Part shown: positions 1 through 42,756 of the stretch, in pieces | How the letters are laid out: each line of letters opens with the position of its first letter | Numbering within the stretch: the first letter of the stretch is position 1 | Source: a virus | DNA length: 42,756 nt | Reading direction: 5' to 3' (one strand) | IMG/VR virus record: IMGVR_UViG_3300017698_000003 | Location: 1 to 42,756 of that record | Translations under genes and position numbers: made by a program | Notes under the pieces: generated by a model | Seen by the model: the letters and a program-made list of their open reading frames with translations, nothing else | Told to the model about the DNA's origin: nothing | Database searches by the model: none

Positions 1-99
1 GAAGGCCGGTTGCCCGGCGGTCGCCGCGTTGTCGCTGTACGGGTTCGGTAGGGTGTTGCCGCTAACTACGTCCATTAAAATAAACGGGTAGAATATTAC
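1..99. repeat. Left copy of exact 99-bp terminal direct repeat
   Basis: gaaggccggttgcccggcgg...gggtagaatattac is identical to 42658..42756. Confidence 0.95.
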
Positions 100-1134
100 G
101 CGCTTACCCCGCGCCTTAAGGTACTGGATAAGTTCGGTAACGCTTTGGTCGCTAGGCGTGCCGCCGAAAATCGGTCGCCCCTGCCCGTCTTTCGATACTT
201 CGGTAGTATTGCTTCGGTTGTAACTGCCCACAGACCAAGCGGGCGTTAGAACCCGGCCCGCGTCTTCGATACGGGGGCGAACTGTGCATACCCCGGCGCG
301 TAGGTCGTCGCCGAACCACGATACGGCGATTAGTACCGCGTCAAGGTTGTTTTGCATACGTAGCAGGTTGGCTAGGGAAACCGTAACGTCGGTTTCGCGG
401 AATGCGTTATGCACGTTATCGGGTTTGTTCGTTGGGTTGGCGTCGGTGCCGCCGGTCTTCGACAACACCTTAGACGGCGAATACACGGTTTCGCCCGACG
501 CGGGTATTAGCGTAAACGCCCGCCCGCTGTTCGATATATCTACCGGGTCGTCGGTTTCGACCGGCACGACGATTTCGGCGGTAATCTGTGGCACGCGATT
601 GCCGAAGTCGGCAAGTTGCATGTCTTCGATAACGATATAGGCCGTACCGCGATACGCGGGTGCGTTGCCTGCGCCCTGTACTTCTTCTATCTTAGGGTCG
701 GCGGTTTGCGTGCTGCTACCGGGGTAGAAACGGAAGTTAAGCAACGACAAGTCGATTTCGTCGCCGTCCGCCCACATACGGGAAATAGACGCCTTGCTAT
801 TGCCCTTGCAAAACGCAATTGCCAGCGAAATAGAATACGTATAGGTCGTGGTAGTCTGCGTGTTACCGCCGCCGCCACCTTTACCGCCCGACTGTACTTT
901 AGTCGTTTCGGTGTTGACCGTTTCCTTAAAGTTGGTGCCCCAAATGATTTGGCCGTTAAGCCGCTGGCGTCCGAATACCTGCGCTTGCCCCGCGCCTTCG
1001 GTAGACGTAGTTAGGCGCGACGAATTAAGCCGCCCGCTTTCGCTTGAAGTGTTCGTGCCTTTGTTGCCGAACAGTAGGTAGGAACCTACCGCCGTAACTG
1101 CGCCAATGGCTACCGCAATTGCAATCTGTGCCAT
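1..1134 (-). CDS. Baseplate/host-specificity protein, RcGTA g15 (megatron)-like, N-terminal 378 codons; the gene continues across the junction at 42657
   Basis: Missing from the ORF track because it runs off the window. Hand translation: ATG at 1134 (TAATG overlap with the stop of 1134..1568), no stop down to base 1, in frame with 39931..42732 through the overlap. MAQIAIAVAIGAV..., YSISLAIAFCKG, RMWADGDEI, PAYRGTAYIVIEDM and FGNRVPQI match GTA g15-type N-termini. Confidence 0.85.
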   Translation of the reverse strand, partial: MAQIAIAVAIGAVTAVGSYLLFGNKGTNTSSESGRLNSSRLTTSTEGAGQAQVFGRQRLNGQIIWGTNFKETVNTETTKVQSGGKGGGGGNTQTTTTYTYSISLAIAFCKGNSKASISRMWADGDEIDLSLLNFRFYPGSSTQTADPKIEEVQGAGNAPAYRGTAYIVIEDMQLADFGNRVPQITAEIVVPVETDDPVDISNSGRAFTLIPASGETVYSPSKVLSKTGGTDANPTNKPDNVHNAFRETDVTVSLANLLRMQNNLDAVLIAVSWFGDDLRAGVCTVRPRIEDAGRVLTPAWSVGSYNRSNTTEVSKDGQGRPIFGGTPSDQSVTELIQYLKARGKRVIFYPFILMDVVSGNTLPNPYSDNAATAGQPAF

Positions 1135-1568
1135 TATTCTTCGACCCCCGGAAACTTGAACACGCCAGCAATGCGCGACGACCATGCGCCTATAGTGGTT
1201 TTAATGACGGCGCGCTTTGATACCGCATGTAGCATATTTTCGGCGTCGCAGGCAATTCCGCAATGCTTGGCCGAAGCTGAAAACTTGACCCGGAACACAA
1301 GCAAGTCGCCAGCCTTCCAACCGTCGTAATCGACCGGCACGAAGTAATCGTGCGCGGCCTTTAGTAGTAGTTCGTCGCGGTCAACTTCGCCCCATGCGGG
1401 CGAATACCGGGGGCGGTAGTCAACGTCGAACCCCAATAGTTCCGCACGCACGCCGCGAATAAACCCGATACAATCCGCCCCGACGCCCTTAAGGGCGGCT
1501 TGGTGGTGGTAGGGCGTGCCTAGCCAACCTTCGGCGGCTTGCACGATATGGTCGCGGCTAAAATACAA
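1134..1568 (-). CDS. NlpC/P60-family cell-wall peptidase (RcGTA g14-like)
   Basis: WLGTPYHHQAALKGVGADCIGFIRGV (catalytic Cys context), 144 aa, located between the hub and g15-like genes. Confidence 0.8.
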   Translation of the reverse strand: MYFSRDHIVQAAEGWLGTPYHHQAALKGVGADCIGFIRGVRAELLGFDVDYRPRYSPAWGEVDRDELLLKAAHDYFVPVDYDGWKAGDLLVFRVKFSASAKHCGIACDAENMLHAVSKRAVIKTTIGAWSSRIAGVFKFPGVEE

Positions 1569-2442
1569 GTGCGCCCCCGTCGTTGTCTTCGTCGCCTTGC
1601 TTGGCGTACTTGGTTACAATGTCTTCGCCCGGCATATGCGGGAACCCTTGGAAGTTAACCAAGTTGTTAAATTTGGTCTTGCACACGTCGGCGGTTTGCT
1701 TGCAACCGGCGGTAACGTTGAACGTGTCGCCTACCTGAATATCGCCTACGGCTGGCGTCCACATATCGAACCCGACCGTAGACCCGTCGTTAGTGTGGGT
1801 ACGCACGTCTATCGTTTGCCCGGCGTTGTTGCCTGTTAGCCAAACAAGCACGCCCCGCGAAAAGTAATCGTCGGCCTGCGCAAGACCGCTTGCCTTGAAC
1901 GCCGACGGCGAAGTTACCGACGTGACGGTGCCCGCGAACGTGACCGAAGCCGCGTTGAACCCGCAACGGCTATCGCCGAAAATAGCGTCACAAGTACGTT
2001 GATATTTACGCCCTACCTTTTGGTTAAGTCGGTGCGTAAGGCTGCGAAGTTCGGCGGTAAATTCGATACCGTTTTGCGTGACTTCGCCAAGGTTGCCGAC
2101 CATTACCGTAAGGCGTTCGGACACGTCCGCCCAATTAACCCAATATAGTTCTATGTCCGCGTCGTCGTACACGCCCGCTATAAGGTCGGTTTCGTCGATA
2201 TGGGCGCTATTGAACGCGCCGACAACTTCCAAGTTATCGACGGACAAGCCTAGCGCCTGTTGTACCTGCGACGCCGTAAACCCGGCTTCGGCTTCGAATG
2301 TCGTACCGTCAAAGGTCAAGTCTTCGTCGTGGTCGGTAAACCCCTGCACTGTTGCGTCTTTGCGCGTGATACGCCAGCAATAGCACATTGTCGTAGCGCC
2401 CGTGTCTAGGTGGTCTTGTAGGGCTGTGGGTATCGTTTTCAT
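1558..2442 (-). CDS. Baseplate hub protein, DUF2163 / phage BR0599 family (RcGTA g13-like)
   Basis: MCYCWRITRKDATVQGFTDHDEDLTFDGTTFEA and CDAIFGDSRCGFN motifs; synteny. Confidence 0.8.
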   Translation of the reverse strand: MKTIPTALQDHLDTGATTMCYCWRITRKDATVQGFTDHDEDLTFDGTTFEAEAGFTASQVQQALGLSVDNLEVVGAFNSAHIDETDLIAGVYDDADIELYWVNWADVSERLTVMVGNLGEVTQNGIEFTAELRSLTHRLNQKVGRKYQRTCDAIFGDSRCGFNAASVTFAGTVTSVTSPSAFKASGLAQADDYFSRGVLVWLTGNNAGQTIDVRTHTNDGSTVGFDMWTPAVGDIQVGDTFNVTAGCKQTADVCKTKFNNLVNFQGFPHMPGEDIVTKYAKQGDEDNDGGALVF

Positions 2443-2446
2443 GCGG

Positions 2447-3076
2447 CTACACCCTGATTTCTATAACGTTGATTGCGGGAATAGAACCGGCTTGGAATGC
2501 GTCGGCTGATAGCTGTATTTCGTCGTCGGCGAACCGCACGGGTACGTCGAATTCATAACCCGCGCTAACGATTACGCCGCCGGTAGGTGCTACCGAAAAC
2601 GTGATAATTCCCGTTGTGCTATCCAGCGTCCAACCGGACGCCTGCGACACGCTATCTAGCGCGACGACGACCGTACCGATTACAGGCTTCTTAATCGGGC
2701 GCACGTATTCTTCGCCGCCGTTGCTGTACCGCTTGACAAGCTGAAACGTCGTAGTAGTGCCGTCGCCCGTAGCTAACACTTGGTCAGTGTCTACGGGTTC
2801 CGCGCGGCCTACGCTTGACTTGTAGTCTAGCCAATCCTTCCACCGAAAACCATACAGGCGACCGCGCCGGGCTTCCCAAAAGTCAAGCACGCTATGCAAA
2901 TGCGACACGCCCCGGATACCTACCGCCGCGTCGTAGCTGCGCCGGGAATGTTGCCAAGCTTGGTTACGTTCTTCGAAGCCCGACTTAAGCGTGACTATCT
3001 GCGTAAGCCGCTTCGGCCCGCCCTTAGACCCGTACGATATTTCGGGCGGAAACTGTGTTTCGTGAAATGCGACCAT
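2447..3076 (-). CDS. Distal tail protein, DUF2460 family (RcGTA g12-like)
   Basis: FHETQFPPEISYGSKGGPKRLTQIVTLKSGFEERNQAWQHSRRSYDA closely resembles the GTA g12 N-terminus. It lies directly after the tape measure gene. Confidence 0.8.
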   Translation of the reverse strand: MVAFHETQFPPEISYGSKGGPKRLTQIVTLKSGFEERNQAWQHSRRSYDAAVGIRGVSHLHSVLDFWEARRGRLYGFRWKDWLDYKSSVGRAEPVDTDQVLATGDGTTTTFQLVKRYSNGGEEYVRPIKKPVIGTVVVALDSVSQASGWTLDSTTGIITFSVAPTGGVIVSAGYEFDVPVRFADDEIQLSADAFQAGSIPAINVIEIRV

Positions 3077-3077
3077 G

Positions 3078-5408
3078 CTACAGGTTCCTTTGTCCGCGAC
3101 TTACCCGACGGGCCGTTGCGGCGTCTTGCTGCGTAGGCGTGTATTCTACCCGCGTATCGGGGTCGCGCGTATAAATACGAATGTTCGGGCTATTGGTTAC
3201 GTTAACTTGCGGGGTATTGCCCACACGCGGCACCGCTTCGGAACGGAAGGCCGGTTGCACTTGTCCGCCGTCCGCGTAGGCCGGGGTATAGCGCACTTGG
3301 TCGCGCCCGCTGTTCAATGCTTCAAGCAATGGCAGGTTGCGCCGGGTAGCCGCTGCGTTCACGACGTATTCGCCGTTCGACACGCGGGCAAGTATCTTGT
3401 CGTCGCGGGGTCCGCCGGGGCCGGTAACTTTGCCGCCGTCCGCGAACTGCACGGCCTGAATATTCGACACGATACTTGCCGCCGCCGCTGCGACCGACGC
3501 AGCCGCCGCAAGGTTGGCCGGGAACGGCAACGACATGGCGTTAGCGATACCCTGTTGTATCTTGATAATGCTATCAGCGATTGCGAACGCTTTAGACGTG
3601 ATAAACAGCGCCTTATAAATTCCGCTTTGTTCGCCCGCAAAGCCCTTAGCCGCTTGCGCAAGGCTGGCGAACGTGTCTTGTGCGTTCGTCAATATCATGC
3701 TGTTGCGGTCAACTTCAAGCTGTTGAATATCCGCCGCCGCTTGGCGGTTGATTTCTACGATACGGTCGGCGGCGTCCTGTTCGCTGATTATGCGCGCTTC
3801 AAGTGCTTGCTGCACAATGTTAAGCCGTTCTTGTTCGGCTATCTGCACTTCTTCTAGCGCGGCGGCGTCTGCGAACGGCGTACCCGTAAGCGACGCGTCA
3901 AGGTCGCGCAATGAACTTACAAGCGACAACGACGAAAGGGCTTGGTTATACTGCCCTATGCTAATAGCGCCTTCGGCCAATAGTTCGTTAAGGGCCGAAA
4001 TATCCGTACGGTATTCAGTCAACGGCTTAAGTATTTCATTAAGCAATTCTTGTTTGCGCGATAGTTCGGCGTTACCGCCCCGCGTCTTATTAGCTTCTTC
4101 TTCTTCGGCGGCGATACGTTCGCGCGCAAGCCTAATAGACCGTTCGCGGATTGCGGTAAACGCGTCGCCTGCGTAGTCGCGGCTAAACGCGTTGTTAGCT
4201 GCGTCTGCGATTGCCGACCCTAGGGCTTCGCCTGCGCCTGCGTATACGTTTTCAAGGCGACCGATAGACGCGCTACCGATTTCGGTAATCTGCACGCCGA
4301 CAAGTTCGCCAATCTTGTTCGCTTCACGAATTAGGCTATTGATTAGTTCGATAGCCTTGTTAACCATGTCTTCGATAAACCCGATAGTAAGGTTTACCGC
4401 GCTGATTACGACGCTACCGATTGCCGCCGGGATACCGTTCCAAGCGATTACGATTGCGTCTTTAGCGAATACGAACGAACCTACGATACCGTTAACAAGC
4501 GTCTTAGTCGCCTGTATAATAAAGTTCCATGTAGCAGTAACGTACGGCGCGATAAACGCAATAGCCGGTTGAATGAATTCGTACACGGCTTCGCCGATAA
4601 GTTGGAACGTAGCGCGGAACACGTCGCCCATACCTACGGCTACGTCGGTAGTCTTACCGATTTCGTACGTAAGGCCAGCAAAGACCGCGCCTACGGCGGC
4701 GGCTACGACAAGCACCGGGGCGAACATGCGGGCGATACTGAATATAGCTTGACCTAGGCCGCGCATAATGCCCGTTACGCCTGTACCGGGTCCGAATACG
4801 GTAGAGATTTGCGACCCCTGTTGCAGCAAGACCGTTAGCGGGGCTTGCCCCGACGCCAGCCCTACCACCACGTCGTTGACCTGATAGACAAGGTTCTGCG
4901 TTTGGTGCCCCGTAAGGCGGGCAGACGCAGCGTTAGCCCGGTAGGCGGCGGTACTGGCCTTAGTCGCCCCTGTGGCGGCTGTTGTAGCCGCCTGTTCGCG
5001 CGCCTTGGCGGCTGCTAGGCGCAGGCTAGCACTTTCGGCCCGTGCAGCCGCCGCCGCCGCTTGTGACGTGGCAACAGCCGCCCGTTGCGTCGCCGCTTCG
5101 GTGCGCGCCGCTTCGGTCGCTAGGCGCTGTTCTTCGATTGCCGCGCGGGCCGTCGCAACGGTCATTTTCGCGCGCGCGTTTTCAAGCCGTGCAGTCGCCG
5201 AAACTTCCCGCGCCTGCGCATTGGTCAACTTAGCCGACGCAGACGCCAGCCGGTCAACCGCCGTAGCGTCAAGGGTAGTCAAGCTAGCCCGTAGCCGGTC
5301 TAGGGCGCTATCGGCCTTCAAGGCTTCCGACGCGATTTCGCGTAGCTTCTTCGCGGGTTGCGGCGAAACCTTGTCGGTAATCTCAATATCTATGCGTTCG
5401 TCTGTCAT
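3078..5408 (-). CDS. Tail tape measure protein
   Basis: 776 aa with an Ala-rich coiled-coil N-terminus, a central hydrophobic/TM block (VLVVAAAVGAVFAGL...) and a long helical C-terminal half. It sits between the chaperones and the distal tail protein. Confidence 0.85.
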   Translation of the reverse strand: MTDERIDIEITDKVSPQPAKKLREIASEALKADSALDRLRASLTTLDATAVDRLASASAKLTNAQAREVSATARLENARAKMTVATARAAIEEQRLATEAARTEAATQRAAVATSQAAAAAARAESASLRLAAAKAREQAATTAATGATKASTAAYRANAASARLTGHQTQNLVYQVNDVVVGLASGQAPLTVLLQQGSQISTVFGPGTGVTGIMRGLGQAIFSIARMFAPVLVVAAAVGAVFAGLTYEIGKTTDVAVGMGDVFRATFQLIGEAVYEFIQPAIAFIAPYVTATWNFIIQATKTLVNGIVGSFVFAKDAIVIAWNGIPAAIGSVVISAVNLTIGFIEDMVNKAIELINSLIREANKIGELVGVQITEIGSASIGRLENVYAGAGEALGSAIADAANNAFSRDYAGDAFTAIRERSIRLARERIAAEEEEANKTRGGNAELSRKQELLNEILKPLTEYRTDISALNELLAEGAISIGQYNQALSSLSLVSSLRDLDASLTGTPFADAAALEEVQIAEQERLNIVQQALEARIISEQDAADRIVEINRQAAADIQQLEVDRNSMILTNAQDTFASLAQAAKGFAGEQSGIYKALFITSKAFAIADSIIKIQQGIANAMSLPFPANLAAAASVAAAAASIVSNIQAVQFADGGKVTGPGGPRDDKILARVSNGEYVVNAAATRRNLPLLEALNSGRDQVRYTPAYADGGQVQPAFRSEAVPRVGNTPQVNVTNSPNIRIYTRDPDTRVEYTPTQQDAATARRVSRGQRNL

Positions 5409-5411
5409 GTC

Positions 5412-5846
5412 TTAGCCCCGTCCGCGCCGCTTGTTTCGTAAGTATTCCCGACCGCGTAGTACCGCCGTTTCTACGAACGCGCCGGGGTGTTGCTTTGACC
5501 AACCGGCGTTTAGTCTACGAATATAGGGCAAAAGGTTCGATATGTATATAGGTTCGCCGGGCACCTTAAGCGCCAGCATTTCCCGCGCGGCTGCGATTGT
5601 CGCTTGCGCCGACGACCGATACGTAGACCCGTGGTCGCCGGGGTAGAACGCGGCCCTATCTGTGGGCACTGGCGAACCTAGCCCGACTTGCCAGTTAGAT
5701 AGGGCGGTAGAAACGTCTACAGGGGTATCATAGGCAAGCGAACCTACGATAGTTAGCGCAACACCTACGGCGGCTTCGCTGGCGTCTTCGTCTAGCCGGT
5801 CGGCGCGTTCATTCATGCGCGCGGCAAGCCCCTTTAACGTTCCCAT
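5412..5846 (-). CDS. HK97 gp10-like tail/neck component
   Basis: YDTPVDVSTALSNWQVG ... ISNLLPYIRRLNAGWSKQHPGAF resembles the gp10-family pattern (PVDTG..NW ... N..PYA..LE.G.S). TAATG coupling to the upstream ORF. Confidence 0.45.
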   Translation of the reverse strand: MGTLKGLAARMNERADRLDEDASEAAVGVALTIVGSLAYDTPVDVSTALSNWQVGLGSPVPTDRAAFYPGDHGSTYRSSAQATIAAAREMLALKVPGEPIYISNLLPYIRRLNAGWSKQHPGAFVETAVLRGREYLRNKRRGRG

Positions 5847-6175
5847 TAGTGCCCCCTTTTCCTACGTGCGGCAAGCCGTTGTAAATATGCGTTGTCAGCT
5901 TCGCGGATAAAGTAAAGCAAGTCGCTAACTTCGGCCTTTCCTAGCCCGTGAAACTGCCCGTATTCTACTATCTTTGACCATGGTATCGGTTGCAGGTCGG
6001 CTAGGCTGCGTTCGGTATCTAGGTCGTAGAATGCTTCAAGAAAAAGCGTCAACCCCGGCGCTAGTTTCGGCTTATTCGTGATACGGTCGGGGGTTTTGCC
6101 CCCGAACCGCTTTATTTGCTTAAGTATGGCACTTTCGACGACGGGTTGTACGTCGGCGTCGTGCAAAAGCACCAT
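5846..6175 (-). CDS. Tail assembly chaperone, -1 frame extension (gpT-like part of a G-T fusion)
   Basis: This ORF lies in the -1 frame relative to 6175..6621. It is entered directly from the A_AAA_AAC slip site (..AAA AAC|TC TTA ATG GTG.. gives L L M V L L H D). Confidence 0.6.
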   Translation of the reverse strand: MVLLHDADVQPVVESAILKQIKRFGGKTPDRITNKPKLAPGLTLFLEAFYDLDTERSLADLQPIPWSKIVEYGQFHGLGKAEVSDLLYFIREADNAYLQRLAARRKRGH

Positions 6176-6621
6176 TAAGAGTTTTTTGCTTCGGCCTTAA
6201 GTTGTTTGGCCTTGTACGCCGAAGCCTGCCCACACTTACGGGCAAGGTCTTTGTACAGGTCGGACCAATCCGGGTCGCCGAAAACTGCCTTTGCGGCTTC
6301 GGCGGTAAAGTCGATTGCCTTGCCGTCGTCTTCGGGCTGGAAGTTACGCCAGTCGATAAGCAACGCGTTAACGAACACGTCAAGTTCGACGGCTTCGGCT
6401 TCGGTTTCCGACAACGACGAAAAGTCGGCTACGCCTTCTTCGGTCGTGTGTTCCTTGGTGAATTCGCGCATTGCCTTCGAATAGGCTTTGTTTTGCCCGG
6501 TCTTGCGTGCCAGCTTGAAGCCCGGCACGGTGCCGTCTTCGTTGGGGGCGTCTTCGAAGTCGAACCAAACGCCTTCGTTCGCGGCGTTCGTGTCGGTCTT
6601 GAACTTCTTCTTAAGTGACAT
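6175..6621 (-). CDS. Tail assembly chaperone (gpG-like)
   Basis: 148 aa, acidic, located between the major tail and tape measure genes. A slippery heptamer sits 6 nt before its stop. Confidence 0.65.
   Translation of the reverse strand: MSLKKKFKTDTNAANEGVWFDFEDAPNEDGTVPGFKLARKTGQNKAYSKAMREFTKEHTTEEGVADFSSLSETEAEAVELDVFVNALLIDWRNFQPEDDGKAIDFTAEAAKAVFGDPDWSDLYKDLARKCGQASAYKAKQLKAEAKNS
6181..6187 (-). promoter_or_regulatory. Candidate -1 programmed ribosomal frameshift heptamer A_AAA_AAC
   Basis: Minus strand reads gcA AAA AAC tct TAA in the zero frame of 6175..6621 (X_XXY_YYZ). The -1 frame is open into 5846..6175. Confidence 0.6.
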
Positions 6622-6646
6622 GGTACTTACCTTTCGTTGGTTAGAA

Positions 6647-6680
6647 TACGGGCCGGAAACGCCGAAGCGCCCGGCCCGTA
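6647..6680 (-). terminator. Stem-loop after the major tail gene (weak terminator/attenuator candidate)
   Basis: TACGGGCCGG (6647-6656) pairs with CCGGCCCGTA (6671-6680), 14-nt loop. Only a weak T-run follows on the minus strand (TTCTAA). Confidence 0.35.
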
Positions 6681-6690
6681 CACCATAGCG

Positions 6691-8226
6691 TTACGCGACG
6701 GGCATTGCAACCGTTGGAAGGTAGGCGAATGCCGTATACGACATGGTATAACCTTCTTCGTTTTCCGCGCCGAAGTTTTCAATCGGTACGGTAATCGGGT
6801 TATCCTTTTCGACGTTAAGCCGACCCCCGCCGACGCCAAGCAAGGGCAGGTCGTAGACAAGACCCTTATTCGCCTGCGCCAAAATGGCGTTAAACGATAC
6901 GTCGCTGTTGTTGCGGATAGCCTGCACACTTTCGACGGTCGTAAAGTACGCAGTAACCGCGCCGCCTGCGACGAAGTTACCTACGTTAATGTCGATACCG
7001 CCAAGCGCCCCAACGGCCTTGGTAGCCGTCGCGTTGTTGTTGATAGTAAACGTTGCGTCGGATACGTAGGCGAACAGCGACGTAGGCGAAAGCGTCGTAG
7101 CGTCAAGCAAGGTCATTGCCAGACGGAACACCGACGAAGACGTGTTGTAGGGCTTTTGCTGCGCTAGTTCGACATGCGTACCAGACTTAACGCCGGTAGC
7201 GCCTGTGCGTTGTTCGTTGTCAAGCGCGACGTAACCAAAGTCGGCGGTATGCTTGTCGGTAAGCGGAATGTTCAACGTAAGTTCGTTGGCGACCGCCCCG
7301 GCCAAGTATTCGGATTGTACGCCGTCGTCGTCTTCGCCTAGCGTGCGTTCAACGTTGTAGGTACGCGTCACGATAAGCGAAGGCGTCTTTTCGTTGCGAA
7401 CGTAGGTGCCCGCAAATACGCGAATGGTCTTGCCCGCCCCGGCGTCGGTTGCAAGCGTCCCAATCCATGCCACTTCGTCAAGCGTTACGGTGCTGTTCGA
7501 CTTCGACTTGACGCGCCCGTACCCGTACCCGGCTGCGTACTGCGTGCCTACGGCGTCGCCGCCGATAAACACCCATTCGCCGATTTGCAGGTCAAGGTTA
7601 AGCCAATCGCTTGCCGTGCTTTCCAGCGTCACAAGGCCGCTAGCTACGGTCATGGCAAGGTCGCCCGACCCGAATTCGAAGCCGACTTGCTGCACGCGTG
7701 CGTCGCTTGGCGGCGACGCTTCTACGGTAGTAGCGTGGTCGGTCGTTACGGTTGTGCCGGTAGACGCGGATACAAGGCCGATACCGTTGTTAACCGCGTT
7801 GGTGAACCCCGACGTAAACACAAGCGCCCCGGCGACGAAGACCGTAAGGCCGGAAGCCGCGCCGAAAACGCCGGAACCGGCAACCGACGTAATCGGTATG
7901 GCCGTACCGTTCAACGGTGCCGTATCGACCTTTTCGTGCGCGTCTGCGAAGAAAAAGCCTTGCATATCGCGCGTAAGGTCGTTGTTCATGTCGATATTGT
8001 AGCCGCCCGACGCGTCAAGGTCGGTAACTGTGCCGCGTTGGTTCTGGCGTGACGCGTTGATAGGGTCCGACGCTACGGTAGCGATTTCGCCGCCGAAGTC
8101 GGAATACGAATTTACCGCGCGGTCGTACCAAATTGGCGAACCGGGCAATACCTTCGGGGTTGAACTTTCTTCGGCAACAGACACGCCCGTAACGTTGCTG
8201 TTGACTGTTTTCTTACTGCTAGCCAT
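6691..8226 (-). CDS. Major tail (tube) protein, large form
   Basis: 511 aa, placed between the terminator-like protein and the chaperones. Strong AGGAG SD, and a hairpin follows the gene. Call rests on position. Confidence 0.55.
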   Translation of the reverse strand: MASSKKTVNSNVTGVSVAEESSTPKVLPGSPIWYDRAVNSYSDFGGEIATVASDPINASRQNQRGTVTDLDASGGYNIDMNNDLTRDMQGFFFADAHEKVDTAPLNGTAIPITSVAGSGVFGAASGLTVFVAGALVFTSGFTNAVNNGIGLVSASTGTTVTTDHATTVEASPPSDARVQQVGFEFGSGDLAMTVASGLVTLESTASDWLNLDLQIGEWVFIGGDAVGTQYAAGYGYGRVKSKSNSTVTLDEVAWIGTLATDAGAGKTIRVFAGTYVRNEKTPSLIVTRTYNVERTLGEDDDGVQSEYLAGAVANELTLNIPLTDKHTADFGYVALDNEQRTGATGVKSGTHVELAQQKPYNTSSSVFRLAMTLLDATTLSPTSLFAYVSDATFTINNNATATKAVGALGGIDINVGNFVAGGAVTAYFTTVESVQAIRNNSDVSFNAILAQANKGLVYDLPLLGVGGGRLNVEKDNPITVPIENFGAENEEGYTMSYTAFAYLPTVAMPVA

Positions 8227-8242
8227 TGTCTTTACTCCTAGG

Positions 8243-8692
8243 TTAGACGGTTTCCATAAACGTATACGTTACGGTTACGTTGATTTGATACCAACGATTG
8301 CCCGGCGCTTGTTCGCGTATTGTCGCGTCCCTGTACCAAACTTCGTCGCCGGAACTAATACTACGGTAGGCGTTGCGCACAAGCTGCGCCAACCTACGGC
8401 CCGTAACCATTGCCGTATTGTCCGCCTTCGGGAAAAACAATTGCACGGTAAGCGTTCCTACGCTTTCGTATTCGTGCTTGCCAATTTGCGGCGTTCCTAG
8501 CGTTGCCTGCCCTTCGACTGCGTTACGAACAGAAAGCCGCGCCCATGCCCGCCCCTGTGGTTCGTGCCCGTTGCTGCGCACGCCTTCGTACTGCACGTCG
8601 GGCACGTACCCGACAATAGCCGTTGCGCCCGCGTCCCATGCCGTTTTGAACGCGTCGTACATTAGGTCTATTGCTTCTTCGTACGTCGCCAT
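8243..8692 (-). CDS. Tail terminator / tail completion-like protein
   Basis: 149 aa directly upstream of the tail tube gene. The pattern WARLSVRN...GQATLG...GTLTVQLFFPK recalls DUF4128-type proteins. Call rests on position. Confidence 0.4.
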   Translation of the reverse strand: MATYEEAIDLMYDAFKTAWDAGATAIVGYVPDVQYEGVRSNGHEPQGRAWARLSVRNAVEGQATLGTPQIGKHEYESVGTLTVQLFFPKADNTAMVTGRRLAQLVRNAYRSISSGDEVWYRDATIREQAPGNRWYQINVTVTYTFMETV

Positions 8693-9087
8693 TATCCTTC
8701 GACCCCAAACCGCAAAGTATACAATATAGCTTCGCCGTTAGGCGCTAGCTTTTCGACGACCATAACCGTACGCAATAGCGTCGTGCCCGTTTCGTCGTAG
8801 ATTTCCGCGCGGGTTGTGGGCACGAAGTCAACCGCCCCCATAAGCCCGTAGTCTTCGCCTACCTGTGCGTCGGTGCCGGTAAGCGCCCGTAAAAATGCGC
8901 CCGTGCTGCGCCCTTCGGGTAAAAACAAAATCGACACGGGGTTGTCGGTCGGGTCTACTGCGCCCGGCTTCCATGGCTTCGCCGCGTCCGTCGGGGCGTC
9001 GTTGTCGATTGCGCGCCAAATGCACGCCCGACCCTTCGCCGCGATTGCGCGTTGTGCGTTAGCTATTTGCCGGTCGTACACGCCCAT
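8692..9087 (-). CDS. Neck / head-closure protein (hypothetical)
   Basis: 131 aa between the adaptor and the tail terminator; TAATG coupling to the next gene. Call rests on position only. Confidence 0.3.
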   Translation of the reverse strand: MGVYDRQIANAQRAIAAKGRACIWRAIDNDAPTDAAKPWKPGAVDPTDNPVSILFLPEGRSTGAFLRALTGTDAQVGEDYGLMGAVDFVPTTRAEIYDETGTTLLRTVMVVEKLAPNGEAILYTLRFGVEG

Positions 9088-9090
9088 AAT

Positions 9091-9573
9091 TTACGCCCTT
9101 ATCGTTTTGAATAGCCCGTGCCCACAGGCGCGCAGCAATGGGGCAAGAATGCCCTGCACGGCTGGCATTGACGGCGACGCGCCCGACGCAGGGCCGTAGC
9201 GTTCGCTATACTTCGTCGTAAGCGGCCCGGTCGTGTCTTCGATAATAAACGCGTCGGTTCGCGCCGGGGCAAGGTCCGCCCCGGCGTTCTGTTCAACGCA
9301 TAGTTGGGCTTGCCCGGTTGCCAGCCGGGTAAGGGCTTCGGCCAAGGTCAAGCCGCAAACGTATCCGGTCGTAGTCGGCGGGAACGTAAGCGACAACAGC
9401 CCTAGCCCTTTGCCTTCTAGGTAGTCCATAGCCTTGTAGGCAAGCGGTTCTAGCACCGCGTCGTCGGCGCTAAGGGTAACGCCCCGTTTCGCAGCGTACG
9501 CCCGAATGGTCGTAAGGTCGGCGTAGCTATCTGCGCCGCTAACCCCTGTGCCGTCTTCTACTACAAGTGCCAT
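9091..9573 (-). CDS. Head-tail adaptor (gp6-like connector)
   Basis: N-terminus MALVVEDGTGVSGADSYADLTTIRAYAAKRGVTLSADDAVLEPLAYKAMDYLE fits the adaptor pattern (anSY.s..eA..Y...rg.......e.aL..A.dyle). Confidence 0.5.
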   Translation of the reverse strand: MALVVEDGTGVSGADSYADLTTIRAYAAKRGVTLSADDAVLEPLAYKAMDYLEGKGLGLLSLTFPPTTTGYVCGLTLAEALTRLATGQAQLCVEQNAGADLAPARTDAFIIEDTTGPLTTKYSERYGPASGASPSMPAVQGILAPLLRACGHGLFKTIRA

Positions 9574-9585
9574 GGCCTGCCCCCG

Positions 9586-10098
9586 TTACGTGGTCGTGAC
9601 TGCAACCGTAGCGGTTACTTCTTTGTCGGTGTCGTAGGTGTACGTCGCGGTAACGGTACAAGTGCCCGCCGCAACGCCCGTAATCAGCCCGCCCGCGCTA
9701 ACGGTAGCCGTAGCTTCGTCGTCGCTGGCAAACGTGCAATTGCCCGTTTCGTCGGTAATCGCCAAGGCCGAAACGTCCGCCCCGTCAACCGCCAATACCT
9801 GCAATTGCTGCGTGCCGCCGCCGTTGGCAACCGAAGCCGTCGTAGGCAAGCACTGCAACGCGGTAGGTCGGTCGGCGTGCGGGTAGCCGTAGTCGGTAAC
9901 TGCGTTGTAGGCCGTCGGAATATCGCCCGCAACCAAATCGGCGCTTTCGATACCGTTGCCGTACGAATGGCTTGCGTCGGCAAACCGCACGCCGACTTCG
10001 TAGCCGGGGGTTGTCAGCGCGTTAAGCGCCGCAATCTGTGCCAGTTCCGCCGCCGTAGGCGTCTGCCCGGCTGTAAAGAAAAGAATTTTCTGTGTCAT
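9586..10098 (-). CDS. Virion-surface protein with C-terminal Big_2 Ig-like domain (decoration/head-fibre candidate)
   Basis: ATVSAGGLITGVAAGTCTVTATYTY is a typical Big_2 motif. The N-terminal domain is paralogous to 10111..10554. Confidence 0.5.
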   Translation of the reverse strand: MTQKILFFTAGQTPTAAELAQIAALNALTTPGYEVGVRFADASHSYGNGIESADLVAGDIPTAYNAVTDYGYPHADRPTALQCLPTTASVANGGGTQQLQVLAVDGADVSALAITDETGNCTFASDDEATATVSAGGLITGVAAGTCTVTATYTYDTDKEVTATVAVTTT

Positions 10099-10110
10099 GG
10101 TCGTAGTTCC

Positions 10111-10554
10111 TTACGCGTTGGGTTTCCAAGCCGCCGCCGCTTTCGCTTTAGCGTCCGCGTCGGCCTTGGCCTTGGCGGCTTCTTCGTCGGCCTTCTTCTT
10201 CGCTTCGGCGGCTTTCTTCGCGTCGCCTTCGGCGTCCTTGGCCGTCTTATCAAGCGCGGCTTTCTGCGCCGCTTCGCCTTCGGTCTTTTTCTTTTCGTAG
10301 GCGGCTTTGCGTTCGGCTTCGAACTTTTCGATAGCCTTGCGAACCGTCGGATACTTTTCCTTGTACCGGGCGGGAACTTCGCCCGCAACGCCGTCGCAGG
10401 TTTCAAGCGCCCCTTCGTCGGACACAAGCAACGCGTTACGGAAAGACACACGGCACGGGGCCAGCTTTTCCGCTTCAAGCTGTTGTTCAAGGGTCGGCGT
10501 CGTACCGTTCACGAAGAACAGGATACGGGGCAATTTTGTAAGCGCGTGGGCCAT
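10111..10554 (-). CDS. Hypothetical capsid-associated protein with Lys/Ala/Glu-rich tail
   Basis: N-terminus ILFFVNGTTPT...CDGVAGEVPARY is homologous to that of 9586..10098. The C-terminal ~70 aa are low-complexity K/A/E repeats. Confidence 0.4.
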   Translation of the reverse strand: MAHALTKLPRILFFVNGTTPTLEQQLEAEKLAPCRVSFRNALLVSDEGALETCDGVAGEVPARYKEKYPTVRKAIEKFEAERKAAYEKKKTEGEAAQKAALDKTAKDAEGDAKKAAEAKKKADEEAAKAKADADAKAKAAAAWKPNA

Positions 10555-10587
10555 GGGTCTAACTCCTATCGTTGGCGTGCGTTAGTT

Positions 10588-10623
10588 AAGAAAAAGGGCG
10601 GCGACGAAGGCCGCGCCGCCCTT
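10588..10623 (-). terminator. Rho-independent terminator after the major capsid gene
   Basis: Minus strand AAGGGCGGCG-cggccttcgt-CGCCGCCCTT followed by TTTCTT (10-bp GC stem 10594-10603/10614-10623). Confidence 0.65.
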
Positions 10624-10648
10624 AACGTTCGTACTGTGCCGTCTAACC

Positions 10649-11608
10649 TTAGTCGGTTTCGACGACGACCCCGGCAAGGTCTTTGATAGACGTTGCGTAT
10701 TGGTCCCAATTGGTCGCAGTCGCAAGGGCCGCGTCGGTCGGCGATTTGCCGCCGTTCGTCTCGTCCCATGCAAAACCCTTGATACCAAGGTTATACGACC
10801 ATTCAGCTTGGTAGGTGCGCTGAATGTTTTCGTCGCCGTTCGACGTTTCGTAGTTGTCGTCGAAGTCGTCGTTTTGGTCAACCATGACCGCGCCCGGCAC
10901 AAGGCCAAGGTTATGGTACACGTCGGGGGAACCGGCGGTAATCAGGCCGGGGCTATCGGTCACGACGAACACGCGCCCGAAGGCGTCGGAAACGACGTTG
11001 ACCGTACCGTAGGTAAACAGCCGTTCGGCGTTCGCAAGGGCGTTGTCGTAGAAGTCGGTAATCGGCTTCGAATGAACAACCCATGCAACGATTTCCGACT
11101 GTCGGTCGCCGAACTTGCCCGCGCCGGTATTCAGCGCACGCGAAGTAAGGGTGCCGGTCGAAGTGTGGTCGTAGACAACGCCCGCAACCTGCGACAAGGC
11201 CGCGTAGGTCGTGATAACGCCGGTATTCAGCATATCCGCAAGCATGTCCTGCGCAAGCTGTTGACCAAGCGCCGCCCCGGCTTCTTCGGGGTTAACCTGT
11301 ATCCAACGGAATTGGCCGGGGTCAAGGTTGATAGGCGGCGTACCACCGGCAACCTTGACCATGGTATCGGTCAAGTGTTCCATGTTCTTCGCGGTAACGG
11401 TGCCAGAACCGTAGGCGTTCCGACGACGTACAAGGCCGCTAACCTTCTTCCAAAAGGCGCGGTCGCTGTAATCGCCTTGGTGCGCCTGCGTAGAAAGCAC
11501 CATGGTATTGCGCGAAGCTGTGTTGAACAGTTCGATTTGCTGCGCAATGACTTCCGTCATAGCGTCGTAGGTGTATTCAGAGAATACGGCAAGGTCTGAA
11601 AGGGCCAC
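10649..11608 (-). CDS. Major capsid protein
   Basis: 319 aa directly after the scaffold gene, AGGAG SD, followed by a strong terminator. Call rests on position. Confidence 0.7.
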   Translation of the reverse strand: MALSDLAVFSEYTYDAMTEVIAQQIELFNTASRNTMVLSTQAHQGDYSDRAFWKKVSGLVRRRNAYGSGTVTAKNMEHLTDTMVKVAGGTPPINLDPGQFRWIQVNPEEAGAALGQQLAQDMLADMLNTGVITTYAALSQVAGVVYDHTSTGTLTSRALNTGAGKFGDRQSEIVAWVVHSKPITDFYDNALANAERLFTYGTVNVVSDAFGRVFVVTDSPGLITAGSPDVYHNLGLVPGAVMVDQNDDFDDNYETSNGDENIQRTYQAEWSYNLGIKGFAWDETNGGKSPTDAALATATNWDQYATSIKDLAGVVVETD

Positions 11609-11619
11609 GGTAATTACTC

Positions 11620-12348
11620 CTAGTCTGCGTTGGCTTCTTTGGCGGCTTTAAGCTGCGCAGCTAGGTCTTTCGCGGGAAGTGCGGCTAGCGGCGTCGGCTT
11701 GTCACCGGGTTGATTGTGCGAGGCACCGCCTAGTCGCGTACGTTGGCCTTTATCCGGGGCACCGCCCCCACTGGCCTTACTCGCCCTAATAATAGTGGCG
11801 AATTCTTTATTGTCAACGAATTCTTTCTTCAAGTCGTCAACGGTCGAAGCGGACGGCTTACCGTCCGCGCCAAGTACCTTCGTCGTCGGCGTGTCGCCTT
11901 CAAGGTCGGCGGTCAAGCGCGCCCGAATGTGGGGAAGGATAAGGGCGGGGGTCGTGCTGATTTCGGCGGCGATAGACGACGCGACGTTATCCACAAGCGA
12001 CTTGCTGATAAAGCCGTCTTTGGCTTCCAACTTCGTTTTAAGTTCGCCCGTGTCCTTGTCGTACTTGTCCTTCCACGACTTTTCTAGGGCTTCAATGTCG
12101 CCGCGCTTGCGCGCGTCGTTGCCGTCCAATTCGGCAAGCTTGGCTTCGGCTTCGCGCGCCTTCTTTTCGGCGTCCTTGCGCGCCTGCACTTCGCGGTCTT
12201 TGGCGCGGCGCAGCGCGCCCACGTCTTCGTTGTTGTCGTCGCCGTCAACGTCAAGGACATATTCGCCGTCTTTTTCGACGTATTCGGCCTTAAGGTCAGC
12301 CGATAGCTTGTCGAATACTTCTTTTGTGATTTTCCGCTTAAGTGCCAT
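11620..12348 (-). CDS. Capsid scaffolding protein
   Basis: 242 aa, highly charged K/E/D-rich helical protein between the head-morphogenesis and capsid genes. Confidence 0.6.
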   Translation of the reverse strand: MALKRKITKEVFDKLSADLKAEYVEKDGEYVLDVDGDDNNEDVGALRRAKDREVQARKDAEKKAREAEAKLAELDGNDARKRGDIEALEKSWKDKYDKDTGELKTKLEAKDGFISKSLVDNVASSIAAEISTTPALILPHIRARLTADLEGDTPTTKVLGADGKPSASTVDDLKKEFVDNKEFATIIRASKASGGGAPDKGQRTRLGGASHNQPGDKPTPLAALPAKDLAAQLKAAKEANAD

Positions 12349-12390
12349 GGGTACGACCCTTTCGTGTTGTGGGGCACCGCCCCTACGTTG

Positions 12391-13434
12391 CTATTGAATG
12401 ATGAAACCGAATTTAGCTAAGAATTCGGCAAGCGTCAACTGTTTGCGCGACCTAAAGCGGCCAAGCCCCGACGCGGTAACACGACCACTACGCAAACCGC
12501 CGCCAAGGCGCAACCCGACAATATCGTTTTGCACCGCCGCCGGTTGCAGGGCAAGCCAACCGTAAAACGTGTCGGGCACGTTCTGATAGCTAGCCCCTTG
12601 TTTCACGGGCACGGCACGCGACCTACAACGAAAATGCGCCGGGGGTAGCGGACCCTTACCATACCGAAAAATACGCCCGTCGCGCCGCTGGCAAATCTTC
12701 GTCGTGTTCATGTCAAGCACCGAAACCCATTCGTACGTTGCGTAGAATATAGACGCAACGCCAGCTTGCACGACACTAGATACGTGCTGTACGACTGTGT
12801 GCAGCATTGACGCACCTTGACGCCGCGCGGTAGCTACGAAGCCGTCGCGGAACCTACGCGACTTAGTGCCGAATATAGCCGCAAGCGTTTCTTGTACCGT
12901 CCAACCGTTCGCGTACCCGCGTGTAATAATTTCGCGCATGTTGCGCGATATATACCGTAGGTACTGTGCGATAAGTTGCCGGGGCGTCTTGCCGGTTGCA
13001 GGGTCGGGCGTGTTGTCGATAAGTGCCCACAGGCGGGCGCGGCCCGTGCGGTTCCGGCGAAGGGCAAGCAAGCCTAAAAGGGGCAAGCCGTCCTTAGCGT
13101 CGTACGCTTCTTCGACGGTCTTACCTTCTACCGTTTCCATGATTTGACGGCTAAGGCGCGCGTCGCCCTGTGCGAACGCGCGAAGTTCGTTAAGCATGTC
13201 TTCGCGGAACGCGTCATGCCTGCGAAGCTGCAACGCGGCGACCTTGCGAATAAGCGCCTGTAGCTTCTTCTTCGTCAATGCGTTTAGGCGGTCTACGTTG
13301 GTCTTTTCCAGCGCCCGGCGCAGGTCGTCGAACATGCCTACTAGAATGGGGTCTAGGCGACCTTCTAGGCCGGTCTTGTACCCTTCTAGGTAGACTTGGT
13401 GCCGGGTAAAGGCGTCTACAAGCGATACGGGCAT
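12391..13434 (-). CDS. Head morphogenesis protein (SPP1 gp7 / Mu F family)
   Basis: TKICQRRDGRIFRYGKGPLPPAHFRCRSRAVP matches the C..C..dG....P.H..CRC signature. It follows the portal gene. Confidence 0.75.
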   Translation of the reverse strand: MPVSLVDAFTRHQVYLEGYKTGLEGRLDPILVGMFDDLRRALEKTNVDRLNALTKKKLQALIRKVAALQLRRHDAFREDMLNELRAFAQGDARLSRQIMETVEGKTVEEAYDAKDGLPLLGLLALRRNRTGRARLWALIDNTPDPATGKTPRQLIAQYLRYISRNMREIITRGYANGWTVQETLAAIFGTKSRRFRDGFVATARRQGASMLHTVVQHVSSVVQAGVASIFYATYEWVSVLDMNTTKICQRRDGRIFRYGKGPLPPAHFRCRSRAVPVKQGASYQNVPDTFYGWLALQPAAVQNDIVGLRLGGGLRSGRVTASGLGRFRSRKQLTLAEFLAKFGFIIQ

Positions 13435-14966
13435 TAGTTGCCCCCGTCGTCGGGGTTATCCGCTTCGGGGTCGTCTTCGTTGTCGCCTTCGGGGTCCGCC
13501 GGGTCGTTAGGGTCCGCGTTCGGGTCGTCTGCGTTCGGGTCGTTAGGGTCTTTCGTGAAGTCGTCGGCTTCGATTTCGTCGCGGGCTTCTTCGTCGTCAA
13601 GGGTAGCGACGCCAGACTTACGCAGGGCCGCGCGCATTTCGCTAAACGCAATAGCGCCCTGTTGCCATTCGGCGATAAGCTGTTGCCGTTCCTGCGCCGA
13701 CATGCGCGAAATAGTGTAGTCGGTATTCAGTTCGTACACGATAGCGGCAGCGTCGTCGCCCGTGAACGCTGCGCAGACTTCAAGCGCGAACTTGATTGCC
13801 GCCGATACGTTCTTAGCTACGTCGGCAAGCACCGACGTTTCGCTTGCGTTTTCTATACCGGCTTCAAGCGCGGTTCGCTGTACTTGCTTTTGTTCGACAA
13901 GCTTTGCGCCTAGCGCAATCATTTGCCGTTCTTTGTGTTCCATAGCTTCGAACGGCGTACTATTGGCTTGCATCTGCAACAGTTCGGCGCTACCACCTTC
14001 GGGCAACATGACGCCACCACGGGAACCAAGCCGTACTTGGCCGTCCATGACGTTTTTAACCCATTCTTCGGTAAGGCCGGAAAATACCGGCGTCGGCTGG
14101 CCTGCCATATACGCGCCTTCTTCGTAGTCGGCGCTATTGCGGTAGTGCGCGACGTTCAAAGACGCTAGGTCAAGCATAGGCGGGTGGTCTATTTCTGCGT
14201 CGTTGTTTTCCGACCCTATGAACGTGAACGGGATATAGTCGAAGGCTTCGCCCTTGGCGTTCGTCGGTGTAAGCGGGCCGCTGTATAGCGCCCCGTCGCG
14301 GTAGATTTCGACCGTGTACACGCCGTCGCGTAGGCGCAATACGCGGTATTGTTCTTTCTGCACGACCGCAAAGCCGTCGTCTTCGTCGTCGTAGGTTTCG
14401 CGCAACACGACCAACGTAAGGTACGTTTTAGCCTTGCGCCGGGCCGTGCGCCAATTGATAATACTTAGCGCGTCGTAAACCGTAATAGTAGGCTGCACGT
14501 CGCCGCTATCTACGTCGGCACGCGTTACCCCTTCTTCGGTCGTCGGGTAGTCCGCAAGCACGCCCGCGCGCCCCATGGAAAGGGTATAGCGAACGCCGCG
14601 CTTTGCTAGCTGCGTAAGCGTCAAGCCCGACCCGTCGGCGTCTTCGGCGAACACGTCTAAGCTTGTGGGCACTTCGGCTACAGGGTCGCGCGCAAACACT
14701 TCGCCGACAAGGCCGGAAAGTGTGCGCTGCGTAACGTTGTAGAACACGGCCCGCGCTTTATACGCGTCGTATCGTGCGACGTTTTCCGGGCTTTGGTCGT
14801 CGGCGTTGGGCATGGGTAGGTACTTGGTGCTACCCTTCTTAACGACGCGTTCGCCTGCGACGCAATCCGCGATTTGCTTGTAGTCGGCTTCGAAGTCGCG
14901 TAGTTCCTTGCGCTTCGTAGCTACGCTAGAAGTTGCCGCCGATATTAGGTTAGGTTTCGTCGCCAT
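13434..14966 (-). CDS. Portal protein
   Basis: 510 aa directly after terL. The N-terminus resembles DUF4055-type portals. Acidic DPN/DDP low-complexity C-terminus. Confidence 0.75.
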   Translation of the reverse strand: MATKPNLISAATSSVATKRKELRDFEADYKQIADCVAGERVVKKGSTKYLPMPNADDQSPENVARYDAYKARAVFYNVTQRTLSGLVGEVFARDPVAEVPTSLDVFAEDADGSGLTLTQLAKRGVRYTLSMGRAGVLADYPTTEEGVTRADVDSGDVQPTITVYDALSIINWRTARRKAKTYLTLVVLRETYDDEDDGFAVVQKEQYRVLRLRDGVYTVEIYRDGALYSGPLTPTNAKGEAFDYIPFTFIGSENNDAEIDHPPMLDLASLNVAHYRNSADYEEGAYMAGQPTPVFSGLTEEWVKNVMDGQVRLGSRGGVMLPEGGSAELLQMQANSTPFEAMEHKERQMIALGAKLVEQKQVQRTALEAGIENASETSVLADVAKNVSAAIKFALEVCAAFTGDDAAAIVYELNTDYTISRMSAQERQQLIAEWQQGAIAFSEMRAALRKSGVATLDDEEARDEIEADDFTKDPNDPNADDPNADPNDPADPEGDNEDDPEADNPDDGGN

Positions 14967-14975
14967 GTCTTTGCC

Positions 14976-16583
14976 CTATGTTGCGTGCCGAACTTTAATC
15001 TTCTTCGCGGCCCTGTTGTTGCTAGTCAAGACCCGATAACGCACCATGTCGTAGGTATGGTCTTCGGCGTCTGTGTCTACGTCGTCGGGGTCGTCTTCGT
15101 CACGCGGTAGCGCCGGTATTAGCGTAATCGACGCGGCGCAGTTCGACATAAAGTAAATGCCCGGCCCTTCGCCCTTTATAGACGCTTCTAACCTATCGCG
15201 CAATAGCTGAAACCCGTTCTTGCGTGAACCCTTAGACTTGTCGCTACGCGTCCAACGTATGCCCTTATCGGCCATTTTCTTTTCTATCGTGTCTACGTCG
15301 CTTTCGCGCACGTCGCGTATTTGGTTATCAGCCGGGCCGGGTGCCGGTTGCTGCGTAACCCAACCGTGTTCTAGCAACGCTATTTCCCGGTCGCGTACGC
15401 CTATAGCAACGTCGGGCGCAGACATTTTAAGCCCCTTGTTCGTGCCTATGCCCTGCGTGCCGTACCATTCGTTAAACATGATAAGCGTACCGCGCGGCGG
15501 GCAGAACGTAGACCCGTCGGGCAAGGTAACTTCTTCGCCGTTGGCTTCGCACCACCAACCGACCGCGAACGGGTGCGACGACCCCCAATCGAACGAACGG
15601 TTAACGTGCCAGCCTTCGGGCACCGGGAAGCGTTCAAGTATATGTACGTCGCGTTTCCAAAGGTCGTCGAAGGCACCGCCCGCGTTAACGTCCCATGAAC
15701 CTAGAAGCCATGCGGCGCGCAAGTTGGGGTCGCTAATGCGTTCAAGTTCGGCGACGTATTCAGGCGGCAAATAAATGTTTTCGCGGTAGCTACCGAAAAT
15801 AGCTACCTGCGTCTTAACTACGATAACGTCGGTTTGCGTTTGCGGGTTAAACACCGGCACTTCGGTTCGCACGACTTCGCCGTTTTTGGCTGGCGTGATA
15901 AAGCGCATTTTAACCCAATTGTGCCCCGGCCCGTTCGGGTTCGTAGTTGCGAACACTTCAAGCGGAATAGGTGGCAAGGGTTTCTTGTCTAGGGTATCGT
16001 AGACTACTTCGTACGTACCGTCGTCGCGCTTAATCGTTTCAAGCACGGGCGTATCGCGTTCGGGGCTAAACGACGAACGGTTAGTAGACATTAACTTGTC
16101 GTACAATTCCGACGTAGGGTACTTCGTTAATTCGTTCCAGCCGATAAACGGGTATTCGTGCCCGTGGAAGTTGTCGTAGTCGCTAGGCTTCTTAGCGTGC
16201 CTAAACAACAGTTCTTCGCCAGTAGGCCAAACCCATTTATATTCACTAGCCCCACTAAGGAACTTAGCGCCGTCGCCAAACTGTAGAAAGAAGCGTTTAG
16301 ACTGCGCAACCAAATCGGCAAGGTTCTTAAATTCCCGGTCGAATATAACGCCGCGCCAATACGTGCCGTAGCCTTTGCCCACACGCGACCGAAACCGCAT
16401 AAGCTGCGTAATCGTTTTGCCGGGGCCGCGCGCGCCGTGGTAAAGCGTGTGGTGGCAACGCGTATCTAGGGCTAGTTCCTGCGACGTACCGGGAATAGGT
16501 TCCCATACGGTCGATAGTCCCATTTCCTTAAGCTTTGCCCGCGTTAAGGCTTGCTCAATTAATTGCGGGCTGTGCTGCGTCAT
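14976..16583 (-). CDS. terL: Terminase large subunit
   Basis: Walker A in HGARGPGKT, 535 aa, followed by the portal gene. C-terminal nuclease-like acidic region. Confidence 0.85.
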   Translation of the reverse strand: MTQHSPQLIEQALTRAKLKEMGLSTVWEPIPGTSQELALDTRCHHTLYHGARGPGKTITQLMRFRSRVGKGYGTYWRGVIFDREFKNLADLVAQSKRFFLQFGDGAKFLSGASEYKWVWPTGEELLFRHAKKPSDYDNFHGHEYPFIGWNELTKYPTSELYDKLMSTNRSSFSPERDTPVLETIKRDDGTYEVVYDTLDKKPLPPIPLEVFATTNPNGPGHNWVKMRFITPAKNGEVVRTEVPVFNPQTQTDVIVVKTQVAIFGSYRENIYLPPEYVAELERISDPNLRAAWLLGSWDVNAGGAFDDLWKRDVHILERFPVPEGWHVNRSFDWGSSHPFAVGWWCEANGEEVTLPDGSTFCPPRGTLIMFNEWYGTQGIGTNKGLKMSAPDVAIGVRDREIALLEHGWVTQQPAPGPADNQIRDVRESDVDTIEKKMADKGIRWTRSDKSKGSRKNGFQLLRDRLEASIKGEGPGIYFMSNCAASITLIPALPRDEDDPDDVDTDAEDHTYDMVRYRVLTSNNRAAKKIKVRHAT

Positions 16584-17028
16584 GGGTAAGTGCCGCCTGT
16601 TGCGCCCGTAGCTTCGCTTCCCATTCGTCGTTAGTGCCGTGGTCGGTCACTACCATAACGCGGCGGTTGTCTACTAGCGTGTTATTGTTAACCGTCGTGC
16701 CGCCCTTTTCGTCGGGGTACAACAGCTTGCGGATTGCTTCGATACCCTTAAAGGCCGTTTCGTGGTCGTTGGTCAACTGCACGCGCCGCCATGCTTCACG
16801 GGCAAGCGCGTTCTTAGACGGTACGCCCATAGCGTCGGCTTCGTCGTCGGGTATGTCTTCGATTGTCTCAATAACGAACGGGTCGTTAGGCCATTCCCGC
16901 GACACGACAAGCGCGCGCCCGGCGTCGCCGGGAAAGACCGCCATAGCGGCCTTAAACGGGTCGTCGGGGTGCCGTAGCAGGGCTAGGGCAAATTCGCGTT
17001 TCTTTTCTGTGTCGGCGTCGTCGGTCAT
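16555..17028 (-). CDS. Terminase small subunit (candidate)
   Basis: 157 aa, overlaps the terL start by 29 nt, and is the first gene after the lysis cassette. Call rests on position only. Confidence 0.45.
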   Translation of the reverse strand: MTDDADTEKKREFALALLRHPDDPFKAAMAVFPGDAGRALVVSREWPNDPFVIETIEDIPDDEADAMGVPSKNALAREAWRRVQLTNDHETAFKGIEAIRKLLYPDEKGGTTVNNNTLVDNRRVMVVTDHGTNDEWEAKLRAQQAALTHDAAQPAIN

Positions 17029-17038
17029 GCGCGGAACT

Positions 17039-17066
17039 CCTATTGCGTCCGACTATACGCAATAGG
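17039..17066 (-). promoter_or_regulatory. 9-bp stem-loop overlapping the SD of the small-terminase candidate
   Basis: CCTATTGCG (17039-17047) pairs with CGCAATAGG (17058-17066). On the minus strand the downstream (3') arm, the reverse complement of 17039-17047 (CGCAATAGG), runs into AGGAG (17041-17037), 8 nt before the ATG at 17028. Confidence 0.4.
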
Positions 17067-17084
17067 TGCGGTCGTGGCAACGTG

Positions 17085-17435
17085 TTACTTATCGGTTTTG
17101 CCGTTGTTTACCGCCGCTAGGATAACGTCAAGGCGCGCGTTCGTTTCCCGGCGTTCGTCTTTCATGTCTTGCCGTAATTCGGCTACGCGGGCTTCTATTC
17201 GGCCTAGGTGTCCGTCTAGGTCACTGCGACGAACATACCCGTTAGACACTTCTTCGCGCGTGCGGTTTACCCGTTCGTGTAGGGCGTCGTCGCCGTCCTT
17301 AATCGCTTTGGTGTTTTCGTCGTGGTTCGTGTGTATCATGTTGGTTATTGCCCTGTCGCGCGCTATGACGCCCCCGACGATTACGACGATTAAACCTAAA
17401 AACCCTATAATAACTTGCCAATCTAATTCGACCAT
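17085..17435 (-). CDS. Membrane-anchored coiled-coil protein (lysis-associated; i-spanin or DUF2730-like)
   Basis: Start chosen at MVELDWQVIIGFLGLIVVIVGGVI (AGGGG SD). One N-terminal TM helix, then a charged helical region. Confidence 0.4.
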   Translation of the reverse strand: MVELDWQVIIGFLGLIVVIVGGVIARDRAITNMIHTNHDENTKAIKDGDDALHERVNRTREEVSNGYVRRSDLDGHLGRIEARVAELRQDMKDERRETNARLDVILAAVNNGKTDK

Positions 17436-17454
17436 AGTACGCGCCCCTACGTAG

Positions 17455-17820
17455 CTAAAGTGCGGCGCATGTGTCGGCATAAACTGCGTTATGTCCTACG
17501 ATTTGCCGCCGCGTTGTTTGAGTATCAATGCGCGAATACGCGATAACTTCGAACATATCACATAAGCGGCGTACGTCAATAATGGTTCCGGCGTCTGCGC
17601 ACACTTCTTTACTTGCGGCGTTGTGTCCCACGACTTGCCGTCGTGTGGGCAACGTGTCTTCGCGCGAATATGATATAGCCGGGAAAATACTACACGCGTC
17701 GCGTGTATCGACCGCGTGCCTAATCGCGTAGGTTGGGGTCTTCGTCGTCTGGCACGCCGTTAGCGTCGTCAAACTTAGCAACAGCATTAGCGCGGGCAGT
17801 CTTTGCACGTTGTACCGCAT
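17455..17820 (-). CDS. Lipoprotein, o-spanin-like, with an internal tandem repeat
   Basis: Start at MRYNVQRLPALMLLLSLTTLTAC (lipobox LTAC). The start lies inside 17720..17950 in another frame. Two ~33-aa repeats C..F..I.YSR.DT..TRRQ(V/I)VGHNA......C. Confidence 0.5.
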   Translation of the reverse strand: MRYNVQRLPALMLLLSLTTLTACQTTKTPTYAIRHAVDTRDACSIFPAISYSREDTLPTRRQVVGHNAASKEVCADAGTIIDVRRLCDMFEVIAYSRIDTQTTRRQIVGHNAVYADTCAAL

Positions 17821-17950
17821 TGATTGAACTTTCAAGTTGCGAAGCCACGGCTTTAGCTTCGCCCGCGTCCATAAGCTGTTTACTGTTAAGGTAATCAGTA
17901 AGGACACGCGCGAAGCCTAGCACGGCTTCTAGGATACGAAGCCAAGCCAT
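17720..17950 (-). CDS. Small membrane/coiled-coil protein, i-spanin-like
   Basis: Start chosen at MAWLRILEAVLGFARVL, 4 nt after the holin stop. Hydrophobic N-terminus plus a helical tail. Overlapped by the lipoprotein gene. Confidence 0.4.
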   Translation of the reverse strand: MAWLRILEAVLGFARVLTDYLNSKQLMDAGEAKAVASQLESSINAVQRAKTARANAVAKFDDANGVPDDEDPNLRD

Positions 17951-17954
17951 AGCG

Positions 17955-18386
17955 TTACCCGTCGTCTTTGTTCTTGTTCGCGCCGAAGTTACCGGCAAGG
18001 ATATTCAGCACGCGAAGGATAGCCGAAATAATCTTGTCGTCGGCGGTCGTCGGGGTAAGGGCCGTAATCGCGGTCGCAGCCGTAACGACGGTCGTAATAG
18101 CGACAAGCCAAGCGGGCAGGGCTTCGAAAATCGCCAGCCAACCGAACCCGGCTACCGCCGCCCCGGTCGTAGCCTGCGCATACGCCGCCATGGGTGCAAG
18201 AATGAACAGGGCAAGCCCCGCCAAGGCGGCACGGGCTAGGGCGCGATTGCCGGGGGTCGCCAGCACGACGAACAGGCACGCCAGCGCGGCAACACCGATA
18301 ACGGGGGCCGCAAGGGCGACGGGAAGCGCGACGGCGCACAGGGCGACGGCGGCAAGGGCTGCAATGCCAAAGAAAAGGGCTTTCAT
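17955..18386 (-). CDS. Holin candidate (multi-TM membrane protein)
   Basis: 143 aa with 3-4 Ala/Leu-rich TM segments and a charged C-terminus (NKNKDDG). AGGAG SD. Directly after the endolysin gene. Confidence 0.55.
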   Translation of the reverse strand: MKALFFGIAALAAVALCAVALPVALAAPVIGVAALACLFVVLATPGNRALARAALAGLALFILAPMAAYAQATTGAAVAGFGWLAIFEALPAWLVAITTVVTAATAITALTPTTADDKIISAILRVLNILAGNFGANKNKDDG

Positions 18387-18438
18387 GGTCGTAAATCTCC
18401 TACGTAGGGTTGTGCGCTTATGCGCGGGTTATCACGGC

Positions 18439-19268
18439 CTACAGGCGCGCGAACTGGAAGTGCATCCAATCGAAGTTACGCGCGCGACCAAGCGATACGG
18501 CCCCGGCGGCTTCGACAATGCGCCAAAATTCTTCGTATTCGGGCTTGGCAAAGCGCGCCCGTGTGTTGTTCCAACGTAGTTGGTTATTGGCCGGGTCAAG
18601 GTCTACGGCAATGCCCCAACTGTGCATTGAATACGACGACCCGCCGCGCATTTTGCGCACGTTCAAACAACCGCCGTACATATTCAAGCCAAGCGCCTTA
18701 ATGCGGTCAAGCCCGTATGCGTCAAGCGTACGGTCAAAGATACCGGCCATAGCGTCGGCGACCTTTTCGTGACACGTCATTTTCGACACGCTTTGGCGCG
18801 TGTTCCATGCAATGACCATAGGGTACGGTAGTGCAATTGTCGTTTGGTTCTTGCCCACAGACCCGTAGAAGGCGGACACGCCCGATTGACGCGGCCAAAG
18901 GGTAGACGCGCCGGGCTGTTCGGACGCGTCGGCGATTGCAGAAAGCAACGGCGCGTCGTCGCGCCCCAATACTTCGGCGTGCCCGTGTTCGCGTTCGTAC
19001 GCCCATGCGTTGAACGCTTCAAGCGTGTTGTGCCCGCTGTAGCCGTCGATTGTGCCCGGTTCGAAGCCCGCGTGCTTAAGCACAAGCTGCGCCGCTGCAA
19101 CCATACGCCGACGGTCGTTAAGTTTTCCGCCGGGTAGTTCCGACTTGCGGGCCGAAAGTAGGCTTTCAATAGCCGCGTGCGTCTTCGGCCCCGCGTCGCC
19201 GTCAATGCCGCCTTTGTAGTATCCGGCGGCGGTAAGAAGGCGCTGTACGTCGCGTGTACTTAAGTGCA
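18439..19268 (-). CDS. Endolysin: two PG_binding_1 repeats plus an M15 (VanY-like) peptidase domain
   Basis: GYYKGGIDGDAGPKTHAAI and GFEPGTIDGYSGHNTLEAF (PG-binding). SMHSWGIAVDLDP and DWMHFQ (H..D...H zinc site). Start at 19268 (GAAAGG SD, downstream of the promoter). Confidence 0.8.
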
Positions 19269-19307
19269 TGGTCGTAGCCTTTCGTCTGGCGTTGGGGGTT
19301 GTTGCGG

Positions 19308-19336
19308 ACGCTAGCACTATTGCCGGGCCGTGTCAA
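19308..19336 (-). promoter_or_regulatory. Promoter (late/lysis-structural operon): TTGACA-N17-TAGCGT
   Basis: Minus strand -35 at 19336-19331 and -10 at 19313-19308. It lies right after a terminator and 40 nt before the endolysin ATG. Confidence 0.6.
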
Positions 19337-19373
19337 AGAAAAGGGGGCCGCACCAATTAAGGTACGACCCCCC
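19335..19373 (-). terminator. Rho-independent terminator ending the early/middle operon
   Basis: Minus strand GGGGGTCGTACC-TTAATT-GGTGCGGCCCCC (12 bp including 2 G-U pairs) followed by TTTTCTTT. Confidence 0.65.
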
Positions 19374-19394
19374 GCTTAAGCCCAACGGTAGGGC

Positions 19395-20057
19395 TTATTC
19401 TTCGTCGGCTGCGTCGTCGGTGCCGACTTCGATACGCCAGACCCGCGCGCCCTTCACGCCGTTTTCTTCGACGGTGCGCACCATGAACTTGCGTTCATAG
19501 GTGTAGGCCGGAACTTCGACGGCTTCCATTTCGCCGCTTTCCTTGTTCTTGCGGTTGATTGTCCGCGTGCCGGTTTCGGTCGCGTAACGCTTCGACGCCG
19601 AAGACACGGTGCTTGCCAGCGACTTGCCGGGGTTCGGCATGTCTTCGGTAGCGGGCACGAAAAACGACTGACCGACGGCCAGCGCGTCGAACGGGTAGAT
19701 AGACGTTGCGGCACCGCTGCGCTTGATTGCGGGAATGGGCACGGCATTGTCAATGTTAAAGGTGTTCATGGGTCGGGTTCCTTCGTTGGGTGCCGTCGGG
19801 GTTCCGTCGGTCACGGTTTCGTCGGGGGCGTTTGCGCCTTCGGCCTGTGCGGCGTCGTATGCGTCTGCGCCCGACTTGGTTGCGCGTACGGCCACTTTGT
19901 TGCCGTCCGTCATTTGGGTATTGCATTCGACGTATTCGGCGTCAAGCAAAATCTTGACGCTTTTTTCGGTCATGTACACAAAACCGGGTTCACCGGCCCG
20001 CGTTGCTTCGACGATTTCGCCAAGCTTGGCAATCTGTGCTTTGCTAAGGTTCGACAT
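19395..20057 (-). CDS. Hypothetical protein, two domains joined by a Pro/Thr/Ala linker
   Basis: 220 aa with a GAAAGGAAC SD. Last gene before the terminator. No family recognised. Confidence 0.5.
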   Translation of the reverse strand: MSNLSKAQIAKLGEIVEATRAGEPGFVYMTEKSVKILLDAEYVECNTQMTDGNKVAVRATKSGADAYDAAQAEGANAPDETVTDGTPTAPNEGTRPMNTFNIDNAVPIPAIKRSGAATSIYPFDALAVGQSFFVPATEDMPNPGKSLASTVSSASKRYATETGTRTINRKNKESGEMEAVEVPAYTYERKFMVRTVEENGVKGARVWRIEVGTDDAADEE

Positions 20058-20118
20058 GGTATTAGTTCCTTTCGGTTTCCGTTGGACACATTGAACAATA
20101 AAACTTCGTACGGTCGTG

Positions 20119-20349
20119 TCAACCCCCTACGAAGAAAGTTTTTGCCGCGATTACGACGGGCGCGTAATAGATTGCGCAGACGACCACGGCGAAGACGGCA
20201 AAGCCGCCTTTTCGCACTGCCCGCACGAACGGCGACCGGGCGGCGTCTTGCAGCCGGGCAAGTTCGTTCATGTCGCGGGTGCATTTTGAGCCATACGCCA
20301 GCTTCGCGGCTATACGGGCTTCAAGTTCTGCGATACGTGCGGCGGACAT
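20119..20349 (-). CDS. Hypothetical protein with C-terminal TM helix
   Basis: ATG at 20349 forms a TAATG overlap with the upstream stop. C-terminus GGFAVFAVVVCAIYYAPVVIAA. Confidence 0.45.
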   Translation of the reverse strand: MSAARIAELEARIAAKLAYGSKCTRDMNELARLQDAARSPFVRAVRKGGFAVFAVVVCAIYYAPVVIAAKTFFVGG

Positions 20350-20588
20350 TACCAACCCCCTTTATGTTCGTAGCATTCTTCGACTATACGGCTTTCGTCT
20401 GCGTTAGTCAAACGCTTGTAAATCCATGCGGGGGCTTTCTTGCATGTCTTGCCGCCTACTGCGCTAATCGACCAATCGTCTACGTCGTCAACGCCGCCGC
20501 CGCAATCGCGGTTGTCGTACCCGGTCGTATTAAATTCAACCGTGACGGGAAGCCCGCCTAATACTGTGGTGTCAAATTCGTAGGCCAT
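20349..20588 (-). CDS. Hypothetical protein
   Basis: 79 aa with a GGAG SD. First gene after the promoter at 20618-20646. Confidence 0.5.
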   Translation of the reverse strand: MAYEFDTTVLGGLPVTVEFNTTGYDNRDCGGGVDDVDDWSISAVGGKTCKKAPAWIYKRLTNADESRIVEECYEHKGGW

Positions 20589-20617
20589 GTTCGTTACTCC
20601 TATCCGCTGTTGATACG

Positions 20618-20646
20618 AATATAGCTACGTACATGGCCTACGTCAA
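20618..20646 (-). promoter_or_regulatory. Promoter TTGACG-N17-TATATT
   Basis: Minus strand -35 at 20646-20641 and -10 at 20623-20618. GACGTAGGC is duplicated around the -35 (plus-strand GCCTACGTC at 20636-20644 and 20649-20657). Confidence 0.65.
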
Positions 20647-20665
20647 GTGCCTACGTCGAAAAAAG

Positions 20666-20884
20666 TTACGACGCGGCTTTAAGTACCTTCGTCTTGTCGA
20701 TAAAGACGCGCACGCCTTCTTCGAACCCGGCGCGTACCTGTTCGTGCGCGTGCCCGATATTGTGCGCGTCAACGTCCTTGTGGTGCTTGTCGTTGTCCTG
20801 CGACGTGCGGTAGTGAACCCGAAACTTGGTCGTCGGCTTCGGGGCGGGTGCGGCGGTTGCCGTTGGCTTCTTCGTGGTGGTCAT
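20666..20884 (-). CDS. Hypothetical protein
   Basis: Start at MTTTKKPTA with a GAAAGGAAC SD; 72 aa. Confidence 0.45.
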   Translation of the reverse strand: MTTTKKPTATAAPAPKPTTKFRVHYRTSQDNDKHHKDVDAHNIGHAHEQVRAGFEEGVRVFIDKTKVLKAAS

Positions 20885-20898
20885 GCGTTGGGTTCCTT

Positions 20899-21108
20899 TC
20901 ACTTTGTCCAAACATGGTGGTAGCGGCGCGGTAGGTTGTCGCATGAATAGACGCCGCGCACGTCGTCTACACGCTCACAATAGCCGGTCGAATAGCTTTC
21001 GTAAACAACCGGCAAGGTAATGGCATAATAGAGTGCCCACAGTAGGGCACCGGACGCCAGAACGGCCACGAAGGCGGCGCTAGCGTAGATTTGGAACCTG
21101 TACCGCAT
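20899..21108 (-). CDS. Small membrane protein
   Basis: 69 aa with a TM helix AAFVAVLASGALLWALYYAI. Confidence 0.4.
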   Translation of the reverse strand: MRYRFQIYASAAFVAVLASGALLWALYYAITLPVVYESYSTGYCERVDDVRGVYSCDNLPRRYHHVWTK

Positions 21109-21274
21109 GGCCTACCCCCCAAACCTGTAGCGCGGCCCCTGTGGCGAACAGGGCAAGCACGATTAGCCCGCCGAAGCCCGCCGGGGCTTTGTCTTTGCGT
21201 TCGCTTGCCGCCCCGGTCGTGATACCGAAGACGACGGCAAGGCCGTATAGCACGATTGATATTGCGGTAGTCAT
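21080..21274 (-). CDS. Small membrane protein
   Basis: 64 aa with two hydrophobic helices and a GAAAGGG SD. Confidence 0.4.
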   Translation of the reverse strand: MTTAISIVLYGLAVVFGITTGAASERKDKAPAGFGGLIVLALFATGAALQVWGVGHAVQVPNLR

Positions 21275-21308
21275 ACGTTGCCCTTTCGTTGATTGGCTAC
21301 GAAGAAGC

Positions 21309-21821
21309 CTACGGCGTATCTAGCCGCGTGTCAACCTTATAATAGAGCATGACAAGGTTAGCGGCTTCGCGCCACGTATACGCCGCCCGTACGCAATAGC
21401 CTTGTTCGCGTACTGCGTCGCCGAACGCTATTTGTTCGTCGGATAGTCCGCCGTTCTTGTGCGTCTTGCGGCCCGGTTCCTTGAATTCGATATACAGGCC
21501 GCAATAATACGCCGTTTGTTCGCCCTGCCCTGCGTCGTATGTGAACGGCTTAGACACAGGTAGGAACGTGTCAAGTACGCCCGGCTTTACGCCTTCGGCC
21601 TTAAGCTTCGCCGCTGTAATCTTGTCGCGCGCGCCGCCGTTGGGTATGGCATGGAATAGCCCTAATTCGGGCAAGGCCGGTTTATCGGGGTCGATTGTGA
21701 AGCCCGCCGGGCCGGTACAGGCGAACGCGAAACCCCCTAGCCGGGCTGCGTTAAGCCATGCGAAAAACGCGCGTTGGTGCGCGTGTTCGCTGTTCGTCTT
21801 CGCTAGGCTATCAAAGTTCAT
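21309..21821 (-). CDS. VRR-NUC domain nuclease
   Basis: LYIEFKEPGRK...GGLSDEQIAFGDAVREQGY fits the VRR-NUC core (E.K ... Q). Start at MNFDSL (GAAAAGGG SD). Confidence 0.6.
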   Translation of the reverse strand: MNFDSLAKTNSEHAHQRAFFAWLNAARLGGFAFACTGPAGFTIDPDKPALPELGLFHAIPNGGARDKITAAKLKAEGVKPGVLDTFLPVSKPFTYDAGQGEQTAYYCGLYIEFKEPGRKTHKNGGLSDEQIAFGDAVREQGYCVRAAYTWREAANLVMLYYKVDTRLDTP

Positions 21822-21825
21822 AGCG

Positions 21826-22125
21826 TTAACCCTTTTCGATTTCGGCATAGTCGTACGTCGTCATAAGCCTAAGCTTACAACGTAGTTGACGTTCTACCCA
21901 TTTGCGTTCTTTGCGATTGCACCGCACGTTACCTTCGGCGCTGATTACGATAAACGCCTTATCAACGTCTACGCTGATTTGCACCGACCTATCGGTAGCC
22001 GGGCACACGACCCGGCTTACCCTAAGCGTGTTCGGGTCTACGCCCGGCGTTATGGCGGCAAACTTGGCCGTAACGTCTTCGTATTCGTTGCGGTTAAGCC
22101 ATGCAAGCACTTGCGGAATGTTCAC
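21826..22125 (-). CDS. Hypothetical protein
   Basis: 99 aa; GTG start in a GTGA overlap with the upstream stop. Confidence 0.4.
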   Translation of the reverse strand: MNIPQVLAWLNRNEYEDVTAKFAAITPGVDPNTLRVSRVVCPATDRSVQISVDVDKAFIVISAEGNVRCNRKERKWVERQLRCKLRLMTTYDYAEIEKG

Positions 22126-22406
22126 GACTGCGCCGCGTCGTCAACTACGACGCCTTCCATATCCGCGACGTACACCATAACGGGCGGGTGCGATACGCCG
22201 ACAATGCCTAGCACGATATGCCCGCCCGCTTGCATGGCGGCTAGTTCCTTCGGGGTCGGGTGCCAGACCGTGAACATAACCGGCGTGTCGCCCTGCGACC
22301 CGTCGGCGTGAACCATTGATACGACGCTATCGGCGACCGGCAAGGGCGTGTAGCCCTGCGCTTCGCCAAGCACGCGCGTTACGTTGGCCGGGGTTCCTAC
22401 TTTCAT
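22122..22406 (-). CDS. Hypothetical protein
   Basis: Start at MKVGTPAN (ATGA overlap with the RNase H stop, GAAAGGAAC SD); 94 aa. Confidence 0.45.
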   Translation of the reverse strand: MKVGTPANVTRVLGEAQGYTPLPVADSVVSMVHADGSQGDTPVMFTVWHPTPKELAAMQAGGHIVLGIVGVSHPPVMVYVADMEGVVVDDAAQS

Positions 22407-22831
22407 GGCTGTAGTTCCTTTCGTTGCAATTTCATATGTCGGCGCGCTTCCGTATCGCACCAACGGTTACACCAAAAGCGGGGTTCTTTGCGCTTGGTAT
22501 GCCCCTTAACGTGACGCGCCTTTACGCGAATGTCAAGGCCAAGCCTACGAAGGTGCCCGCTAAAAGCGTGCTTGTTCTGTTGTATCAAGCGTACGACGTG
22601 TAGGCTATCCGTTTGGACTAGGGCAACTTGTGCCCCGGATAGCTTCGCTATGGTTAGCCCGTTGATTACGGCCCATAGTTCGGCTTCGTTAACGTCATTC
22701 GGTCGCCGCTTGAATGCGCCGCTATTCTGCACACGTATACCGCCGTCTACGGCGACGTAAGCGGCCCAACCGCCCGCCTTAGTTTCGTGGCATAGCGACG
22801 CGTCACTTATGACCGTCGCCGTTACTGTCAT
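22403..22831 (-). CDS. Ribonuclease H (type 1)
   Basis: D-E-D-H-D pattern: ISDAS, NEAELWAV, QTDS, HVKGHT, WCDTEA. Confidence 0.75.
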   Translation of the reverse strand: MTVTATVISDASLCHETKAGGWAAYVAVDGGIRVQNSGAFKRRPNDVNEAELWAVINGLTIAKLSGAQVALVQTDSLHVVRLIQQNKHAFSGHLRRLGLDIRVKARHVKGHTKRKEPRFWCNRWCDTEARRHMKLQRKELQP

Positions 22832-23021
22832 GTGTGGGCACCCCCTTAAGCTTGAAGCGCGTACAGTGGTGCGCCTGTTCTACAACCAATGCGGCGTTAC
22901 CGCGCTTGTGTTGACTGCACACGCCCGACCCGTACCTACGCAGCGTATGCGCGAAGTATGCGCAGTTAACGCACACGGGTTCGTCGGGCGGGATTGGTGG
23001 TTGTTCTTCGCTGTAGGTCAT
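22803..23021 (-). CDS. Small Cys-rich protein
   Basis: 72 aa with CVNC...C...C spacing, suggesting a zinc ribbon. Confidence 0.4.
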   Translation of the reverse strand: MTYSEEQPPIPPDEPVCVNCAYFAHTLRRYGSGVCSQHKRGNAALVVEQAHHCTRFKLKGVPTHDSNGDGHK

Positions 23022-23356
23022 TCGTCGGGTTCCTTGTCAACTATCCCTAGCAGGCGGTACGCGCCGCGCTGCAATATCCATAGGGCGTTAGGGCCGTCGG
23101 CTACACTTGACGCGTAGAATTCGTGCCCTTCTTTCGTGTGTCCAACGATTACGACGGTTTCAAGTTCGCCTAGGGCTTGCCTAAGCAAATCGTCGGGGTC
23201 GCTGGCGTGACGTGTGACAATAGGGGCGTGTACGACGTTGGCTAGTTCGACGTAGCCTACGCCCTTGCATACGGGGCACGACGAATTCGTGCCCCAACTG
23301 CGAACGCTTCCCGTGCCTTTGCACTTGGCGCATTCGCGCCTAACTTGCTTCGCCAT
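23018..23356 (-). CDS. Protein with DnaJ-type CxxCxGxG zinc-finger repeats
   Basis: CAKCKGTGS and CPVCKGVGY. Start chosen at MAKQV (GAAGGGG SD); the longer ORF to 23428 overlaps the upstream gene. Confidence 0.5.
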   Translation of the reverse strand: MAKQVRRECAKCKGTGSVRSWGTNSSCPVCKGVGYVELANVVHAPIVTRHASDPDDLLRQALGELETVVIVGHTKEGHEFYASSVADGPNALWILQRGAYRLLGIVDKEPDE

Positions 23357-23549
23357 TAGTTGCCCCTTCGGCTTTGTACGCCGACGCATAGCGGGCTTGC
23401 CGGGCTGCGTCAAATTCGCGCGCGACAATCCGTTGCAGGGCTTCGGCCAATGCGTTACGCACTGCGTACCCGAAGCGTTCCCGCTTAAGTACGTTGGTCA
23501 AAATGCGTTCCGCGTCTTCGGTTGCGTCGTATGTGTGTTTGGTAGCCAT
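23340..23549 (-). CDS. Hypothetical protein
   Basis: 69 aa with a GAAAGG SD. First gene after the promoter at 23578-23606. Confidence 0.45.
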   Translation of the reverse strand: MATKHTYDATEDAERILTNVLKRERFGYAVRNALAEALQRIVAREFDAARQARYASAYKAEGATNGEAS

Positions 23550-23577
23550 TGTTCTAACCTTTCCTAGCTATGCGACT

Positions 23578-23606
23578 ACCCTACCACGGGTCGCCACTAA
23601 TTGCAA
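23578..23606 (-). promoter_or_regulatory. Promoter TTGCAA-N17-TAGGGT
   Basis: Minus strand -35 at 23606-23601 and -10 at 23583-23578, in the 83-nt gap upstream of 23549. Confidence 0.55.
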
Positions 23607-23632
23607 GCTAGCACACGAAGGTTAATACTTCG

Positions 23633-24550
23633 TTATGCGTCGTCGTGTTCTTCGGCAAACTTCGTAGCGTCGCGCAAGATACCCTTGTGCTTGGCTAGCA
23701 GTTCTTCGCGTTCTGCCCACACGTCGGGGTCGCGTACAAGGTCGATTTCGTCTTGTATCAGGTCGCGCAATACGCGGGGTTCCAGCGCGTCAAGTTCCCA
23801 TGAATACGCCCCATGTTCGGCGATATAGTCTTGCGCCCGGCTATCGGTCAACTTGGCCGGGTTCGGCGGCGGGTCGTACGCGCGCACTTGGTCAATGTTC
23901 AACGCTATGCGCTTGACTTCCAACGTTTGCCCTTCGCAGCCGTAATCGTTGTCTGCGCCGCTAAACATGCGCAAGCGGTCTTCGTTGTCGCGGGTCATAT
24001 CCAGCCCGCTAGGGTCGTGGTCGCCTAGGTGAATAACGACGACGCTTTGCCCGCCTTCCATGTACGTACGCAGCCGCTTGCCCGCTTCGTACAGTTCGCT
24101 TTGTGACACGTAGCCCCGGCACGCGAAGTAGTCTACGTCGTTGTCGCGGCACACGCGTTCGATAACGCCTACAAGGGCGTCTTTTTCTATCCATACTTCT
24201 AGGCGCACGTCTTGCCCGTCCCACATATCAATAGAGTATGCGCGGGAATTGTACCGGATAAGCGCAGCCGGGCTAGGCCACGATTGGACGCCGCGCAAGA
24301 ACCGCGTACGGTCTTCGATAGCGTCCCAATCAATCAACCCGGCAAGGCGACCGTTCGACACGGTGCGGCCTAGGCTATCGTACGCCTTTTGGTTGTTCGG
24401 GATAAGGCCGCGCGACACGAATTGGTAATAGAGTTGTCGCAGGGTCAGCTTAAGCCCGTCGGCTTGGTATTCGTCGATAATGTCGTTTGCCTGTGCGATA
24501 GTCGCCAACGACGACTTTCTAAAGGGCACGTCCTTAAAGTGTTCACGCAT
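23633..24550 (-). CDS. Type IIB topoisomerase A-subunit (Top6A/Spo11)-like protein: 5Y-CAP plus Toprim ('Mini-A'-like)
   Basis: LTLRQLYYQFV (R-x-L-Y-Y, as at the catalytic Tyr of Spo11/Top6A). EVWIEKDALVGVI (Toprim Glu). HLGDHDPSGLDM (DxDPxG). 305 aa, with no B subunit nearby. Confidence 0.6.
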   Translation of the reverse strand: MREHFKDVPFRKSSLATIAQANDIIDEYQADGLKLTLRQLYYQFVSRGLIPNNQKAYDSLGRTVSNGRLAGLIDWDAIEDRTRFLRGVQSWPSPAALIRYNSRAYSIDMWDGQDVRLEVWIEKDALVGVIERVCRDNDVDYFACRGYVSQSELYEAGKRLRTYMEGGQSVVVIHLGDHDPSGLDMTRDNEDRLRMFSGADNDYGCEGQTLEVKRIALNIDQVRAYDPPPNPAKLTDSRAQDYIAEHGAYSWELDALEPRVLRDLIQDEIDLVRDPDVWAEREELLAKHKGILRDATKFAEEHDDA

Positions 24551-24582
24551 GGCGCGGGTTCCTTTCGTTGTTAGGTGCGGGC

Positions 24583-24611
24583 ACCCTACGACGAATGCCC
24601 GCGCGTGTCAA
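24583..24611 (-). promoter_or_regulatory. Promoter TTGACA-N17-TAGGGT
   Basis: Minus strand -35 at 24611-24606 and -10 at 24588-24583, 33 nt before the ATG at 24550. Confidence 0.65.
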
Positions 24612-24625
24612 GGGGGCTAGCCCGA

Positions 24626-24838
24626 TTAAAGGCCGTCCCATAGCTTAGACATTTTGAACCACTGCGCCGCCTGATAGGTGTACGCGTTCCGTTCGGCCTG
24701 TAGGGCAAGGCCGAATACTACGGCCCTATGGTCGGCGGCTAGTGCGCTGTAGTCGCAACCGGCGATAGACTGCGACACTTGGTCTAGCAAGTCTTCGTCG
24801 GGCATGGGGTCTATATCCGAATGGGCATTAGCTGGCAT
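24626..24838 (-). CDS. Hypothetical protein
   Basis: 70 aa ORF tightly packed after 24843..25514. Confidence 0.4.
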   Translation of the reverse strand: MPANAHSDIDPMPDEDLLDQVSQSIAGCDYSALAADHRAVVFGLALQAERNAYTYQAAQWFKMSKLWDGL

Positions 24839-24842
24839 GGTC

Positions 24843-25514
24843 TTAGTATCCTTCGTACGGCGGGGCTTCGTTGGCGCGAACTAGGGTGCCCCATTTATCC
24901 GACGGGTCGTCGAAAAGCCCTAGCTGCGCATTGTACTTTACGCGTTCGGTGCGCTTGCGCGCAAACCATATCGTAGCTTGTAGTTGGTTCGGTATCAAGC
25001 CTTCGCGTCGCGCTAGCCGTTTGGCTGCGTCGCTTATGCGTTGGTATTCGCCCTTCGTGCGCACTATGGCTTCTTTCATGGTCATAGCGCGGCCTTCGTA
25101 TGCGGCTTTCATATGCCCGTCAATCGTGACGTGCGCCGTATCCGTAGGGTCTAGTATGTTGTGATAGAACGCGCGAATTTTCGGCCCCTTGGCCGTCGAT
25201 AGAAAGCACCTTTCGCCCGTGACGTATAAATACGCCCGGTCGCGGCAATGCTTGTAGGTGCTAACGGTTATGCGGTCGCATGGCACGCCATGGCGTACGC
25301 CGTGCAGTACGGACGCCAGCGACCGCAAGTTGCCGTAATAGTCATTGTTTGGCGATAGGGCGCAGAACGCGGCTAGGGTTCGGTCTAGCGGGGCGTCGTA
25401 CACGTCGGCAAATTCGCGCATTACGGCGTTATACCGTTCGTACGCTAGCTTGCCTTCGCGTAAGTCGTCTTCGTCGGCTAGGCCGTACATATGTCGCAGG
25501 TTGCGCCCCGACAC
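24843..25514 (-). CDS. Hypothetical conserved phage protein
   Basis: 223 aa. GTG start at 25514 or ATG at 25490. No family recognised with confidence. Confidence 0.45.
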   Translation of the reverse strand: MSGRNLRHMYGLADEDDLREGKLAYERYNAVMREFADVYDAPLDRTLAAFCALSPNNDYYGNLRSLASVLHGVRHGVPCDRITVSTYKHCRDRAYLYVTGERCFLSTAKGPKIRAFYHNILDPTDTAHVTIDGHMKAAYEGRAMTMKEAIVRTKGEYQRISDAAKRLARREGLIPNQLQATIWFARKRTERVKYNAQLGLFDDPSDKWGTLVRANEAPPYEGY

Positions 25515-25517
25515 GGC

Positions 25518-25754
25518 TTAATCGACCTTCGGCGCAATCGGCCCGCCTAGGGCGTCCAATGCGTGCGCGATACGACGGCCCGTAATCGCCCTGTGTTCGT
25601 CACGGGCCGAACCTGCGCTAGCGGCGGCTAGGGTCAGTTCGCACCGGGCTAGGTAGATTGCTTCGTGCAGCGCGTCGATATAGTTGCGCACGGCTTCCGT
25701 AGCGTCGTTAAGGTCGGTCGTGCTTGGTTCCGGCACGTCGTCAATCTTTGCCAT
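25518..25754 (-). CDS. Hypothetical protein
   Basis: Start at MAKIDDVPEP with an AGGAG SD; 78 aa, helical. Confidence 0.45.
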   Translation of the reverse strand: MAKIDDVPEPSTTDLNDATEAVRNYIDALHEAIYLARCELTLAAASAGSARDEHRAITGRRIAHALDALGGPIAPKVD

Positions 25755-25765
25755 GGTCTTTACTC

Positions 25766-25972
25766 CTACCAATTTTCAATAAGGCGCTGTTCGTACCCCG
25801 GCGGCATACCGGGGCACCCTACGCCATGACAACGGCAATCCATGCAACGCACATTGCCGGGCTTCGTTGGGCTTGCGTTCGCCAGTACCTTACGTTCTAC
25901 GTCTGCGTAGTTCGCTTCGGCTAGCTTTCGTATATGCGGCGGCAAGCATTCGCCGACTTGCTTAAAGGCCAT
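25766..25972 (-). CDS. Small Cys-rich protein
   Basis: 68 aa with VRCMDCRCHGVGC. Confidence 0.4.
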   Translation of the reverse strand: MAFKQVGECLPPHIRKLAEANYADVERKVLANASPTKPGNVRCMDCRCHGVGCPGMPPGYEQRLIENW

Positions 25973-25973
25973 G

Positions 25974-26366
25974 TTAACCCCCTTCGTTCATTTGCCGCGC
26001 CATATCGTGCGCGTGCTTCCACAATGCCCGTACGTCTTCGGTGTAGGGCTTCGGCATAGGCGACACGCGCCAATAGTGGCGACGCGACCTACGGTAATGC
26101 GTACGGTAAATACGCGGCTTTGTCAACACCGGAACCGCCGACGCTAAGTCTAGCTTAACTACGGGGTAGCCGCGTTCGTTAATCGTGACGCTTTCGACCT
26201 TGGCGCTATACGTGCCGGGCGGTAGTTCTTCGGGTTCCTTCGGCGCAAGGTACAGGCTAGGCCAGCACCCTACGCGCATAAAGCGCCAATATGGCACGCG
26301 ATAGCACACGCGGCCTATCTGGCCTTCGTATGCGGTCGCCCCGCGCATGAATGGGATAAAGTGCAT
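25974..26366 (-). CDS. Hypothetical protein
   Basis: Start at MHFIPFMRG (GGGAAAGGAAC SD); 130 aa. The longer ORF to 26495 overlaps the upstream gene. Confidence 0.45.
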   Translation of the reverse strand: MHFIPFMRGATAYEGQIGRVCYRVPYWRFMRVGCWPSLYLAPKEPEELPPGTYSAKVESVTINERGYPVVKLDLASAVPVLTKPRIYRTHYRRSRRHYWRVSPMPKPYTEDVRALWKHAHDMARQMNEGG

Positions 26367-26407
26367 AGGTGCGGTTCCTTTCCCTGCCCACAGTCGGGGC
26401 GGTTCGA

Positions 26408-26602
26408 TTAGTATTCGGCCTTCGCGGTAACTTCGCGGTCGCCGTTGTCGTCTACGGTGCGCAACGTAATCGTGATTACGCCTAGCCCCGTCCAATCTGC
26501 GCAGTCGTCGAACATATCGCTTACGCGCTTCATAATATCCGACTTAAGCCGTTGGCTATCCTTCGCGCTGTACGTGACTTCTTCGTGTGTCTTGCGTGCC
26601 AT
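26408..26602 (-). CDS. Hypothetical protein
   Basis: 64 aa with a GAAAGG SD. First gene after the promoter at 26631-26659. Confidence 0.5.
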   Translation of the reverse strand: MARKTHEEVTYSAKDSQRLKSDIMKRVSDMFDDCADWTGLGVITITLRTVDDNGDREVTAKAEY

Positions 26603-26630
26603 TGTTCTACCTTTCGTTTATGTTGCCCTA

Positions 26631-26659
26631 TACCTACACCTACGACGCGCCTACGTCAA
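26631..26659 (-). promoter_or_regulatory. Promoter TTGACG-N17-TAGGTA
   Basis: Minus strand -35 at 26659-26654 (context TTGACGTAGGC, the same as at 20646) and -10 at 26636-26631. Confidence 0.55.
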
Positions 26660-26939
26660 TACCCTACGACGATAAATACGCTATAATGCCCTTATATTTT
26701 TTGTTATACCCGTAAACCCTTGATAGAGTTAGATAATATATAGAGTTATAATAAGTATAATAAGTATAATAGATAAGTAGACCCTTTATCGTAGTTTACC
26801 GTCGCTTTCAACCGACGTAGGCACCCCACACTAGGGGGTCTATCTAGCCATTATACGGAAATACGTTATATTGTGTTTGTTTACAGACACTTAGCTATTA
26901 TACGGCTATTATATCATTATACTAAAGCCGATAACTACG
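26660..26939. repeat. AT-rich non-coding region with short direct repeats (candidate replication origin or regulatory hub)
   Basis: ATAGAGTTA at 26723 and 26740. Tandem ATAAGTATA at 26751 and 26760. ATTATAC(GG) at 26850, 26897 and 26916. No ORF. Far more AT-rich than the flanks. Confidence 0.5.
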
Positions 26940-29384
26940 TTAGGTGCCTATGAACCTGTGCGCGTCCGACACGGCGTAAGCTTTGCCGCGTACATTATAC
27001 TTTTGCAGGTCAGCCCGACCGACTTCTATTAGTGCGCCTTCGTCAAGCAATGACTGCACAGTACGGCGAATAGCGTTGGTTGCCCCTACCCGGTCGTGCC
27101 GGAATGCGGCGGCGGCTACAAGCCTGCGCTGTATAAAGGTGTAGGGCACGATATGGTCGGCGTGCATGGCACGTTTAGCCCCGTATTTAACGACGGCTTC
27201 GAACGGCTGCGTTAGGTATTGGTTCACGACGCGGATAATGTCGGAAACTTGCTTGCTTTCTTCGCTGTTCTTGCCGACTTCGCCCATTTCGAACTTGCGA
27301 GTAATCGACCTAATGTCGCGTTCGATAAGCGCGTACGCCCATTCGGCTACGTCCTTGGTTATGACGACCGACACGCGGTCGGTGTTGCCGTGGTCGGCGC
27401 AGCCTACGGCGATTAGCCCGGCAAGCTTAAGCGTCTTAATGTGGGCACGGTTCCATAGGTGCCGTATTGCTTCGCGTTGGTCTGGCACGTTGATTTGACT
27501 ATCTGCGTACCTATCGACTTCACGTAGGAACGTGTCGGCTTCGGGCGTGTATTCGACCGCTACGGCCATGTTGTGCGAATTCAAGCGTAGGCTATTGTCG
27601 CACAGGTCGCAGAACCGTTTGACTAAATCCATGGAAGGCACCGCGTAGGCGTGTGCTTCGTTGAATTGCGGACGCGCGCCGCCGTACTCAATTGTCAGAA
27701 AGCGCGGCAACAGGCCGTCGCTAATAAGGCTTTCGTCTAGGTTGCTGTAGTAGGTTTCGGGCGTGCTTTCGCCTAGCAACGTGAACGCGGGCGACAATAC
27801 GTCGTCGGTGTTCTTTTCCTTGTCGCTGTAGATTGTGGGGCGCAGAACGTTGCCGCTACCCGACTTGTTATACAGGTCTAGCAGTACCTTCTTAAGCATG
27901 ATTTCAGACGACGACGCGCGCGGGTGCGCTAGCCGTTGCATGGTCAAGCCGAATTCGCCTACGACCGAACAGAAACTACGTTGCTTGCCTATGTACTTAA
28001 GCAACGCCTGCCCGCTGGATATTTCGGCGGGGCCGATAAATTCCCGAACGGCTGGCATGGTGTTTAGCCCGGTATCGTCTGCCAAGCCGCCGCGCATAAC
28101 GTACGACATGAACTTTTCGATACCGCTTTGCATGGCTTCTTTACCTGTGCCCGTCGGTGCCAGCATTAGAACGTAGTTGTTAAGGCCGGTAGCGGACACG
28201 TTGAACGAACGCCCGCACACGCCAGACATAAGCCCGATTGCCGCCGCTATGGCGATTTCGGGCACAGGGCGCGGGGCGCTACGGTAGATAAAGTCGGCAA
28301 GTTCACCAACCAAGCCGGGCGGGGGCGTAATCGACGCCACCACAGGGGCCGGGGCGGGCTGCGCAGGTGCCGCCGGTATTTCGGCTTGCCCGTCTATCGG
28401 TTTGGGGGCCGGGGGCGTCATGGCGCGGGCTATCTGCGCCGACAAGTCGATTTGCGGGGGCGTGCCCACAGGCGCGGCGCGCTTGGCCTGTTCGGCGGCT
28501 ACGACGCGTTCGGCTTCGTTAAACACCCCTTCGGCGTCGATTGGCGGTAGCATATGGTCGAACGCGCGGTTAATCGTGTAGTTCAAATACCCGTTGCGCT
28601 GCGCCTTTTCGCGCTGGCCTAGCGGGCTTTGCCTGAATAGGCGCATTAGCTGCGTTCGGTGCTGCGAATAGAACGCTAAGAAGTTCATGTACGCTTGGTC
28701 GGCTTCCGACTGCGACGGGTAATCGTTGTGCCAATCGCCCGAATGCAAGCGCATAAACTTTTCGCCGTTGACGGCGTTAGACGCCTTTTCGATAACTTCG
28801 GCGTCGGTAAGCTTTTCGACTATATCGCCGCTTACGTTGTGTTGTTCAATGTGCCCGCCTAGTTCGTGCCACAGGGTCGAAACAAGCGTTTGCCGTTCGG
28901 CTATGGGCGCGTCGTTGAATACGTCGCCGGTCACGGTAAAGAAGCGGCCCGACGAATACAGTTCTATCTTGCCCCGGCGGCGTCCGCCGTGTACGTGCCC
29001 CCGTACGATTATGTGCAAGCCTTTGCCCGACGGCGACCGTTCGGCGTAGCTGTTGAACATTTGGTAAATCTTAAGCTGCACGCGCAAGGCGTTTTCGTCG
29101 CCCGCCGTGTCGTCAAGGTCTACGCCCGCGAAGGGGTCGTGTTCCGTAAAGACGAAGCCCGCGCCCGACCAATTGCCAGAACCTAGCGCGGTCATTACCT
29201 GTTCGAACGTGCCCCATGTCGCCGCGTCGGATACCGACGCTAGCCGCCCGGTCTTCGGGTCGTAGGGCACTTTTGTAGGTTTGGTTCCGTCGCGGTCTTC
29301 GTAGCGCCATACTACCCATTGGTGATAATCGCGCATGTCCGCCGGAACGTTCATAAGACGTTCATACATTAAGCGGCTTCCCAT
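26940..29384 (-). CDS. Primase-polymerase (prim-pol) fused to a PriCT and P-loop helicase-like C-terminal domain
   Basis: WVVWRYE..KVPYDP, GVDLDD, YAERSPSGKGLHIIVRG and IELYSSGRFFTVTGD (prim-pol). SQSEADQAYMNFLAFY (PriCT-like). MLAPTGTGKE (Walker A). The start may be 29369 (GGGAAG SD). Confidence 0.8.
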   Translation of the reverse strand: MGSRLMYERLMNVPADMRDYHQWVVWRYEDRDGTKPTKVPYDPKTGRLASVSDAATWGTFEQVMTALGSGNWSGAGFVFTEHDPFAGVDLDDTAGDENALRVQLKIYQMFNSYAERSPSGKGLHIIVRGHVHGGRRRGKIELYSSGRFFTVTGDVFNDAPIAERQTLVSTLWHELGGHIEQHNVSGDIVEKLTDAEVIEKASNAVNGEKFMRLHSGDWHNDYPSQSEADQAYMNFLAFYSQHRTQLMRLFRQSPLGQREKAQRNGYLNYTINRAFDHMLPPIDAEGVFNEAERVVAAEQAKRAAPVGTPPQIDLSAQIARAMTPPAPKPIDGQAEIPAAPAQPAPAPVVASITPPPGLVGELADFIYRSAPRPVPEIAIAAAIGLMSGVCGRSFNVSATGLNNYVLMLAPTGTGKEAMQSGIEKFMSYVMRGGLADDTGLNTMPAVREFIGPAEISSGQALLKYIGKQRSFCSVVGEFGLTMQRLAHPRASSSEIMLKKVLLDLYNKSGSGNVLRPTIYSDKEKNTDDVLSPAFTLLGESTPETYYSNLDESLISDGLLPRFLTIEYGGARPQFNEAHAYAVPSMDLVKRFCDLCDNSLRLNSHNMAVAVEYTPEADTFLREVDRYADSQINVPDQREAIRHLWNRAHIKTLKLAGLIAVGCADHGNTDRVSVVITKDVAEWAYALIERDIRSITRKFEMGEVGKNSEESKQVSDIIRVVNQYLTQPFEAVVKYGAKRAMHADHIVPYTFIQRRLVAAAAFRHDRVGATNAIRRTVQSLLDEGALIEVGRADLQKYNVRGKAYAVSDAHRFIGT

Positions 29385-29565
29385 TTAGGTAGTTGTACAA
29401 GACTTCGACACGATTAACCGACGGGTCGGGAATGCGACCGGCGGCGAACGTTTTAAGCCACGGTTCGGGCACGTCTGCGCCCGTGGCAATGTCCCTAAGT
29501 GTGACGTTGCGGGGTCGGTTAGCTAGCATTTCTAGCACCTTGTCGCGTAGCTTTGGTTCGTCCAT
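29362..29565 (-). CDS. Small HTH DNA-binding regulator (Cro/CI-like)
   Basis: Start at MDEPKLRDKV (GAAGGAAC SD, downstream of the leftward promoter). VTLRDIATGADVPEPWLKTFAAGR is HTH-like. 67 aa. Confidence 0.55.
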   Translation of the reverse strand: MDEPKLRDKVLEMLANRPRNVTLRDIATGADVPEPWLKTFAAGRIPDPSVNRVEVLYNYLNGKPLNV

Positions 29566-29605
29566 GCGTCCGGTTCCTTCGAATGTGGGCAATCTGATTT
29601 GCCCG

Positions 29606-29634
29606 ACCCTAGCCGAAAATATTTTATCCCGCAA
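29606..29634 (-). promoter_or_regulatory. Leftward promoter TTGCGG-N17-TAGGGT
   Basis: Minus strand -35 at 29634-29629 and -10 at 29611-29606. One AAAATATTT repeat lies in its spacer. Confidence 0.55.
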
Positions 29635-29647
29635 GTGCAAAATATTT
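29616..29647. promoter_or_regulatory. Two AAAATATTT operator-like repeats, 23 bp apart
   Basis: 29616-29624 (part of the palindrome AAAATATTTT) and 29639-29647 (abutting the rightward -35). They are AT islands in GC-rich DNA between divergent promoters. Confidence 0.45.
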
Positions 29648-29648
29648 C

Positions 29649-29677
29649 TTGACACCACTTTGCCGGGGGTCTAGGTT
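29649..29677 (+). promoter_or_regulatory. Rightward promoter TTGACA-N17-TAGGTT (replication operon)
   Basis: -35 at 29649-29654 and -10 at 29672-29677, 42 nt before the ATG at 29719. Confidence 0.6.
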
Positions 29678-29718
29678 CGCATTGTCACCAACGACACCCA
29701 ACGGAAGGAACGCACACA

Positions 29719-30144
29719 ATGAACGCATTCAATCAAAAGCCGTTCGAAGAAATGACACGCGACGAACAGTTGCTTGCATGGAAGGACGCAAAGCGCACAC
29801 TTGACGCAGCCAAAGACGCCGAAATGTCTATGCGCAAGCTTATCGTCGAAACCCATTTCGACGCTACGCAGGTCGGTACGCAGAATATCGAACTTGGCCA
29901 AGGTTGGAAGGTTAAGGCCGTAGTCAAGCAATCGTACAAGCTTGACACCGACGCGGAAAAGGTCGAAGAAGTTCTTGACACGCTAGAAGATTGGCAGGCC
30001 GAACGCCTTGTGAAGTGGTCGCCGACGCTTTCGGTATCGGAATACAAGAAACTTTCCGACGAAGACCGGGCCGCAATCGACAAGGTGTTGACAATCGGCT
30101 TTGCGTCGCCGACACTGGAACTTGTCGCGCCGAAAGGTTCGTAA
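29719..30144 (+). CDS. Hypothetical protein
   Basis: 141 aa with a GGAAGGAAC SD. First gene of the rightward operon. Confidence 0.5.
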   Translation: MNAFNQKPFEEMTRDEQLLAWKDAKRTLDAAKDAEMSMRKLIVETHFDATQVGTQNIELGQGWKVKAVVKQSYKLDTDAEKVEEVLDTLEDWQAERLVKWSPTLSVSEYKKLSDEDRAAIDKVLTIGFASPTLELVAPKGS

Positions 30145-30232
30145 GCGGCGGACAACGCGGCGCGACGCGCCCGGCGGCTACCCCTCCCAACCGCCGGGCG
30201 CAGTTTAACCCCGAACAATGAAAGGTAGGCAT

Positions 30233-30436
30233 ATGCCGAATAAACCCAAAGACACACAGGCGAACGCCGAACAGGCCGAAGCCCCTACACCCCCGAAGCC
30301 TGTACACCCCGACGACGTGGCAAAAGCGATTATCGACATTGCAGCCGCGCACGGTTTCGCCATTCATGGCGACGGCTTCACGTTGACGAAAAACCTTGGC
30401 GGCATGGTCGCCCGGCATTCGTATAAGGGGGCGTAG
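30233..30436 (+). CDS. Hypothetical protein
   Basis: Start at MPNKPKD (GAAAGG SD); 67 aa. Confidence 0.4.
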   Translation: MPNKPKDTQANAEQAEAPTPPKPVHPDDVAKAIIDIAAAHGFAIHGDGFTLTKNLGGMVARHSYKGA

Positions 30437-30438
30437 CT

Positions 30439-30684
30439 ATGTCACTTTTTCACGTAATCGACGACGCGCAAGTTATCTTGCGGTCAAAGGGCGTATACAA
30501 GCAAGCCAAAGTATACCAACGTAACGACCGGCTTTACGCCGGGCATGGTTCCGGGTTTATCGGCTTGTCGAAGTCTGGCACTACCGGCCCGAATATCAGC
30601 GTTGACGAATTGGTGTTAGGGTTCGAACCCGACGCCGACCCGTTGGGCCGCTTGTACATGCCGGGCAAAGCCCCCAAACGGTAA
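30439..30684 (+). CDS. Hypothetical protein
   Basis: 81 aa with an AAGGGGG SD. Confidence 0.45.
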   Translation: MSLFHVIDDAQVILRSKGVYKQAKVYQRNDRLYAGHGSGFIGLSKSGTTGPNISVDELVLGFEPDADPLGRLYMPGKAPKR

Positions 30685-30696
30685 GGAACCCAAACT

Positions 30697-31377
30697 ATGC
30701 AAATGTCGCAACTTCGGCCCGCTTACGCGTGCGCAGCACAATACGGCGTTAAGTCGCTTGCCCACGGCGGGCCGGGGTCCGGTAAAACGCCCTTGGTCAA
30801 AACCGCACCGCGCCCCGTACTGTGCGCGACGGAACCCGGCCTACTTTCCTTGCGCGATTGGGACGGCCCCGTATGGGAAGCCTACACCCCCGGCGCAATA
30901 GACGAATTCTTTACATGGGTAAAGTCGTCGAACGAAGTACACAACTTCGATACAATCGTAGTAGATAGCGTGTCGCAAATGGCCGAAATCTACTTAGCGC
31001 AAGCCCTTATCAAGCACAAGCACGGCTTGAAGGCTTACGGCGACATGGCCGAAAAGGTTATGGAACACGTCACGACGCTGTATTACATGCAACAAAAGCA
31101 CACGTACTTAATCGCCAAGCAATACCTTAGCGAAGAAGGCGGCGGCATGACGAAGAAACGCCCGTACTTTCCGGGCAAAGAATGTAACGTGAAGGTTCCG
31201 CACCTTTACGACGAAATCTTGTGCGTAGGGCTTTATCAAGTGCCCGGCGTACAGGGCGAACAGCGCGCAATTCGCACGCTGGATAGTCTAACCGTTGCCG
31301 CCCGTGATAGGTCGGGGCGATTGGACGAATTCGAACCTTGCGACTTAGGCGCATTGTTCGCAAAGTGCATGTCTTAA
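30697..31377 (+). CDS. Sak4-like RecA-fold ATPase (AAA_24 family, single-strand annealing)
   Basis: Walker A in HGGPGSGKT and Walker B in TIVVDSVS. 226 aa, directly upstream of a DUF669-type SSB, the usual pairing. Confidence 0.7.
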   Translation: MQMSQLRPAYACAAQYGVKSLAHGGPGSGKTPLVKTAPRPVLCATEPGLLSLRDWDGPVWEAYTPGAIDEFFTWVKSSNEVHNFDTIVVDSVSQMAEIYLAQALIKHKHGLKAYGDMAEKVMEHVTTLYYMQQKHTYLIAKQYLSEEGGGMTKKRPYFPGKECNVKVPHLYDEILCVGLYQVPGVQGEQRAIRTLDSLTVAARDRSGRLDEFEPCDLGALFAKCMS

Positions 31378-31399
31378 CCCAAACGAAGGAACTACGACC

Positions 31400-32215
31400 A
31401 TGGTACAACTTAACTTTGACGCTAACCAAGTGGCACCGAATACGGGTTTTGAACCCGTGCCCGAAGGTTGGTATAACGTCGCTATCACCGAAAGCGAAGT
31501 GAAGCCGACGAAAGACGGCGAAGGCGCGTACTTGCAGCTTAAGTGCAGCATTATCGACGGGCCGCACGCAAACAAGCCGGTATTCGTTCGTCTGAATATC
31601 CAGAACAAGAACCAACAGGCCGTAGACATTGCCTACGGCGAATTGTCGGCTATCTGCCACGTTATCGGCGTGTATCAGGTCGGCGATACGTCGCAAATGC
31701 ACGGTATCCCGTTTCAGGTTCGCGTCGTCGTTCGCAAGGACGCCAACGGCGAAAACAACGACGTTAAGGCGTACCGCGACGCACGCGGCAACGAACCGGG
31801 CAAGGCTGCACAGGGCGGCGGGCAACCGTCAAGCTTCGGCGGCGCACCACAGGGACAAGGCCAGCCGAACCAAGGCCAGCCGGGCGGCGGTTTTCAGGGT
31901 CAGCCCGCACAGGGTCAGCCTGCGCAGAACCCCGCACAGGGCGGCGGTTGGGGTCAGCCCGGCCAAGGCCAGCCCGCACAGGGGCAGGGCAACCCGAACC
32001 AAGGCCAGAACCCCGCACAGGGGCAAAACCCTGCACAGGGTCAGCCGCAAGGCCAGCCCAATAACGGGCAGGGTGCCCCATGGGGCGGCGGTCAGCCTGC
32101 ACAGGGGCAAGCCCCGGCACAGGGGCAGAACCCGGCGCAGGGCGGCGGCGGTTGGACGCAGAACGGCCAGCCCGGCAACAATGGCGGCGGGGCACCGTGG
32201 GGCGGTCAGCAATAG
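31400..32215 (+). CDS. DUF669-type phage ssDNA-binding-like protein with a ~140-aa Gln/Gly/Pro/Asn-rich tail
   Basis: N-terminal ~130 aa (PEGWYNVAITESEVKPTKDGEGAYLQLKCSII...) resembles DUF669. The tail consists of GQPAQGQ/NPAQGG(G)W repeats and ends in GGAPWGGQQ. Confidence 0.6.
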   Translation: MVQLNFDANQVAPNTGFEPVPEGWYNVAITESEVKPTKDGEGAYLQLKCSIIDGPHANKPVFVRLNIQNKNQQAVDIAYGELSAICHVIGVYQVGDTSQMHGIPFQVRVVVRKDANGENNDVKAYRDARGNEPGKAAQGGGQPSSFGGAPQGQGQPNQGQPGGGFQGQPAQGQPAQNPAQGGGWGQPGQGQPAQGQGNPNQGQNPAQGQNPAQGQPQGQPNNGQGAPWGGGQPAQGQAPAQGQNPAQGGGGWTQNGQPGNNGGGAPWGGQQ

Positions 32216-32238
32216 ACCAAACCGGAAGGGCGTAACTA

Positions 32239-32259
32239 GCGGGGGCATTTCGCCCCCGC
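32239..32259 (+). terminator. GC hairpin after the SSB-like gene (weak terminator/attenuator)
   Basis: GCGGGGGC-atttc-GCCCCCGC followed by ACTTTCC. Confidence 0.35.
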
Positions 32260-32278
32260 ACTTTCCGGGGGTTTACGA

Positions 32279-32770
32279 ATGGCGGGCATAACCGACGCGT
32301 TACCGCCGCCCCTAATATGTGATAACTGCGAAAGCCAAAGGGTAAAGCTATACCGAAACACAAGACGAAATCGGGCAAAGTACGTTTGCTTGCAATGCAA
32401 GGCAAGCGTCTACTGCCACAAGGGCACTAGCGTACCCCTAGGGTACATGGCAACAGCGAAGACAAGATACTTACGTGCTAAAGCGCACGAAGTCTTCGAC
32501 CCCCTTTGGCAACACGGCCTAATGACGCGCGACGAAGCGTACGAATGGCTAGCCCGGCAAATGTCGATACCCGGCGCAAACGCACACATAGGGCGGTTAG
32601 ACGATAACCAATTAGAACGGGTCGTGCGCAAATGCGCGCGGCATTACCGGAAACTAACGGCCAAGGCCAAGCGACAAAAGGCGGTAAGACATGCTACCGA
32701 TAGAAGACAACGTACCTATTCCCGTTCAAGGAAACGCGGCGGAAAATGGAAACCAATCCCCGACAATTGA
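32279..32770 (+). CDS. Zinc-finger protein, DUF3268-like
   Basis: CDNC...YVCLQCKASVYCHKGT..PLGYMA...HEVFDPLWQ...AYEWLA fits the pattern as I recall it. Confidence 0.5.
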   Translation: MAGITDALPPPLICDNCESQRVKLYRNTRRNRAKYVCLQCKASVYCHKGTSVPLGYMATAKTRYLRAKAHEVFDPLWQHGLMTRDEAYEWLARQMSIPGANAHIGRLDDNQLERVVRKCARHYRKLTAKAKRQKAVRHATDRRQRTYSRSRKRGGKWKPIPDN

Positions 32771-33650
32771 CGACCCCCTAGCGGCACCGGGCAAGCGAAA
32801 AGAGCTTGCCCGCGTTATCCTACAGGACATTGACGCGTATTGCGTGCAGGCGTACGACGACGGGCACCGCAACCACTTAGGCGCGTCGCTTATCGGTCAC
32901 GAATGCACGCGCTACCTGTGGAACGTGTTCCGTTGGCTTAAGCGGGAAAACTTCGAAGGCCGTATGCTGCGCCTATTCCAGCGTGGGCACCGCGAAGAAG
33001 CCGCCTTTGAAGAATACTTGCGGGGTATCGGGGCGCAGGTCGTCGCGTTCCAGCCCGACGCAGACGGAAACGCGAACAAGGGCGAACAACAATACCGCAT
33101 TAGCGCCGTGCAAGGCCACTTCGGCGGGTCGCTTGACGGGCAACTTATCTTGCCAGAACGTTACGGCGTACCCTTCGGCATGTTGTCGGAATACAAGACC
33201 AAGGGCACCGGGCGCGGCTTTACGGAACTTAAAGAAAAGGGCGTGAAGCTAACCAACCCGACGCACTACGCGCAAATGTCAATGTACGGTCGCGCGTACG
33301 GGTACAAGTACGCCATGTATATGTCGGTCAACAAAAACGACGACGACCTACACGTAGAAATCGTCGAACTTGATTGGCGGTTAGGCGAAGAACTAGAACG
33401 CAAGGCATACGACGTAATCACGGCGCAGGTTCCGCCCGCCAAGGTCGCCGAAACCCCGGCGTACAAGACGTGTAAAATGTGCCACTTTTCCGGCGTATGT
33501 TTTAGCGGCGAAGCCGTCGAACGTAATTGCCGTAGTTGCGCGAACGCACGCCCCGTAGACGAAGGCAAATGGTATTGCGCAGTCTTCGAAGACGTGATAC
33601 CGTCGGATTATATCAAGCAAGGGTGCGACCGGCACACGCCGATAGCATAG
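32691..33650 (+). CDS. PD-(D/E)xK exonuclease, Cas4/RecB-like, with a 4-Cys cluster
   Basis: GGSLDG...LSEYKTKG (D...ExK). Cys in GHECTRYLW plus CKMCHFSGVC (CxxCx5C), as in Cas4/AddB Fe-S nucleases. Confidence 0.65.
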   Translation: MLPIEDNVPIPVQGNAAENGNQSPTIDDPLAAPGKRKELARVILQDIDAYCVQAYDDGHRNHLGASLIGHECTRYLWNVFRWLKRENFEGRMLRLFQRGHREEAAFEEYLRGIGAQVVAFQPDADGNANKGEQQYRISAVQGHFGGSLDGQLILPERYGVPFGMLSEYKTKGTGRGFTELKEKGVKLTNPTHYAQMSMYGRAYGYKYAMYMSVNKNDDDLHVEIVELDWRLGEELERKAYDVITAQVPPAKVAETPAYKTCKMCHFSGVCFSGEAVERNCRSCANARPVDEGKWYCAVFEDVIPSDYIKQGCDRHTPIA

Positions 33651-33657
33651 GGCCGAA

Positions 33658-35289
33658 ATGTCGTTACGTTGGTATCAAGACGAAGCTATAGAAAGCATTT
33701 TTCAATACTTCGGTAACGGCGGGGTAGGTAATCCCGTCGTTGCGTTGCCCACAGGCACCGGCAAATCGCACGTAATCGGCGGGTTTCAACAGCGCGCGCT
33801 AGGCTACTGGCCTAGGCAACGGTTCATTAACCTAACGCACGTAAAGGAACTTGTAGAACAGAACGCGAAGAAGCTTATAGGTATGTGGCCTTCGGCCCCC
33901 GTAGGCATTAACAGCGCGGGCTTGAAGCAACGCGACATAATGCAAGCGATTATCTTTGCGGGTATTGCCAGCGTAGCGAAGAACCCGGCGGCGCTAGGGC
34001 ACCGCGACCTAGCCCTAATAGACGAATGCCACCTTGTCAGCCCTAACGCCGAAACCACGTACCAAACCTTTCTAGCGGCTTTGCGCGAAGTGAACCCGTA
34101 CCTTAAGGTCGTTGGCTTCACTGCGACCCCGTACCGTCTAGGGCAGGGCATGATTACCGACGGCGGCTTGTTTACCGACATATGCTACGACATGACGAAT
34201 ATTGACGGGTTCGGGCGGTTGCTTGCCGAAGGGTTCTTAGCGCCCTTGTTCCCGCGACCAACGAAGACCGAACTAGACGTGTCGGGCGTAGGTATGTCGA
34301 ACGGCGACTACACGCAAAACGCGCTACAAGCCGCCGTAGACAAGCAAGACGTAACCTACCGCGCACTAATGGAATTGTGCGAAGCCGGTTGGAACCGCCG
34401 CGCTTGGCTCGTCTTCGCGTCTGGCGTAGAACACGCCGAACACATAGCCGAAATGCTTAACAGCTTTGGCATTCCGTCCGCCGCCGTTCATTCAAAGATG
34501 AAAGCAAGCGAACGCGACGAACGTATTAAGGCGTTCAAGCGGGGCGAACTTAGGTGCCTAGTCAACAACAACGTTTTGACTACGGGCTTTGACTACCCGC
34601 CTATCGACCTAATCGGAATGCTGCGCCCTACCATGTCGCCCGGCCTGTGGGTTCAAATGCTAGGCCGGGGTACGCGTCCGTTCCTTGACGGCGGCTATAT
34701 CGACATAGGGGGCGGTCAAGAACTGTGGATACCGGGCGGCAAGACCGATTGCCTTGTGCTTGACTTCGCGGGCAACACGAAGCGGCTAGGGCCGATTAAC
34801 GACCCGTGCATACCGAAGAAGAAGAAGGGTATAGCAGGCGACGCGCCCGTGCGCATATGCGACGTATGCGGAACGTATAACCATGCGGCGGCGACGCATT
34901 GCATTTGTTGCGGTACTGAATTCGAACGCAGGGAAAAACTAACCGACAAGGCGTCGAACGAAGAACTATTGCGCAGCGACGCGCCCGTAGTCGAATACTT
35001 CGACGTAACGCGCGTAATGTACCACAGGCACGAAAAGAAGGATACGGGCGCTATAAGCCTGCGCTGCGACTACTATAGCGGCATTCAACGCTTTAGCGAA
35101 TGGGTACACTTCGAAAAGGGCGGTATGCCGGGGCACAAGGCTAAAGAGTGGTGGCGGCAACGTCACGCCGCCGAACCGCCCGCAACAGTTGACGAAGCCC
35201 TTACGTTCGTGTCGCAGCTTCGCGCGCCCCGTCGTATTCGCGTATGGACAAACAAACGTTACCCGGAGATTTTAGGCTATGAATATTGA
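33658..35289 (+). CDS. Superfamily 2 DEAD/DEAH-box DNA helicase
   Basis: ALPTGTGKSHV (motif I), LIDECHLV (II), GFTATPYR (III), QMLGRGTR (VI). C-terminal CDVC...CICC zinc ribbon. Confidence 0.8.
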   Translation: MSLRWYQDEAIESIFQYFGNGGVGNPVVALPTGTGKSHVIGGFQQRALGYWPRQRFINLTHVKELVEQNAKKLIGMWPSAPVGINSAGLKQRDIMQAIIFAGIASVAKNPAALGHRDLALIDECHLVSPNAETTYQTFLAALREVNPYLKVVGFTATPYRLGQGMITDGGLFTDICYDMTNIDGFGRLLAEGFLAPLFPRPTKTELDVSGVGMSNGDYTQNALQAAVDKQDVTYRALMELCEAGWNRRAWLVFASGVEHAEHIAEMLNSFGIPSAAVHSKMKASERDERIKAFKRGELRCLVNNNVLTTGFDYPPIDLIGMLRPTMSPGLWVQMLGRGTRPFLDGGYIDIGGGQELWIPGGKTDCLVLDFAGNTKRLGPINDPCIPKKKKGIAGDAPVRICDVCGTYNHAAATHCICCGTEFERREKLTDKASNEELLRSDAPVVEYFDVTRVMYHRHEKKDTGAISLRCDYYSGIQRFSEWVHFEKGGMPGHKAKEWWRQRHAAEPPATVDEALTFVSQLRAPRRIRVWTNKRYPEILGYEY

Positions 35290-35527
35290 TAGAGGAACGG
35301 CGAACCTTGAACTACTTACTACGTGGTTGTGCAATCGTATAAGCGTACACACGAAGTACAGTATAGAACGCGAAGTGCGTAACGCCCTTCGAACGTGCGT
35401 TACGTGCGAACACTTTGACAAGGACGCCGAAACGTGTAAACTAGCAGACGGGCAACGACCGCCCGCTAAGGTCATAGCGTACGGCTGCGATAGCTATACG
35501 TTCGAATTCGACGACATACCATTTTAA
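35279..35527 (+). CDS. Small 4-Cys protein ending in an SSB-like acidic tip (..EFDDIPF)
   Basis: 82 aa with a GGAG SD. CVTC-x10-C-x16-C. The last six residues FDDIPF match the conserved bacterial SSB C-terminal tip DDDIPF. Confidence 0.55.
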   Translation: MNIDRGTANLELLTTWLCNRISVHTKYSIEREVRNALRTCVTCEHFDKDAETCKLADGQRPPAKVIAYGCDSYTFEFDDIPF

Positions 35528-35537
35528 GGGGGTTGCC

Positions 35538-36548
35538 ATGGCACCGCGCAAACGAACAACACCAAAGGACAAAGAACCTAAGCTAAGTCTTGCCGTCGCG
35601 CTTGACTTCGTGAAGGTCGCACAATCTGACAAGTCTAACGACCTTGTAGCGAAAACGCACTGTAGGTTACAAGGCGGGTTCGCGGTCGCGTTCGACGGCG
35701 TTCTAGCGGTCGGGCACCCTATCGAAGAAGAACTAGCAGTGTGTCCGCACACTTACCGACTAATCGACGCCCTATCGCGCTGCAAAAAGACCATATCTAT
35801 TACGCAGCTTGACGGCGAACAGCTTGTGATTAAGTCGGGCGGGTTCCGGGTCGTTATCCCGTGCTTGAACCCGGCGGCACTTCCGTACGCTGCGCCCGAC
35901 CCGAAGGCCGGTACAATCGACGACACGATTAAAGAGGGGTTCGCAATACTTAACCCTATCGTGTCGGGCACGGGGCACACGGTCGTAGAAGCTTCGTTGC
36001 TATTGAACAATAACAGCATGGTAGCGACCGACCGGCAAATAATGCTTGAATTTTGGCACGGTATCAACCTACCGGACGGCCTAGCCATACCTAAAGCGGC
36101 GGTCGTCGCGGTTAACAAGGTCAAGGCGGCGCTTGTGGGCATTGGTGTTTCAGAACGTACGGTTACGTTCCACTACGAAGGCGGCGCATGGATACGCACG
36201 CAGCTATACGCCGACCCATGGCCGGACGTTGCTAGCGTACTTAACAAGGGCGACCCGCACAACGCGATTAAAGCCCCCGACGGGTTTTACGACGGCGTAG
36301 AAGCCGTCGCCCCGTTTAGTGCGGCTGGCGAAGTGTACACCACAGACACGGGGCTAGCTTCACACAACACGGCGGGCGTAGGCGCTACGTACGAAGTAAA
36401 GAACGTACCGCCCGGCCTTTGCTTCGGGTCTAAGCACCTGTTAACCGTAAAAGACCACGGGGCTAAGGTTGACTTGGTAGGCGTTAACGGTATATCGTTC
36501 TTCTACGGCGACCGCGTACGCGGCGCAGTATCACAACGTAGGGGGTAA
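35538..36548 (+). CDS. DNA polymerase sliding clamp (DnaN/beta-clamp-like)
   Basis: LVIKSGGFRVVIPCLNPAALPYAAP compares with E. coli MLVRSGRSRFSLSTLPAADFPNL. NNNSMVATDRQIMLEF compares with LRTVATDGHRLAV. YADPWPDVASVLNKG compares with VDGRFPDYRRVLPKN. 336 aa. Confidence 0.6.
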   Translation: MAPRKRTTPKDKEPKLSLAVALDFVKVAQSDKSNDLVAKTHCRLQGGFAVAFDGVLAVGHPIEEELAVCPHTYRLIDALSRCKKTISITQLDGEQLVIKSGGFRVVIPCLNPAALPYAAPDPKAGTIDDTIKEGFAILNPIVSGTGHTVVEASLLLNNNSMVATDRQIMLEFWHGINLPDGLAIPKAAVVAVNKVKAALVGIGVSERTVTFHYEGGAWIRTQLYADPWPDVASVLNKGDPHNAIKAPDGFYDGVEAVAPFSAAGEVYTTDTGLASHNTAGVGATYEVKNVPPGLCFGSKHLLTVKDHGAKVDLVGVNGISFFYGDRVRGAVSQRRG

Positions 36549-36553
36549 CGTAC

Positions 36554-38566
36554 TTGTTCTTCGATACCGTAGATTTAGCGCCCCGTAAGCGTTCGACGTT
36601 ACGCGCAGCCCCGCCGGTTCCCCACACAGGTTGGACCCCGCCGCGCGAATTCCCGAACCTATCCGCCGCGACCGCGCTAGCCATTGACTGCGAAACGAAA
36701 GAAACCGACTTTTCGAACGGCCCCGGTTGGGGTCGCGGTAAGGGTCATATCGTCGGCGTGTCCGTAGCTGCACAGGCGGCGGACGGCGCACGCGGTAAAT
36801 GGTACTTCCCGGTTAGGCACGAAGTAGAGGGGCACGACAACCTAGACCCGCGCGGCGTATTCGGTTGGCTTAAGTCGGTGCTGCACACGCCAGTACCGAA
36901 GGTAGGGGCGAACCTGTTGTACGACGTGGGTTGGCTAACGACCGAAGACATTTACGTGCAAGGGCCGTTGCATGACGTGCAGTTTGCCGAAGCACTTATA
37001 GACGAATTCGCTTTTGTGGCGTTGGACGTGCTAGGGCATAAGTATCTAGGCCAGCGCAAGACTAGCGACCTTATGTACGATTGGTTGCGCGAAGCCTACC
37101 CGGAAACGCCTAAGTCGGAAACGCGCGGCGATATTTACCGTTGTCCGCCCCGGCTTGTGGGGCACTACGCCGAAGACGACGCCGACCTACCCTTGCGCAT
37201 TATCCCGCACCAATACGACGAAATGTTGCGGCAAGGTCTATTAACGGTTTATCGGCTAGAATGCGACCTAATACCGCTTCTAATCAGAATGCGGCGCGAA
37301 GGTGTTACCGTTGACATTCCAGCCGCGACGAAGCTATACGACGAAATGCAAGGCGAAATACGCGGACTATACGACCGTATCGGGTCCGAATATGGCTACA
37401 GTATTTCAAGTTCGGATAGTCGCCAGCTAGGGCCGCTATTCCAGCGCGTAGGCATTGCTACCCCTATGACGGACGCGGGCAACCCTAGCGTACAAAAGGA
37501 ATGGCTAGCCGGGCTAGAACACCCACTAGGCGACATTGTGCGCGACATACGCGAACGCGAAAAGTTGTGCGGCACGTTTATTCAGTCGTACATTATTGAC
37601 AAGAACGTAAACGGGAAAATATTCCCGCAATTTCACCCACTAAAGGGCGACGACAACGGCGCTAAGGTAGGCCGGTTCGCGTCAAGTGACCCCAACCTAC
37701 AAAACATACCGTCGCGCACTAAACTAGGTAAGCGCGTGCGGCAATTGTTCATACCCGACGCAGGCCACCACCATTGGACTAAGCTAGACTACTCACAAAT
37801 TCATTACCGCATTCTAGCGCACTTTGCCGTCGGGCCGGGTGCCGAAGAACTACGGCAAGCGTATATCAGAAACAAAGAAACCGACTACCACCAAAATGTA
37901 CTTGAAGCGGTCGCGCCGCTTATGGGTTGGGACACTAGCGACGACGAACATAACGCGTTCGTGCGCCGACCTATCAAAAACGTTAACTTCGGCCTGCTAT
38001 ACGGGCAGTCGCTTAAGTCGCTTATGCTTAAGACGGCTGCGTATTTCGGCGGCGCGTTCACCGAAGAACAGGCTAAAGGCTTCTTCGACGCCTACTTTAA
38101 GGGCGCACCATACGTTAAGCCAACTATGAAAATGATAGGCGAAGAAGTGCAGCAATTCGGCTACACGACTTCGGTACTTGGCCGTCGTTGCCGGTTCAAC
38201 CTGTGGGAACCCGGCGTGCGCGGCGAATGGGGCGACGCCCTGCCATACGACCAAGCGATACGCGAATACGGGTCGTTTATCCGTCGCGCGTACGAATATC
38301 GCGGCGTTAACTACAAGTTCCAATCGTCGGAACCGGACATTATGAAAACCGGCATGTTAAAGTGCCTCAATAGCGGCGTGTTCGACTACACAGGCGTACC
38401 GCGCCTAACTGTGCATGACGAACTAGACTTTAGCGTGCGCGACGACACGCCCGAAATGCGGGAAGCGTTCGAATTTATTCAGCATACTATGGAAGGTGCC
38501 GTAGAACTTAAGGTGCCGGTCTTCGTAGACATGGAACGCGGCCCGAATTGGGGCAAGGTCGATTAA
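36554..38566 (+). CDS. Family A DNA polymerase with 3'-5' exonuclease domain
   Basis: Exo motifs LAIDCETKE, NLLYDVGWL and HYAEDDADL. Pol motifs KLDYSQIHYRILAH (A), RRPIKNVNFGLLYGQS (B) and VHDELDF (C). TTG start with an AGGGGG SD. Confidence 0.85.
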   Translation: MFFDTVDLAPRKRSTLRAAPPVPHTGWTPPREFPNLSAATALAIDCETKETDFSNGPGWGRGKGHIVGVSVAAQAADGARGKWYFPVRHEVEGHDNLDPRGVFGWLKSVLHTPVPKVGANLLYDVGWLTTEDIYVQGPLHDVQFAEALIDEFAFVALDVLGHKYLGQRKTSDLMYDWLREAYPETPKSETRGDIYRCPPRLVGHYAEDDADLPLRIIPHQYDEMLRQGLLTVYRLECDLIPLLIRMRREGVTVDIPAATKLYDEMQGEIRGLYDRIGSEYGYSISSSDSRQLGPLFQRVGIATPMTDAGNPSVQKEWLAGLEHPLGDIVRDIREREKLCGTFIQSYIIDKNVNGKIFPQFHPLKGDDNGAKVGRFASSDPNLQNIPSRTKLGKRVRQLFIPDAGHHHWTKLDYSQIHYRILAHFAVGPGAEELRQAYIRNKETDYHQNVLEAVAPLMGWDTSDDEHNAFVRRPIKNVNFGLLYGQSLKSLMLKTAAYFGGAFTEEQAKGFFDAYFKGAPYVKPTMKMIGEEVQQFGYTTSVLGRRCRFNLWEPGVRGEWGDALPYDQAIREYGSFIRRAYEYRGVNYKFQSSEPDIMKTGMLKCLNSGVFDYTGVPRLTVHDELDFSVRDDTPEMREAFEFIQHTMEGAVELKVPVFVDMERGPNWGKVD

Positions 38567-38596
38567 AGACCCCGCCCCGTATTTGGGCTTGCCCGA

Positions 38597-39934
38597 TTAA
38601 GCGACCTGTACGCCCCAAAAGTAGTTTTCGTCGGCGGCTACGTAAGCGTCTTGCCCGACAAAGAACGCCCGCAAATCGACCGTATCGCCCGCCGTAAGCT
38701 TAAGGCACGCGGTAACACTTATCGACGTGGTGTCGTCGATAGCTGCGCCGCCTTCGCCTGTGCGCCGTGACGCGTCGGCGGTTGGGCTTGCCGCATTGAC
38801 GCTAAACCCTATTTGAATGGCCGTAGGTACGGTTCCGTTCGTCTTGTGCAGGAACCCGCCCCCGAACAGGTAGTAGCCGTCGTGCGGGGCCGTAAACGCG
38901 CCAGACGAAACCGACGCTTGGTCGTTGTGGCGTGTGTTGTTTATATCAATCTTGAACCATGCCCCGGCGGCGTTGTATTGGTCGTAGTTCAAGTACCCGC
39001 TAAACTTCGGGTGTTGCGGTAGGGATACCGCCGCCGTGTCTTTGTCCGCGATAAGGGCAATAGTGTACACCGAACCGTCGGGCGAAGTTTTAAGCGTCCA
39101 ATCGTCGTCGCCAAGCAACCCGGCAAGCGCGCGGCCCGAAAAGTTCGTTTGCCATGTAACCGACGCGTCGTTAGCCGCCGCGTTTTTACTGAATACGAAG
39201 CCGAAGCTACCCGACGAACTAAACAACGCGCTTGACCCCTGCACGCTAAGAACGTTGTTTGCGTCGGCTGTTGCACCGCCGAAACCTACGTGCCCGTTGT
39301 CCGCGTCTACGTGCATGGCTTGGTAGAACGTCGAACCGTCGGGGCTAACACTAATAACGTAGTCGTCGATACCGTTAAGCCCCGCAATAACGCGCGTGCT
39401 AAACCCGGTCTTGTACGTCAATGTCGCCACGTCGCCCGACGCGTTCTTATTAAGCACTACGTCTATATCGTCGGTTTCGCGGTTGAACAGTACGCCCGGC
39501 GTGTTGATTGATAGCCGGTTAGTAGTATCCGCCGTCGCGCCGTTGATACCAAGCAACAGTACGTCGCCTTGCGCCAACGACGTAGCGTTGACCGGCGACG
39601 TATAGGTGCCCCATGCCGCGCCGTCGTACAGGTACATAAGCCCTTCGTCGCGTACATAAACTAGCCAACCTTCGCGCGGGGTATGGAAGTACCAAGCCGT
39701 TTCTTGCCACGACGCTAGCTTACCCGCTTGACCTGCCCACAGGCCGGTAGGGCTAGCCCCGACTATGTACGTATCGCCGTTCGTTGGCGAACCCGGCGGG
39801 GTCGCAAGGTCTTTGTCTTCGGCGTATGCCTGCACAACGGCGTCTAAGGCGCGGAAACCGTCGTTAACGCTAACGTGTTTTTGCGACTGTGCGGCTTCAA
39901 GGTACGTAATACCTAGGTTCGGTGTATCGGTCAT
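38597..39934 (-). CDS. Tail fibre: DUF2793 N-terminal domain plus C1q/TNF-like C-terminal head
   Basis: N-terminus LGITYLEAAQSQKHVSVNDGFRALDAVV...PPGSPTNGDTYIVG..PTGLWAGQAGKLASW fits the DUF2793 pattern. C-terminus FTAPHDGYYLFGGGF...LKLTAGDTVDL is C1q-like. ATGA overlap with the g15-like stop. Confidence 0.65.
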   Translation of the reverse strand: MTDTPNLGITYLEAAQSQKHVSVNDGFRALDAVVQAYAEDKDLATPPGSPTNGDTYIVGASPTGLWAGQAGKLASWQETAWYFHTPREGWLVYVRDEGLMYLYDGAAWGTYTSPVNATSLAQGDVLLLGINGATADTTNRLSINTPGVLFNRETDDIDVVLNKNASGDVATLTYKTGFSTRVIAGLNGIDDYVISVSPDGSTFYQAMHVDADNGHVGFGGATADANNVLSVQGSSALFSSSGSFGFVFSKNAAANDASVTWQTNFSGRALAGLLGDDDWTLKTSPDGSVYTIALIADKDTAAVSLPQHPKFSGYLNYDQYNAAGAWFKIDINNTRHNDQASVSSGAFTAPHDGYYLFGGGFLHKTNGTVPTAIQIGFSVNAASPTADASRRTGEGGAAIDDTTSISVTACLKLTAGDTVDLRAFFVGQDAYVAADENYFWGVQVA

Positions 39935-42756
39935 GGTGTTGCACTCCTAATAGCTATGGTTTCTTCGCGCAACGAACCGTAGTTACCGTACGCGGCCCCG
40001 AACTGCGCAACGTCTACCGTTAGCGAAGTCTGCGCCGTACCGAAGTCGGTAACTTGGTCGGCTGCGCTATAGGTGTACGTCGGTGTCGTCAATTCTACTT
40101 CGCGTACAATAGTCACGCCGTCGTAAATGCGCAAGCGGTACTGTTCGCTTTCTTCGTTCAATGGCGGATTAGAAACCGACCAACCGTCGCCGTTAAAGCG
40201 CGTGCGGCGCTTCCATGCTATAGCAAGGTCGCCGCTTCCGTTAATCGACATTTGCACGCCTGTAGGGGCGTAGGGGCGCAGCCCGACGCGCTTACCTTGG
40301 TGCGTGCCCGTCCTGTACGTGTCGTCGCTTTGCGGGTAGCGCGACGGCCCCCAACTATAGGTAAATTCGTCGGCGCTTTGCGCGTCCGTCATTACTACCG
40401 GCGATATAAACGATTGTTCAAGCAACACGACGGGGGCACCTGTGGGCACCGGGTCGCCCATTGCGTTTTCAGTACCAAGTTGCCCGCGTAGTAGGTCCGT
40501 TACGTCGTACGCGTTGGTTCCTGTTAGCGTAGTCGTTGCGAACTGTATAACTTCCCATTCGTCTTTAGCTTCGTTGTAGACGCCTAGGGCAATAGCCCCG
40601 TTCAACGCTACCAATTCGTCAACGCTGGCAAGCGCGCCGTAATCGAATGCGACGGAAAGTACGTTGCCCCTATCCCAAACGCCATGGGGCGCGGAATATA
40701 GCGGGGCGGTAAGTTCGCCGATTGAATTCTTATACGGGTGCCGGTTGTTGAATTCGTACGTACTGTCGGAAAGTTGGCGGTATAGCGATATTTCGCCCGG
40801 CCAAGGGTCCGCGTAGGTTACGAACATAGGTGCCCATGGTAGCGGTTCTTCGCCCGTGAATAGCGGCAAGTCAAGGAACACCAATTGCGCCGACCCGTAG
40901 ATATTGCCGATACCCGGCAAGCGGTCGTCTTCGGGCGCGTTGGGTAGGCTGAATATGCCGGGGTCGAACGCGGCGAATTCTGCGTTACGCATTTCGCCAA
41001 GCGATAGCAGGGTAAGCCGCCCGGTAAGGCTATGGCTTCCGACGGGAAACGTAATTGCGTCGCCGGGGTCTAGCTTAGACAACGACGGGGGTAGTTTCAT
41101 CTTGCCCGTTTGGCGTTCAATCCATTTCTGTTGTACAAGGCCGTCGGCAAGACTACGGCAATAGTCCGTCGTAAGAAGTAGCGGCAAGTCTAGTTCTTCG
41201 ATTGTCTGCGAATATCCGCGCGAAGTCTTGCCGTCAACCGACCCCGAATTGTAGTCGTTGAATTCGTCGATAAACGTTACCTTGATAGACGACGGCAAGT
41301 CGGTTTCTTGCCCGCGCTTAAGCGTAACGCCTACGGCGTCGTTGTCGTCTACTACAAAGTCGTCGTCTGATATTGACGACGTGCGCGTGTTACTGCGCAG
41401 TAAGAACTTAATCTTACCTTCGCTTTCGAACGCGTCGAATAGATAGCCTTCCATAAGCGTTTCAATGCTTGCCCGTATCCGTTCGGGCTTTTCGACATTG
41501 TAGCCCCGCACAAGGGCACCGGGGCCGTACAGGCCGGTAACGTCGTATTGGTCGGGGGTCAGCCCCGCCAGACTGCACAGATAGGCCACAAGGCGGGCTA
41601 GGGGCACGCTTTCAATGCGCCCCGTCCACCAATGCCCCTTAAACCACAAATCGCCGTCTGACCACACGGTAGACCGCGCCGGGTAGTCGGGAAATGGCCG
41701 GGCGTCCCATGTCCAAATGAACATATTCTTAGTTTCAAGCATTGATAGACCCGAACCATTATCGGGCGAATTCGACCCCCAATAGTCAAGCACGGCTTCG
41801 ACGGCTACACGCTGTATAAAGTCGTCGCGCAATCCCGACGAAAAGTACGGAAAGGAACTTTCCGAAGACTTAGGGTCGTAGAATACGTTCGGTTGGTTGG
41901 TGCCTTTGTCTATCGCAGGCACGCCGAATTCAGTAAACCAAATAGGCTTAGACCCCGGAACCCAACCCGTAGGGCTAGCGTCTTCGACGCCGCCGGGGCG
42001 GTTGTAGTGCGAATTCAACCACCACGAACGAAAATCTTTGTTGCGGAAAACCCACGGCTTGCCGTACGCGCCGTCGGTTATCGGCGTACGCGTTTGCGAT
42101 ATGCGGTCGGCTTCACTTGCGTAGTACCAATCGAAGTATTCGCCGCCTTCGATATTCGACTTAAGGTAGTCGGGTTCGTACGTAGATACGGGGCCGTTAA
42201 CCCCGTCGTAGTCAAGGTGCTGCGACCCGTCGCGCCAATCCGACAACGGTAGGTAGTTGTCGCAGCCGCAAGCGTCGATATTTGCCGAAGACCAAAGCGG
42301 GTCTAAGTGGAACCAATGGCCGTCGCTTCGGCTATCGTACCATTCCGACCAATCGGCGGCGTAGGTAACGTCTGTGCCGCCCCCTACGATACCCTTAACC
42401 GTCGCAGCTAGCGACACAAGGCGGGTTACGCCGGGGTACGACCCTAGCGCGTCGCGCGTCTTCGTAATCTGCACAAGTTCGGACCCGATAACGAAGCCGT
42501 CAACGCCCCCGGCTGCGTCGCATAGGTTAGCGTAGTGCGTAACCATGGCGTCGTATTCGTCGAACCAAGCGTTAACCTGTGTTGCAGCCGCCGCCGTCTT
42601 ATCGACCGACCCGGCATAGCCGTAAGCGGGGCTAGCCGTAATACGCCCGCGCCATGGGAAGGCCGGTTGCCCGGCGGTCGCCGCGTTGTCGCTGTACGGG
42701 TTCGGTAGGGTGTTGCCGCTAACTACGTCCATTAAAATAAACGGGTAGAATATTAC
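39931..42756 (-). CDS. Baseplate/host-specificity protein, RcGTA g15-like, C-terminal part (same gene as 1..1134; total about 1286 aa)
   Basis: The frame is open to the window end. The Met at 42732 is internal: the junction reads ...GKRVIFYPFILMDVVSGNTLPNPY..., as in the GTA TIM-barrel-like domain. It sits after the g14-like peptidase, in GTA order. Confidence 0.85.
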   Translation of the reverse strand, partial: VIFYPFILMDVVSGNTLPNPYSDNAATAGQPAFPWRGRITASPAYGYAGSVDKTAAAATQVNAWFDEYDAMVTHYANLCDAAGGVDGFVIGSELVQITKTRDALGSYPGVTRLVSLAATVKGIVGGGTDVTYAADWSEWYDSRSDGHWFHLDPLWSSANIDACGCDNYLPLSDWRDGSQHLDYDGVNGPVSTYEPDYLKSNIEGGEYFDWYYASEADRISQTRTPITDGAYGKPWVFRNKDFRSWWLNSHYNRPGGVEDASPTGWVPGSKPIWFTEFGVPAIDKGTNQPNVFYDPKSSESSFPYFSSGLRDDFIQRVAVEAVLDYWGSNSPDNGSGLSMLETKNMFIWTWDARPFPDYPARSTVWSDGDLWFKGHWWTGRIESVPLARLVAYLCSLAGLTPDQYDVTGLYGPGALVRGYNVEKPERIRASIETLMEGYLFDAFESEGKIKFLLRSNTRTSSISDDDFVVDDNDAVGVTLKRGQETDLPSSIKVTFIDEFNDYNSGSVDGKTSRGYSQTIEELDLPLLLTTDYCRSLADGLVQQKWIERQTGKMKLPPSLSKLDPGDAITFPVGSHSLTGRLTLLSLGEMRNAEFAAFDPGIFSLPNAPEDDRLPGIGNIYGSAQLVFLDLPLFTGEEPLPWAPMFVTYADPWPGEISLYRQLSDSTYEFNNRHPYKNSIGELTAPLYSAPHGVWDRGNVLSVAFDYGALASVDELVALNGAIALGVYNEAKDEWEVIQFATTTLTGTNAYDVTDLLRGQLGTENAMGDPVPTGAPVVLLEQSFISPVVMTDAQSADEFTYSWGPSRYPQSDDTYRTGTHQGKRVGLRPYAPTGVQMSINGSGDLAIAWKRRTRFNGDGWSVSNPPLNEESEQYRLRIYDGVTIVREVELTTPTYTYSAADQVTDFGTAQTSLTVDVAQFGAAYGNYGSLREETIAIRSATP
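42658..42756. repeat. Right copy of exact 99-bp terminal direct repeat
   Basis: Identical to 1..99. It lies inside a coding frame, so it behaves like an assembly overlap. Confidence 0.95.

Follow-up and report, generated by a model that had tools for sequence, protein, structure and literature searches.

The DNA analysed here (positions 1 to 42,756 of IMG/VR record IMGVR_UViG_3300017698_000003, i.e., a single stretch of 42,756 nucleotides, henceforth the window) belongs to a lytic siphovirus of the PA73 / KL1 / RcTitan / vB_PmaS-R3 group, and is almost devoid of the trinucleotide GAG/CTC. It carries genes for a major tail protein (6691-8226), the major capsid protein (10649-11608), the small terminase (16555-17028), a further tail protein (38597-39934), a prim-pol and a PolA. 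The conserved genes of the phage family include three with unknown function (DUF7303, DUF7173 and DUF7178) and a nuclease gene (21309-21821, minus strand), annotated as ‘Vsr endonuclease’ in R3 and KL1, whose homologues bear the VRR-NUC domain PF08774. We considered this nuclease as a GAG-specific enzyme and set it aside, since VRR-NUC is a structure-specific family and BREN6 and IMEAB3, both weakly purged, have the gene too. All window proteins of at least 190 aa could be accounted for, and the proteins scanned included no methyltransferase, no base-modification enzyme and no homologue of T4 endonuclease IV or of the chlorella-virus nickases, nor did the window show dpdA or any gene of the queuosine pathway. 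This inventory gives no support to a DNA modification made by the phage itself, which an earlier note on the sequence had suggested.

We counted the depleted words exactly on the plus strand. Both GATC and the four forms of GANTC (GAATC, GACTC, GAGTC and GATTC) are absent, as the earlier note had claimed, against a zero-order expectation of 161 each; under a maximal-order Markov model with both strands pooled, 97 GATC and 61 GAWTC would be expected. GAG and CTC occur 19 times each, and the resulting 38 copies (about 37 in the earlier estimate) compare with approximately 1489 expected from base composition (observed/expected ratio, O/E, 0.03 over positions 1-42756, irrespective of strand) and approximately 806 from a first-order Markov model (GAG: 358 expected, O/E 0.05; CTC: 448 expected, O/E 0.04). 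Every one of the 15 other 4-bp palindromes is present and CTAG is indeed abundant, with 165 copies, including the seven previously placed in 33780-34290. Among trinucleotides, CTT/AAG and TTC/GAA are the most over-represented (O/E 1.4-1.7), CGA/TCG is also over-represented, and CAG/CTG has an O/E of 0.44, a 15-fold difference from the 0.03 of GAG.

Nine of the 38 surviving copies lie in GGAG Shine-Dalgarno sites. Specifically, minus-strand GAGs are kept in TAGGAGT upstream of the genes for the major tail protein (8235-8237), the major capsid protein (11617-11619), the small terminase (17037-17039) and the tail protein at 38597-39934 (39944-39946), as well as of genes 10111-10554 (10563-10565), 20349-20588 (20597-20599) and 25518-25754 (25763-25765); in TAGGAGA upstream of gene 17955-18386 (18397-18399); and, on the plus strand, in a Shine-Dalgarno-like CCGGAGA (35266-35268) upstream of gene 35279-35527. 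The major tail and major capsid genes have the same Shine-Dalgarno sequence in R3. In the earlier list of such survivors, one coordinate (11608) is to be corrected to 11617. Across the window, R3, KL1, PA73 and BAPIC_0004, the share of survivors of this kind lies roughly between a quarter and a half. We also observed nine plus-strand copies of TAGAG(T) and none on the minus strand of the window: two lie in an AT-rich intergenic region (26724-26746) between the prim-pol gene and gene 26408-26602, and the other seven start at 4802, 21029, 21343, 24232, 24429, 35290 and 36825.

The constraint acts on DNA rather than through codon preference or mRNA. Glutamate is encoded by GAA 717 times and by GAG 11 times, and only 5 of 1024 leucine codons are CTC; GAG and CTC are depleted in all three codon phases. 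When codons were shuffled synonymously, so that every protein and the codon usage of the phage stayed unchanged, GAG/CTC across codon boundaries numbered approximately 348, compared with 12 observed, while approximately 83 GATC and 33 GAWTC appeared where the phage has none. In addition, the two sense-strand orientations are equally rare (approximately 21 GAG and 17 CTC, tallied from the survivor list and gene strands). These results bear out the earlier reading of a duplex-DNA constraint that holds on both strands and across codon boundaries.

GAG, GATC and GANTC, which had been treated as three special cases, turned out to be the strongest members of a much larger set, shared across the phage family, in which well over a hundred words are avoided. 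GATG/CATC occurs 5 times (322 expected), CCWGG not at all (120 expected), CCCAG not at all and GACAG 5 times (59 expected). Six-bp palindromes are either absent or abundant: 34 of 64 are missing, compared with 8% of non-palindromic 6-mers, and the hexamer class most often missing is NNNCAG (33%). Between 36 and 42 bipartite words of the form 3-N(3-9)-3 with at least 12 expected copies have none, where a Poisson model predicts 0.004 such words. Known restriction sites are enriched in this set. Of the 531 REBASE specificities (as in Biopython) that were testable, i.e., had at least 8 expected sites, 143 (27%) have no site in the window, and R3 also lacks sites for 143. Among GAG-free specificities, 35.2% of palindromic sites are absent from the window compared with 5.4% of letter-permuted controls, and 15.3% compared with 5.1% for non-palindromic or bipartite sites. 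GAG/CTC is embedded in 76 of 617 known specificities, more than any other trinucleotide (CGA/TCG 73, GAA/TTC 71, CAG/CTG 70), and GAG ranks third among the half-sites of 78 known bipartite sites (CCA 17, GAC 14, GAG 11, GAA 10, CAC 8); the frequency of a trinucleotide in known sites has no general correlation with its depletion (rho 0.06), and no 3-bp GAG site is listed in the Biopython copy of REBASE. The avoidance hubs of the phage are GAC, CGA, CAG, GAA, CCA, CAC and GGA, which we note is the list of common known half-sites minus GAG.

The purge is shared, convergently, by relatives of the phage. GAG O/E falls to 0.01-0.03 in Paracoccus phage R3, Rhodobacter phage RcTitan, Burkholderia phage KL1, Pseudomonas phage PA73 and a Variovorax phage, i.e., in phages of alpha-, beta- and gammaproteobacteria, and purged genomes retain 10-41 GAG/CTC sites. 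On the TerL tree, extreme purging is seen in no fewer than five separate branches, all of which have unpurged sisters, and in all five purged-versus-sister contrasts the purged lineage shows more asymmetric and bipartite avoidance. Across 51 relatives, with phylogeny only partly corrected for, GAG O/E correlates with the number of missing non-palindromic 6-mers (rho -0.71) and bipartite words (rho -0.72), and more weakly with that of missing palindromes (rho -0.46); palindromes are strongly avoided in L079, L053, L042 and Kimi, where GAG is normal. Zero-count bipartite words number 13-46 in each of six purged genomes, compared with 0-5 in BREN6, IMEAB3, M6 and GH32, with 27 such words depleted in five or all of the six. 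A core avoidance set is common to the family, whose GC content is 53-57% regardless of host GC. Other avoided words are lineage-specific: GTAC and CTAG vary among relatives, and GAWTC is absent from all four alpha-hosted phages tested (window, R3, RcTitan and Kimi) while none of the six beta/gamma-hosted ones (KL1, PA73, BAPIC_0004, Suba, Axy20 and BcepGomr) has fewer copies than expected, in line with the link between GANTC and Alphaproteobacteria drawn earlier. In relatives at intermediate stages, GAG is thinned near-uniformly in all flanking contexts rather than hexamer by hexamer, and NNNGAG words are no more dispersed than controls.

The depletion does not derive from host composition. 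In 68 alphaproteobacterial chromosomal loci GAG is not depleted (median O/E: GAG 0.83, GATC 2.45, GANTC 0.31, CTAG 0.07); with this host-wide bias absent and no counts near Markov expectation, the observation of depletion stands. Selection against new GAGs is moreover still acting in PA73-type phages. Between PA73 and PaMx10, which differ by 3.8%, we found 3 changes creating GAG/CTC where approximately 177 were expected, while 16% of existing GAGs were lost, compared with approximately 11% for the average trinucleotide.

How, then, could a whole trinucleotide come to be purged? The explanation we favour, though we give it only about an even chance, is passive evasion of many restriction systems at once, with GAG as the core or half-site that recurs most often among asymmetric m6A systems. 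The phage would escape host DNA-targeting defences simply by not carrying their target sequences, a very large set of words having been removed by selection via synonymous changes and codon-pair choice. These words would include short Type II sites (GATC, GANTC, CCWGG, GATG and about half of the 6-bp palindromes), asymmetric hexamers (NNNCAG above all) and bipartite Type I or IIB-like words (e.g., CGA-N5-GTC, CAC-N7-GTC and GAC-N3/6/7-GTC), with the GAG/CTC purge as the end point. GAG could be deleted without any cost to proteins (GAA in place of GAG, other leucine codons in place of CTC, codon-pair choice at junctions), and since one GAG lost is one potential full site lost for many enzymes, the benefit per site would be small but additive. 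By a rough estimate, a particular partner half-site would complete less than one full site with the approximately 38 survivors, and GAG may be retained mainly where it is useful, in the GGAG Shine-Dalgarno sites of highly expressed genes. We infer that the selecting agents are R-M/BREX-type systems and that GAG was purged as a core they have in common, not because a single agent targets it. The purge is probably an extreme way for phages to escape bacterial DNA-cutting defences.

Evasion of many systems is now a more economical reading than the uncharacterised GAG-specific system proposed earlier, but it leaves unexplained why CAG/CTG, found in 70 specificities compared with 76 and equally cheap to remove, stands only at 0.44. 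Also against it, CGA/TCG and GAA/TTC are over-represented despite their place in many known sites, a trinucleotide's depletion does not in general follow its frequency in such sites, and some relatives avoid palindromes strongly while their GAG is normal. The CAG/CTG discrepancy leaves room for a dedicated agent recognising bare GAG/CTC in double- or single-stranded DNA, a tentative alternative that we consider possible but rather doubtful. Such a host factor (e.g., a frequent nicking enzyme, a DNA ADP-ribosyltransferase or deaminase, or a modification-dependent system) would have to be widespread in Proteobacteria and impose a small cost per site, so that exposed lineages thin GAG gradually to almost none; the tolerance of approximately 38 survivors indeed implies a low cost per site, not one lethal cut. 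It would account for GAG being far more depleted than CAG, CGA and GAA, which are equally common in known sites, for the equal rarity of both orientations (a duplex target, or a single-stranded one on both strands), and for the continuing rejection of new GAGs. Short-motif agents also have precedent: T4 endonuclease IV recognises TCA in single-stranded DNA, the chlorella-virus nickases Nt.CviQII and Nt.CviPII act at RAG and CCD, respectively, and DarT motifs are further examples. The context independence of the depletion, all NGAG and GAGN words dropping together at every stage, suits a dedicated agent, although it fits a half-site with variable partners and a true 3-mer target equally well. 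Against it, no GAG-specific system is known, the purge is scattered over the tree, unpurged sister lineages occurring in similar host groups, and it accompanies other asymmetric and bipartite avoidance, as expected under general R-M exposure.

The agent could alternatively be the phage's own, i.e., a nuclease or DNA-processing enzyme attacking GAG/CTC in host or competing DNA to which a motif-free phage is immune, so that self is told from non-self by avoidance instead of modification. T4 offers a parallel, since its endonuclease IV cuts TCA in cytosine-containing DNA while hmC protects T4 itself, and recurrence in hosts of three classes, the constant family GC, the common core set and the conserved genes of unknown function are all compatible with this idea. 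We nonetheless judge it unlikely: the sole conserved nuclease candidate is the VRR-NUC gene shared with weakly purged phages, no gene tracks the purge save DUF7173 (whose presence separates purged from unpurged genomes on the strength of one incomplete genome), cutting would still hit the 10-41 sites that remain, and the purge is patchy and convergent. PolA of the window and R3 has no tblastn match (E <= 1e-5) in the identically purged PA73, KL1 and RcTitan genomes, making a polymerase-linked cause unlikely. Hypermutability of GAG/CTC, through context-specific deamination or biased mismatch repair, with decay to GAA, AAG, CTT and TTC and persistence of protected copies, would explain why these transition neighbours are the most enriched trinucleotides and why thinning is graded and context-independent. 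It is very unlikely, however, given that GAG is not unusually unstable between PA73 and PaMx10 whereas gains are far fewer than expected, that an O/E of 0.02 by mutation alone needs a loss rate approximately 50 times the gain rate, that host DNA is unaffected, and that mutation cannot explain why 34 particular palindromes and dozens of bipartite words have vanished as well; quick reversion of new GAGs with selective keeping of survivors is still conceivable. Least probable, to the point of being nearly negligible, is avoidance of a CRISPR protospacer-adjacent motif (PAM), the PAM-like requirement of the earlier note, by which removal of GAG/CTC would deny spacer acquisition and interference. 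Its cost would be additive per site and strand-symmetric, and GAG is one permissive PAM of E. coli type I-E, but the canonical proteobacterial type I PAMs, AAG/CTT (I-E) and TTC/GAA (I-C), are precisely the over-represented trinucleotides, the purge is identical in phages infecting Pseudomonas, Burkholderia, Variovorax, Rhodobacter and Paracoccus, genera without a single CRISPR type in common, and it co-varies with R-M-type site avoidance.

We know of no earlier report of a whole trinucleotide being purged (here approximately 40-fold), and none of a GAG/CTC purge turned up in the literature searched. T7 and other coliphages lack many Type II sites and Staphylococcus phage K lacks GATC; such avoidance in virulent phages has been surveyed repeatedly (Sharp 1986, Rocha 2001, Rusinov 2018). 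As there, short and mostly palindromic R-M sites are lost synonymously from both strands and all phases, most strongly in lytic phages without their own methyltransferases, the bias is absent from host DNA, and lineage-specific sets follow the host clade (e.g., GANTC in alpha-hosted phages). The scale here is far larger, with over a quarter of testable specificities gone, dozens of bipartite Type I-like words also avoided, a core set common to phages of three proteobacterial classes and an entire trinucleotide purged. Counter-selection of GATC in enterobacteriophages by Dam/MutH (McClelland 1985; Deschavanne and Radman 1991) likewise removes a very short motif genome-wide at a graded per-site cost, through a host DNA-processing system other than a classical R-M pair, but its motif has 4 bp and its agent is known, unlike the 3-bp, non-palindromic motif here. 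To our knowledge, alphaproteobacterial hosts lack Dam/MutH. T4 endonuclease IV, Nt.CviQII and Nt.CviPII show that recognition of three nucleotides can have a biological effect and that viruses can spare their own genomes from it; T4 and the chlorella viruses do so by base modification (hmC and methylation, respectively), whereas the window phage would do so by absence of the motif. In the Queuovirinae, which are related through TerL and fall in the same broad group, phages 9g, CAjan and Seurat use DpdA to modify G in GA and GGC contexts (7-deazaguanine). The GA context overlaps the words avoided here (GAG, GATC, GANTC and GATG) and the anti-restriction purpose is shared, but their protection is active and chemical, whereas that of the window phage would be passive. 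GH32, the Queuovirinae member tested, shows almost no palindrome avoidance, no bipartite avoidance and a GAG O/E of 0.88.

Exact counts agreed with an earlier reading by eye, which had proposed that the window (G+C content of 56.8%) lacks GATC and GANTC and has lost nearly all of its GAG/CTC trinucleotides. Specifically, GATC and all four GANTC words occur zero times on the plus strand (161 expected by base composition for GATC and again for GANTC), and the same strand carries 19 GAG and 19 CTC where base composition predicts 1489 GAG+CTC. Under a first-order Markov expectation (358 GAG and 448 CTC), the ratio of observed to expected counts (O/E) is about 0.05 for each word, and for GAG/CTC it ranges from 0.03 to 0.05 depending on the expectation model; a maximal-order Markov model with the strands pooled predicts 97 GATC and 61 GAWTC, with none of either found. 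The remaining 15 4-bp palindromes all occur, as had been stated, and CTAG is indeed abundant (165 copies, O/E 1.03).

We compared these values with 68 chromosomal loci of Alphaproteobacteria, including Paracoccus, in which the median O/E was 0.83 for GAG, 2.45 for GATC, 1.94 for GATG, 0.31 for GANTC and 0.07 for CTAG. Given the values for GAG and GATC, the phage pattern does not follow from host composition, and we ruled out host compositional bias. An assembly or sequencing artefact was also ruled out, as the purge (i.e., the near-total loss of GAG/CTC) is found in the independently sequenced isolates R3 (Paracoccus phage vB_PmaS-R3), RcTitan, KL1, PA73, PaMx10 and BAPIC_0004; its presence in many metagenomic contigs further contradicts such a reading.

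The depletion behaves as a constraint on duplex DNA, which is what the earlier note had argued: it affects both strands and all codon phases, and extends across codon boundaries. GAG and CTC are scarce in each of the three codon phases, with 717 GAA and 11 GAG codons for glutamate and CTC accounting for 5 of 1024 leucine codons (61 genes were called in the window by a greedy gene list). In a further test, synonymous codons were shuffled gene by gene, with both the protein and the already skewed codon usage of the phage kept. These shuffles produced about 348 cross-boundary GAG/CTC (12 in the real window), 83 GATC (0), 33 GAWTC (0), 209 GATG/CATC (5) and 70 CCWGG (0). This excess over the observed counts means that the constraint acts on the DNA, codon pairs included, and rules out codon preference as its cause. 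By our own tally from the site list, GAG (about 21) and CTC (about 17) are comparably rare on the sense strand, which counts against a cause at the mRNA level.

The avoided vocabulary is considerably wider than these three words. In the window, GATG/CATC has 5 copies (322 expected under a zero-order and 130 under a Markov model), CCWGG has none (120 expected), GACAG has 5 (59 expected), CCCAG has none and ACCAG has one. Of the 64 six-bp palindromes, 34 are missing, compared with just 8% of non-palindromic 6-mers, and six-bp palindromes are either absent (CCCGGG, CCGCGG, CTGCAG, GTCGAC) or plentiful (63 copies of CGCGCG, 48 of CGTACG). Using the recognition sequences in Biopython's REBASE table, we tested 531 known specificities with at least 8 expected sites and found 143 without a site in the window, 46 of which contain GAG/CTC. 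Depleted words matched known restriction-modification (R-M) specificities more often than letter-permuted controls did: among GAG-free specificities, 35.2% of real palindromic sites were absent vs. 5.4% of controls, and 15.3% of real asymmetric or bipartite sites vs. 5.1% of controls.

We also searched de novo for bipartite words built as 3-N(3-9)-3, deriving expectations from the observed trinucleotide frequencies; in the window, 36–42 words expected 12 times or more did not occur once, where a Poisson model predicts 0.004. Examples include CGA-N5-GTC (43 expected), CCA-N9-TCG (22 expected), CAC-N4/5/7-GTC, GAC-N3/6/7-GTC and CGA-N6-TCG (29 expected, or 58 when both strands are counted; in RcTitan 54 found vs. 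97 expected). Like Type I and IIB sites, these absent words have an A on one strand in each half. No enzyme in the Biopython REBASE table matches the family-wide absent words CGA-N6-TCG, CGA-N5-GTC, GAA-N6-GTC and CAG-N5/N7-GTC, which may mark undescribed Type I or IIB specificities. GATC, GANTC, CCWGG and the palindromes are each avoided as whole recognition sequences of known enzymes. The bare 3-mer GAG/CTC is the recognition sequence of no specificity in that table, so among known enzymes GAG is conceivable only as a core or half-site.

The purge is a family trait that has arisen repeatedly. Observed and expected GAG+CTC counts were 12 and 1459 in R3 (which also has 4 GATC, no GANTC and no CTC on its plus strand), 10 and 1517 in RcTitan (host Rhodobacter), 29 and 1449 in KL1 (Burkholderia), 28 and 1432 in PA73 (Pseudomonas), and 41 and 1439 in BAPIC_0004 (Variovorax). 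GAG depletion of all grades was found among 80 IMG/VR contigs with relatives of the terminase protein TerL: the O/E was 0.01–0.04 in contigs L007, L011, L013, L014, L016 and L017, 0.1–0.6 in many others and about 1.0 in distant ones. Further isolates had intermediate to normal values, with a GAG/CTC O/E of 0.26 in IMEAB3, 0.28 in Suba, 0.38 in Axy20, 0.59 in BREN6, 0.66 in Kimi, 0.70 in BcepGomr, 0.88 in GH32 and 0.92 in M6. A neighbour-joining tree of TerL placed the extreme purge in at least five separate clades, each with unpurged sisters (e.g., KL1/PA73 vs. BREN6, L013/L017 vs. L054, and L011/L014 vs. L021).

Six complete genomes that carry the purge have in common a core of 50 avoided minimal words, among them about 20 six-bp palindromes, CCWGG and many words of the NNNCAG type, along with 27 avoided bipartite words. 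One element of the vocabulary follows the host clade: GAWTC is absent from all four phages with alphaproteobacterial hosts (the window, R3, RcTitan and Kimi) and at or over expectation in all six phages with beta- or gammaproteobacterial hosts. This confinement (4/4 vs. 0/6) supports the proposal that GANTC is avoided as the CcrM/HinfI site of Alphaproteobacteria, and gives indirect backing to the idea that the hosts may encode systems recognising the avoided words.

Sphingomonas phage Kimi (a 10.9 kb sequence) has no GATC, GAWTC, GTAC or CCWGG, and its most depleted asymmetric trinucleotide is CAG rather than GAG (CAG/CTG O/E of 0.27 vs. 0.66). G+C content is 53–57% in purged family members irrespective of host, 69–72% in the Paracoccus loci examined, and about 66–67% in Burkholderia, P. 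aeruginosa and R. capsulatus; the composition of purged phages thus seems uncoupled from that of their hosts.

To characterise the pressure on GAG, we examined its sequence context and its co-occurrence with other avoided words. Depletion is context-independent at each stage, with all NGAG/GAGN words dropping in step over grades of 1.0, 0.45, 0.16 and 0.02. In partly purged genomes, where power is low at 15–35 kb, the dispersion of NNNGAG hexamers was not above that of control trinucleotides, and the zero-or-normal pattern of NNNGAG/GAGNNN words that a union of specific GAG-containing hexamers implies was not found, so we rejected that explanation. Across 51 relatives (with phylogeny not fully corrected), GAG O/E fell as a larger share of non-palindromic hexamers (rho −0.71) and of bipartite words (rho −0.72) went missing, with a weaker correlation for missing palindromes (rho −0.46); some relatives avoid palindromes strongly and retain GAG. 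All five contrasts between a purged lineage and its sister agree in direction, with more asymmetric and bipartite avoidance in the purged lineage.

GAG/CTC is the trinucleotide most often embedded in known specificities (76 of 617, followed by CGA with 73, GAA with 71 and CAG with 70). Despite this rank, frequency in known sites showed no overall correlation with depletion (rho 0.06), and we discarded the idea that such frequency acts as a master key. The half-sites of 78 known bipartite specificities are led by CCA (17), GAC (14), GAG (11), GAA (10) and CAC (8), with GCA, GGA, CGA and TCA at 7 each, and the hubs of bipartite avoidance in the phage family are GAC, CGA, CAG, GAA, CCA, CAC and GGA, i.e., the known half-site list minus GAG, which is removed outright. 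The hexamers most often missing are those ending in CAG (33% absent).

Between about a quarter and a half of the GAGs that survive are GGAG Shine-Dalgarno sites in the window (9 of 38), R3 (6 of 12), and KL1, PA73 and BAPIC_0004 (14–16 of 28–41); RcTitan has none. These sites read TAGGAGT in the window and in R3, and AAGGAGT in the other three, and most remaining ribosome-binding sites in the window are GAG-free (AAGGAA or GGGGG type). Retention of GAG in Shine-Dalgarno sequences implies a cost per site small enough for a strong Shine-Dalgarno to outweigh.

Two further groups of survivors were apparent. TAGAG occurs nine times on the plus strand of the window (4802, 21029, 21343, 24232, 24429, 26724, 26741, 35290 and 36825), which is 9 of the 19 plus-strand GAGs, and zero times on the minus strand. 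These copies are mostly WATAGAGT with a −10-like TAnAAT in front, and most lie inside minus-strand genes, with two in the AT-rich intergenic region 26603–26939. They have no counterpart in R3, as its plus strand carries no CTC, and may serve as antisense promoters or priming sites, or have been inserted recently. In KL1, PA73 and BAPIC_0004 the heptamer TCGGAGT recurs 4–5 times per genome among some 30 surviving GAGs, which suggests a conserved regulatory element requiring GAG.

We interpret the wider pattern as restriction-site avoidance, unusual in scale and without a detected DNA-modification gene, because it is enriched for real R-M sites and has host-clade-specific parts. For GAG itself, we give roughly even odds to its removal because many asymmetric adenine-methylating systems (Type I, IIB/IIG/IIL, III and BREX) have it in common as a core or half-site. 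Every GAG lost would do away with possible complete sites for a range of partners, an additive benefit, and the roughly 38 survivors would leave, on a rough estimate, under one full site per partner. GAG removal would be free of protein-sequence cost; GAA could not be removed too because glutamate needs one of its two codons, nor could TGG (the complement of CCA), as the sole tryptophan codon, while GAC is held in place by its synonym GAT, use of which is limited by GATC, GATG and GANTC. A real weakness of this explanation is that CAG/CTG costs as little to remove and turns up in known sites almost as often, but its O/E is 0.44, compared with 0.03 for GAG/CTC. The uniform thinning of GAG over contexts suits a true 3-mer target equally well. 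There is a substantial, if minority, chance that GAG/CTC itself is targeted by an undescribed activity that recognises DNA with 3-nt specificity (a widespread proteobacterial defence or a phage-encoded enzyme), whose small additive cost per site would have repeatedly driven family-wide deletion, with general site avoidance parallel rather than causal. Taken separately, a host agent dedicated to recognising GAG appears somewhat doubtful, and a phage-encoded agent acting on it unlikely.

Modification of the phage's own DNA, which the earlier note had offered as one explanation, was not borne out, as searches of the non-structural and all unassigned proteins of at least 190 aa against Pfam, PHROGs, PADLOC and NCBIfam detected no methyltransferase or base-modification enzyme (every window protein of this size was accounted for; small ORFs were partly scanned). 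Hypermutation of GAG/CTC, as a deaminase or repair footprint, is very improbable in light of PA73 and PaMx10, which differ at 3.8% of sites: existing GAGs were not lost at an elevated rate (4 of 25, or 16%, vs. about 11% for the average trinucleotide), whereas single-step changes creating GAG/CTC numbered 3 vs. 177 expected from the genome-wide substitution spectrum. This comparison suggests that newly arising GAGs are still being selected against, rather than that the motif is hypermutable. Avoidance of a CRISPR PAM seems even less likely, judging by the PAMs usual for proteobacterial type I systems, AAG/CTT and TTC/GAA, which head the list of enriched trinucleotides in the window.

Restriction-site avoidance is a textbook phenomenon. 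Targeted full-text searches of open-access papers found neither a trinucleotide purge nor avoidance of bipartite sites on a large scale described for the PA73/KL1/RcTitan/R3 family or any other; papers on R3, KL1, Rhodobacter phages and Loki do not mention the purge, and the R3 genome paper mentions neither restriction nor motifs. If our main reading is true, the family shows how far passive evasion can reach, with a genome vocabulary missing about a quarter of known restriction specificities, including Type-I-like bipartite sites commonly considered hard to avoid, and one whole trinucleotide. The list of avoided words would then be a readout of defence specificities relevant in nature, and words without a known enzyme (CGA-N6-TCG, CGA-N5-GTC) would be predicted new R-M specificities. 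PA73-like and KL1-like phages infect pathogens targeted by phage therapy (P. aeruginosa and the B. cepacia complex), and low restriction-site content may partly account for their plating on diverse strains; a corresponding design rule for engineered phages would be to strip GAG and NNNCAG. Should the purge have a dedicated cause, it would indicate an unknown DNA-targeting activity with 3-nt specificity, which PA73 in P. aeruginosa offers a tractable system to find.

The contig belongs to a siphovirus whose distal tail is GTA-like, and its closest isolate is R3 (76.8% nucleotide identity across about half of the genome). It encodes a family A DNA polymerase (PolA), an NrS-1-like prim-pol fused to a DUF3987 helicase, an SF2 helicase, a Cas4-like exonuclease, a Sak4-like ATPase, a DUF669 SSB, RNase H and a VRR-NUC nuclease. 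The polymerase (36554–38566, plus strand) is 46% identical to that of Queuovirinae phage GH32, and PolA of the window and R3 had no tblastn match (E ≤ 1e-5) in the PA73, KL1, RcTitan and BAPIC_0004 genomes. Judging from these searches, the polymerase module has been swapped within the family with the GAG purge unaltered, and a polymerase-driven bias is unlikely, as PA73, KL1 and RcTitan share the purge.

Across nine genomes, no gene convincingly followed the purge in presence or absence (DUF7173 was absent only from the incompletely sampled BREN6), and PDB, PADLOC and NCBIfam searches with conserved proteins of unknown function gave no match. A gene labelled as Vsr endonuclease (21309–21821) has no Pfam match itself; it was set aside as a GAG-directed nuclease or repair enzyme, as its homologues carry VRR-NUC. 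The 305-aa protein at 23633–24550 (minus strand) matched only PHROG 6247, labelled 'DNA topoisomerase', with no match in Pfam, NCBIfam, PADLOC or PDB and no homologue in R3, RcTitan, KL1, PA73 or BAPIC_0004; its gene holds two TAGAGT copies. A DUF3268 zinc-finger ORF (32279–32770, plus strand; Pfam E = 1e-31), missing from the greedy gene list, overlaps the start of the Cas4-like exonuclease gene (32691–33650) and is probably a real gene. Finally, contig00011 (1133 bp) of the Citromicrobium sp. JLT1363 draft genome codes for part of a protein that shares 82% identity with the GTA-like tail protein of the window, and has a single GAG and zero GATC; it is probably phage contamination or a clue to the host genus.

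Follow-up and report, generated by a model that had tools for sequence, protein, structure and literature searches.

The question raised by this locus is what a phage-encoded protein resembling the A subunit of the type IIB topoisomerases does when no B subunit accompanies it. Stand-alone homologues of this subunit, common in phages, were described in 2019 as the Mini-A family (PMC7671362). They are among the commonest phage proteins of DNA metabolism without an assigned activity; none has been reported for any Mini-A, and reviews up to 2024–2026 still call the function unknown. To our knowledge Mini-A is the only branch of the Top6A/Spo11 lineage which has the catalytic tyrosine yet no ATPase partner. 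Its function would show whether a Spo11-type cleavage module acts alone, and bears on the origin of the type IIB topoisomerases. The window, that is the whole stretch of 42,756 nucleotides analyzed here, represents the complete genome of a siphovirus, with genes for terminase, portal, capsid, tail and replisome proteins.

The gene and its expression signals

The Mini-A open reading frame, as read from the sequence, is real and runs from ATG to TAA on the minus strand (Table 1). It was originally predicted to have a consensus promoter of its own. The upstream element does possess a consensus -35 hexamer and a 17-nucleotide spacer, but its -10 hexamer matches at only three of six positions and a sigma-70 scan did not call it. 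A 7-bp inverted repeat (GCGGGCA/TGCCCGC) brackets this -10 hexamer. A closely similar element (GCTAGC..CTTGCAA-N17-TAGGGT) recurs just 3' of the gene, where it probably serves the next gene. Because so similar a copy recurs there, a repeated promoter-like element around Mini-A, though not a consensus one, is plausible, and Mini-A would probably be transcribed from its own copy.

Table 1. Features of the Mini-A locus (positions are those of the window)
Feature	Position	Strand	Basis or remarks
Mini-A coding sequence	23633..24550	-	305 amino acids, ATG start, TAA stop included; ORF list and sequence
Ribosome-binding site AAAGGAA	24559..24565	-	AGGA core 9 nt 5' of the Mini-A ATG; read from sequence
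Promoter-like element TTGACA-N17-TAGGGT	24583..24611	-	Within the 75-bp gap upstream of Mini-A
Second promoter-like element TTGCAA-N17-TAGGGT	23578..23606	-	Directly downstream of Mini-A; inverted repeat GCGAC/GTCGC
N-terminal winged-helix (5Y-CAP-like) domain, residues about 1-110	24221..24550	-	AF2 model; alignment to Top6A
Toprim domain, residues about 113-235	23846..24214	-	AF2 secondary structure in register with Top6A Toprim
R38-Q-L-Y41-Y42, putative catalytic tyrosine Y42 and its arginine	24425..24439	-	Conservation; hhalign mapping to Top6A
Glu122, putative Toprim metal-binding glutamate (WIEKD)	24185..24187	-	Conserved in 170/170; aligns to Top6A E162
D177-H-D179-P-S-G182, putative Toprim DxDxxG metal-binding block	24005..24022	-	Conservation; aligns to Top6A D214/D216
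W251-E-L-D-A-L256, Mini-A-specific T2BI box	23783..23800	-	xWELDAL signature; conservation

Conserved motifs and domains

The three motifs on which the original prediction was founded are all present in the 305 amino acid product: LTLRQLYYQFV at residues 35–45, the Toprim glutamate block EVWIEKDALVGVI at residues 118–130 and the DxD block HLGDHDPSGLDM at residues 174–185. The tyrosines of the catalytic region, numbered 44 and 45 in that prediction, are Tyr41 and Tyr42. Conservation was counted over 170 homologues with identities down to 22%. Arg38 is kept in 169 of 170 and Tyr42 in 169 of 169; Glu122, Lys123, Asp177 and Gly182 occur in all 170, and Asp179 in 169 of 170. The motif residues are invariant or nearly so and, since they are kept in homologues this distant, the three motifs can be taken to lie far beyond chance. 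Inteins in three homologues are inserted 0–3 residues before the equivalent of Glu122, which points to the importance of the Toprim site.

The C-terminal region contains S250-W-E-L-D-A-L256 (Trp in 161/169, Glu252 in 168/169 and Asp in 166/169 homologues), a match to the xWELDAL box by which Mini-A is told apart from Topo VI and Topo VIII (PMC7671362). Glu252 is likely to be the 'clasp' glutamate. Its equivalent in Top6, Glu342, forms a salt bridge with Arg102 and restrains cleavage (PMC13040014); the E342Q change leads to hyper-cleavage.

An AF2 model of the protein (pLDDT 88.5) predicts a winged-helix domain followed by a Toprim domain. Helices 12–29, 37–46 and 54–69 match the winged-helix helices 32–53, 61–68 and 79–93 of Top6A one for one, and the Toprim elements follow in the order beta1-E, alpha, beta2, alpha, beta3-DxD, alpha, beta4, alpha.

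Membership of the Mini-A family

Its sequence places the 305 amino acid protein clearly within the published Mini-A family (PMC7671362), as had been predicted of this stand-alone Spo11/Top6A-like protein. A profile search matched it to PHROG 6247, 'DNA topoisomerase' (E-value=4.8e-108), and every signature of the family was found: an A-only protein of about 300 amino acids, R-x-x-[YF]-Y, the Toprim glutamate plus DxDxxG, xWELDAL, and a viral genome without a GHKL gene. Homologues occur in 84 phage records at 22–53% identity, many of them annotated 'DNA topoisomerase', and tblastn gave E-values of 1e-64 to 1e-86 to phages of the genera (Pseudomonas, Salmonella, Listeria) named in the family's description (PMC7671362). 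The homologue set comprises more than 7,400 clusters at 50% identity, relatives are encoded on at least 558 IMG/VR contigs, and one metagenomic contig carries a 98% identical Mini-A. The ABC-type Walker A motif of one homologue (P0260) was rejected as a fusion, since the N-terminus there seems to be chimeric or mis-assembled. The locus is an ordinary new copy of the family and adds no new kind of element.

Relationship to Top6A and Spo11

The 5Y-CAP/Toprim fold proposed for the protein was examined by profile and structure searches, in which no significant match to Top6A or Spo11 was obtained. A lack of significant matches to this fold in such searches had been named as refuting the original prediction, which thus came near to being refuted. 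Scans of Pfam and NCBIfam at E-values up to 10 returned no families, PF04406 (TP6A_N) and PF21180 included, and neither phmmer nor a 50-sequence Mini-A family profile found anything relevant among PDB sequences. Foldseek of the AF2 model against PDB gave nothing at E-value≤0.001 and no Top6A, Spo11 or JetD in the top 50; the best matches were to generic Rossmann-like folds, with a weak one to a Toprim-containing T7 primase fragment. Against BFVD, from which full-length Mini-A entries are apparently missing, only generic Rossmann-like or weak Toprim matches were seen. Direct alignment of Mini-A with Top6A by hhalign, with or without AF2-derived secondary structure, gave P=0.02–0.055 and a probability of 1–4%. 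Taken by themselves, these results would suit an unrelated winged-helix and Rossmann-like protein whose short motifs resemble those of Top6A by chance.

To such a reading we give almost no credence. In a control search the model of Top6A recovered Top6A and Spo11 (Spo11 E-value=1e-12) and missed the established relatives JetD and MksG, so Foldseek is too insensitive at the distance which separates Mini-A from Top6A. The reversed decoy in hhalign scored P=0.72 versus 0.02–0.04 for the real alignment. From sequence only, hhalign placed Arg38, Tyr42, Glu122, Asp177 and Asp179, in order and in register, on R62, Y66, E162, D214 and D216 of the Top6A protein P0272, all invariant in the Top6A alignment. 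R62/Y66 and D214/D216 of P0272 are R102/Y106 and D254/D256 of M. mazei, and E162 should correspond to M. mazei E202, given the offset of +40. The alignment begins at the winged-helix domain helix; the N-terminal beta strands of Top6A are without a counterpart. The secondary structures of the two independent AF2 models agree at 65% of 265 aligned columns, versus 39±4% (maximum 49%) in shifted controls.

The sub-threshold Pfam matches point the same way. Among 147 Mini-A members the most recurrent families were TP6A_N (seven members; best E-value=0.0024), DUF2399 (six) and DUF7281 (three), all of them Top6A-type families; the last of the three appears in the annotation of two Top6A proteins as well. 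The homologue in phage PaMx25 matched PF09664 (DUF2399; E-value=1.6e-4) and PF21180 (TOP6A-Spo11_Toprim; E-value=0.009) over its Toprim region. Kinship of Mini-A and Top6A is also backed by published PSI-BLAST searches, phylogeny and modelling (PMC7671362). This literature, together with the in-register residues, the secondary structure and the recurrent Pfam matches, points, if weakly, to a Top6A fold for the protein.

Search for an ATPase partner

The claim that the genome contains no gene for a GHKL ATPase, the B subunit, holds. None was detected when 40 ORFs, nearly all of those of at least 140 amino acids among them, were scanned against Pfam and/or PHROG, and a six-frame search of the window revealed no Bergerat motif. 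No Top6B (GHKL-transducer), such as a topoisomerase VI holoenzyme would require, was found adjacent to Mini-A or elsewhere in the genome. A survey of co-occurrence, suggested along with the original prediction, revealed no companion either: when all ORFs of the window were compared by tblastn with 88 Mini-A loci, and the neighbours were clustered de novo, no gene was seen to travel with Mini-A. The 223 amino acid neighbour, DUF7178, is present only in the near-identical contig.

These searches bear on the idea that Mini-A provides the catalytic half of a true type II topoisomerase, with a 'Mini-B' ATPase or clamp that is unrecognizably divergent or supplied by the host. No type IIB enzyme so far characterized can do without a B subunit, and the paper that defines the family leaves the possibility open (PMC7671362). 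We nevertheless hold it to be very unlikely: besides the missing GHKL gene and Bergerat motif and the absence of a co-occurring gene at the 88 loci, which come from diverse phages, Mini-A is without the N-terminal segment through which Top6A binds Top6B (PMC7671362 and our alignment), and with hosts belonging to many phyla a single conserved host partner is improbable.

Genomic context

The Mini-A gene lies in a variable region just downstream of the primase-helicase gene, within the replication/recombination region of a phage that has genes for Sak4, SSB and a Cas4-like exonuclease as well. The original prediction placed it among small genes of the host-takeover type; the surroundings are a replication and accessory region, and not demonstrably one of host takeover. 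The closest cultured relative, Paracoccus phage vB_PmaS-R3, is syntenic and its core replisome proteins show 63–88% amino acid identity. It has no Mini-A; a MazG gene occupies that slot. Mini-A is accessory in this Paracoccus-phage-R3-like siphovirus, because its closest cultured relative lacks the gene. The Mini-A-plus phage and the near-syntenic Mini-A-minus phage R3 thereby offer a natural comparison.

Mini-A also resides in the replication/recombination modules of unrelated phages, among them PaMx25, PDS1, BKO1-3 and a lineage of gut temperate phages. In PaMx25 it is directly upstream of a Cas4-type exonuclease/Sak4/SSB module, and in the gut lineage it comes straight after a Cro-like regulator and precedes the replication genes. 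A gene for an SMC/RecN-like ATPase is found a few kb from Mini-A in phages of Bacteroides and Parabacteroides. In the Skuldviruses Mini-A is the sole gene of the replication type, and a role as rolling-circle initiator has been proposed for it.

Possible function

The best explanation, which we consider probable though by no means assured, is that Mini-A combines a winged-helix domain carrying the catalytic tyrosine, a Mg2+-binding Toprim domain and the WELDAL box in an ATPase-free dimer that breaks and rejoins DNA as an accessory helper in replication or recombination. A Mg-dependent, tyrosine-mediated breakage-rejoining dimer is the most likely form of the enzyme. Tyr42 and Arg38 would be borne by the winged-helix domain, Mg2+ would be bound by the Toprim domain through Glu122, Asp177 and Asp179, and Glu252 of the WELDAL box would probably clasp Arg38. 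Two copies may pair through their Toprim domains, each Tyr42 attacking one DNA strand beside the partner's metal site to form a 5'-phosphotyrosyl link; the expected outcome is a nick or a staggered double-strand break which is then resealed, the cycle proceeding without an ATPase subunit. Dimerization, chemistry and biological role are what we infer for this protein; its identity, its conserved residues, the want of a partner gene and its accessory nature are what the analysis shows. Top6A is inactive without Top6B, and breakage and rejoining by Mini-A on its own are therefore an assumption. A role in replication is most likely, as judged from the position of the gene only: Mini-A might aid phage DNA replication or recombination, for instance by relaxing or unlinking replicating genomes, as something other than a core replisome component. 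The residues to be targeted by mutagenesis follow from the locus: Y42F, E122A, D177A/D179A and the clasp mutant E252Q.

The same tyrosine and Mg chemistry, conserved as in Spo11, could instead serve a break-maker or initiator, comparable to Spo11 or to a rolling-circle initiator. A programmed and persistent protein-linked nick or double-strand break in phage DNA would then start sigma or recombination-dependent replication, its ends being processed by the Cas4-type exonuclease, the Sak4 annealase and SSB. The phage encodes all three, and the gene orders in PaMx25 and in the gut temperate lineage, as well as the Skuldvirus proposal, are in keeping with this. Phage vB_PmaS-R3, with the same replisome and recombination genes, does without Mini-A, so an essential initiator role is unlikely in this lineage; moreover, no repeated origin-like target was identified, and the removal pathway which a single-turnover covalent enzyme would need is not evident. 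As a whole we regard the initiator role as unlikely. A bolder reading, which we rate as rather improbable, is that Mini-A would be a self-sufficient, ATP-independent DNA gate, a minimal and possibly ancestral Top6A/Spo11 cleavage module whose protein-linked breaks or nicks, made in a programmed manner, would set off phage replication of the recombination-dependent or rolling-circle type. If true, an ATP-independent, break-making Mini-A would be the bacterial-virus counterpart of Spo11-initiated recombination, and this accessory copy a tractable model.

Distinctly unlikely, in our estimate, is a hydrolytic nuclease of the JetD/MksG type that would cut host, plasmid or competitor-phage DNA in the service of host takeover, exclusion or anti-defence and form no covalent tyrosine intermediate. 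Both JetD and MksG are ATPase-less dimeric Toprim proteins, related to Top6A, with metal-dependent DNA cleavage; the sub-threshold DUF2399 (Toprim) matches in family members, the accessory nature of the gene, its variable region and its own promoter-like element, and the SMC/RecN-like ATPase genes of the Bacteroides and Parabacteroides phages would all fit. JetD and MksG are, however, without the catalytic tyrosine, whereas Arg38 and Tyr42 are essentially invariant in Mini-A, and the clasp glutamate, which restrains cleavage, is conserved. Furthermore, a PADLOC scan of the protein, JetD/MksG models included, matched no family at E-value≤10, and the ORF scans found no SMC-like gene in the window.

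Two further roles were considered and rejected. A selfish role of the homing-endonuclease kind does not suit a family with such strong conservation from phylum to phylum, into which inteins themselves insert. A link with DNA hypermodification (Queuovirinae, QueF/FolE neighbours, aGPT-Pplase) was discarded for this locus as the window contains no such genes.

Comparison with known systems

With JetD and MksG, the protein shares the character of an ATPase-less, Top6A-related Toprim protein; those proteins lack the 5Y-CAP tyrosine and act with the SMC-like JetABC/MksBEF motor, whereas the present protein retains this residue, has no SMC genes in its vicinity and gave no match to the PADLOC models. 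Topo VIII is likewise a type IIB relative borne on mobile elements and without the N-terminal half of 5Y-CAP (PMC7671362), but it comes with a GHKL-transducer ATPase half, fused or split, and its box reads RVELNAM; the present protein, of 305 amino acids with SWELDAL, has neither.

Top6A and Spo11 (PDB 1D3Y, 2Q2E, 9O0G, 8URQ) have the same succession of a winged-helix and a Toprim domain, with the catalytic Arg, Tyr, Glu and DxD and the clasp Glu in the same order and on the same secondary-structure elements. Mini-A is about 60–100 residues shorter, is without the N-terminal B-binding segment and the extra inter-domain beta-sheet, lacks a Top6B or TopoVIBL partner, reads WELDAL in the T2BI box and is too diverged for detection by Pfam or Foldseek.

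From the other Mini-A proteins it differs in nothing of substance; the sequence is new, and the siphovirus that bears it resembles Paracoccus phage R3, a cultured relative without the gene. It has the size, RxxYY, the Toprim glutamate and DxDxxG, the C-terminal xWELDAL box, the viral coding and the want of a B subunit in common with them, and shows 22–53% identity to proteins of Pseudomonas, Salmonella, Listeria, Xylella and Roseobacter phages and of the archaeal virus HCIV-1.

The Mini-A gene and its product

The Mini-A gene is a real ORF, as originally predicted; it possesses, besides its start and stop codons (see the table below), a ribosome-binding site, AAAGGAA, with the AGGA core 9 nt 5' of the ATG. 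Its product is matched from end to end by PHROG 6247 'DNA topoisomerase' (E-value=4.8e-108). The Mini-A family was defined by Takahashi et al. (PMC7671362) as virus-encoded type IIB topoisomerase A-subunit homologues of approximately 300 amino acids, with the hallmarks Rxx[Y/F]Y, a Toprim glutamate plus DxDxxG, and no B subunit; a C-terminal 'T2BI' box, xWELDAL, sets them apart from Topo VI and Topo VIII (PMC7671362). All of the defining features were tested on the window protein and each was found, the box as SWELDAL at residues 250–256. Together with the PHROG match this upholds the Mini-A-type identity put forward in the original prediction, and the protein is assigned to the family on the strength of its sequence.

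The family is very large. Using tblastn, counterparts with 22–53% identity were located in 84 phage records, many of which already bear the annotation DNA topoisomerase; among the 84 are Pseudomonas PaMx25/NP1-like phages, Xylella phages Sano and Salvo, Salmonella Chi-like phages, Roseobacter phage RDJL Phi 1, Listeria phage LWP01, Pseudanabaena phage Pam3 and HCIV-1. A word-indexed homologue search gave at least 8,000 candidates, and an exhaustive search 7,436 clusters (50% identity) at E≤1e-3, 1,147 of them at E≤1e-30. Relatives are encoded in at least 558 IMG/VR contigs.

Features of the window and of the Mini-A protein
Feature	Position	Strand	Remarks
RcGTA-like distal tail module	1134–3076	(-)	DUF2460, phiJL001 Gp84_N + BR0599, NlpC/P60 peptidase
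136-aa DnaJ-type zinc-finger protein	23018–23428	(-)	two CxxCxGxG; DnaJ_CXXCXGXG E 5e-6; Anti-TRAP E 5e-5
GCTAGC..CTTGCAA-N17-TAGGGT	23606–23578	(-)	83-bp gap directly downstream of Mini-A; closely similar to the upstream element
Mini-A ORF	23633–24550	(-)	ATG start, 305 aa, TAA stop
TTGACA-N17-TAGGGT	24611–24583	(-)	within the 75-bp gap upstream of Mini-A
TTGnnA-N17-TAGGGT, further copy	29606–29634	(-)	same repeated promoter-like element
LTLRQLYYQFV	residues 35–45		window protein
EVWIEKDALVGVI	residues 118–130		window protein
HLGDHDPSGLDM	residues 174–185		window protein

The three motifs lie in the protein where they had been placed; the tyrosines, previously numbered Tyr44/45, are Tyr41 and Tyr42. 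Their conservation was assessed in 170 homologues, with identities as low as 22% (archaeal virus HCIV-1; Cellulophaga and Bacteroides phages). E122, K123, D177 and G182 are present in 170/170 sequences, R38 and D179 in 169/170, Y42 in 169/169 and E252 in 168/169. Non-conservation of the motif residues, which the original prediction had named as grounds for abandoning it, was thus not seen, R38, Y42, E122, D177 and D179 being near-invariant, and the motifs are under very strong constraint. Three homologues of 653–712 amino acids (P0161, P0191 and P0251) contain inteins (Hint and LAGLIDADG) at two sites, 0–3 residues before the Toprim glutamate (RVE|C...HN|CWVEKD; EVW|C...HN|CEKD), a position in keeping with a catalytic site that is conserved and matters for function. 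The 305-aa homologue P0260 carries an ABC-type Walker A motif (GPSGCGKS) in its first ~70 residues (Pfam ABC_tran, E-value=8e-12); it was rejected as an ABC-ATPase fusion, being most likely a chimeric contig or miscalled start.

Relationship to the Top6A fold

The window protein showed no match to Pfam, NCBIfam or PADLOC even at E≤10, and a 50-sequence Mini-A profile found nothing among PDB sequences. Its AlphaFold2 model was confident (pLDDT 88.5, pTM 0.81); Foldseek returned no match to it at E≤0.001, and Top6A, Spo11 and JetD were absent from the top 50. The best matches were de novo 2x2 Rossmann designs (E-value=0.015–0.033, prob=0.95–0.98) and a Toprim-containing T7 primase fragment (E-value=0.056, prob=0.75). 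Such negative fold searches are uninformative at this distance, because a Top6A model, which recovers Top6A (E-value=1e-20 to 1e-48) and yeast Spo11 (E-value=1e-12), does not recover JetD or MksG, the Toprim nucleases of Wadjet and MksBEFG whose kinship with Top6A is established by crystallography, and because a BFVD fold search brought up no Mini-A homologue of full length, although the gene is present in 84 GenBank phages.

The original prediction was to stand or fall by profile and structure searches; the direct ones were weak, but three independent weak lines converge on Top6A. Firstly, hhalign was run against a Top6A alignment seeded with the Methanosarcina mazei sequence from the PDB, all members of which carry PF04406, PF20768 and PF21180. 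The scores (P=0.02–0.055, probability 1–4%; reversed decoy, P=0.72) are not significant by HH-suite standards. This sequence-only alignment is collinear across 265 columns, with R38, Y42, E122, D177 and D179 falling on invariant Top6A R62, Y66, E162, D214 and D216; four of these correspond to M. mazei R102, Y106, D254 and D256, and E162 should match E202. Secondly, DSSP assignments of the Mini-A model and a separately predicted Top6A structure agree at 65% along the same alignment, against 39 ± 4% (maximum 49%) for shifted controls, and the winged-helix helices and all Toprim strands and helices of the predicted structures are in register. Thirdly, 147 diverse Mini-A proteins were scanned one by one against Pfam (E≤0.1). 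Among the 56 families matched, only TP6A_N (7 proteins), DUF2399 (6) and DUF7281 (3) occurred in more than two; DUF2399 is a Top6A-clan Toprim and DUF7281 is annotated on Top6A proteins too. The unrelated DUF4177 matched two proteins and the remaining families were singletons. The PaMx25 homologue matches DUF2399 (E-value=1.6e-4) and TOP6A-Spo11_Toprim (E-value=0.009). A chance resemblance to Top6A is made less probable by this convergence of collinear catalytic residues, DSSP agreement and recurrent Top6A-type Pfam matches. The relationship is judged real but distant, on the literature and convergent weak evidence rather than any single significant score, and Mini-A is farther from Top6A than Spo11 is.

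Genome organization and promoter-like elements

Positions 1–99 and 42658–42756 of the window are identical; the assembly is therefore circularly closed (or terminally redundant), and the phage genome is complete at 42,657 bp. The ORF for a 933-aa tail protein (39931–42732, minus strand) begins within the repeat copy at 42658–42756. Structural genes of siphovirus type occupy the left arm (terminase, DUF4055 portal, Gp13-like capsid protein, tail tube, tape measure, DUF2460, phiJL001 Gp84, NlpC/P60, endolysin) with an RcGTA-like distal tail. This tail type and the capsid, 83% identical to that of a Paracoccus phage, point to a host among the Alphaproteobacteria. A rightward operon specifies Sak4, SSB, a Cas4-type exonuclease, an SF2 helicase, a clamp-like processivity factor and DNA polymerase A. 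The leftward operon begins with a PrimPol-helicase (26940–29384), followed by approximately 15 small genes including those for DUF7178, Mini-A, the DnaJ-type zinc-finger protein and RNase H. The zinc-finger gene, two genes downstream of Mini-A, is kept in Paracoccus phage vB_PmaS-R3 (49% identity).

The 'consensus promoter' originally proposed upstream of Mini-A has a consensus -35 but matches only 3/6 positions at its -10 (TAGGGT), for which reason the sigma-70 scan leaves it out; 'consensus' was an overstatement. The two elements flanking Mini-A have an upstream GCTAGC in common. In each, a short inverted repeat around TAGGGT might act as an operator or fold into an RNA hairpin (fold z -2.0 and -2.8). 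It is plausible that these elements represent one repeated promoter type, possibly under regulation, and TTGnnA-N17-TAGGGT may belong to an early/middle promoter class specific to the phage.

Partners, neighbours and comparison with phage R3

The claim that the genome lacks a B subunit was confirmed: no GHKL/HATPase_c or other Bergerat-fold domain was found in the 40 window ORFs scanned, nor the combination of N-box, G1 and G2 motifs in its six frames. For co-occurrence, every window ORF was compared by tblastn with 88 Mini-A loci, 80 of them from IMG/VR and the others from cultured phages. Mini-A was detected in 88/88. Outside a near-identical contig, other window genes gave scattered matches, chiefly to the primase-helicase (10 loci), helicase (6) and SSB (5), and the immediate neighbours of Mini-A gave none. 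No gene was found to travel with Mini-A across the 88 loci, and the B-binding segment is missing from the protein; both weaken the idea that Mini-A is one subunit of a genuine type II enzyme whose ATPase has escaped recognition.

De novo clustering showed neighbour arrangements to be lineage-specific. One large lineage of gut temperate phages has Mini-A directly after a Cro/XRE-type regulator and ahead of genes for SNF2 helicase, VRR-NUC, HD protein, DNA polymerase, P-loop ATPase and an SSB-like protein, names read by eye from representative sequences and not from library matches. In PaMx25 it lies between ligase and Sak4-SSB-RecB-helicase, and in Parabacteroides phage PDS1 and Bacteroides phage BKO1-3 it adjoins polymerase-exonuclease and primase genes. 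What recurs is a place among replication/recombination genes, with no partner gene dedicated to Mini-A. PDS1 (1–1145 of its locus) and BKO1-3 (1–456) also carry an SMC/RecN-like ATPase gene, possibly a lineage-specific partner, 2.5–3 kb upstream of Mini-A; the Mini-A gene of PDS1 is broken into two CDSs, one annotated 'DNA topoisomerase' and the other 'DNA primase'. DNA-hypermodification/nucleotide-metabolism genes (FolE, QueF, aGPT-Pplase1/2, ThyX with nucleoside deoxyribosyltransferase) lie near Mini-A in Cellulophaga phage phi38:2, PaMx25 (Queuovirinae), Pam3 and SPN19; the window has none of this type, and the association may merely reflect large replication modules.

The closest cultured relative, Paracoccus phage vB_PmaS-R3, is syntenic throughout its genome (amino acid identities: capsid 83%, polymerase 83%, helicase 82%, Sak4 88%, primase 63%) and has no Mini-A. 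Between the homologues of ORFs 25518–25772 and 23340–23549, R3 has a gene for MazG, a pyrophosphatase (slot 14059–15282), where the window (23340–25772) has DUF7178, a 70-aa ORF and Mini-A; the window's RNase H is also missing from R3. The site, which lies downstream of the primase gene, holds accessory genes and is hypervariable. Since syntenic R3 lacks it, Mini-A is an accessory cassette in the R3-like lineage, outside the core replisome, and a role as a Spo11-like or rolling-circle-like break initiator, as proposed for skuldviruses, becomes less probable here. Mini-A is kept in a set of 41–44-kb metagenomic relatives (62–79% identity).

Proposed mechanism and comparison with known systems

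The A subunits of Top6A and Spo11 dimerise via their Toprim domains, and each tyrosine attacks one strand beside the partner's Mg2+ site, producing 5'-phosphotyrosyl links. In Top6 a conserved salt bridge between R102, the arginine before the tyrosine, and the C-terminal glutamate E342 restrains cleavage, and E342Q hyper-cleaves (PMC13040014, 2026 Top6-DNA cryo-EM). E342 lies within the T2BI box (KKAEQQA in Top6A), and its predicted counterpart in Mini-A is the invariant E252 of WELDAL. With this glutamate and the full Top6A-type catalytic set conserved, Mini-A would keep both the chemistry and the brake. It most likely acts as a homodimer that breaks and rejoins DNA by Mg-dependent, tyrosine-mediated chemistry; its cleavage would be restrained until DNA geometry frees it, and it would probably serve as an auxiliary factor in phage replication or recombination.

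The Mini-A family was published in 2019/2020, is present in PHROGs and is a routine annotation of phages in GenBank; the literature searched, up to mid-2026, contained no functional study. The window locus adds one more member to this already described family. What is added to knowledge of Mini-A is modest: a counterpart of the clasp glutamate, the position at which inteins insert, the finding of no co-travelling gene across 88 loci, and a natural Mini-A-plus/Mini-A-minus pair in the window phage and R3. A JetD/MksG-like hydrolytic nuclease is a less favoured reading: PADLOC gave no matches, the window has no SMC genes and, while MksG is without a catalytic tyrosine, that of Mini-A is invariant.

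Follow-up and report, generated by a model that had tools for sequence, protein, structure and literature searches.

Bacterial genome maintenance relies on the C-terminal tip of SSB as its central docking signal, and the tip is usually seen as a property of SSB itself. The locus considered here raises the question of why a phage should encode a tip of this kind on a different, much smaller protein, directly behind a helicase gene, and what such a protein might do there. We addressed it by computational analysis of a window of 42,756 nucleotides of viral DNA (positions 1 to 42,756 of IMG/VR record IMGVR_UViG_3300017698_000003) and of related phage loci.

The mini-protein and its gene

The mini-protein gene lies on the + strand at 35279..35527, and its translation, MNIDRGTANLELLTTWLCNRISVHTKYSIEREVRNALRTCVTCEHFDKDAETCKLADGQRPPAKVIAYGCDSYTFEFDDIPF, comprises 82 amino acids followed by a stop, with FEFDDIPF as its terminus. 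Its ATG (35279-35281) precedes the TGA of the upstream helicase gene (35287-35289), the two genes overlapping by 11 nt (35279..35289, + strand), and a GGAG is found at 35265-35268, upstream of the ATG. This overlap makes translational coupling of the two genes probable. The initial annotation of this DNA had reported the open reading frame, its FDDIPF end and its overlap with the helicase stop, all of which translation bears out.

By profile comparison the protein is a member of phrog_23504 (E = 4.4e-10; residues 37-82 against profile positions 32-73 of 73), a phage-only, uncharacterized family of ~1,590 clusters at 50% identity; the homologs available to us were 67 sequences from a set of 5.8 billion proteins and 1,590 cluster representatives. 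AF2 predicts a fold of one long helix and a small Cys module. The N-terminal helix (residues 5-36; 35291..35386, + strand; pLDDT ~70-80) has a variable sequence, of low conservation in the family alignments. It is followed by four cysteines, C40, C43, C53 and C70, and a RPPAxVIAxGC motif (35396..35488, + strand); these cysteines, together with P61 and P62, are invariant columns in the alignment of 67 sequences, and a fifth cysteine, C18, shows no conservation in the family. Given the four invariant cysteines, metal binding is likely, and we regard the module as a putative metal-binding site and a putative second interaction surface. The flexible C-terminal tail (residues 71-82; 35489..35524, + strand), with the tip FDDIPF at 35507-35524, is without secondary structure in the model (m1ac9ffac6ae1; pLDDT ~60-66).

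The cysteines are spaced C40-x2-C43-x9-C53-x16-C70, which corrects the ten residues originally counted between the second and the third. The description of the protein as zinc-ribbon-like is only putative: its four cysteines form one CxxC (C40, C43) and two singles (C53, C70) rather than the two CxxC knuckles of a ribbon, and no Pfam zinc ribbon was found, the only such hits being sub-threshold CxxCxxCC matches in 7 of the 67 members. Neither the window protein nor any of the 67 family members has a significant match in Pfam, and a PDB profile search, Foldseek against the PDB and PADLOC likewise returned none for the mini-protein; searches of Pfam SSB/OB, PDB sequences and folds gave no match that would indicate an OB fold.

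Conservation of the tip and its carriers

The tip of the window protein is acidic and amphipathic and stands at the extreme C-terminus, with a free terminal aromatic residue, Pro at -2, a hydrophobic residue at -3 and acidic residues within -4 to -6. A check of homologs for this motif, proposed when it was first noticed, speaks for conservation: P-[F/Y/W] (Pro at -2, aromatic at -1) ends all 214 family proteins examined, a set retrieved by profiles that contain the tip. The residue before the terminal Pro is hydrophobic or Pro in all but two of the 214, I/V/L occupies -3 in ~95%, and D/E occupies -4 in ~70% and -5 in ~65%. Among loci found via the internal PPAxxIxxGC motif, the P-[F/Y/W] end is missing from 11 of 90 mini-proteins, and 6 of these 11 come from near-duplicate contigs. 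Identity across the family drops to ~25-30% while the tip stays conserved. The mini-protein alone ends in such a tip among window ORFs of at least 40 aa, and in 90 related loci a strict tip closes 83 of 8,269 complete ORFs, 80 of which encode a mini-protein, clamp or helicase. The commonest form in proteobacterial phages is IPF, with LPF in Streptococcus phage 2972 (the one Firmicute phage examined). A motif scan of bacterial genomes found no cellular or prophage copies with the commonest motif (one match was spurious). By its conservation and composition, the tip is genuine and SSB-Ct-like.

Like the bacterial SSB-Ct (...MDFDDDIPF), the tip is extreme C-terminal, places acidic residues before I/V-P-F and hangs on a flexible tether. 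The tether is Pro-rich and 45 residues long in the mini-proteins of loci L064 and L069; the distance from last cysteine to end is 5-38 residues across the family, and in the window protein it is only ~12, which leaves no long disordered linker of the SSB kind. The carrier differs as well, being a protein of helix and four-Cys module (or a helicase, clamp or polymerase) rather than an OB-fold ssDNA-binding protein, and the mini-protein is presumably monomeric, with one copy or a few on each helicase, whereas SSB forms an array along ssDNA.

The phage's own SSB was initially described as lacking an acidic tip, and this holds well beyond the window. The DUF669-family SSB encoded at 31400..32215 (+ strand; Pfam DUF669, E = 3e-16; phrog_6015 SSB) has a G/Q/P-rich tail ending ...GGAPWGGQQ; at ~70 related loci not one DUF669 SSB bears the tip, and all of these SSBs have an (A/P)PW(G/A) motif. 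Acidic tails are usual in DUF669 proteins (PMC4889955), and the DUF669 SSBs of HK620 and Streptococcus phage 2972 do bear the tip.

Judging from the termini of related proteins, the tip appears to change carriers: where the mini-protein is tipless or absent, a clamp, helicase, polymerase or DUF669 SSB bears it. Clamps end in the tip at loci L016, L032-37, L055, L076, L028 and L088 and in Ab26, where the mini-protein is absent and the clamp terminus is YEDDIPF; at locus L089 the polymerase ends LDDEIPF. The helicases of JenP1, Mcat30 and the L022 clade are tip-ended too. The tip follows a linker, disordered in AF2, in 116 of 120 JenP1-like (Nonagvirus-like) helicases, and some helicases with a tip in cis share their last 9-10 residues exactly with E. 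coli SSB. Tipless mini-proteins associate with tip-ended clamps (62/2/9/1, Fisher p = 5e-9, without phylogeny correction and from ~3-4 independent lineages). Since the helicases with a tip in cis have no Cys module, the module looks like a non-covalent anchor; since tipless mini-proteins persist in some phages, it must have a tip-independent role as well. We found no fusion of Cys module and helicase among the 67 homologs or the best 150 of the 1,590 representatives. In this phage group, then, the docking signal of SSB appears to have been transferred from the phage's own SSB to other proteins, and the complementarity across phages agrees with the original suggestion that the tip sits on a separate protein. 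A lineage of more than 1,500 protein clusters, in which the SSB is tipless and the tip sits on a mini-protein, helicase, clamp or polymerase, offers a natural experiment on the tip uncoupled from ssDNA binding.

The RadD-like helicase and its module

The gene upstream of the mini-gene (33658..35289, + strand) encodes an SF2 helicase of 543 aa with an internal Cys4 ribbon (Pfam ResIII, Helicase_C). It matches RadD in the PDB (6jde/7r7j; phmmer E = 3.9e-53, residues 2-408 against RadD 4-391), its relatives are labelled 'DNA repair protein RadD' by JGI, and the Walker A lysine is kept in 83 of 84 phage helicases. The alignment stops at the zinc ribbon (helicase residue 408); the RadD C-terminal domain is absent, and the phage protein continues into a domain of its own, with the conserved end ...YPEILGYEY.

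That the helicase is, by alignment, a RadD homolog and that the mini-gene is linked to it and not to the clamp gene are new findings. The mini-gene had been placed between helicase and clamp, and only the first of these links is general. A RadD-like helicase gene lies directly 5' of the mini-gene in 86 of 87 loci, with an overlap or a gap of at most 20 nt in 69 of the 86, whereas in 15 of 77 loci over 1 kb separates the mini-gene from the clamp gene.

The same module holds a Sak4-like annealase (AAA_24; 30697..31377, + strand; phrog_124, E = 7e-43) and a Cas4-domain exonuclease (32691..33650, + strand; phrog_1990, E = 3e-96). Downstream are a processivity factor or clamp-like protein, tipless here (35538..36548, + strand), which takes its identity from a PHROG name (phrog_947, E = 4e-54) and has no PDB sequence match, and a family-A DNA polymerase with 3'-5' exonuclease (36554..38566, + strand; Pfam DNA_pol_A, E = 8.5e-60). 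Sak4, DUF669 SSB and helicase accompany the mini-protein in 63 of 64 loci, a constancy with which presence/absence profiling cannot separate partners; PolA was seen near the mini-gene in 27 of 64 loci, within limited flanks.

Possible functions of the tip-bearing protein

We suggest, with a probability that we would put at roughly 0.55, that the mini-protein is a surrogate SSB tail anchored on the helicase and serves as an adaptor, not as a free decoy. It would be a small accessory subunit of the RadD-like helicase, held there by its N-terminal helix and 4-Cys/RPPA module; we infer this anchoring from synteny, translational coupling and fusion-equivalence. The short flexible tail would display [D/E]-[D/E]-I-P-F with a free C-terminus, the docking signal of bacterial SSB, and at the sequence level the presence of an SSB-type signal is shown. 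With the tip lost from the DUF669 SSB, one protein would bind DNA and another dock the partners, and the helicase would be the new anchor of the docking signal; in sister phages the same end state would have come about with linker and tip fused to helicase, clamp or polymerase, or retained on the DUF669 SSB. The terminal Phe and carboxylate would enter a hydrophobic, basic-rimmed pocket on one or more partners, which would thereby be brought to the helicase. Some features of the family sit awkwardly with a surrogate tail: the Rosemountvirus mini-proteins terminate in DYDVPF, not a close copy of the host DDDIPF; the mini-gene of locus L069 has no RadD-like helicase within 8 kb; and some mini-proteins are tipless.

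SSB-Ct pockets are known in many proteins (PMC10238739). The likeliest partners of the tip, we suspect, are host SSB-interacting proteins, the phage Sak4 annealase, or both, with the helicase's own RadD-type pocket as a further candidate. In HK620, Sak4 loading and stimulation need the last six residues (NDYPPF) of the DUF669 SSB (PMC5928155). The module there is of the same type, with Sak4 beside a DUF669 SSB, and PPF-type tips also occur among the mini-proteins; HK620 differs in that its tip is on the SSB, whereas here the SSB end is PWG-type and a helicase-linked protein bears the tip. By this analogy the window Sak4 is a candidate tip receptor, and with a RadD-homologous helicase and the tip-dependent Sak4 of HK620 in view, phage-encoded receptors seem as plausible as host ones.

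The surrogate-tail reading can be extended, tentatively, to the possibility that virulent phages of proteobacteria, a large group of them, have dismantled the SSB hub: the DUF669 SSB, with its PWG end, would coat ssDNA, and the host-type tip, re-anchored at the RadD-like helicase via mini-protein or fusion, would draw particular host SSB-interacting factors to the phage fork and keep them off the phage ssDNA. The clamp loader, reached via chi, is one candidate for capture, as the phages encode a clamp-like factor and no detectable loader. If true, this would be a previously undescribed replisome organization and a natural SSB-Ct competitor. A search of the literature available to us found no published phage protein of the helicase-linked, SSB-tip-bearing design, in keeping with what the initial annotation had supposed. 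The surrogate-tail reading gives a testable role to a widespread, often unannotated gene, and it pairs the RadD-like helicases and Sak4 annealases of phages with a tip donor. Small natural presenters of the SSB-Ct might also be of use as tools, or as starting points for inhibitors of SSB-partner interactions, a class of antibacterial target that is already being pursued.

It is conceivable, although we are inclined to doubt it, that the helicase itself is the target, and that the mini-protein is a dedicated trans-activator whose tip docks in the RadD-type pocket (RecA-like domain 1) and stimulates the ATPase, replacing the SSB-Ct signal that the tipless phage SSB cannot supply. The ATPase of E. 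coli RadD does not require DNA, and SSB or SSB-Ct peptide (KD ~5 uM) stimulates it; the pocket has been mapped experimentally to R21/R49/R145 with T16, L17, F20, L44, L113 and L147 (PMC10238739). The phage pair resembles E. coli RadD-SSB (PDB 7R7J; PMC10238739) in that a tip-bearing partner is encoded, tightly coupled, alongside a RadD homolog, and a tip borne by the clamp, polymerase or SSB of a sister phage would do as much to recruit or activate the helicase. The picture of the pocket from alignment to RadD is mixed. Its floor remains hydrophobic and one basic rim residue is retained, the R145 position being K/R in 74 of 84 phage helicases (K in the window). The other two arginines show no such retention: the residues matching R21 and R49 (G19 and R53 in the window helicase) vary and are not kept basic, with D/E at the R21 position in 22 of 84, and in E. 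coli RadD a single charge reversal in the pocket abolishes binding (PMC10238739). The C-terminal domain also differs, and the predicted tip donor is not SSB but either a dedicated mini-protein or the tail of the helicase itself. Nor does the R145 equivalent co-vary cleanly with tip type or location, being Ile in the L022 clade and Lys in JenP1, both tip-ended helicases. The helicase is in fact the commonest alternative carrier of the tip, so that trans-activation would there become auto-binding; an AF2 single-chain run of a helicase with its tip in cis left the tip undocked (last block pLDDT 29), which is weak negative evidence.

We think it quite unlikely that the tail is an electrostatic tether of the T7 kind, an acidic tail, ending in Phe, that attaches to basic patches of the family-A polymerase (or of the clamp) and couples helicase to polymerase as gp4 is coupled to gp5. 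The tails of T7 gp4 and gp2.5 have a terminal Phe. The resemblance lies in an acidic C-terminal tail on a phage helicase that docks the replisome and is interchangeable between carriers (PMC12593628). The acidic tails of gp4 bind basic patches on gp5, and deletion of 17 residues cuts processivity from 17 kb to ~5 kb (PMC12593628); in the window a family-A polymerase gene lies two genes downstream of the mini-gene. The T7 tails are, however, not I-P-F and are a covalent part of the helicase, whereas the I/V-P-F seen here, with Pro at -2, is on a separate subunit and is the signature of the SSB-Ct rather than of a generic acidic tail. In some phages the tip is found on the polymerase or the clamp itself, and, subject to the limited flanks, PolA is near the mini-gene in fewer than half of the loci. 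The tip is also unlike QL[SD]LF, the clamp-binding consensus, and with clamps carrying the tip themselves we rejected a reading of it as a clamp-binding motif.

A free decoy, which would titrate ExoI, RecQ, PriA, chi and others off host SSB and so stop the host's DNA metabolism or shield the phage DNA, seems to us at least as improbable as the tether. It was one of the two roles first proposed, the other being an adaptor. The tip is very like the host SSB-Ct, the mini-protein is small and probably abundant, and the phage SSB avoids the tip, all of which a decoy would suit. Against it stand the strict genetic coupling to one enzyme and a second conserved module of which a decoy would have no need, and the mini-protein loses its tip where the clamp has one. 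The helicases, clamps and polymerases on which sister phages put the tip are low-copy replisome enzymes and would make poor titrators; with the second conserved surface that the mini-protein keeps, this favors the adaptor.

Chance resemblance or a non-coding ORF might be suspected because the closest phage (R3) and many Rosemountvirus records leave the gene unannotated, but a chance match is ruled out by conservation, with ~1,590 clusters sharing architecture and terminus, and by a background rate of such ends of ~3 in 8,000 ORFs.

The mini-protein gene and its family

The reading frame at 35279..35527 (+) comprises 82 codons and ends in ...YGCDSYTFEFDDIPF*, a docking peptide of the SSB-Ct type (acidic residues followed by I/V-P-F at the extreme C-terminus), hereafter the tip. 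The preceding gene, for an SF2, RadD-like helicase (33658..35289, +), overlaps its start by 11 nt, and a GGAG is located 10 nt 5′ of its ATG; a clamp-like gene (start 35538) and then PolA (start 36554) follow. The initial annotation described this reading frame accurately overall, apart from the cysteine spacing, which is actually C-x2-C-x9-C-x16-C; its likening of the product to a zinc ribbon is not established, searches of Pfam, PDB sequence, Foldseek and PADLOC having returned no relative. At ~43 kb, the window represents an entire phage genome; its nearest isolate, Paracoccus phage vB_PmaS-R3, is 77.5% identical in nucleotide sequence across the replication module. The gene sits in a conserved cassette for recombination and replication that encodes a Sak4-like annealase, a DUF669 SSB, a DUF3268 protein, a Cas4-type exonuclease, the SF2 helicase, the mini-protein, the clamp-like factor and PolA, with a primase-helicase on the opposite strand. 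The DUF3268 zinc-finger (32279-32770) and Cas4-type exonuclease (32691-33650) reading frames, as listed, overlap by 80 nt; since the PHROG match of the exonuclease starts at residue 33, the exonuclease probably begins further downstream than listed. The mini-protein gene is unannotated in phage R3 (KP162168; 5926-6156 of locus L001) and likewise in many Rosemountvirus (Salmonella, E. coli) records, a systematic annotation gap affecting this small overlapping gene.

The protein matches phrog_23504 (function unassigned) as far as the last profile position. By tblastn it was found in 131 GenBank phage records from alpha-, beta- and gamma-proteobacterial hosts, and all alignments listed reach residue 82. 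Homologs of only ~30% identity end in HDDDIPF (Xanthomonas XAJ2), FDYDVPF (Salmonella BP63), NNDDIPF (Erwinia AH03), DLGDIPF (Rhizobium N17) and HVDEIPF (R3); across 67 database homologs C40, C43, C53, P61, P62, C70 and P81 are invariant and F82 nearly so. An exhaustive profile search yielded 1,590 clusters at 50% identity, with a hydrophobic-Pro-Phe/Tyr end in 146 of the 147 new cluster representatives listed, although homolog profiles contain the tip and so bias protein searches towards members that bear it. When loci were instead collected by the internal PPAxxIxxGC motif, 11 of their 90 mini-proteins proved to lack the P-[F/Y/W] end. The tip is thus kept family-wide, distant members included, and this conservation, together with a background of 3 tip-type ends in ~8,190 reading frames outside the mini-protein, clamp and helicase set (90 loci), rules out a chance match. 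The family appears to be confined to phages: the commonest motif scanned gave one spurious match in 185,579 species genomes.

In an AF2 model (pLDDT 75 overall), residues 5-36 form a long N-terminal helix and residues 40-70 a small module rich in Cys, with a short helix at 63-68; the tail (71-82) is unstructured and modelled at lower confidence. The helix varies in sequence, and the conserved core is the Cys module, which contains the RPPAxVIAxGC motif. Across the family, 5 to 38 residues separate the last Cys from the C-terminus; in the members from loci L064 and L069 a Pro-rich linker of ~45 residues precedes the ends ...YDIPF and ...DDDIPF, respectively. Because the tail is unstructured and the linker variable in length, the tip acts like a short linear motif on a tether rather than a component of the fold. 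The L069 protein (7884-8231; 115 aa, 45-residue linker, NYDDDIPF end) is encoded beside a primase (phrog_3022), endonuclease V, RusA and the small terminase; the surrounding 8 kb contain neither a RadD-like helicase nor Sak4 nor a DUF669 SSB.

Genetic coupling to the helicase; the tipless SSB

By sequence comparison the helicase is clearly homologous to E. coli RadD (E = 3.9e-53 over residues 2-408), and JGI independently labels its relatives "DNA repair protein RadD". Of 90 loci examined, 87 have a detectable helicase; its gene lies upstream of the mini-protein gene in 86, no more than 20 nt away in 69. Only 31 of 77 loci place the clamp within 50 nt, and in 15 it is further than 1 kb away. 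Since helicase position is near-constant and clamp distance variable, the conserved linkage is to the helicase; of the placement originally proposed, between helicase and clamp, the helicase side is conserved and the clamp side is not. A more distant RadD-like helicase is directly followed, in Serratia phage Ulliraptor (locus L094, 8683-9000), by gp47, a 105-aa protein with no match to the family; its end, ...CPNWVWDDVPIA, could be a degenerate or internalised tip.

As had been proposed, the phage SSB has no acidic tip, and this holds both in the window and in ~70 related loci, where none of the DUF669 SSBs carries one; all end in a G/Q/P-rich tail that contains an (A/P)PW(G/A) motif. Acidic tails are usual in DUF669 proteins (PMC4889955), and those of HK620 (NDYPPF) and Streptococcus phage 2972 (EIDLPF; gene directly after the helicase) do have a tip. 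In the window SSB (31400-32215; end ~32180-32212), as across the ~70 loci (e.g., L001-L089), (A/P)PW(G/A) plus 2-5 residues occupies the place of the tip and may be a second docking motif of another kind.

Changes of tip carrier

Tipless mini-proteins (L016, L032-37, L055, L076) adjoin clamps ending in SDDVPF, DDDDVPF, EDDDIPF or GDDVPF; the table of mini-protein tip against clamp tip (62/2/9/1; Fisher p = 5e-9) ignores phylogeny and has ~3-4 independent lineages behind it. Pseudomonas phage Ab26 has no mini-protein gene, and its clamp ends in YEDDIPF. In the L022 clade the tip is at the helicase end and the mini-protein ends in a degenerate ...EEPPF; the helicases of Moraxella Mcat30 and E. 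coli phage JenP1 also end in a tip, and in locus L089 the DNA polymerase ends in LDDEIPF. Tips terminate 116 of 120 JenP1-like helicases, as DDDIPF in 49 and in 4 as PMDFDDDIPF, the final ten residues of E. coli SSB. These tips follow linkers of 50-100 residues that begin just past the motif where the window helicase ends, and AF2 leaves linker and tip disordered. From these five patterns, the tipless SSBs included, we infer that one SSB-type tip tends to stay in the module while its carrier changes; they support the earlier claim that the tip has been placed on a separate protein.

The strongly conserved helicase C-terminus, ...(R)VWxNKxYPE[IV]L[GS]YE[YF]*, falls at 35263-35286 (residues ~536-543), and JenP1-like chains run beyond its YE[YF]. 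One such helicase, P0246 (995 aa), has homing-endonuclease and intein-type domains (PF05204, PF05203, PF14528), probably an inserted intein. The window clamp (phrog_947; 35538-36548) matched no PDB chain in sequence searches, its putative beta-clamp identity coming from the PHROG name only. Clamps in L014, L038, L040, L054 and L060 are 100-170 residues longer and end in GWG-type motifs (PGWG, VGWGG, GWGQADA) resembling the SSB tail; still other clamps carry a DDIPF end. C-terminal linear motifs thus appear to pass between clamps, the SSB and the mini-protein.

Neither the motif nor the principle behind it is new, both being known from the SSB-Ct hub, RadD-SSB, Sak4-SSB and the T7 gp4/gp2.5 tails. 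What would be new is a dedicated, widespread mini-protein family bearing the tip, cognate DUF669 SSBs systematically without it, and its shift among helicase, clamp, polymerase and SSB inside one module type; our literature search found no description of such a phage mini-protein.

Candidate partners of the tip

Comparison of the loci establishes, at the level of sequence, that a flexible tether presents a conserved peptide of the SSB-Ct type, that the gene of its carrier is coupled to that of a RadD-like helicase, that the SSB of these phages is tipless, and that sister phages have fusion-equivalents of the carrier. We suggest that the helix and Cys module would anchor the mini-protein on the helicase, attachment being the module's likely main job because helicases with a tip in cis need no Cys module, and that the anchored tip would recruit at least one partner having an SSB-Ct pocket. 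Of the two roles first considered, adaptor or decoy, this picture favors the adaptor.

The main rival is that the tip docks in the helicase's own RadD-type pocket. The SSB-Ct peptide stimulates RadD ATPase via R21/R49/R145 (PMC10238739), and phage helicases keep the hydrophobic floor and, in 74 of 84, K/R at the R145 position. We rank this below recruitment of another partner because the R21 and R49 positions are not kept, no alternative carrier is commoner than the helicase, and a cis tip stayed undocked in the AF2 model. A T7-like tether of the tip to the family-A polymerase is a minor rival.

Host SSB-interacting proteins are candidate partners for the recruiting tip. This reading is compatible with all carriers, with the almost exact copy of the host tip found in the E. 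coli phage clade, and with LPF in the one Firmicute phage examined versus mostly IPF in proteobacterial phages. Since a search of the window's non-structural genes turned up no clamp loader, chi is an attractive candidate target. Sak4 is another candidate; it was found in 63 of 64 loci and is the tip carrier in none, and HK620 Sak4 is tip-dependent (PMC5928155). The window also encodes, all on the minus strand, a topoisomerase-like protein (23633-24550, phrog_6247), an RNase H-like protein (22403-22831, phrog_531) and the 814-aa primase-helicase (26940-29384, phrog_3022). RNase HI and primase of E. coli bind the SSB tip, and the latter two phage proteins may be further candidate partners.
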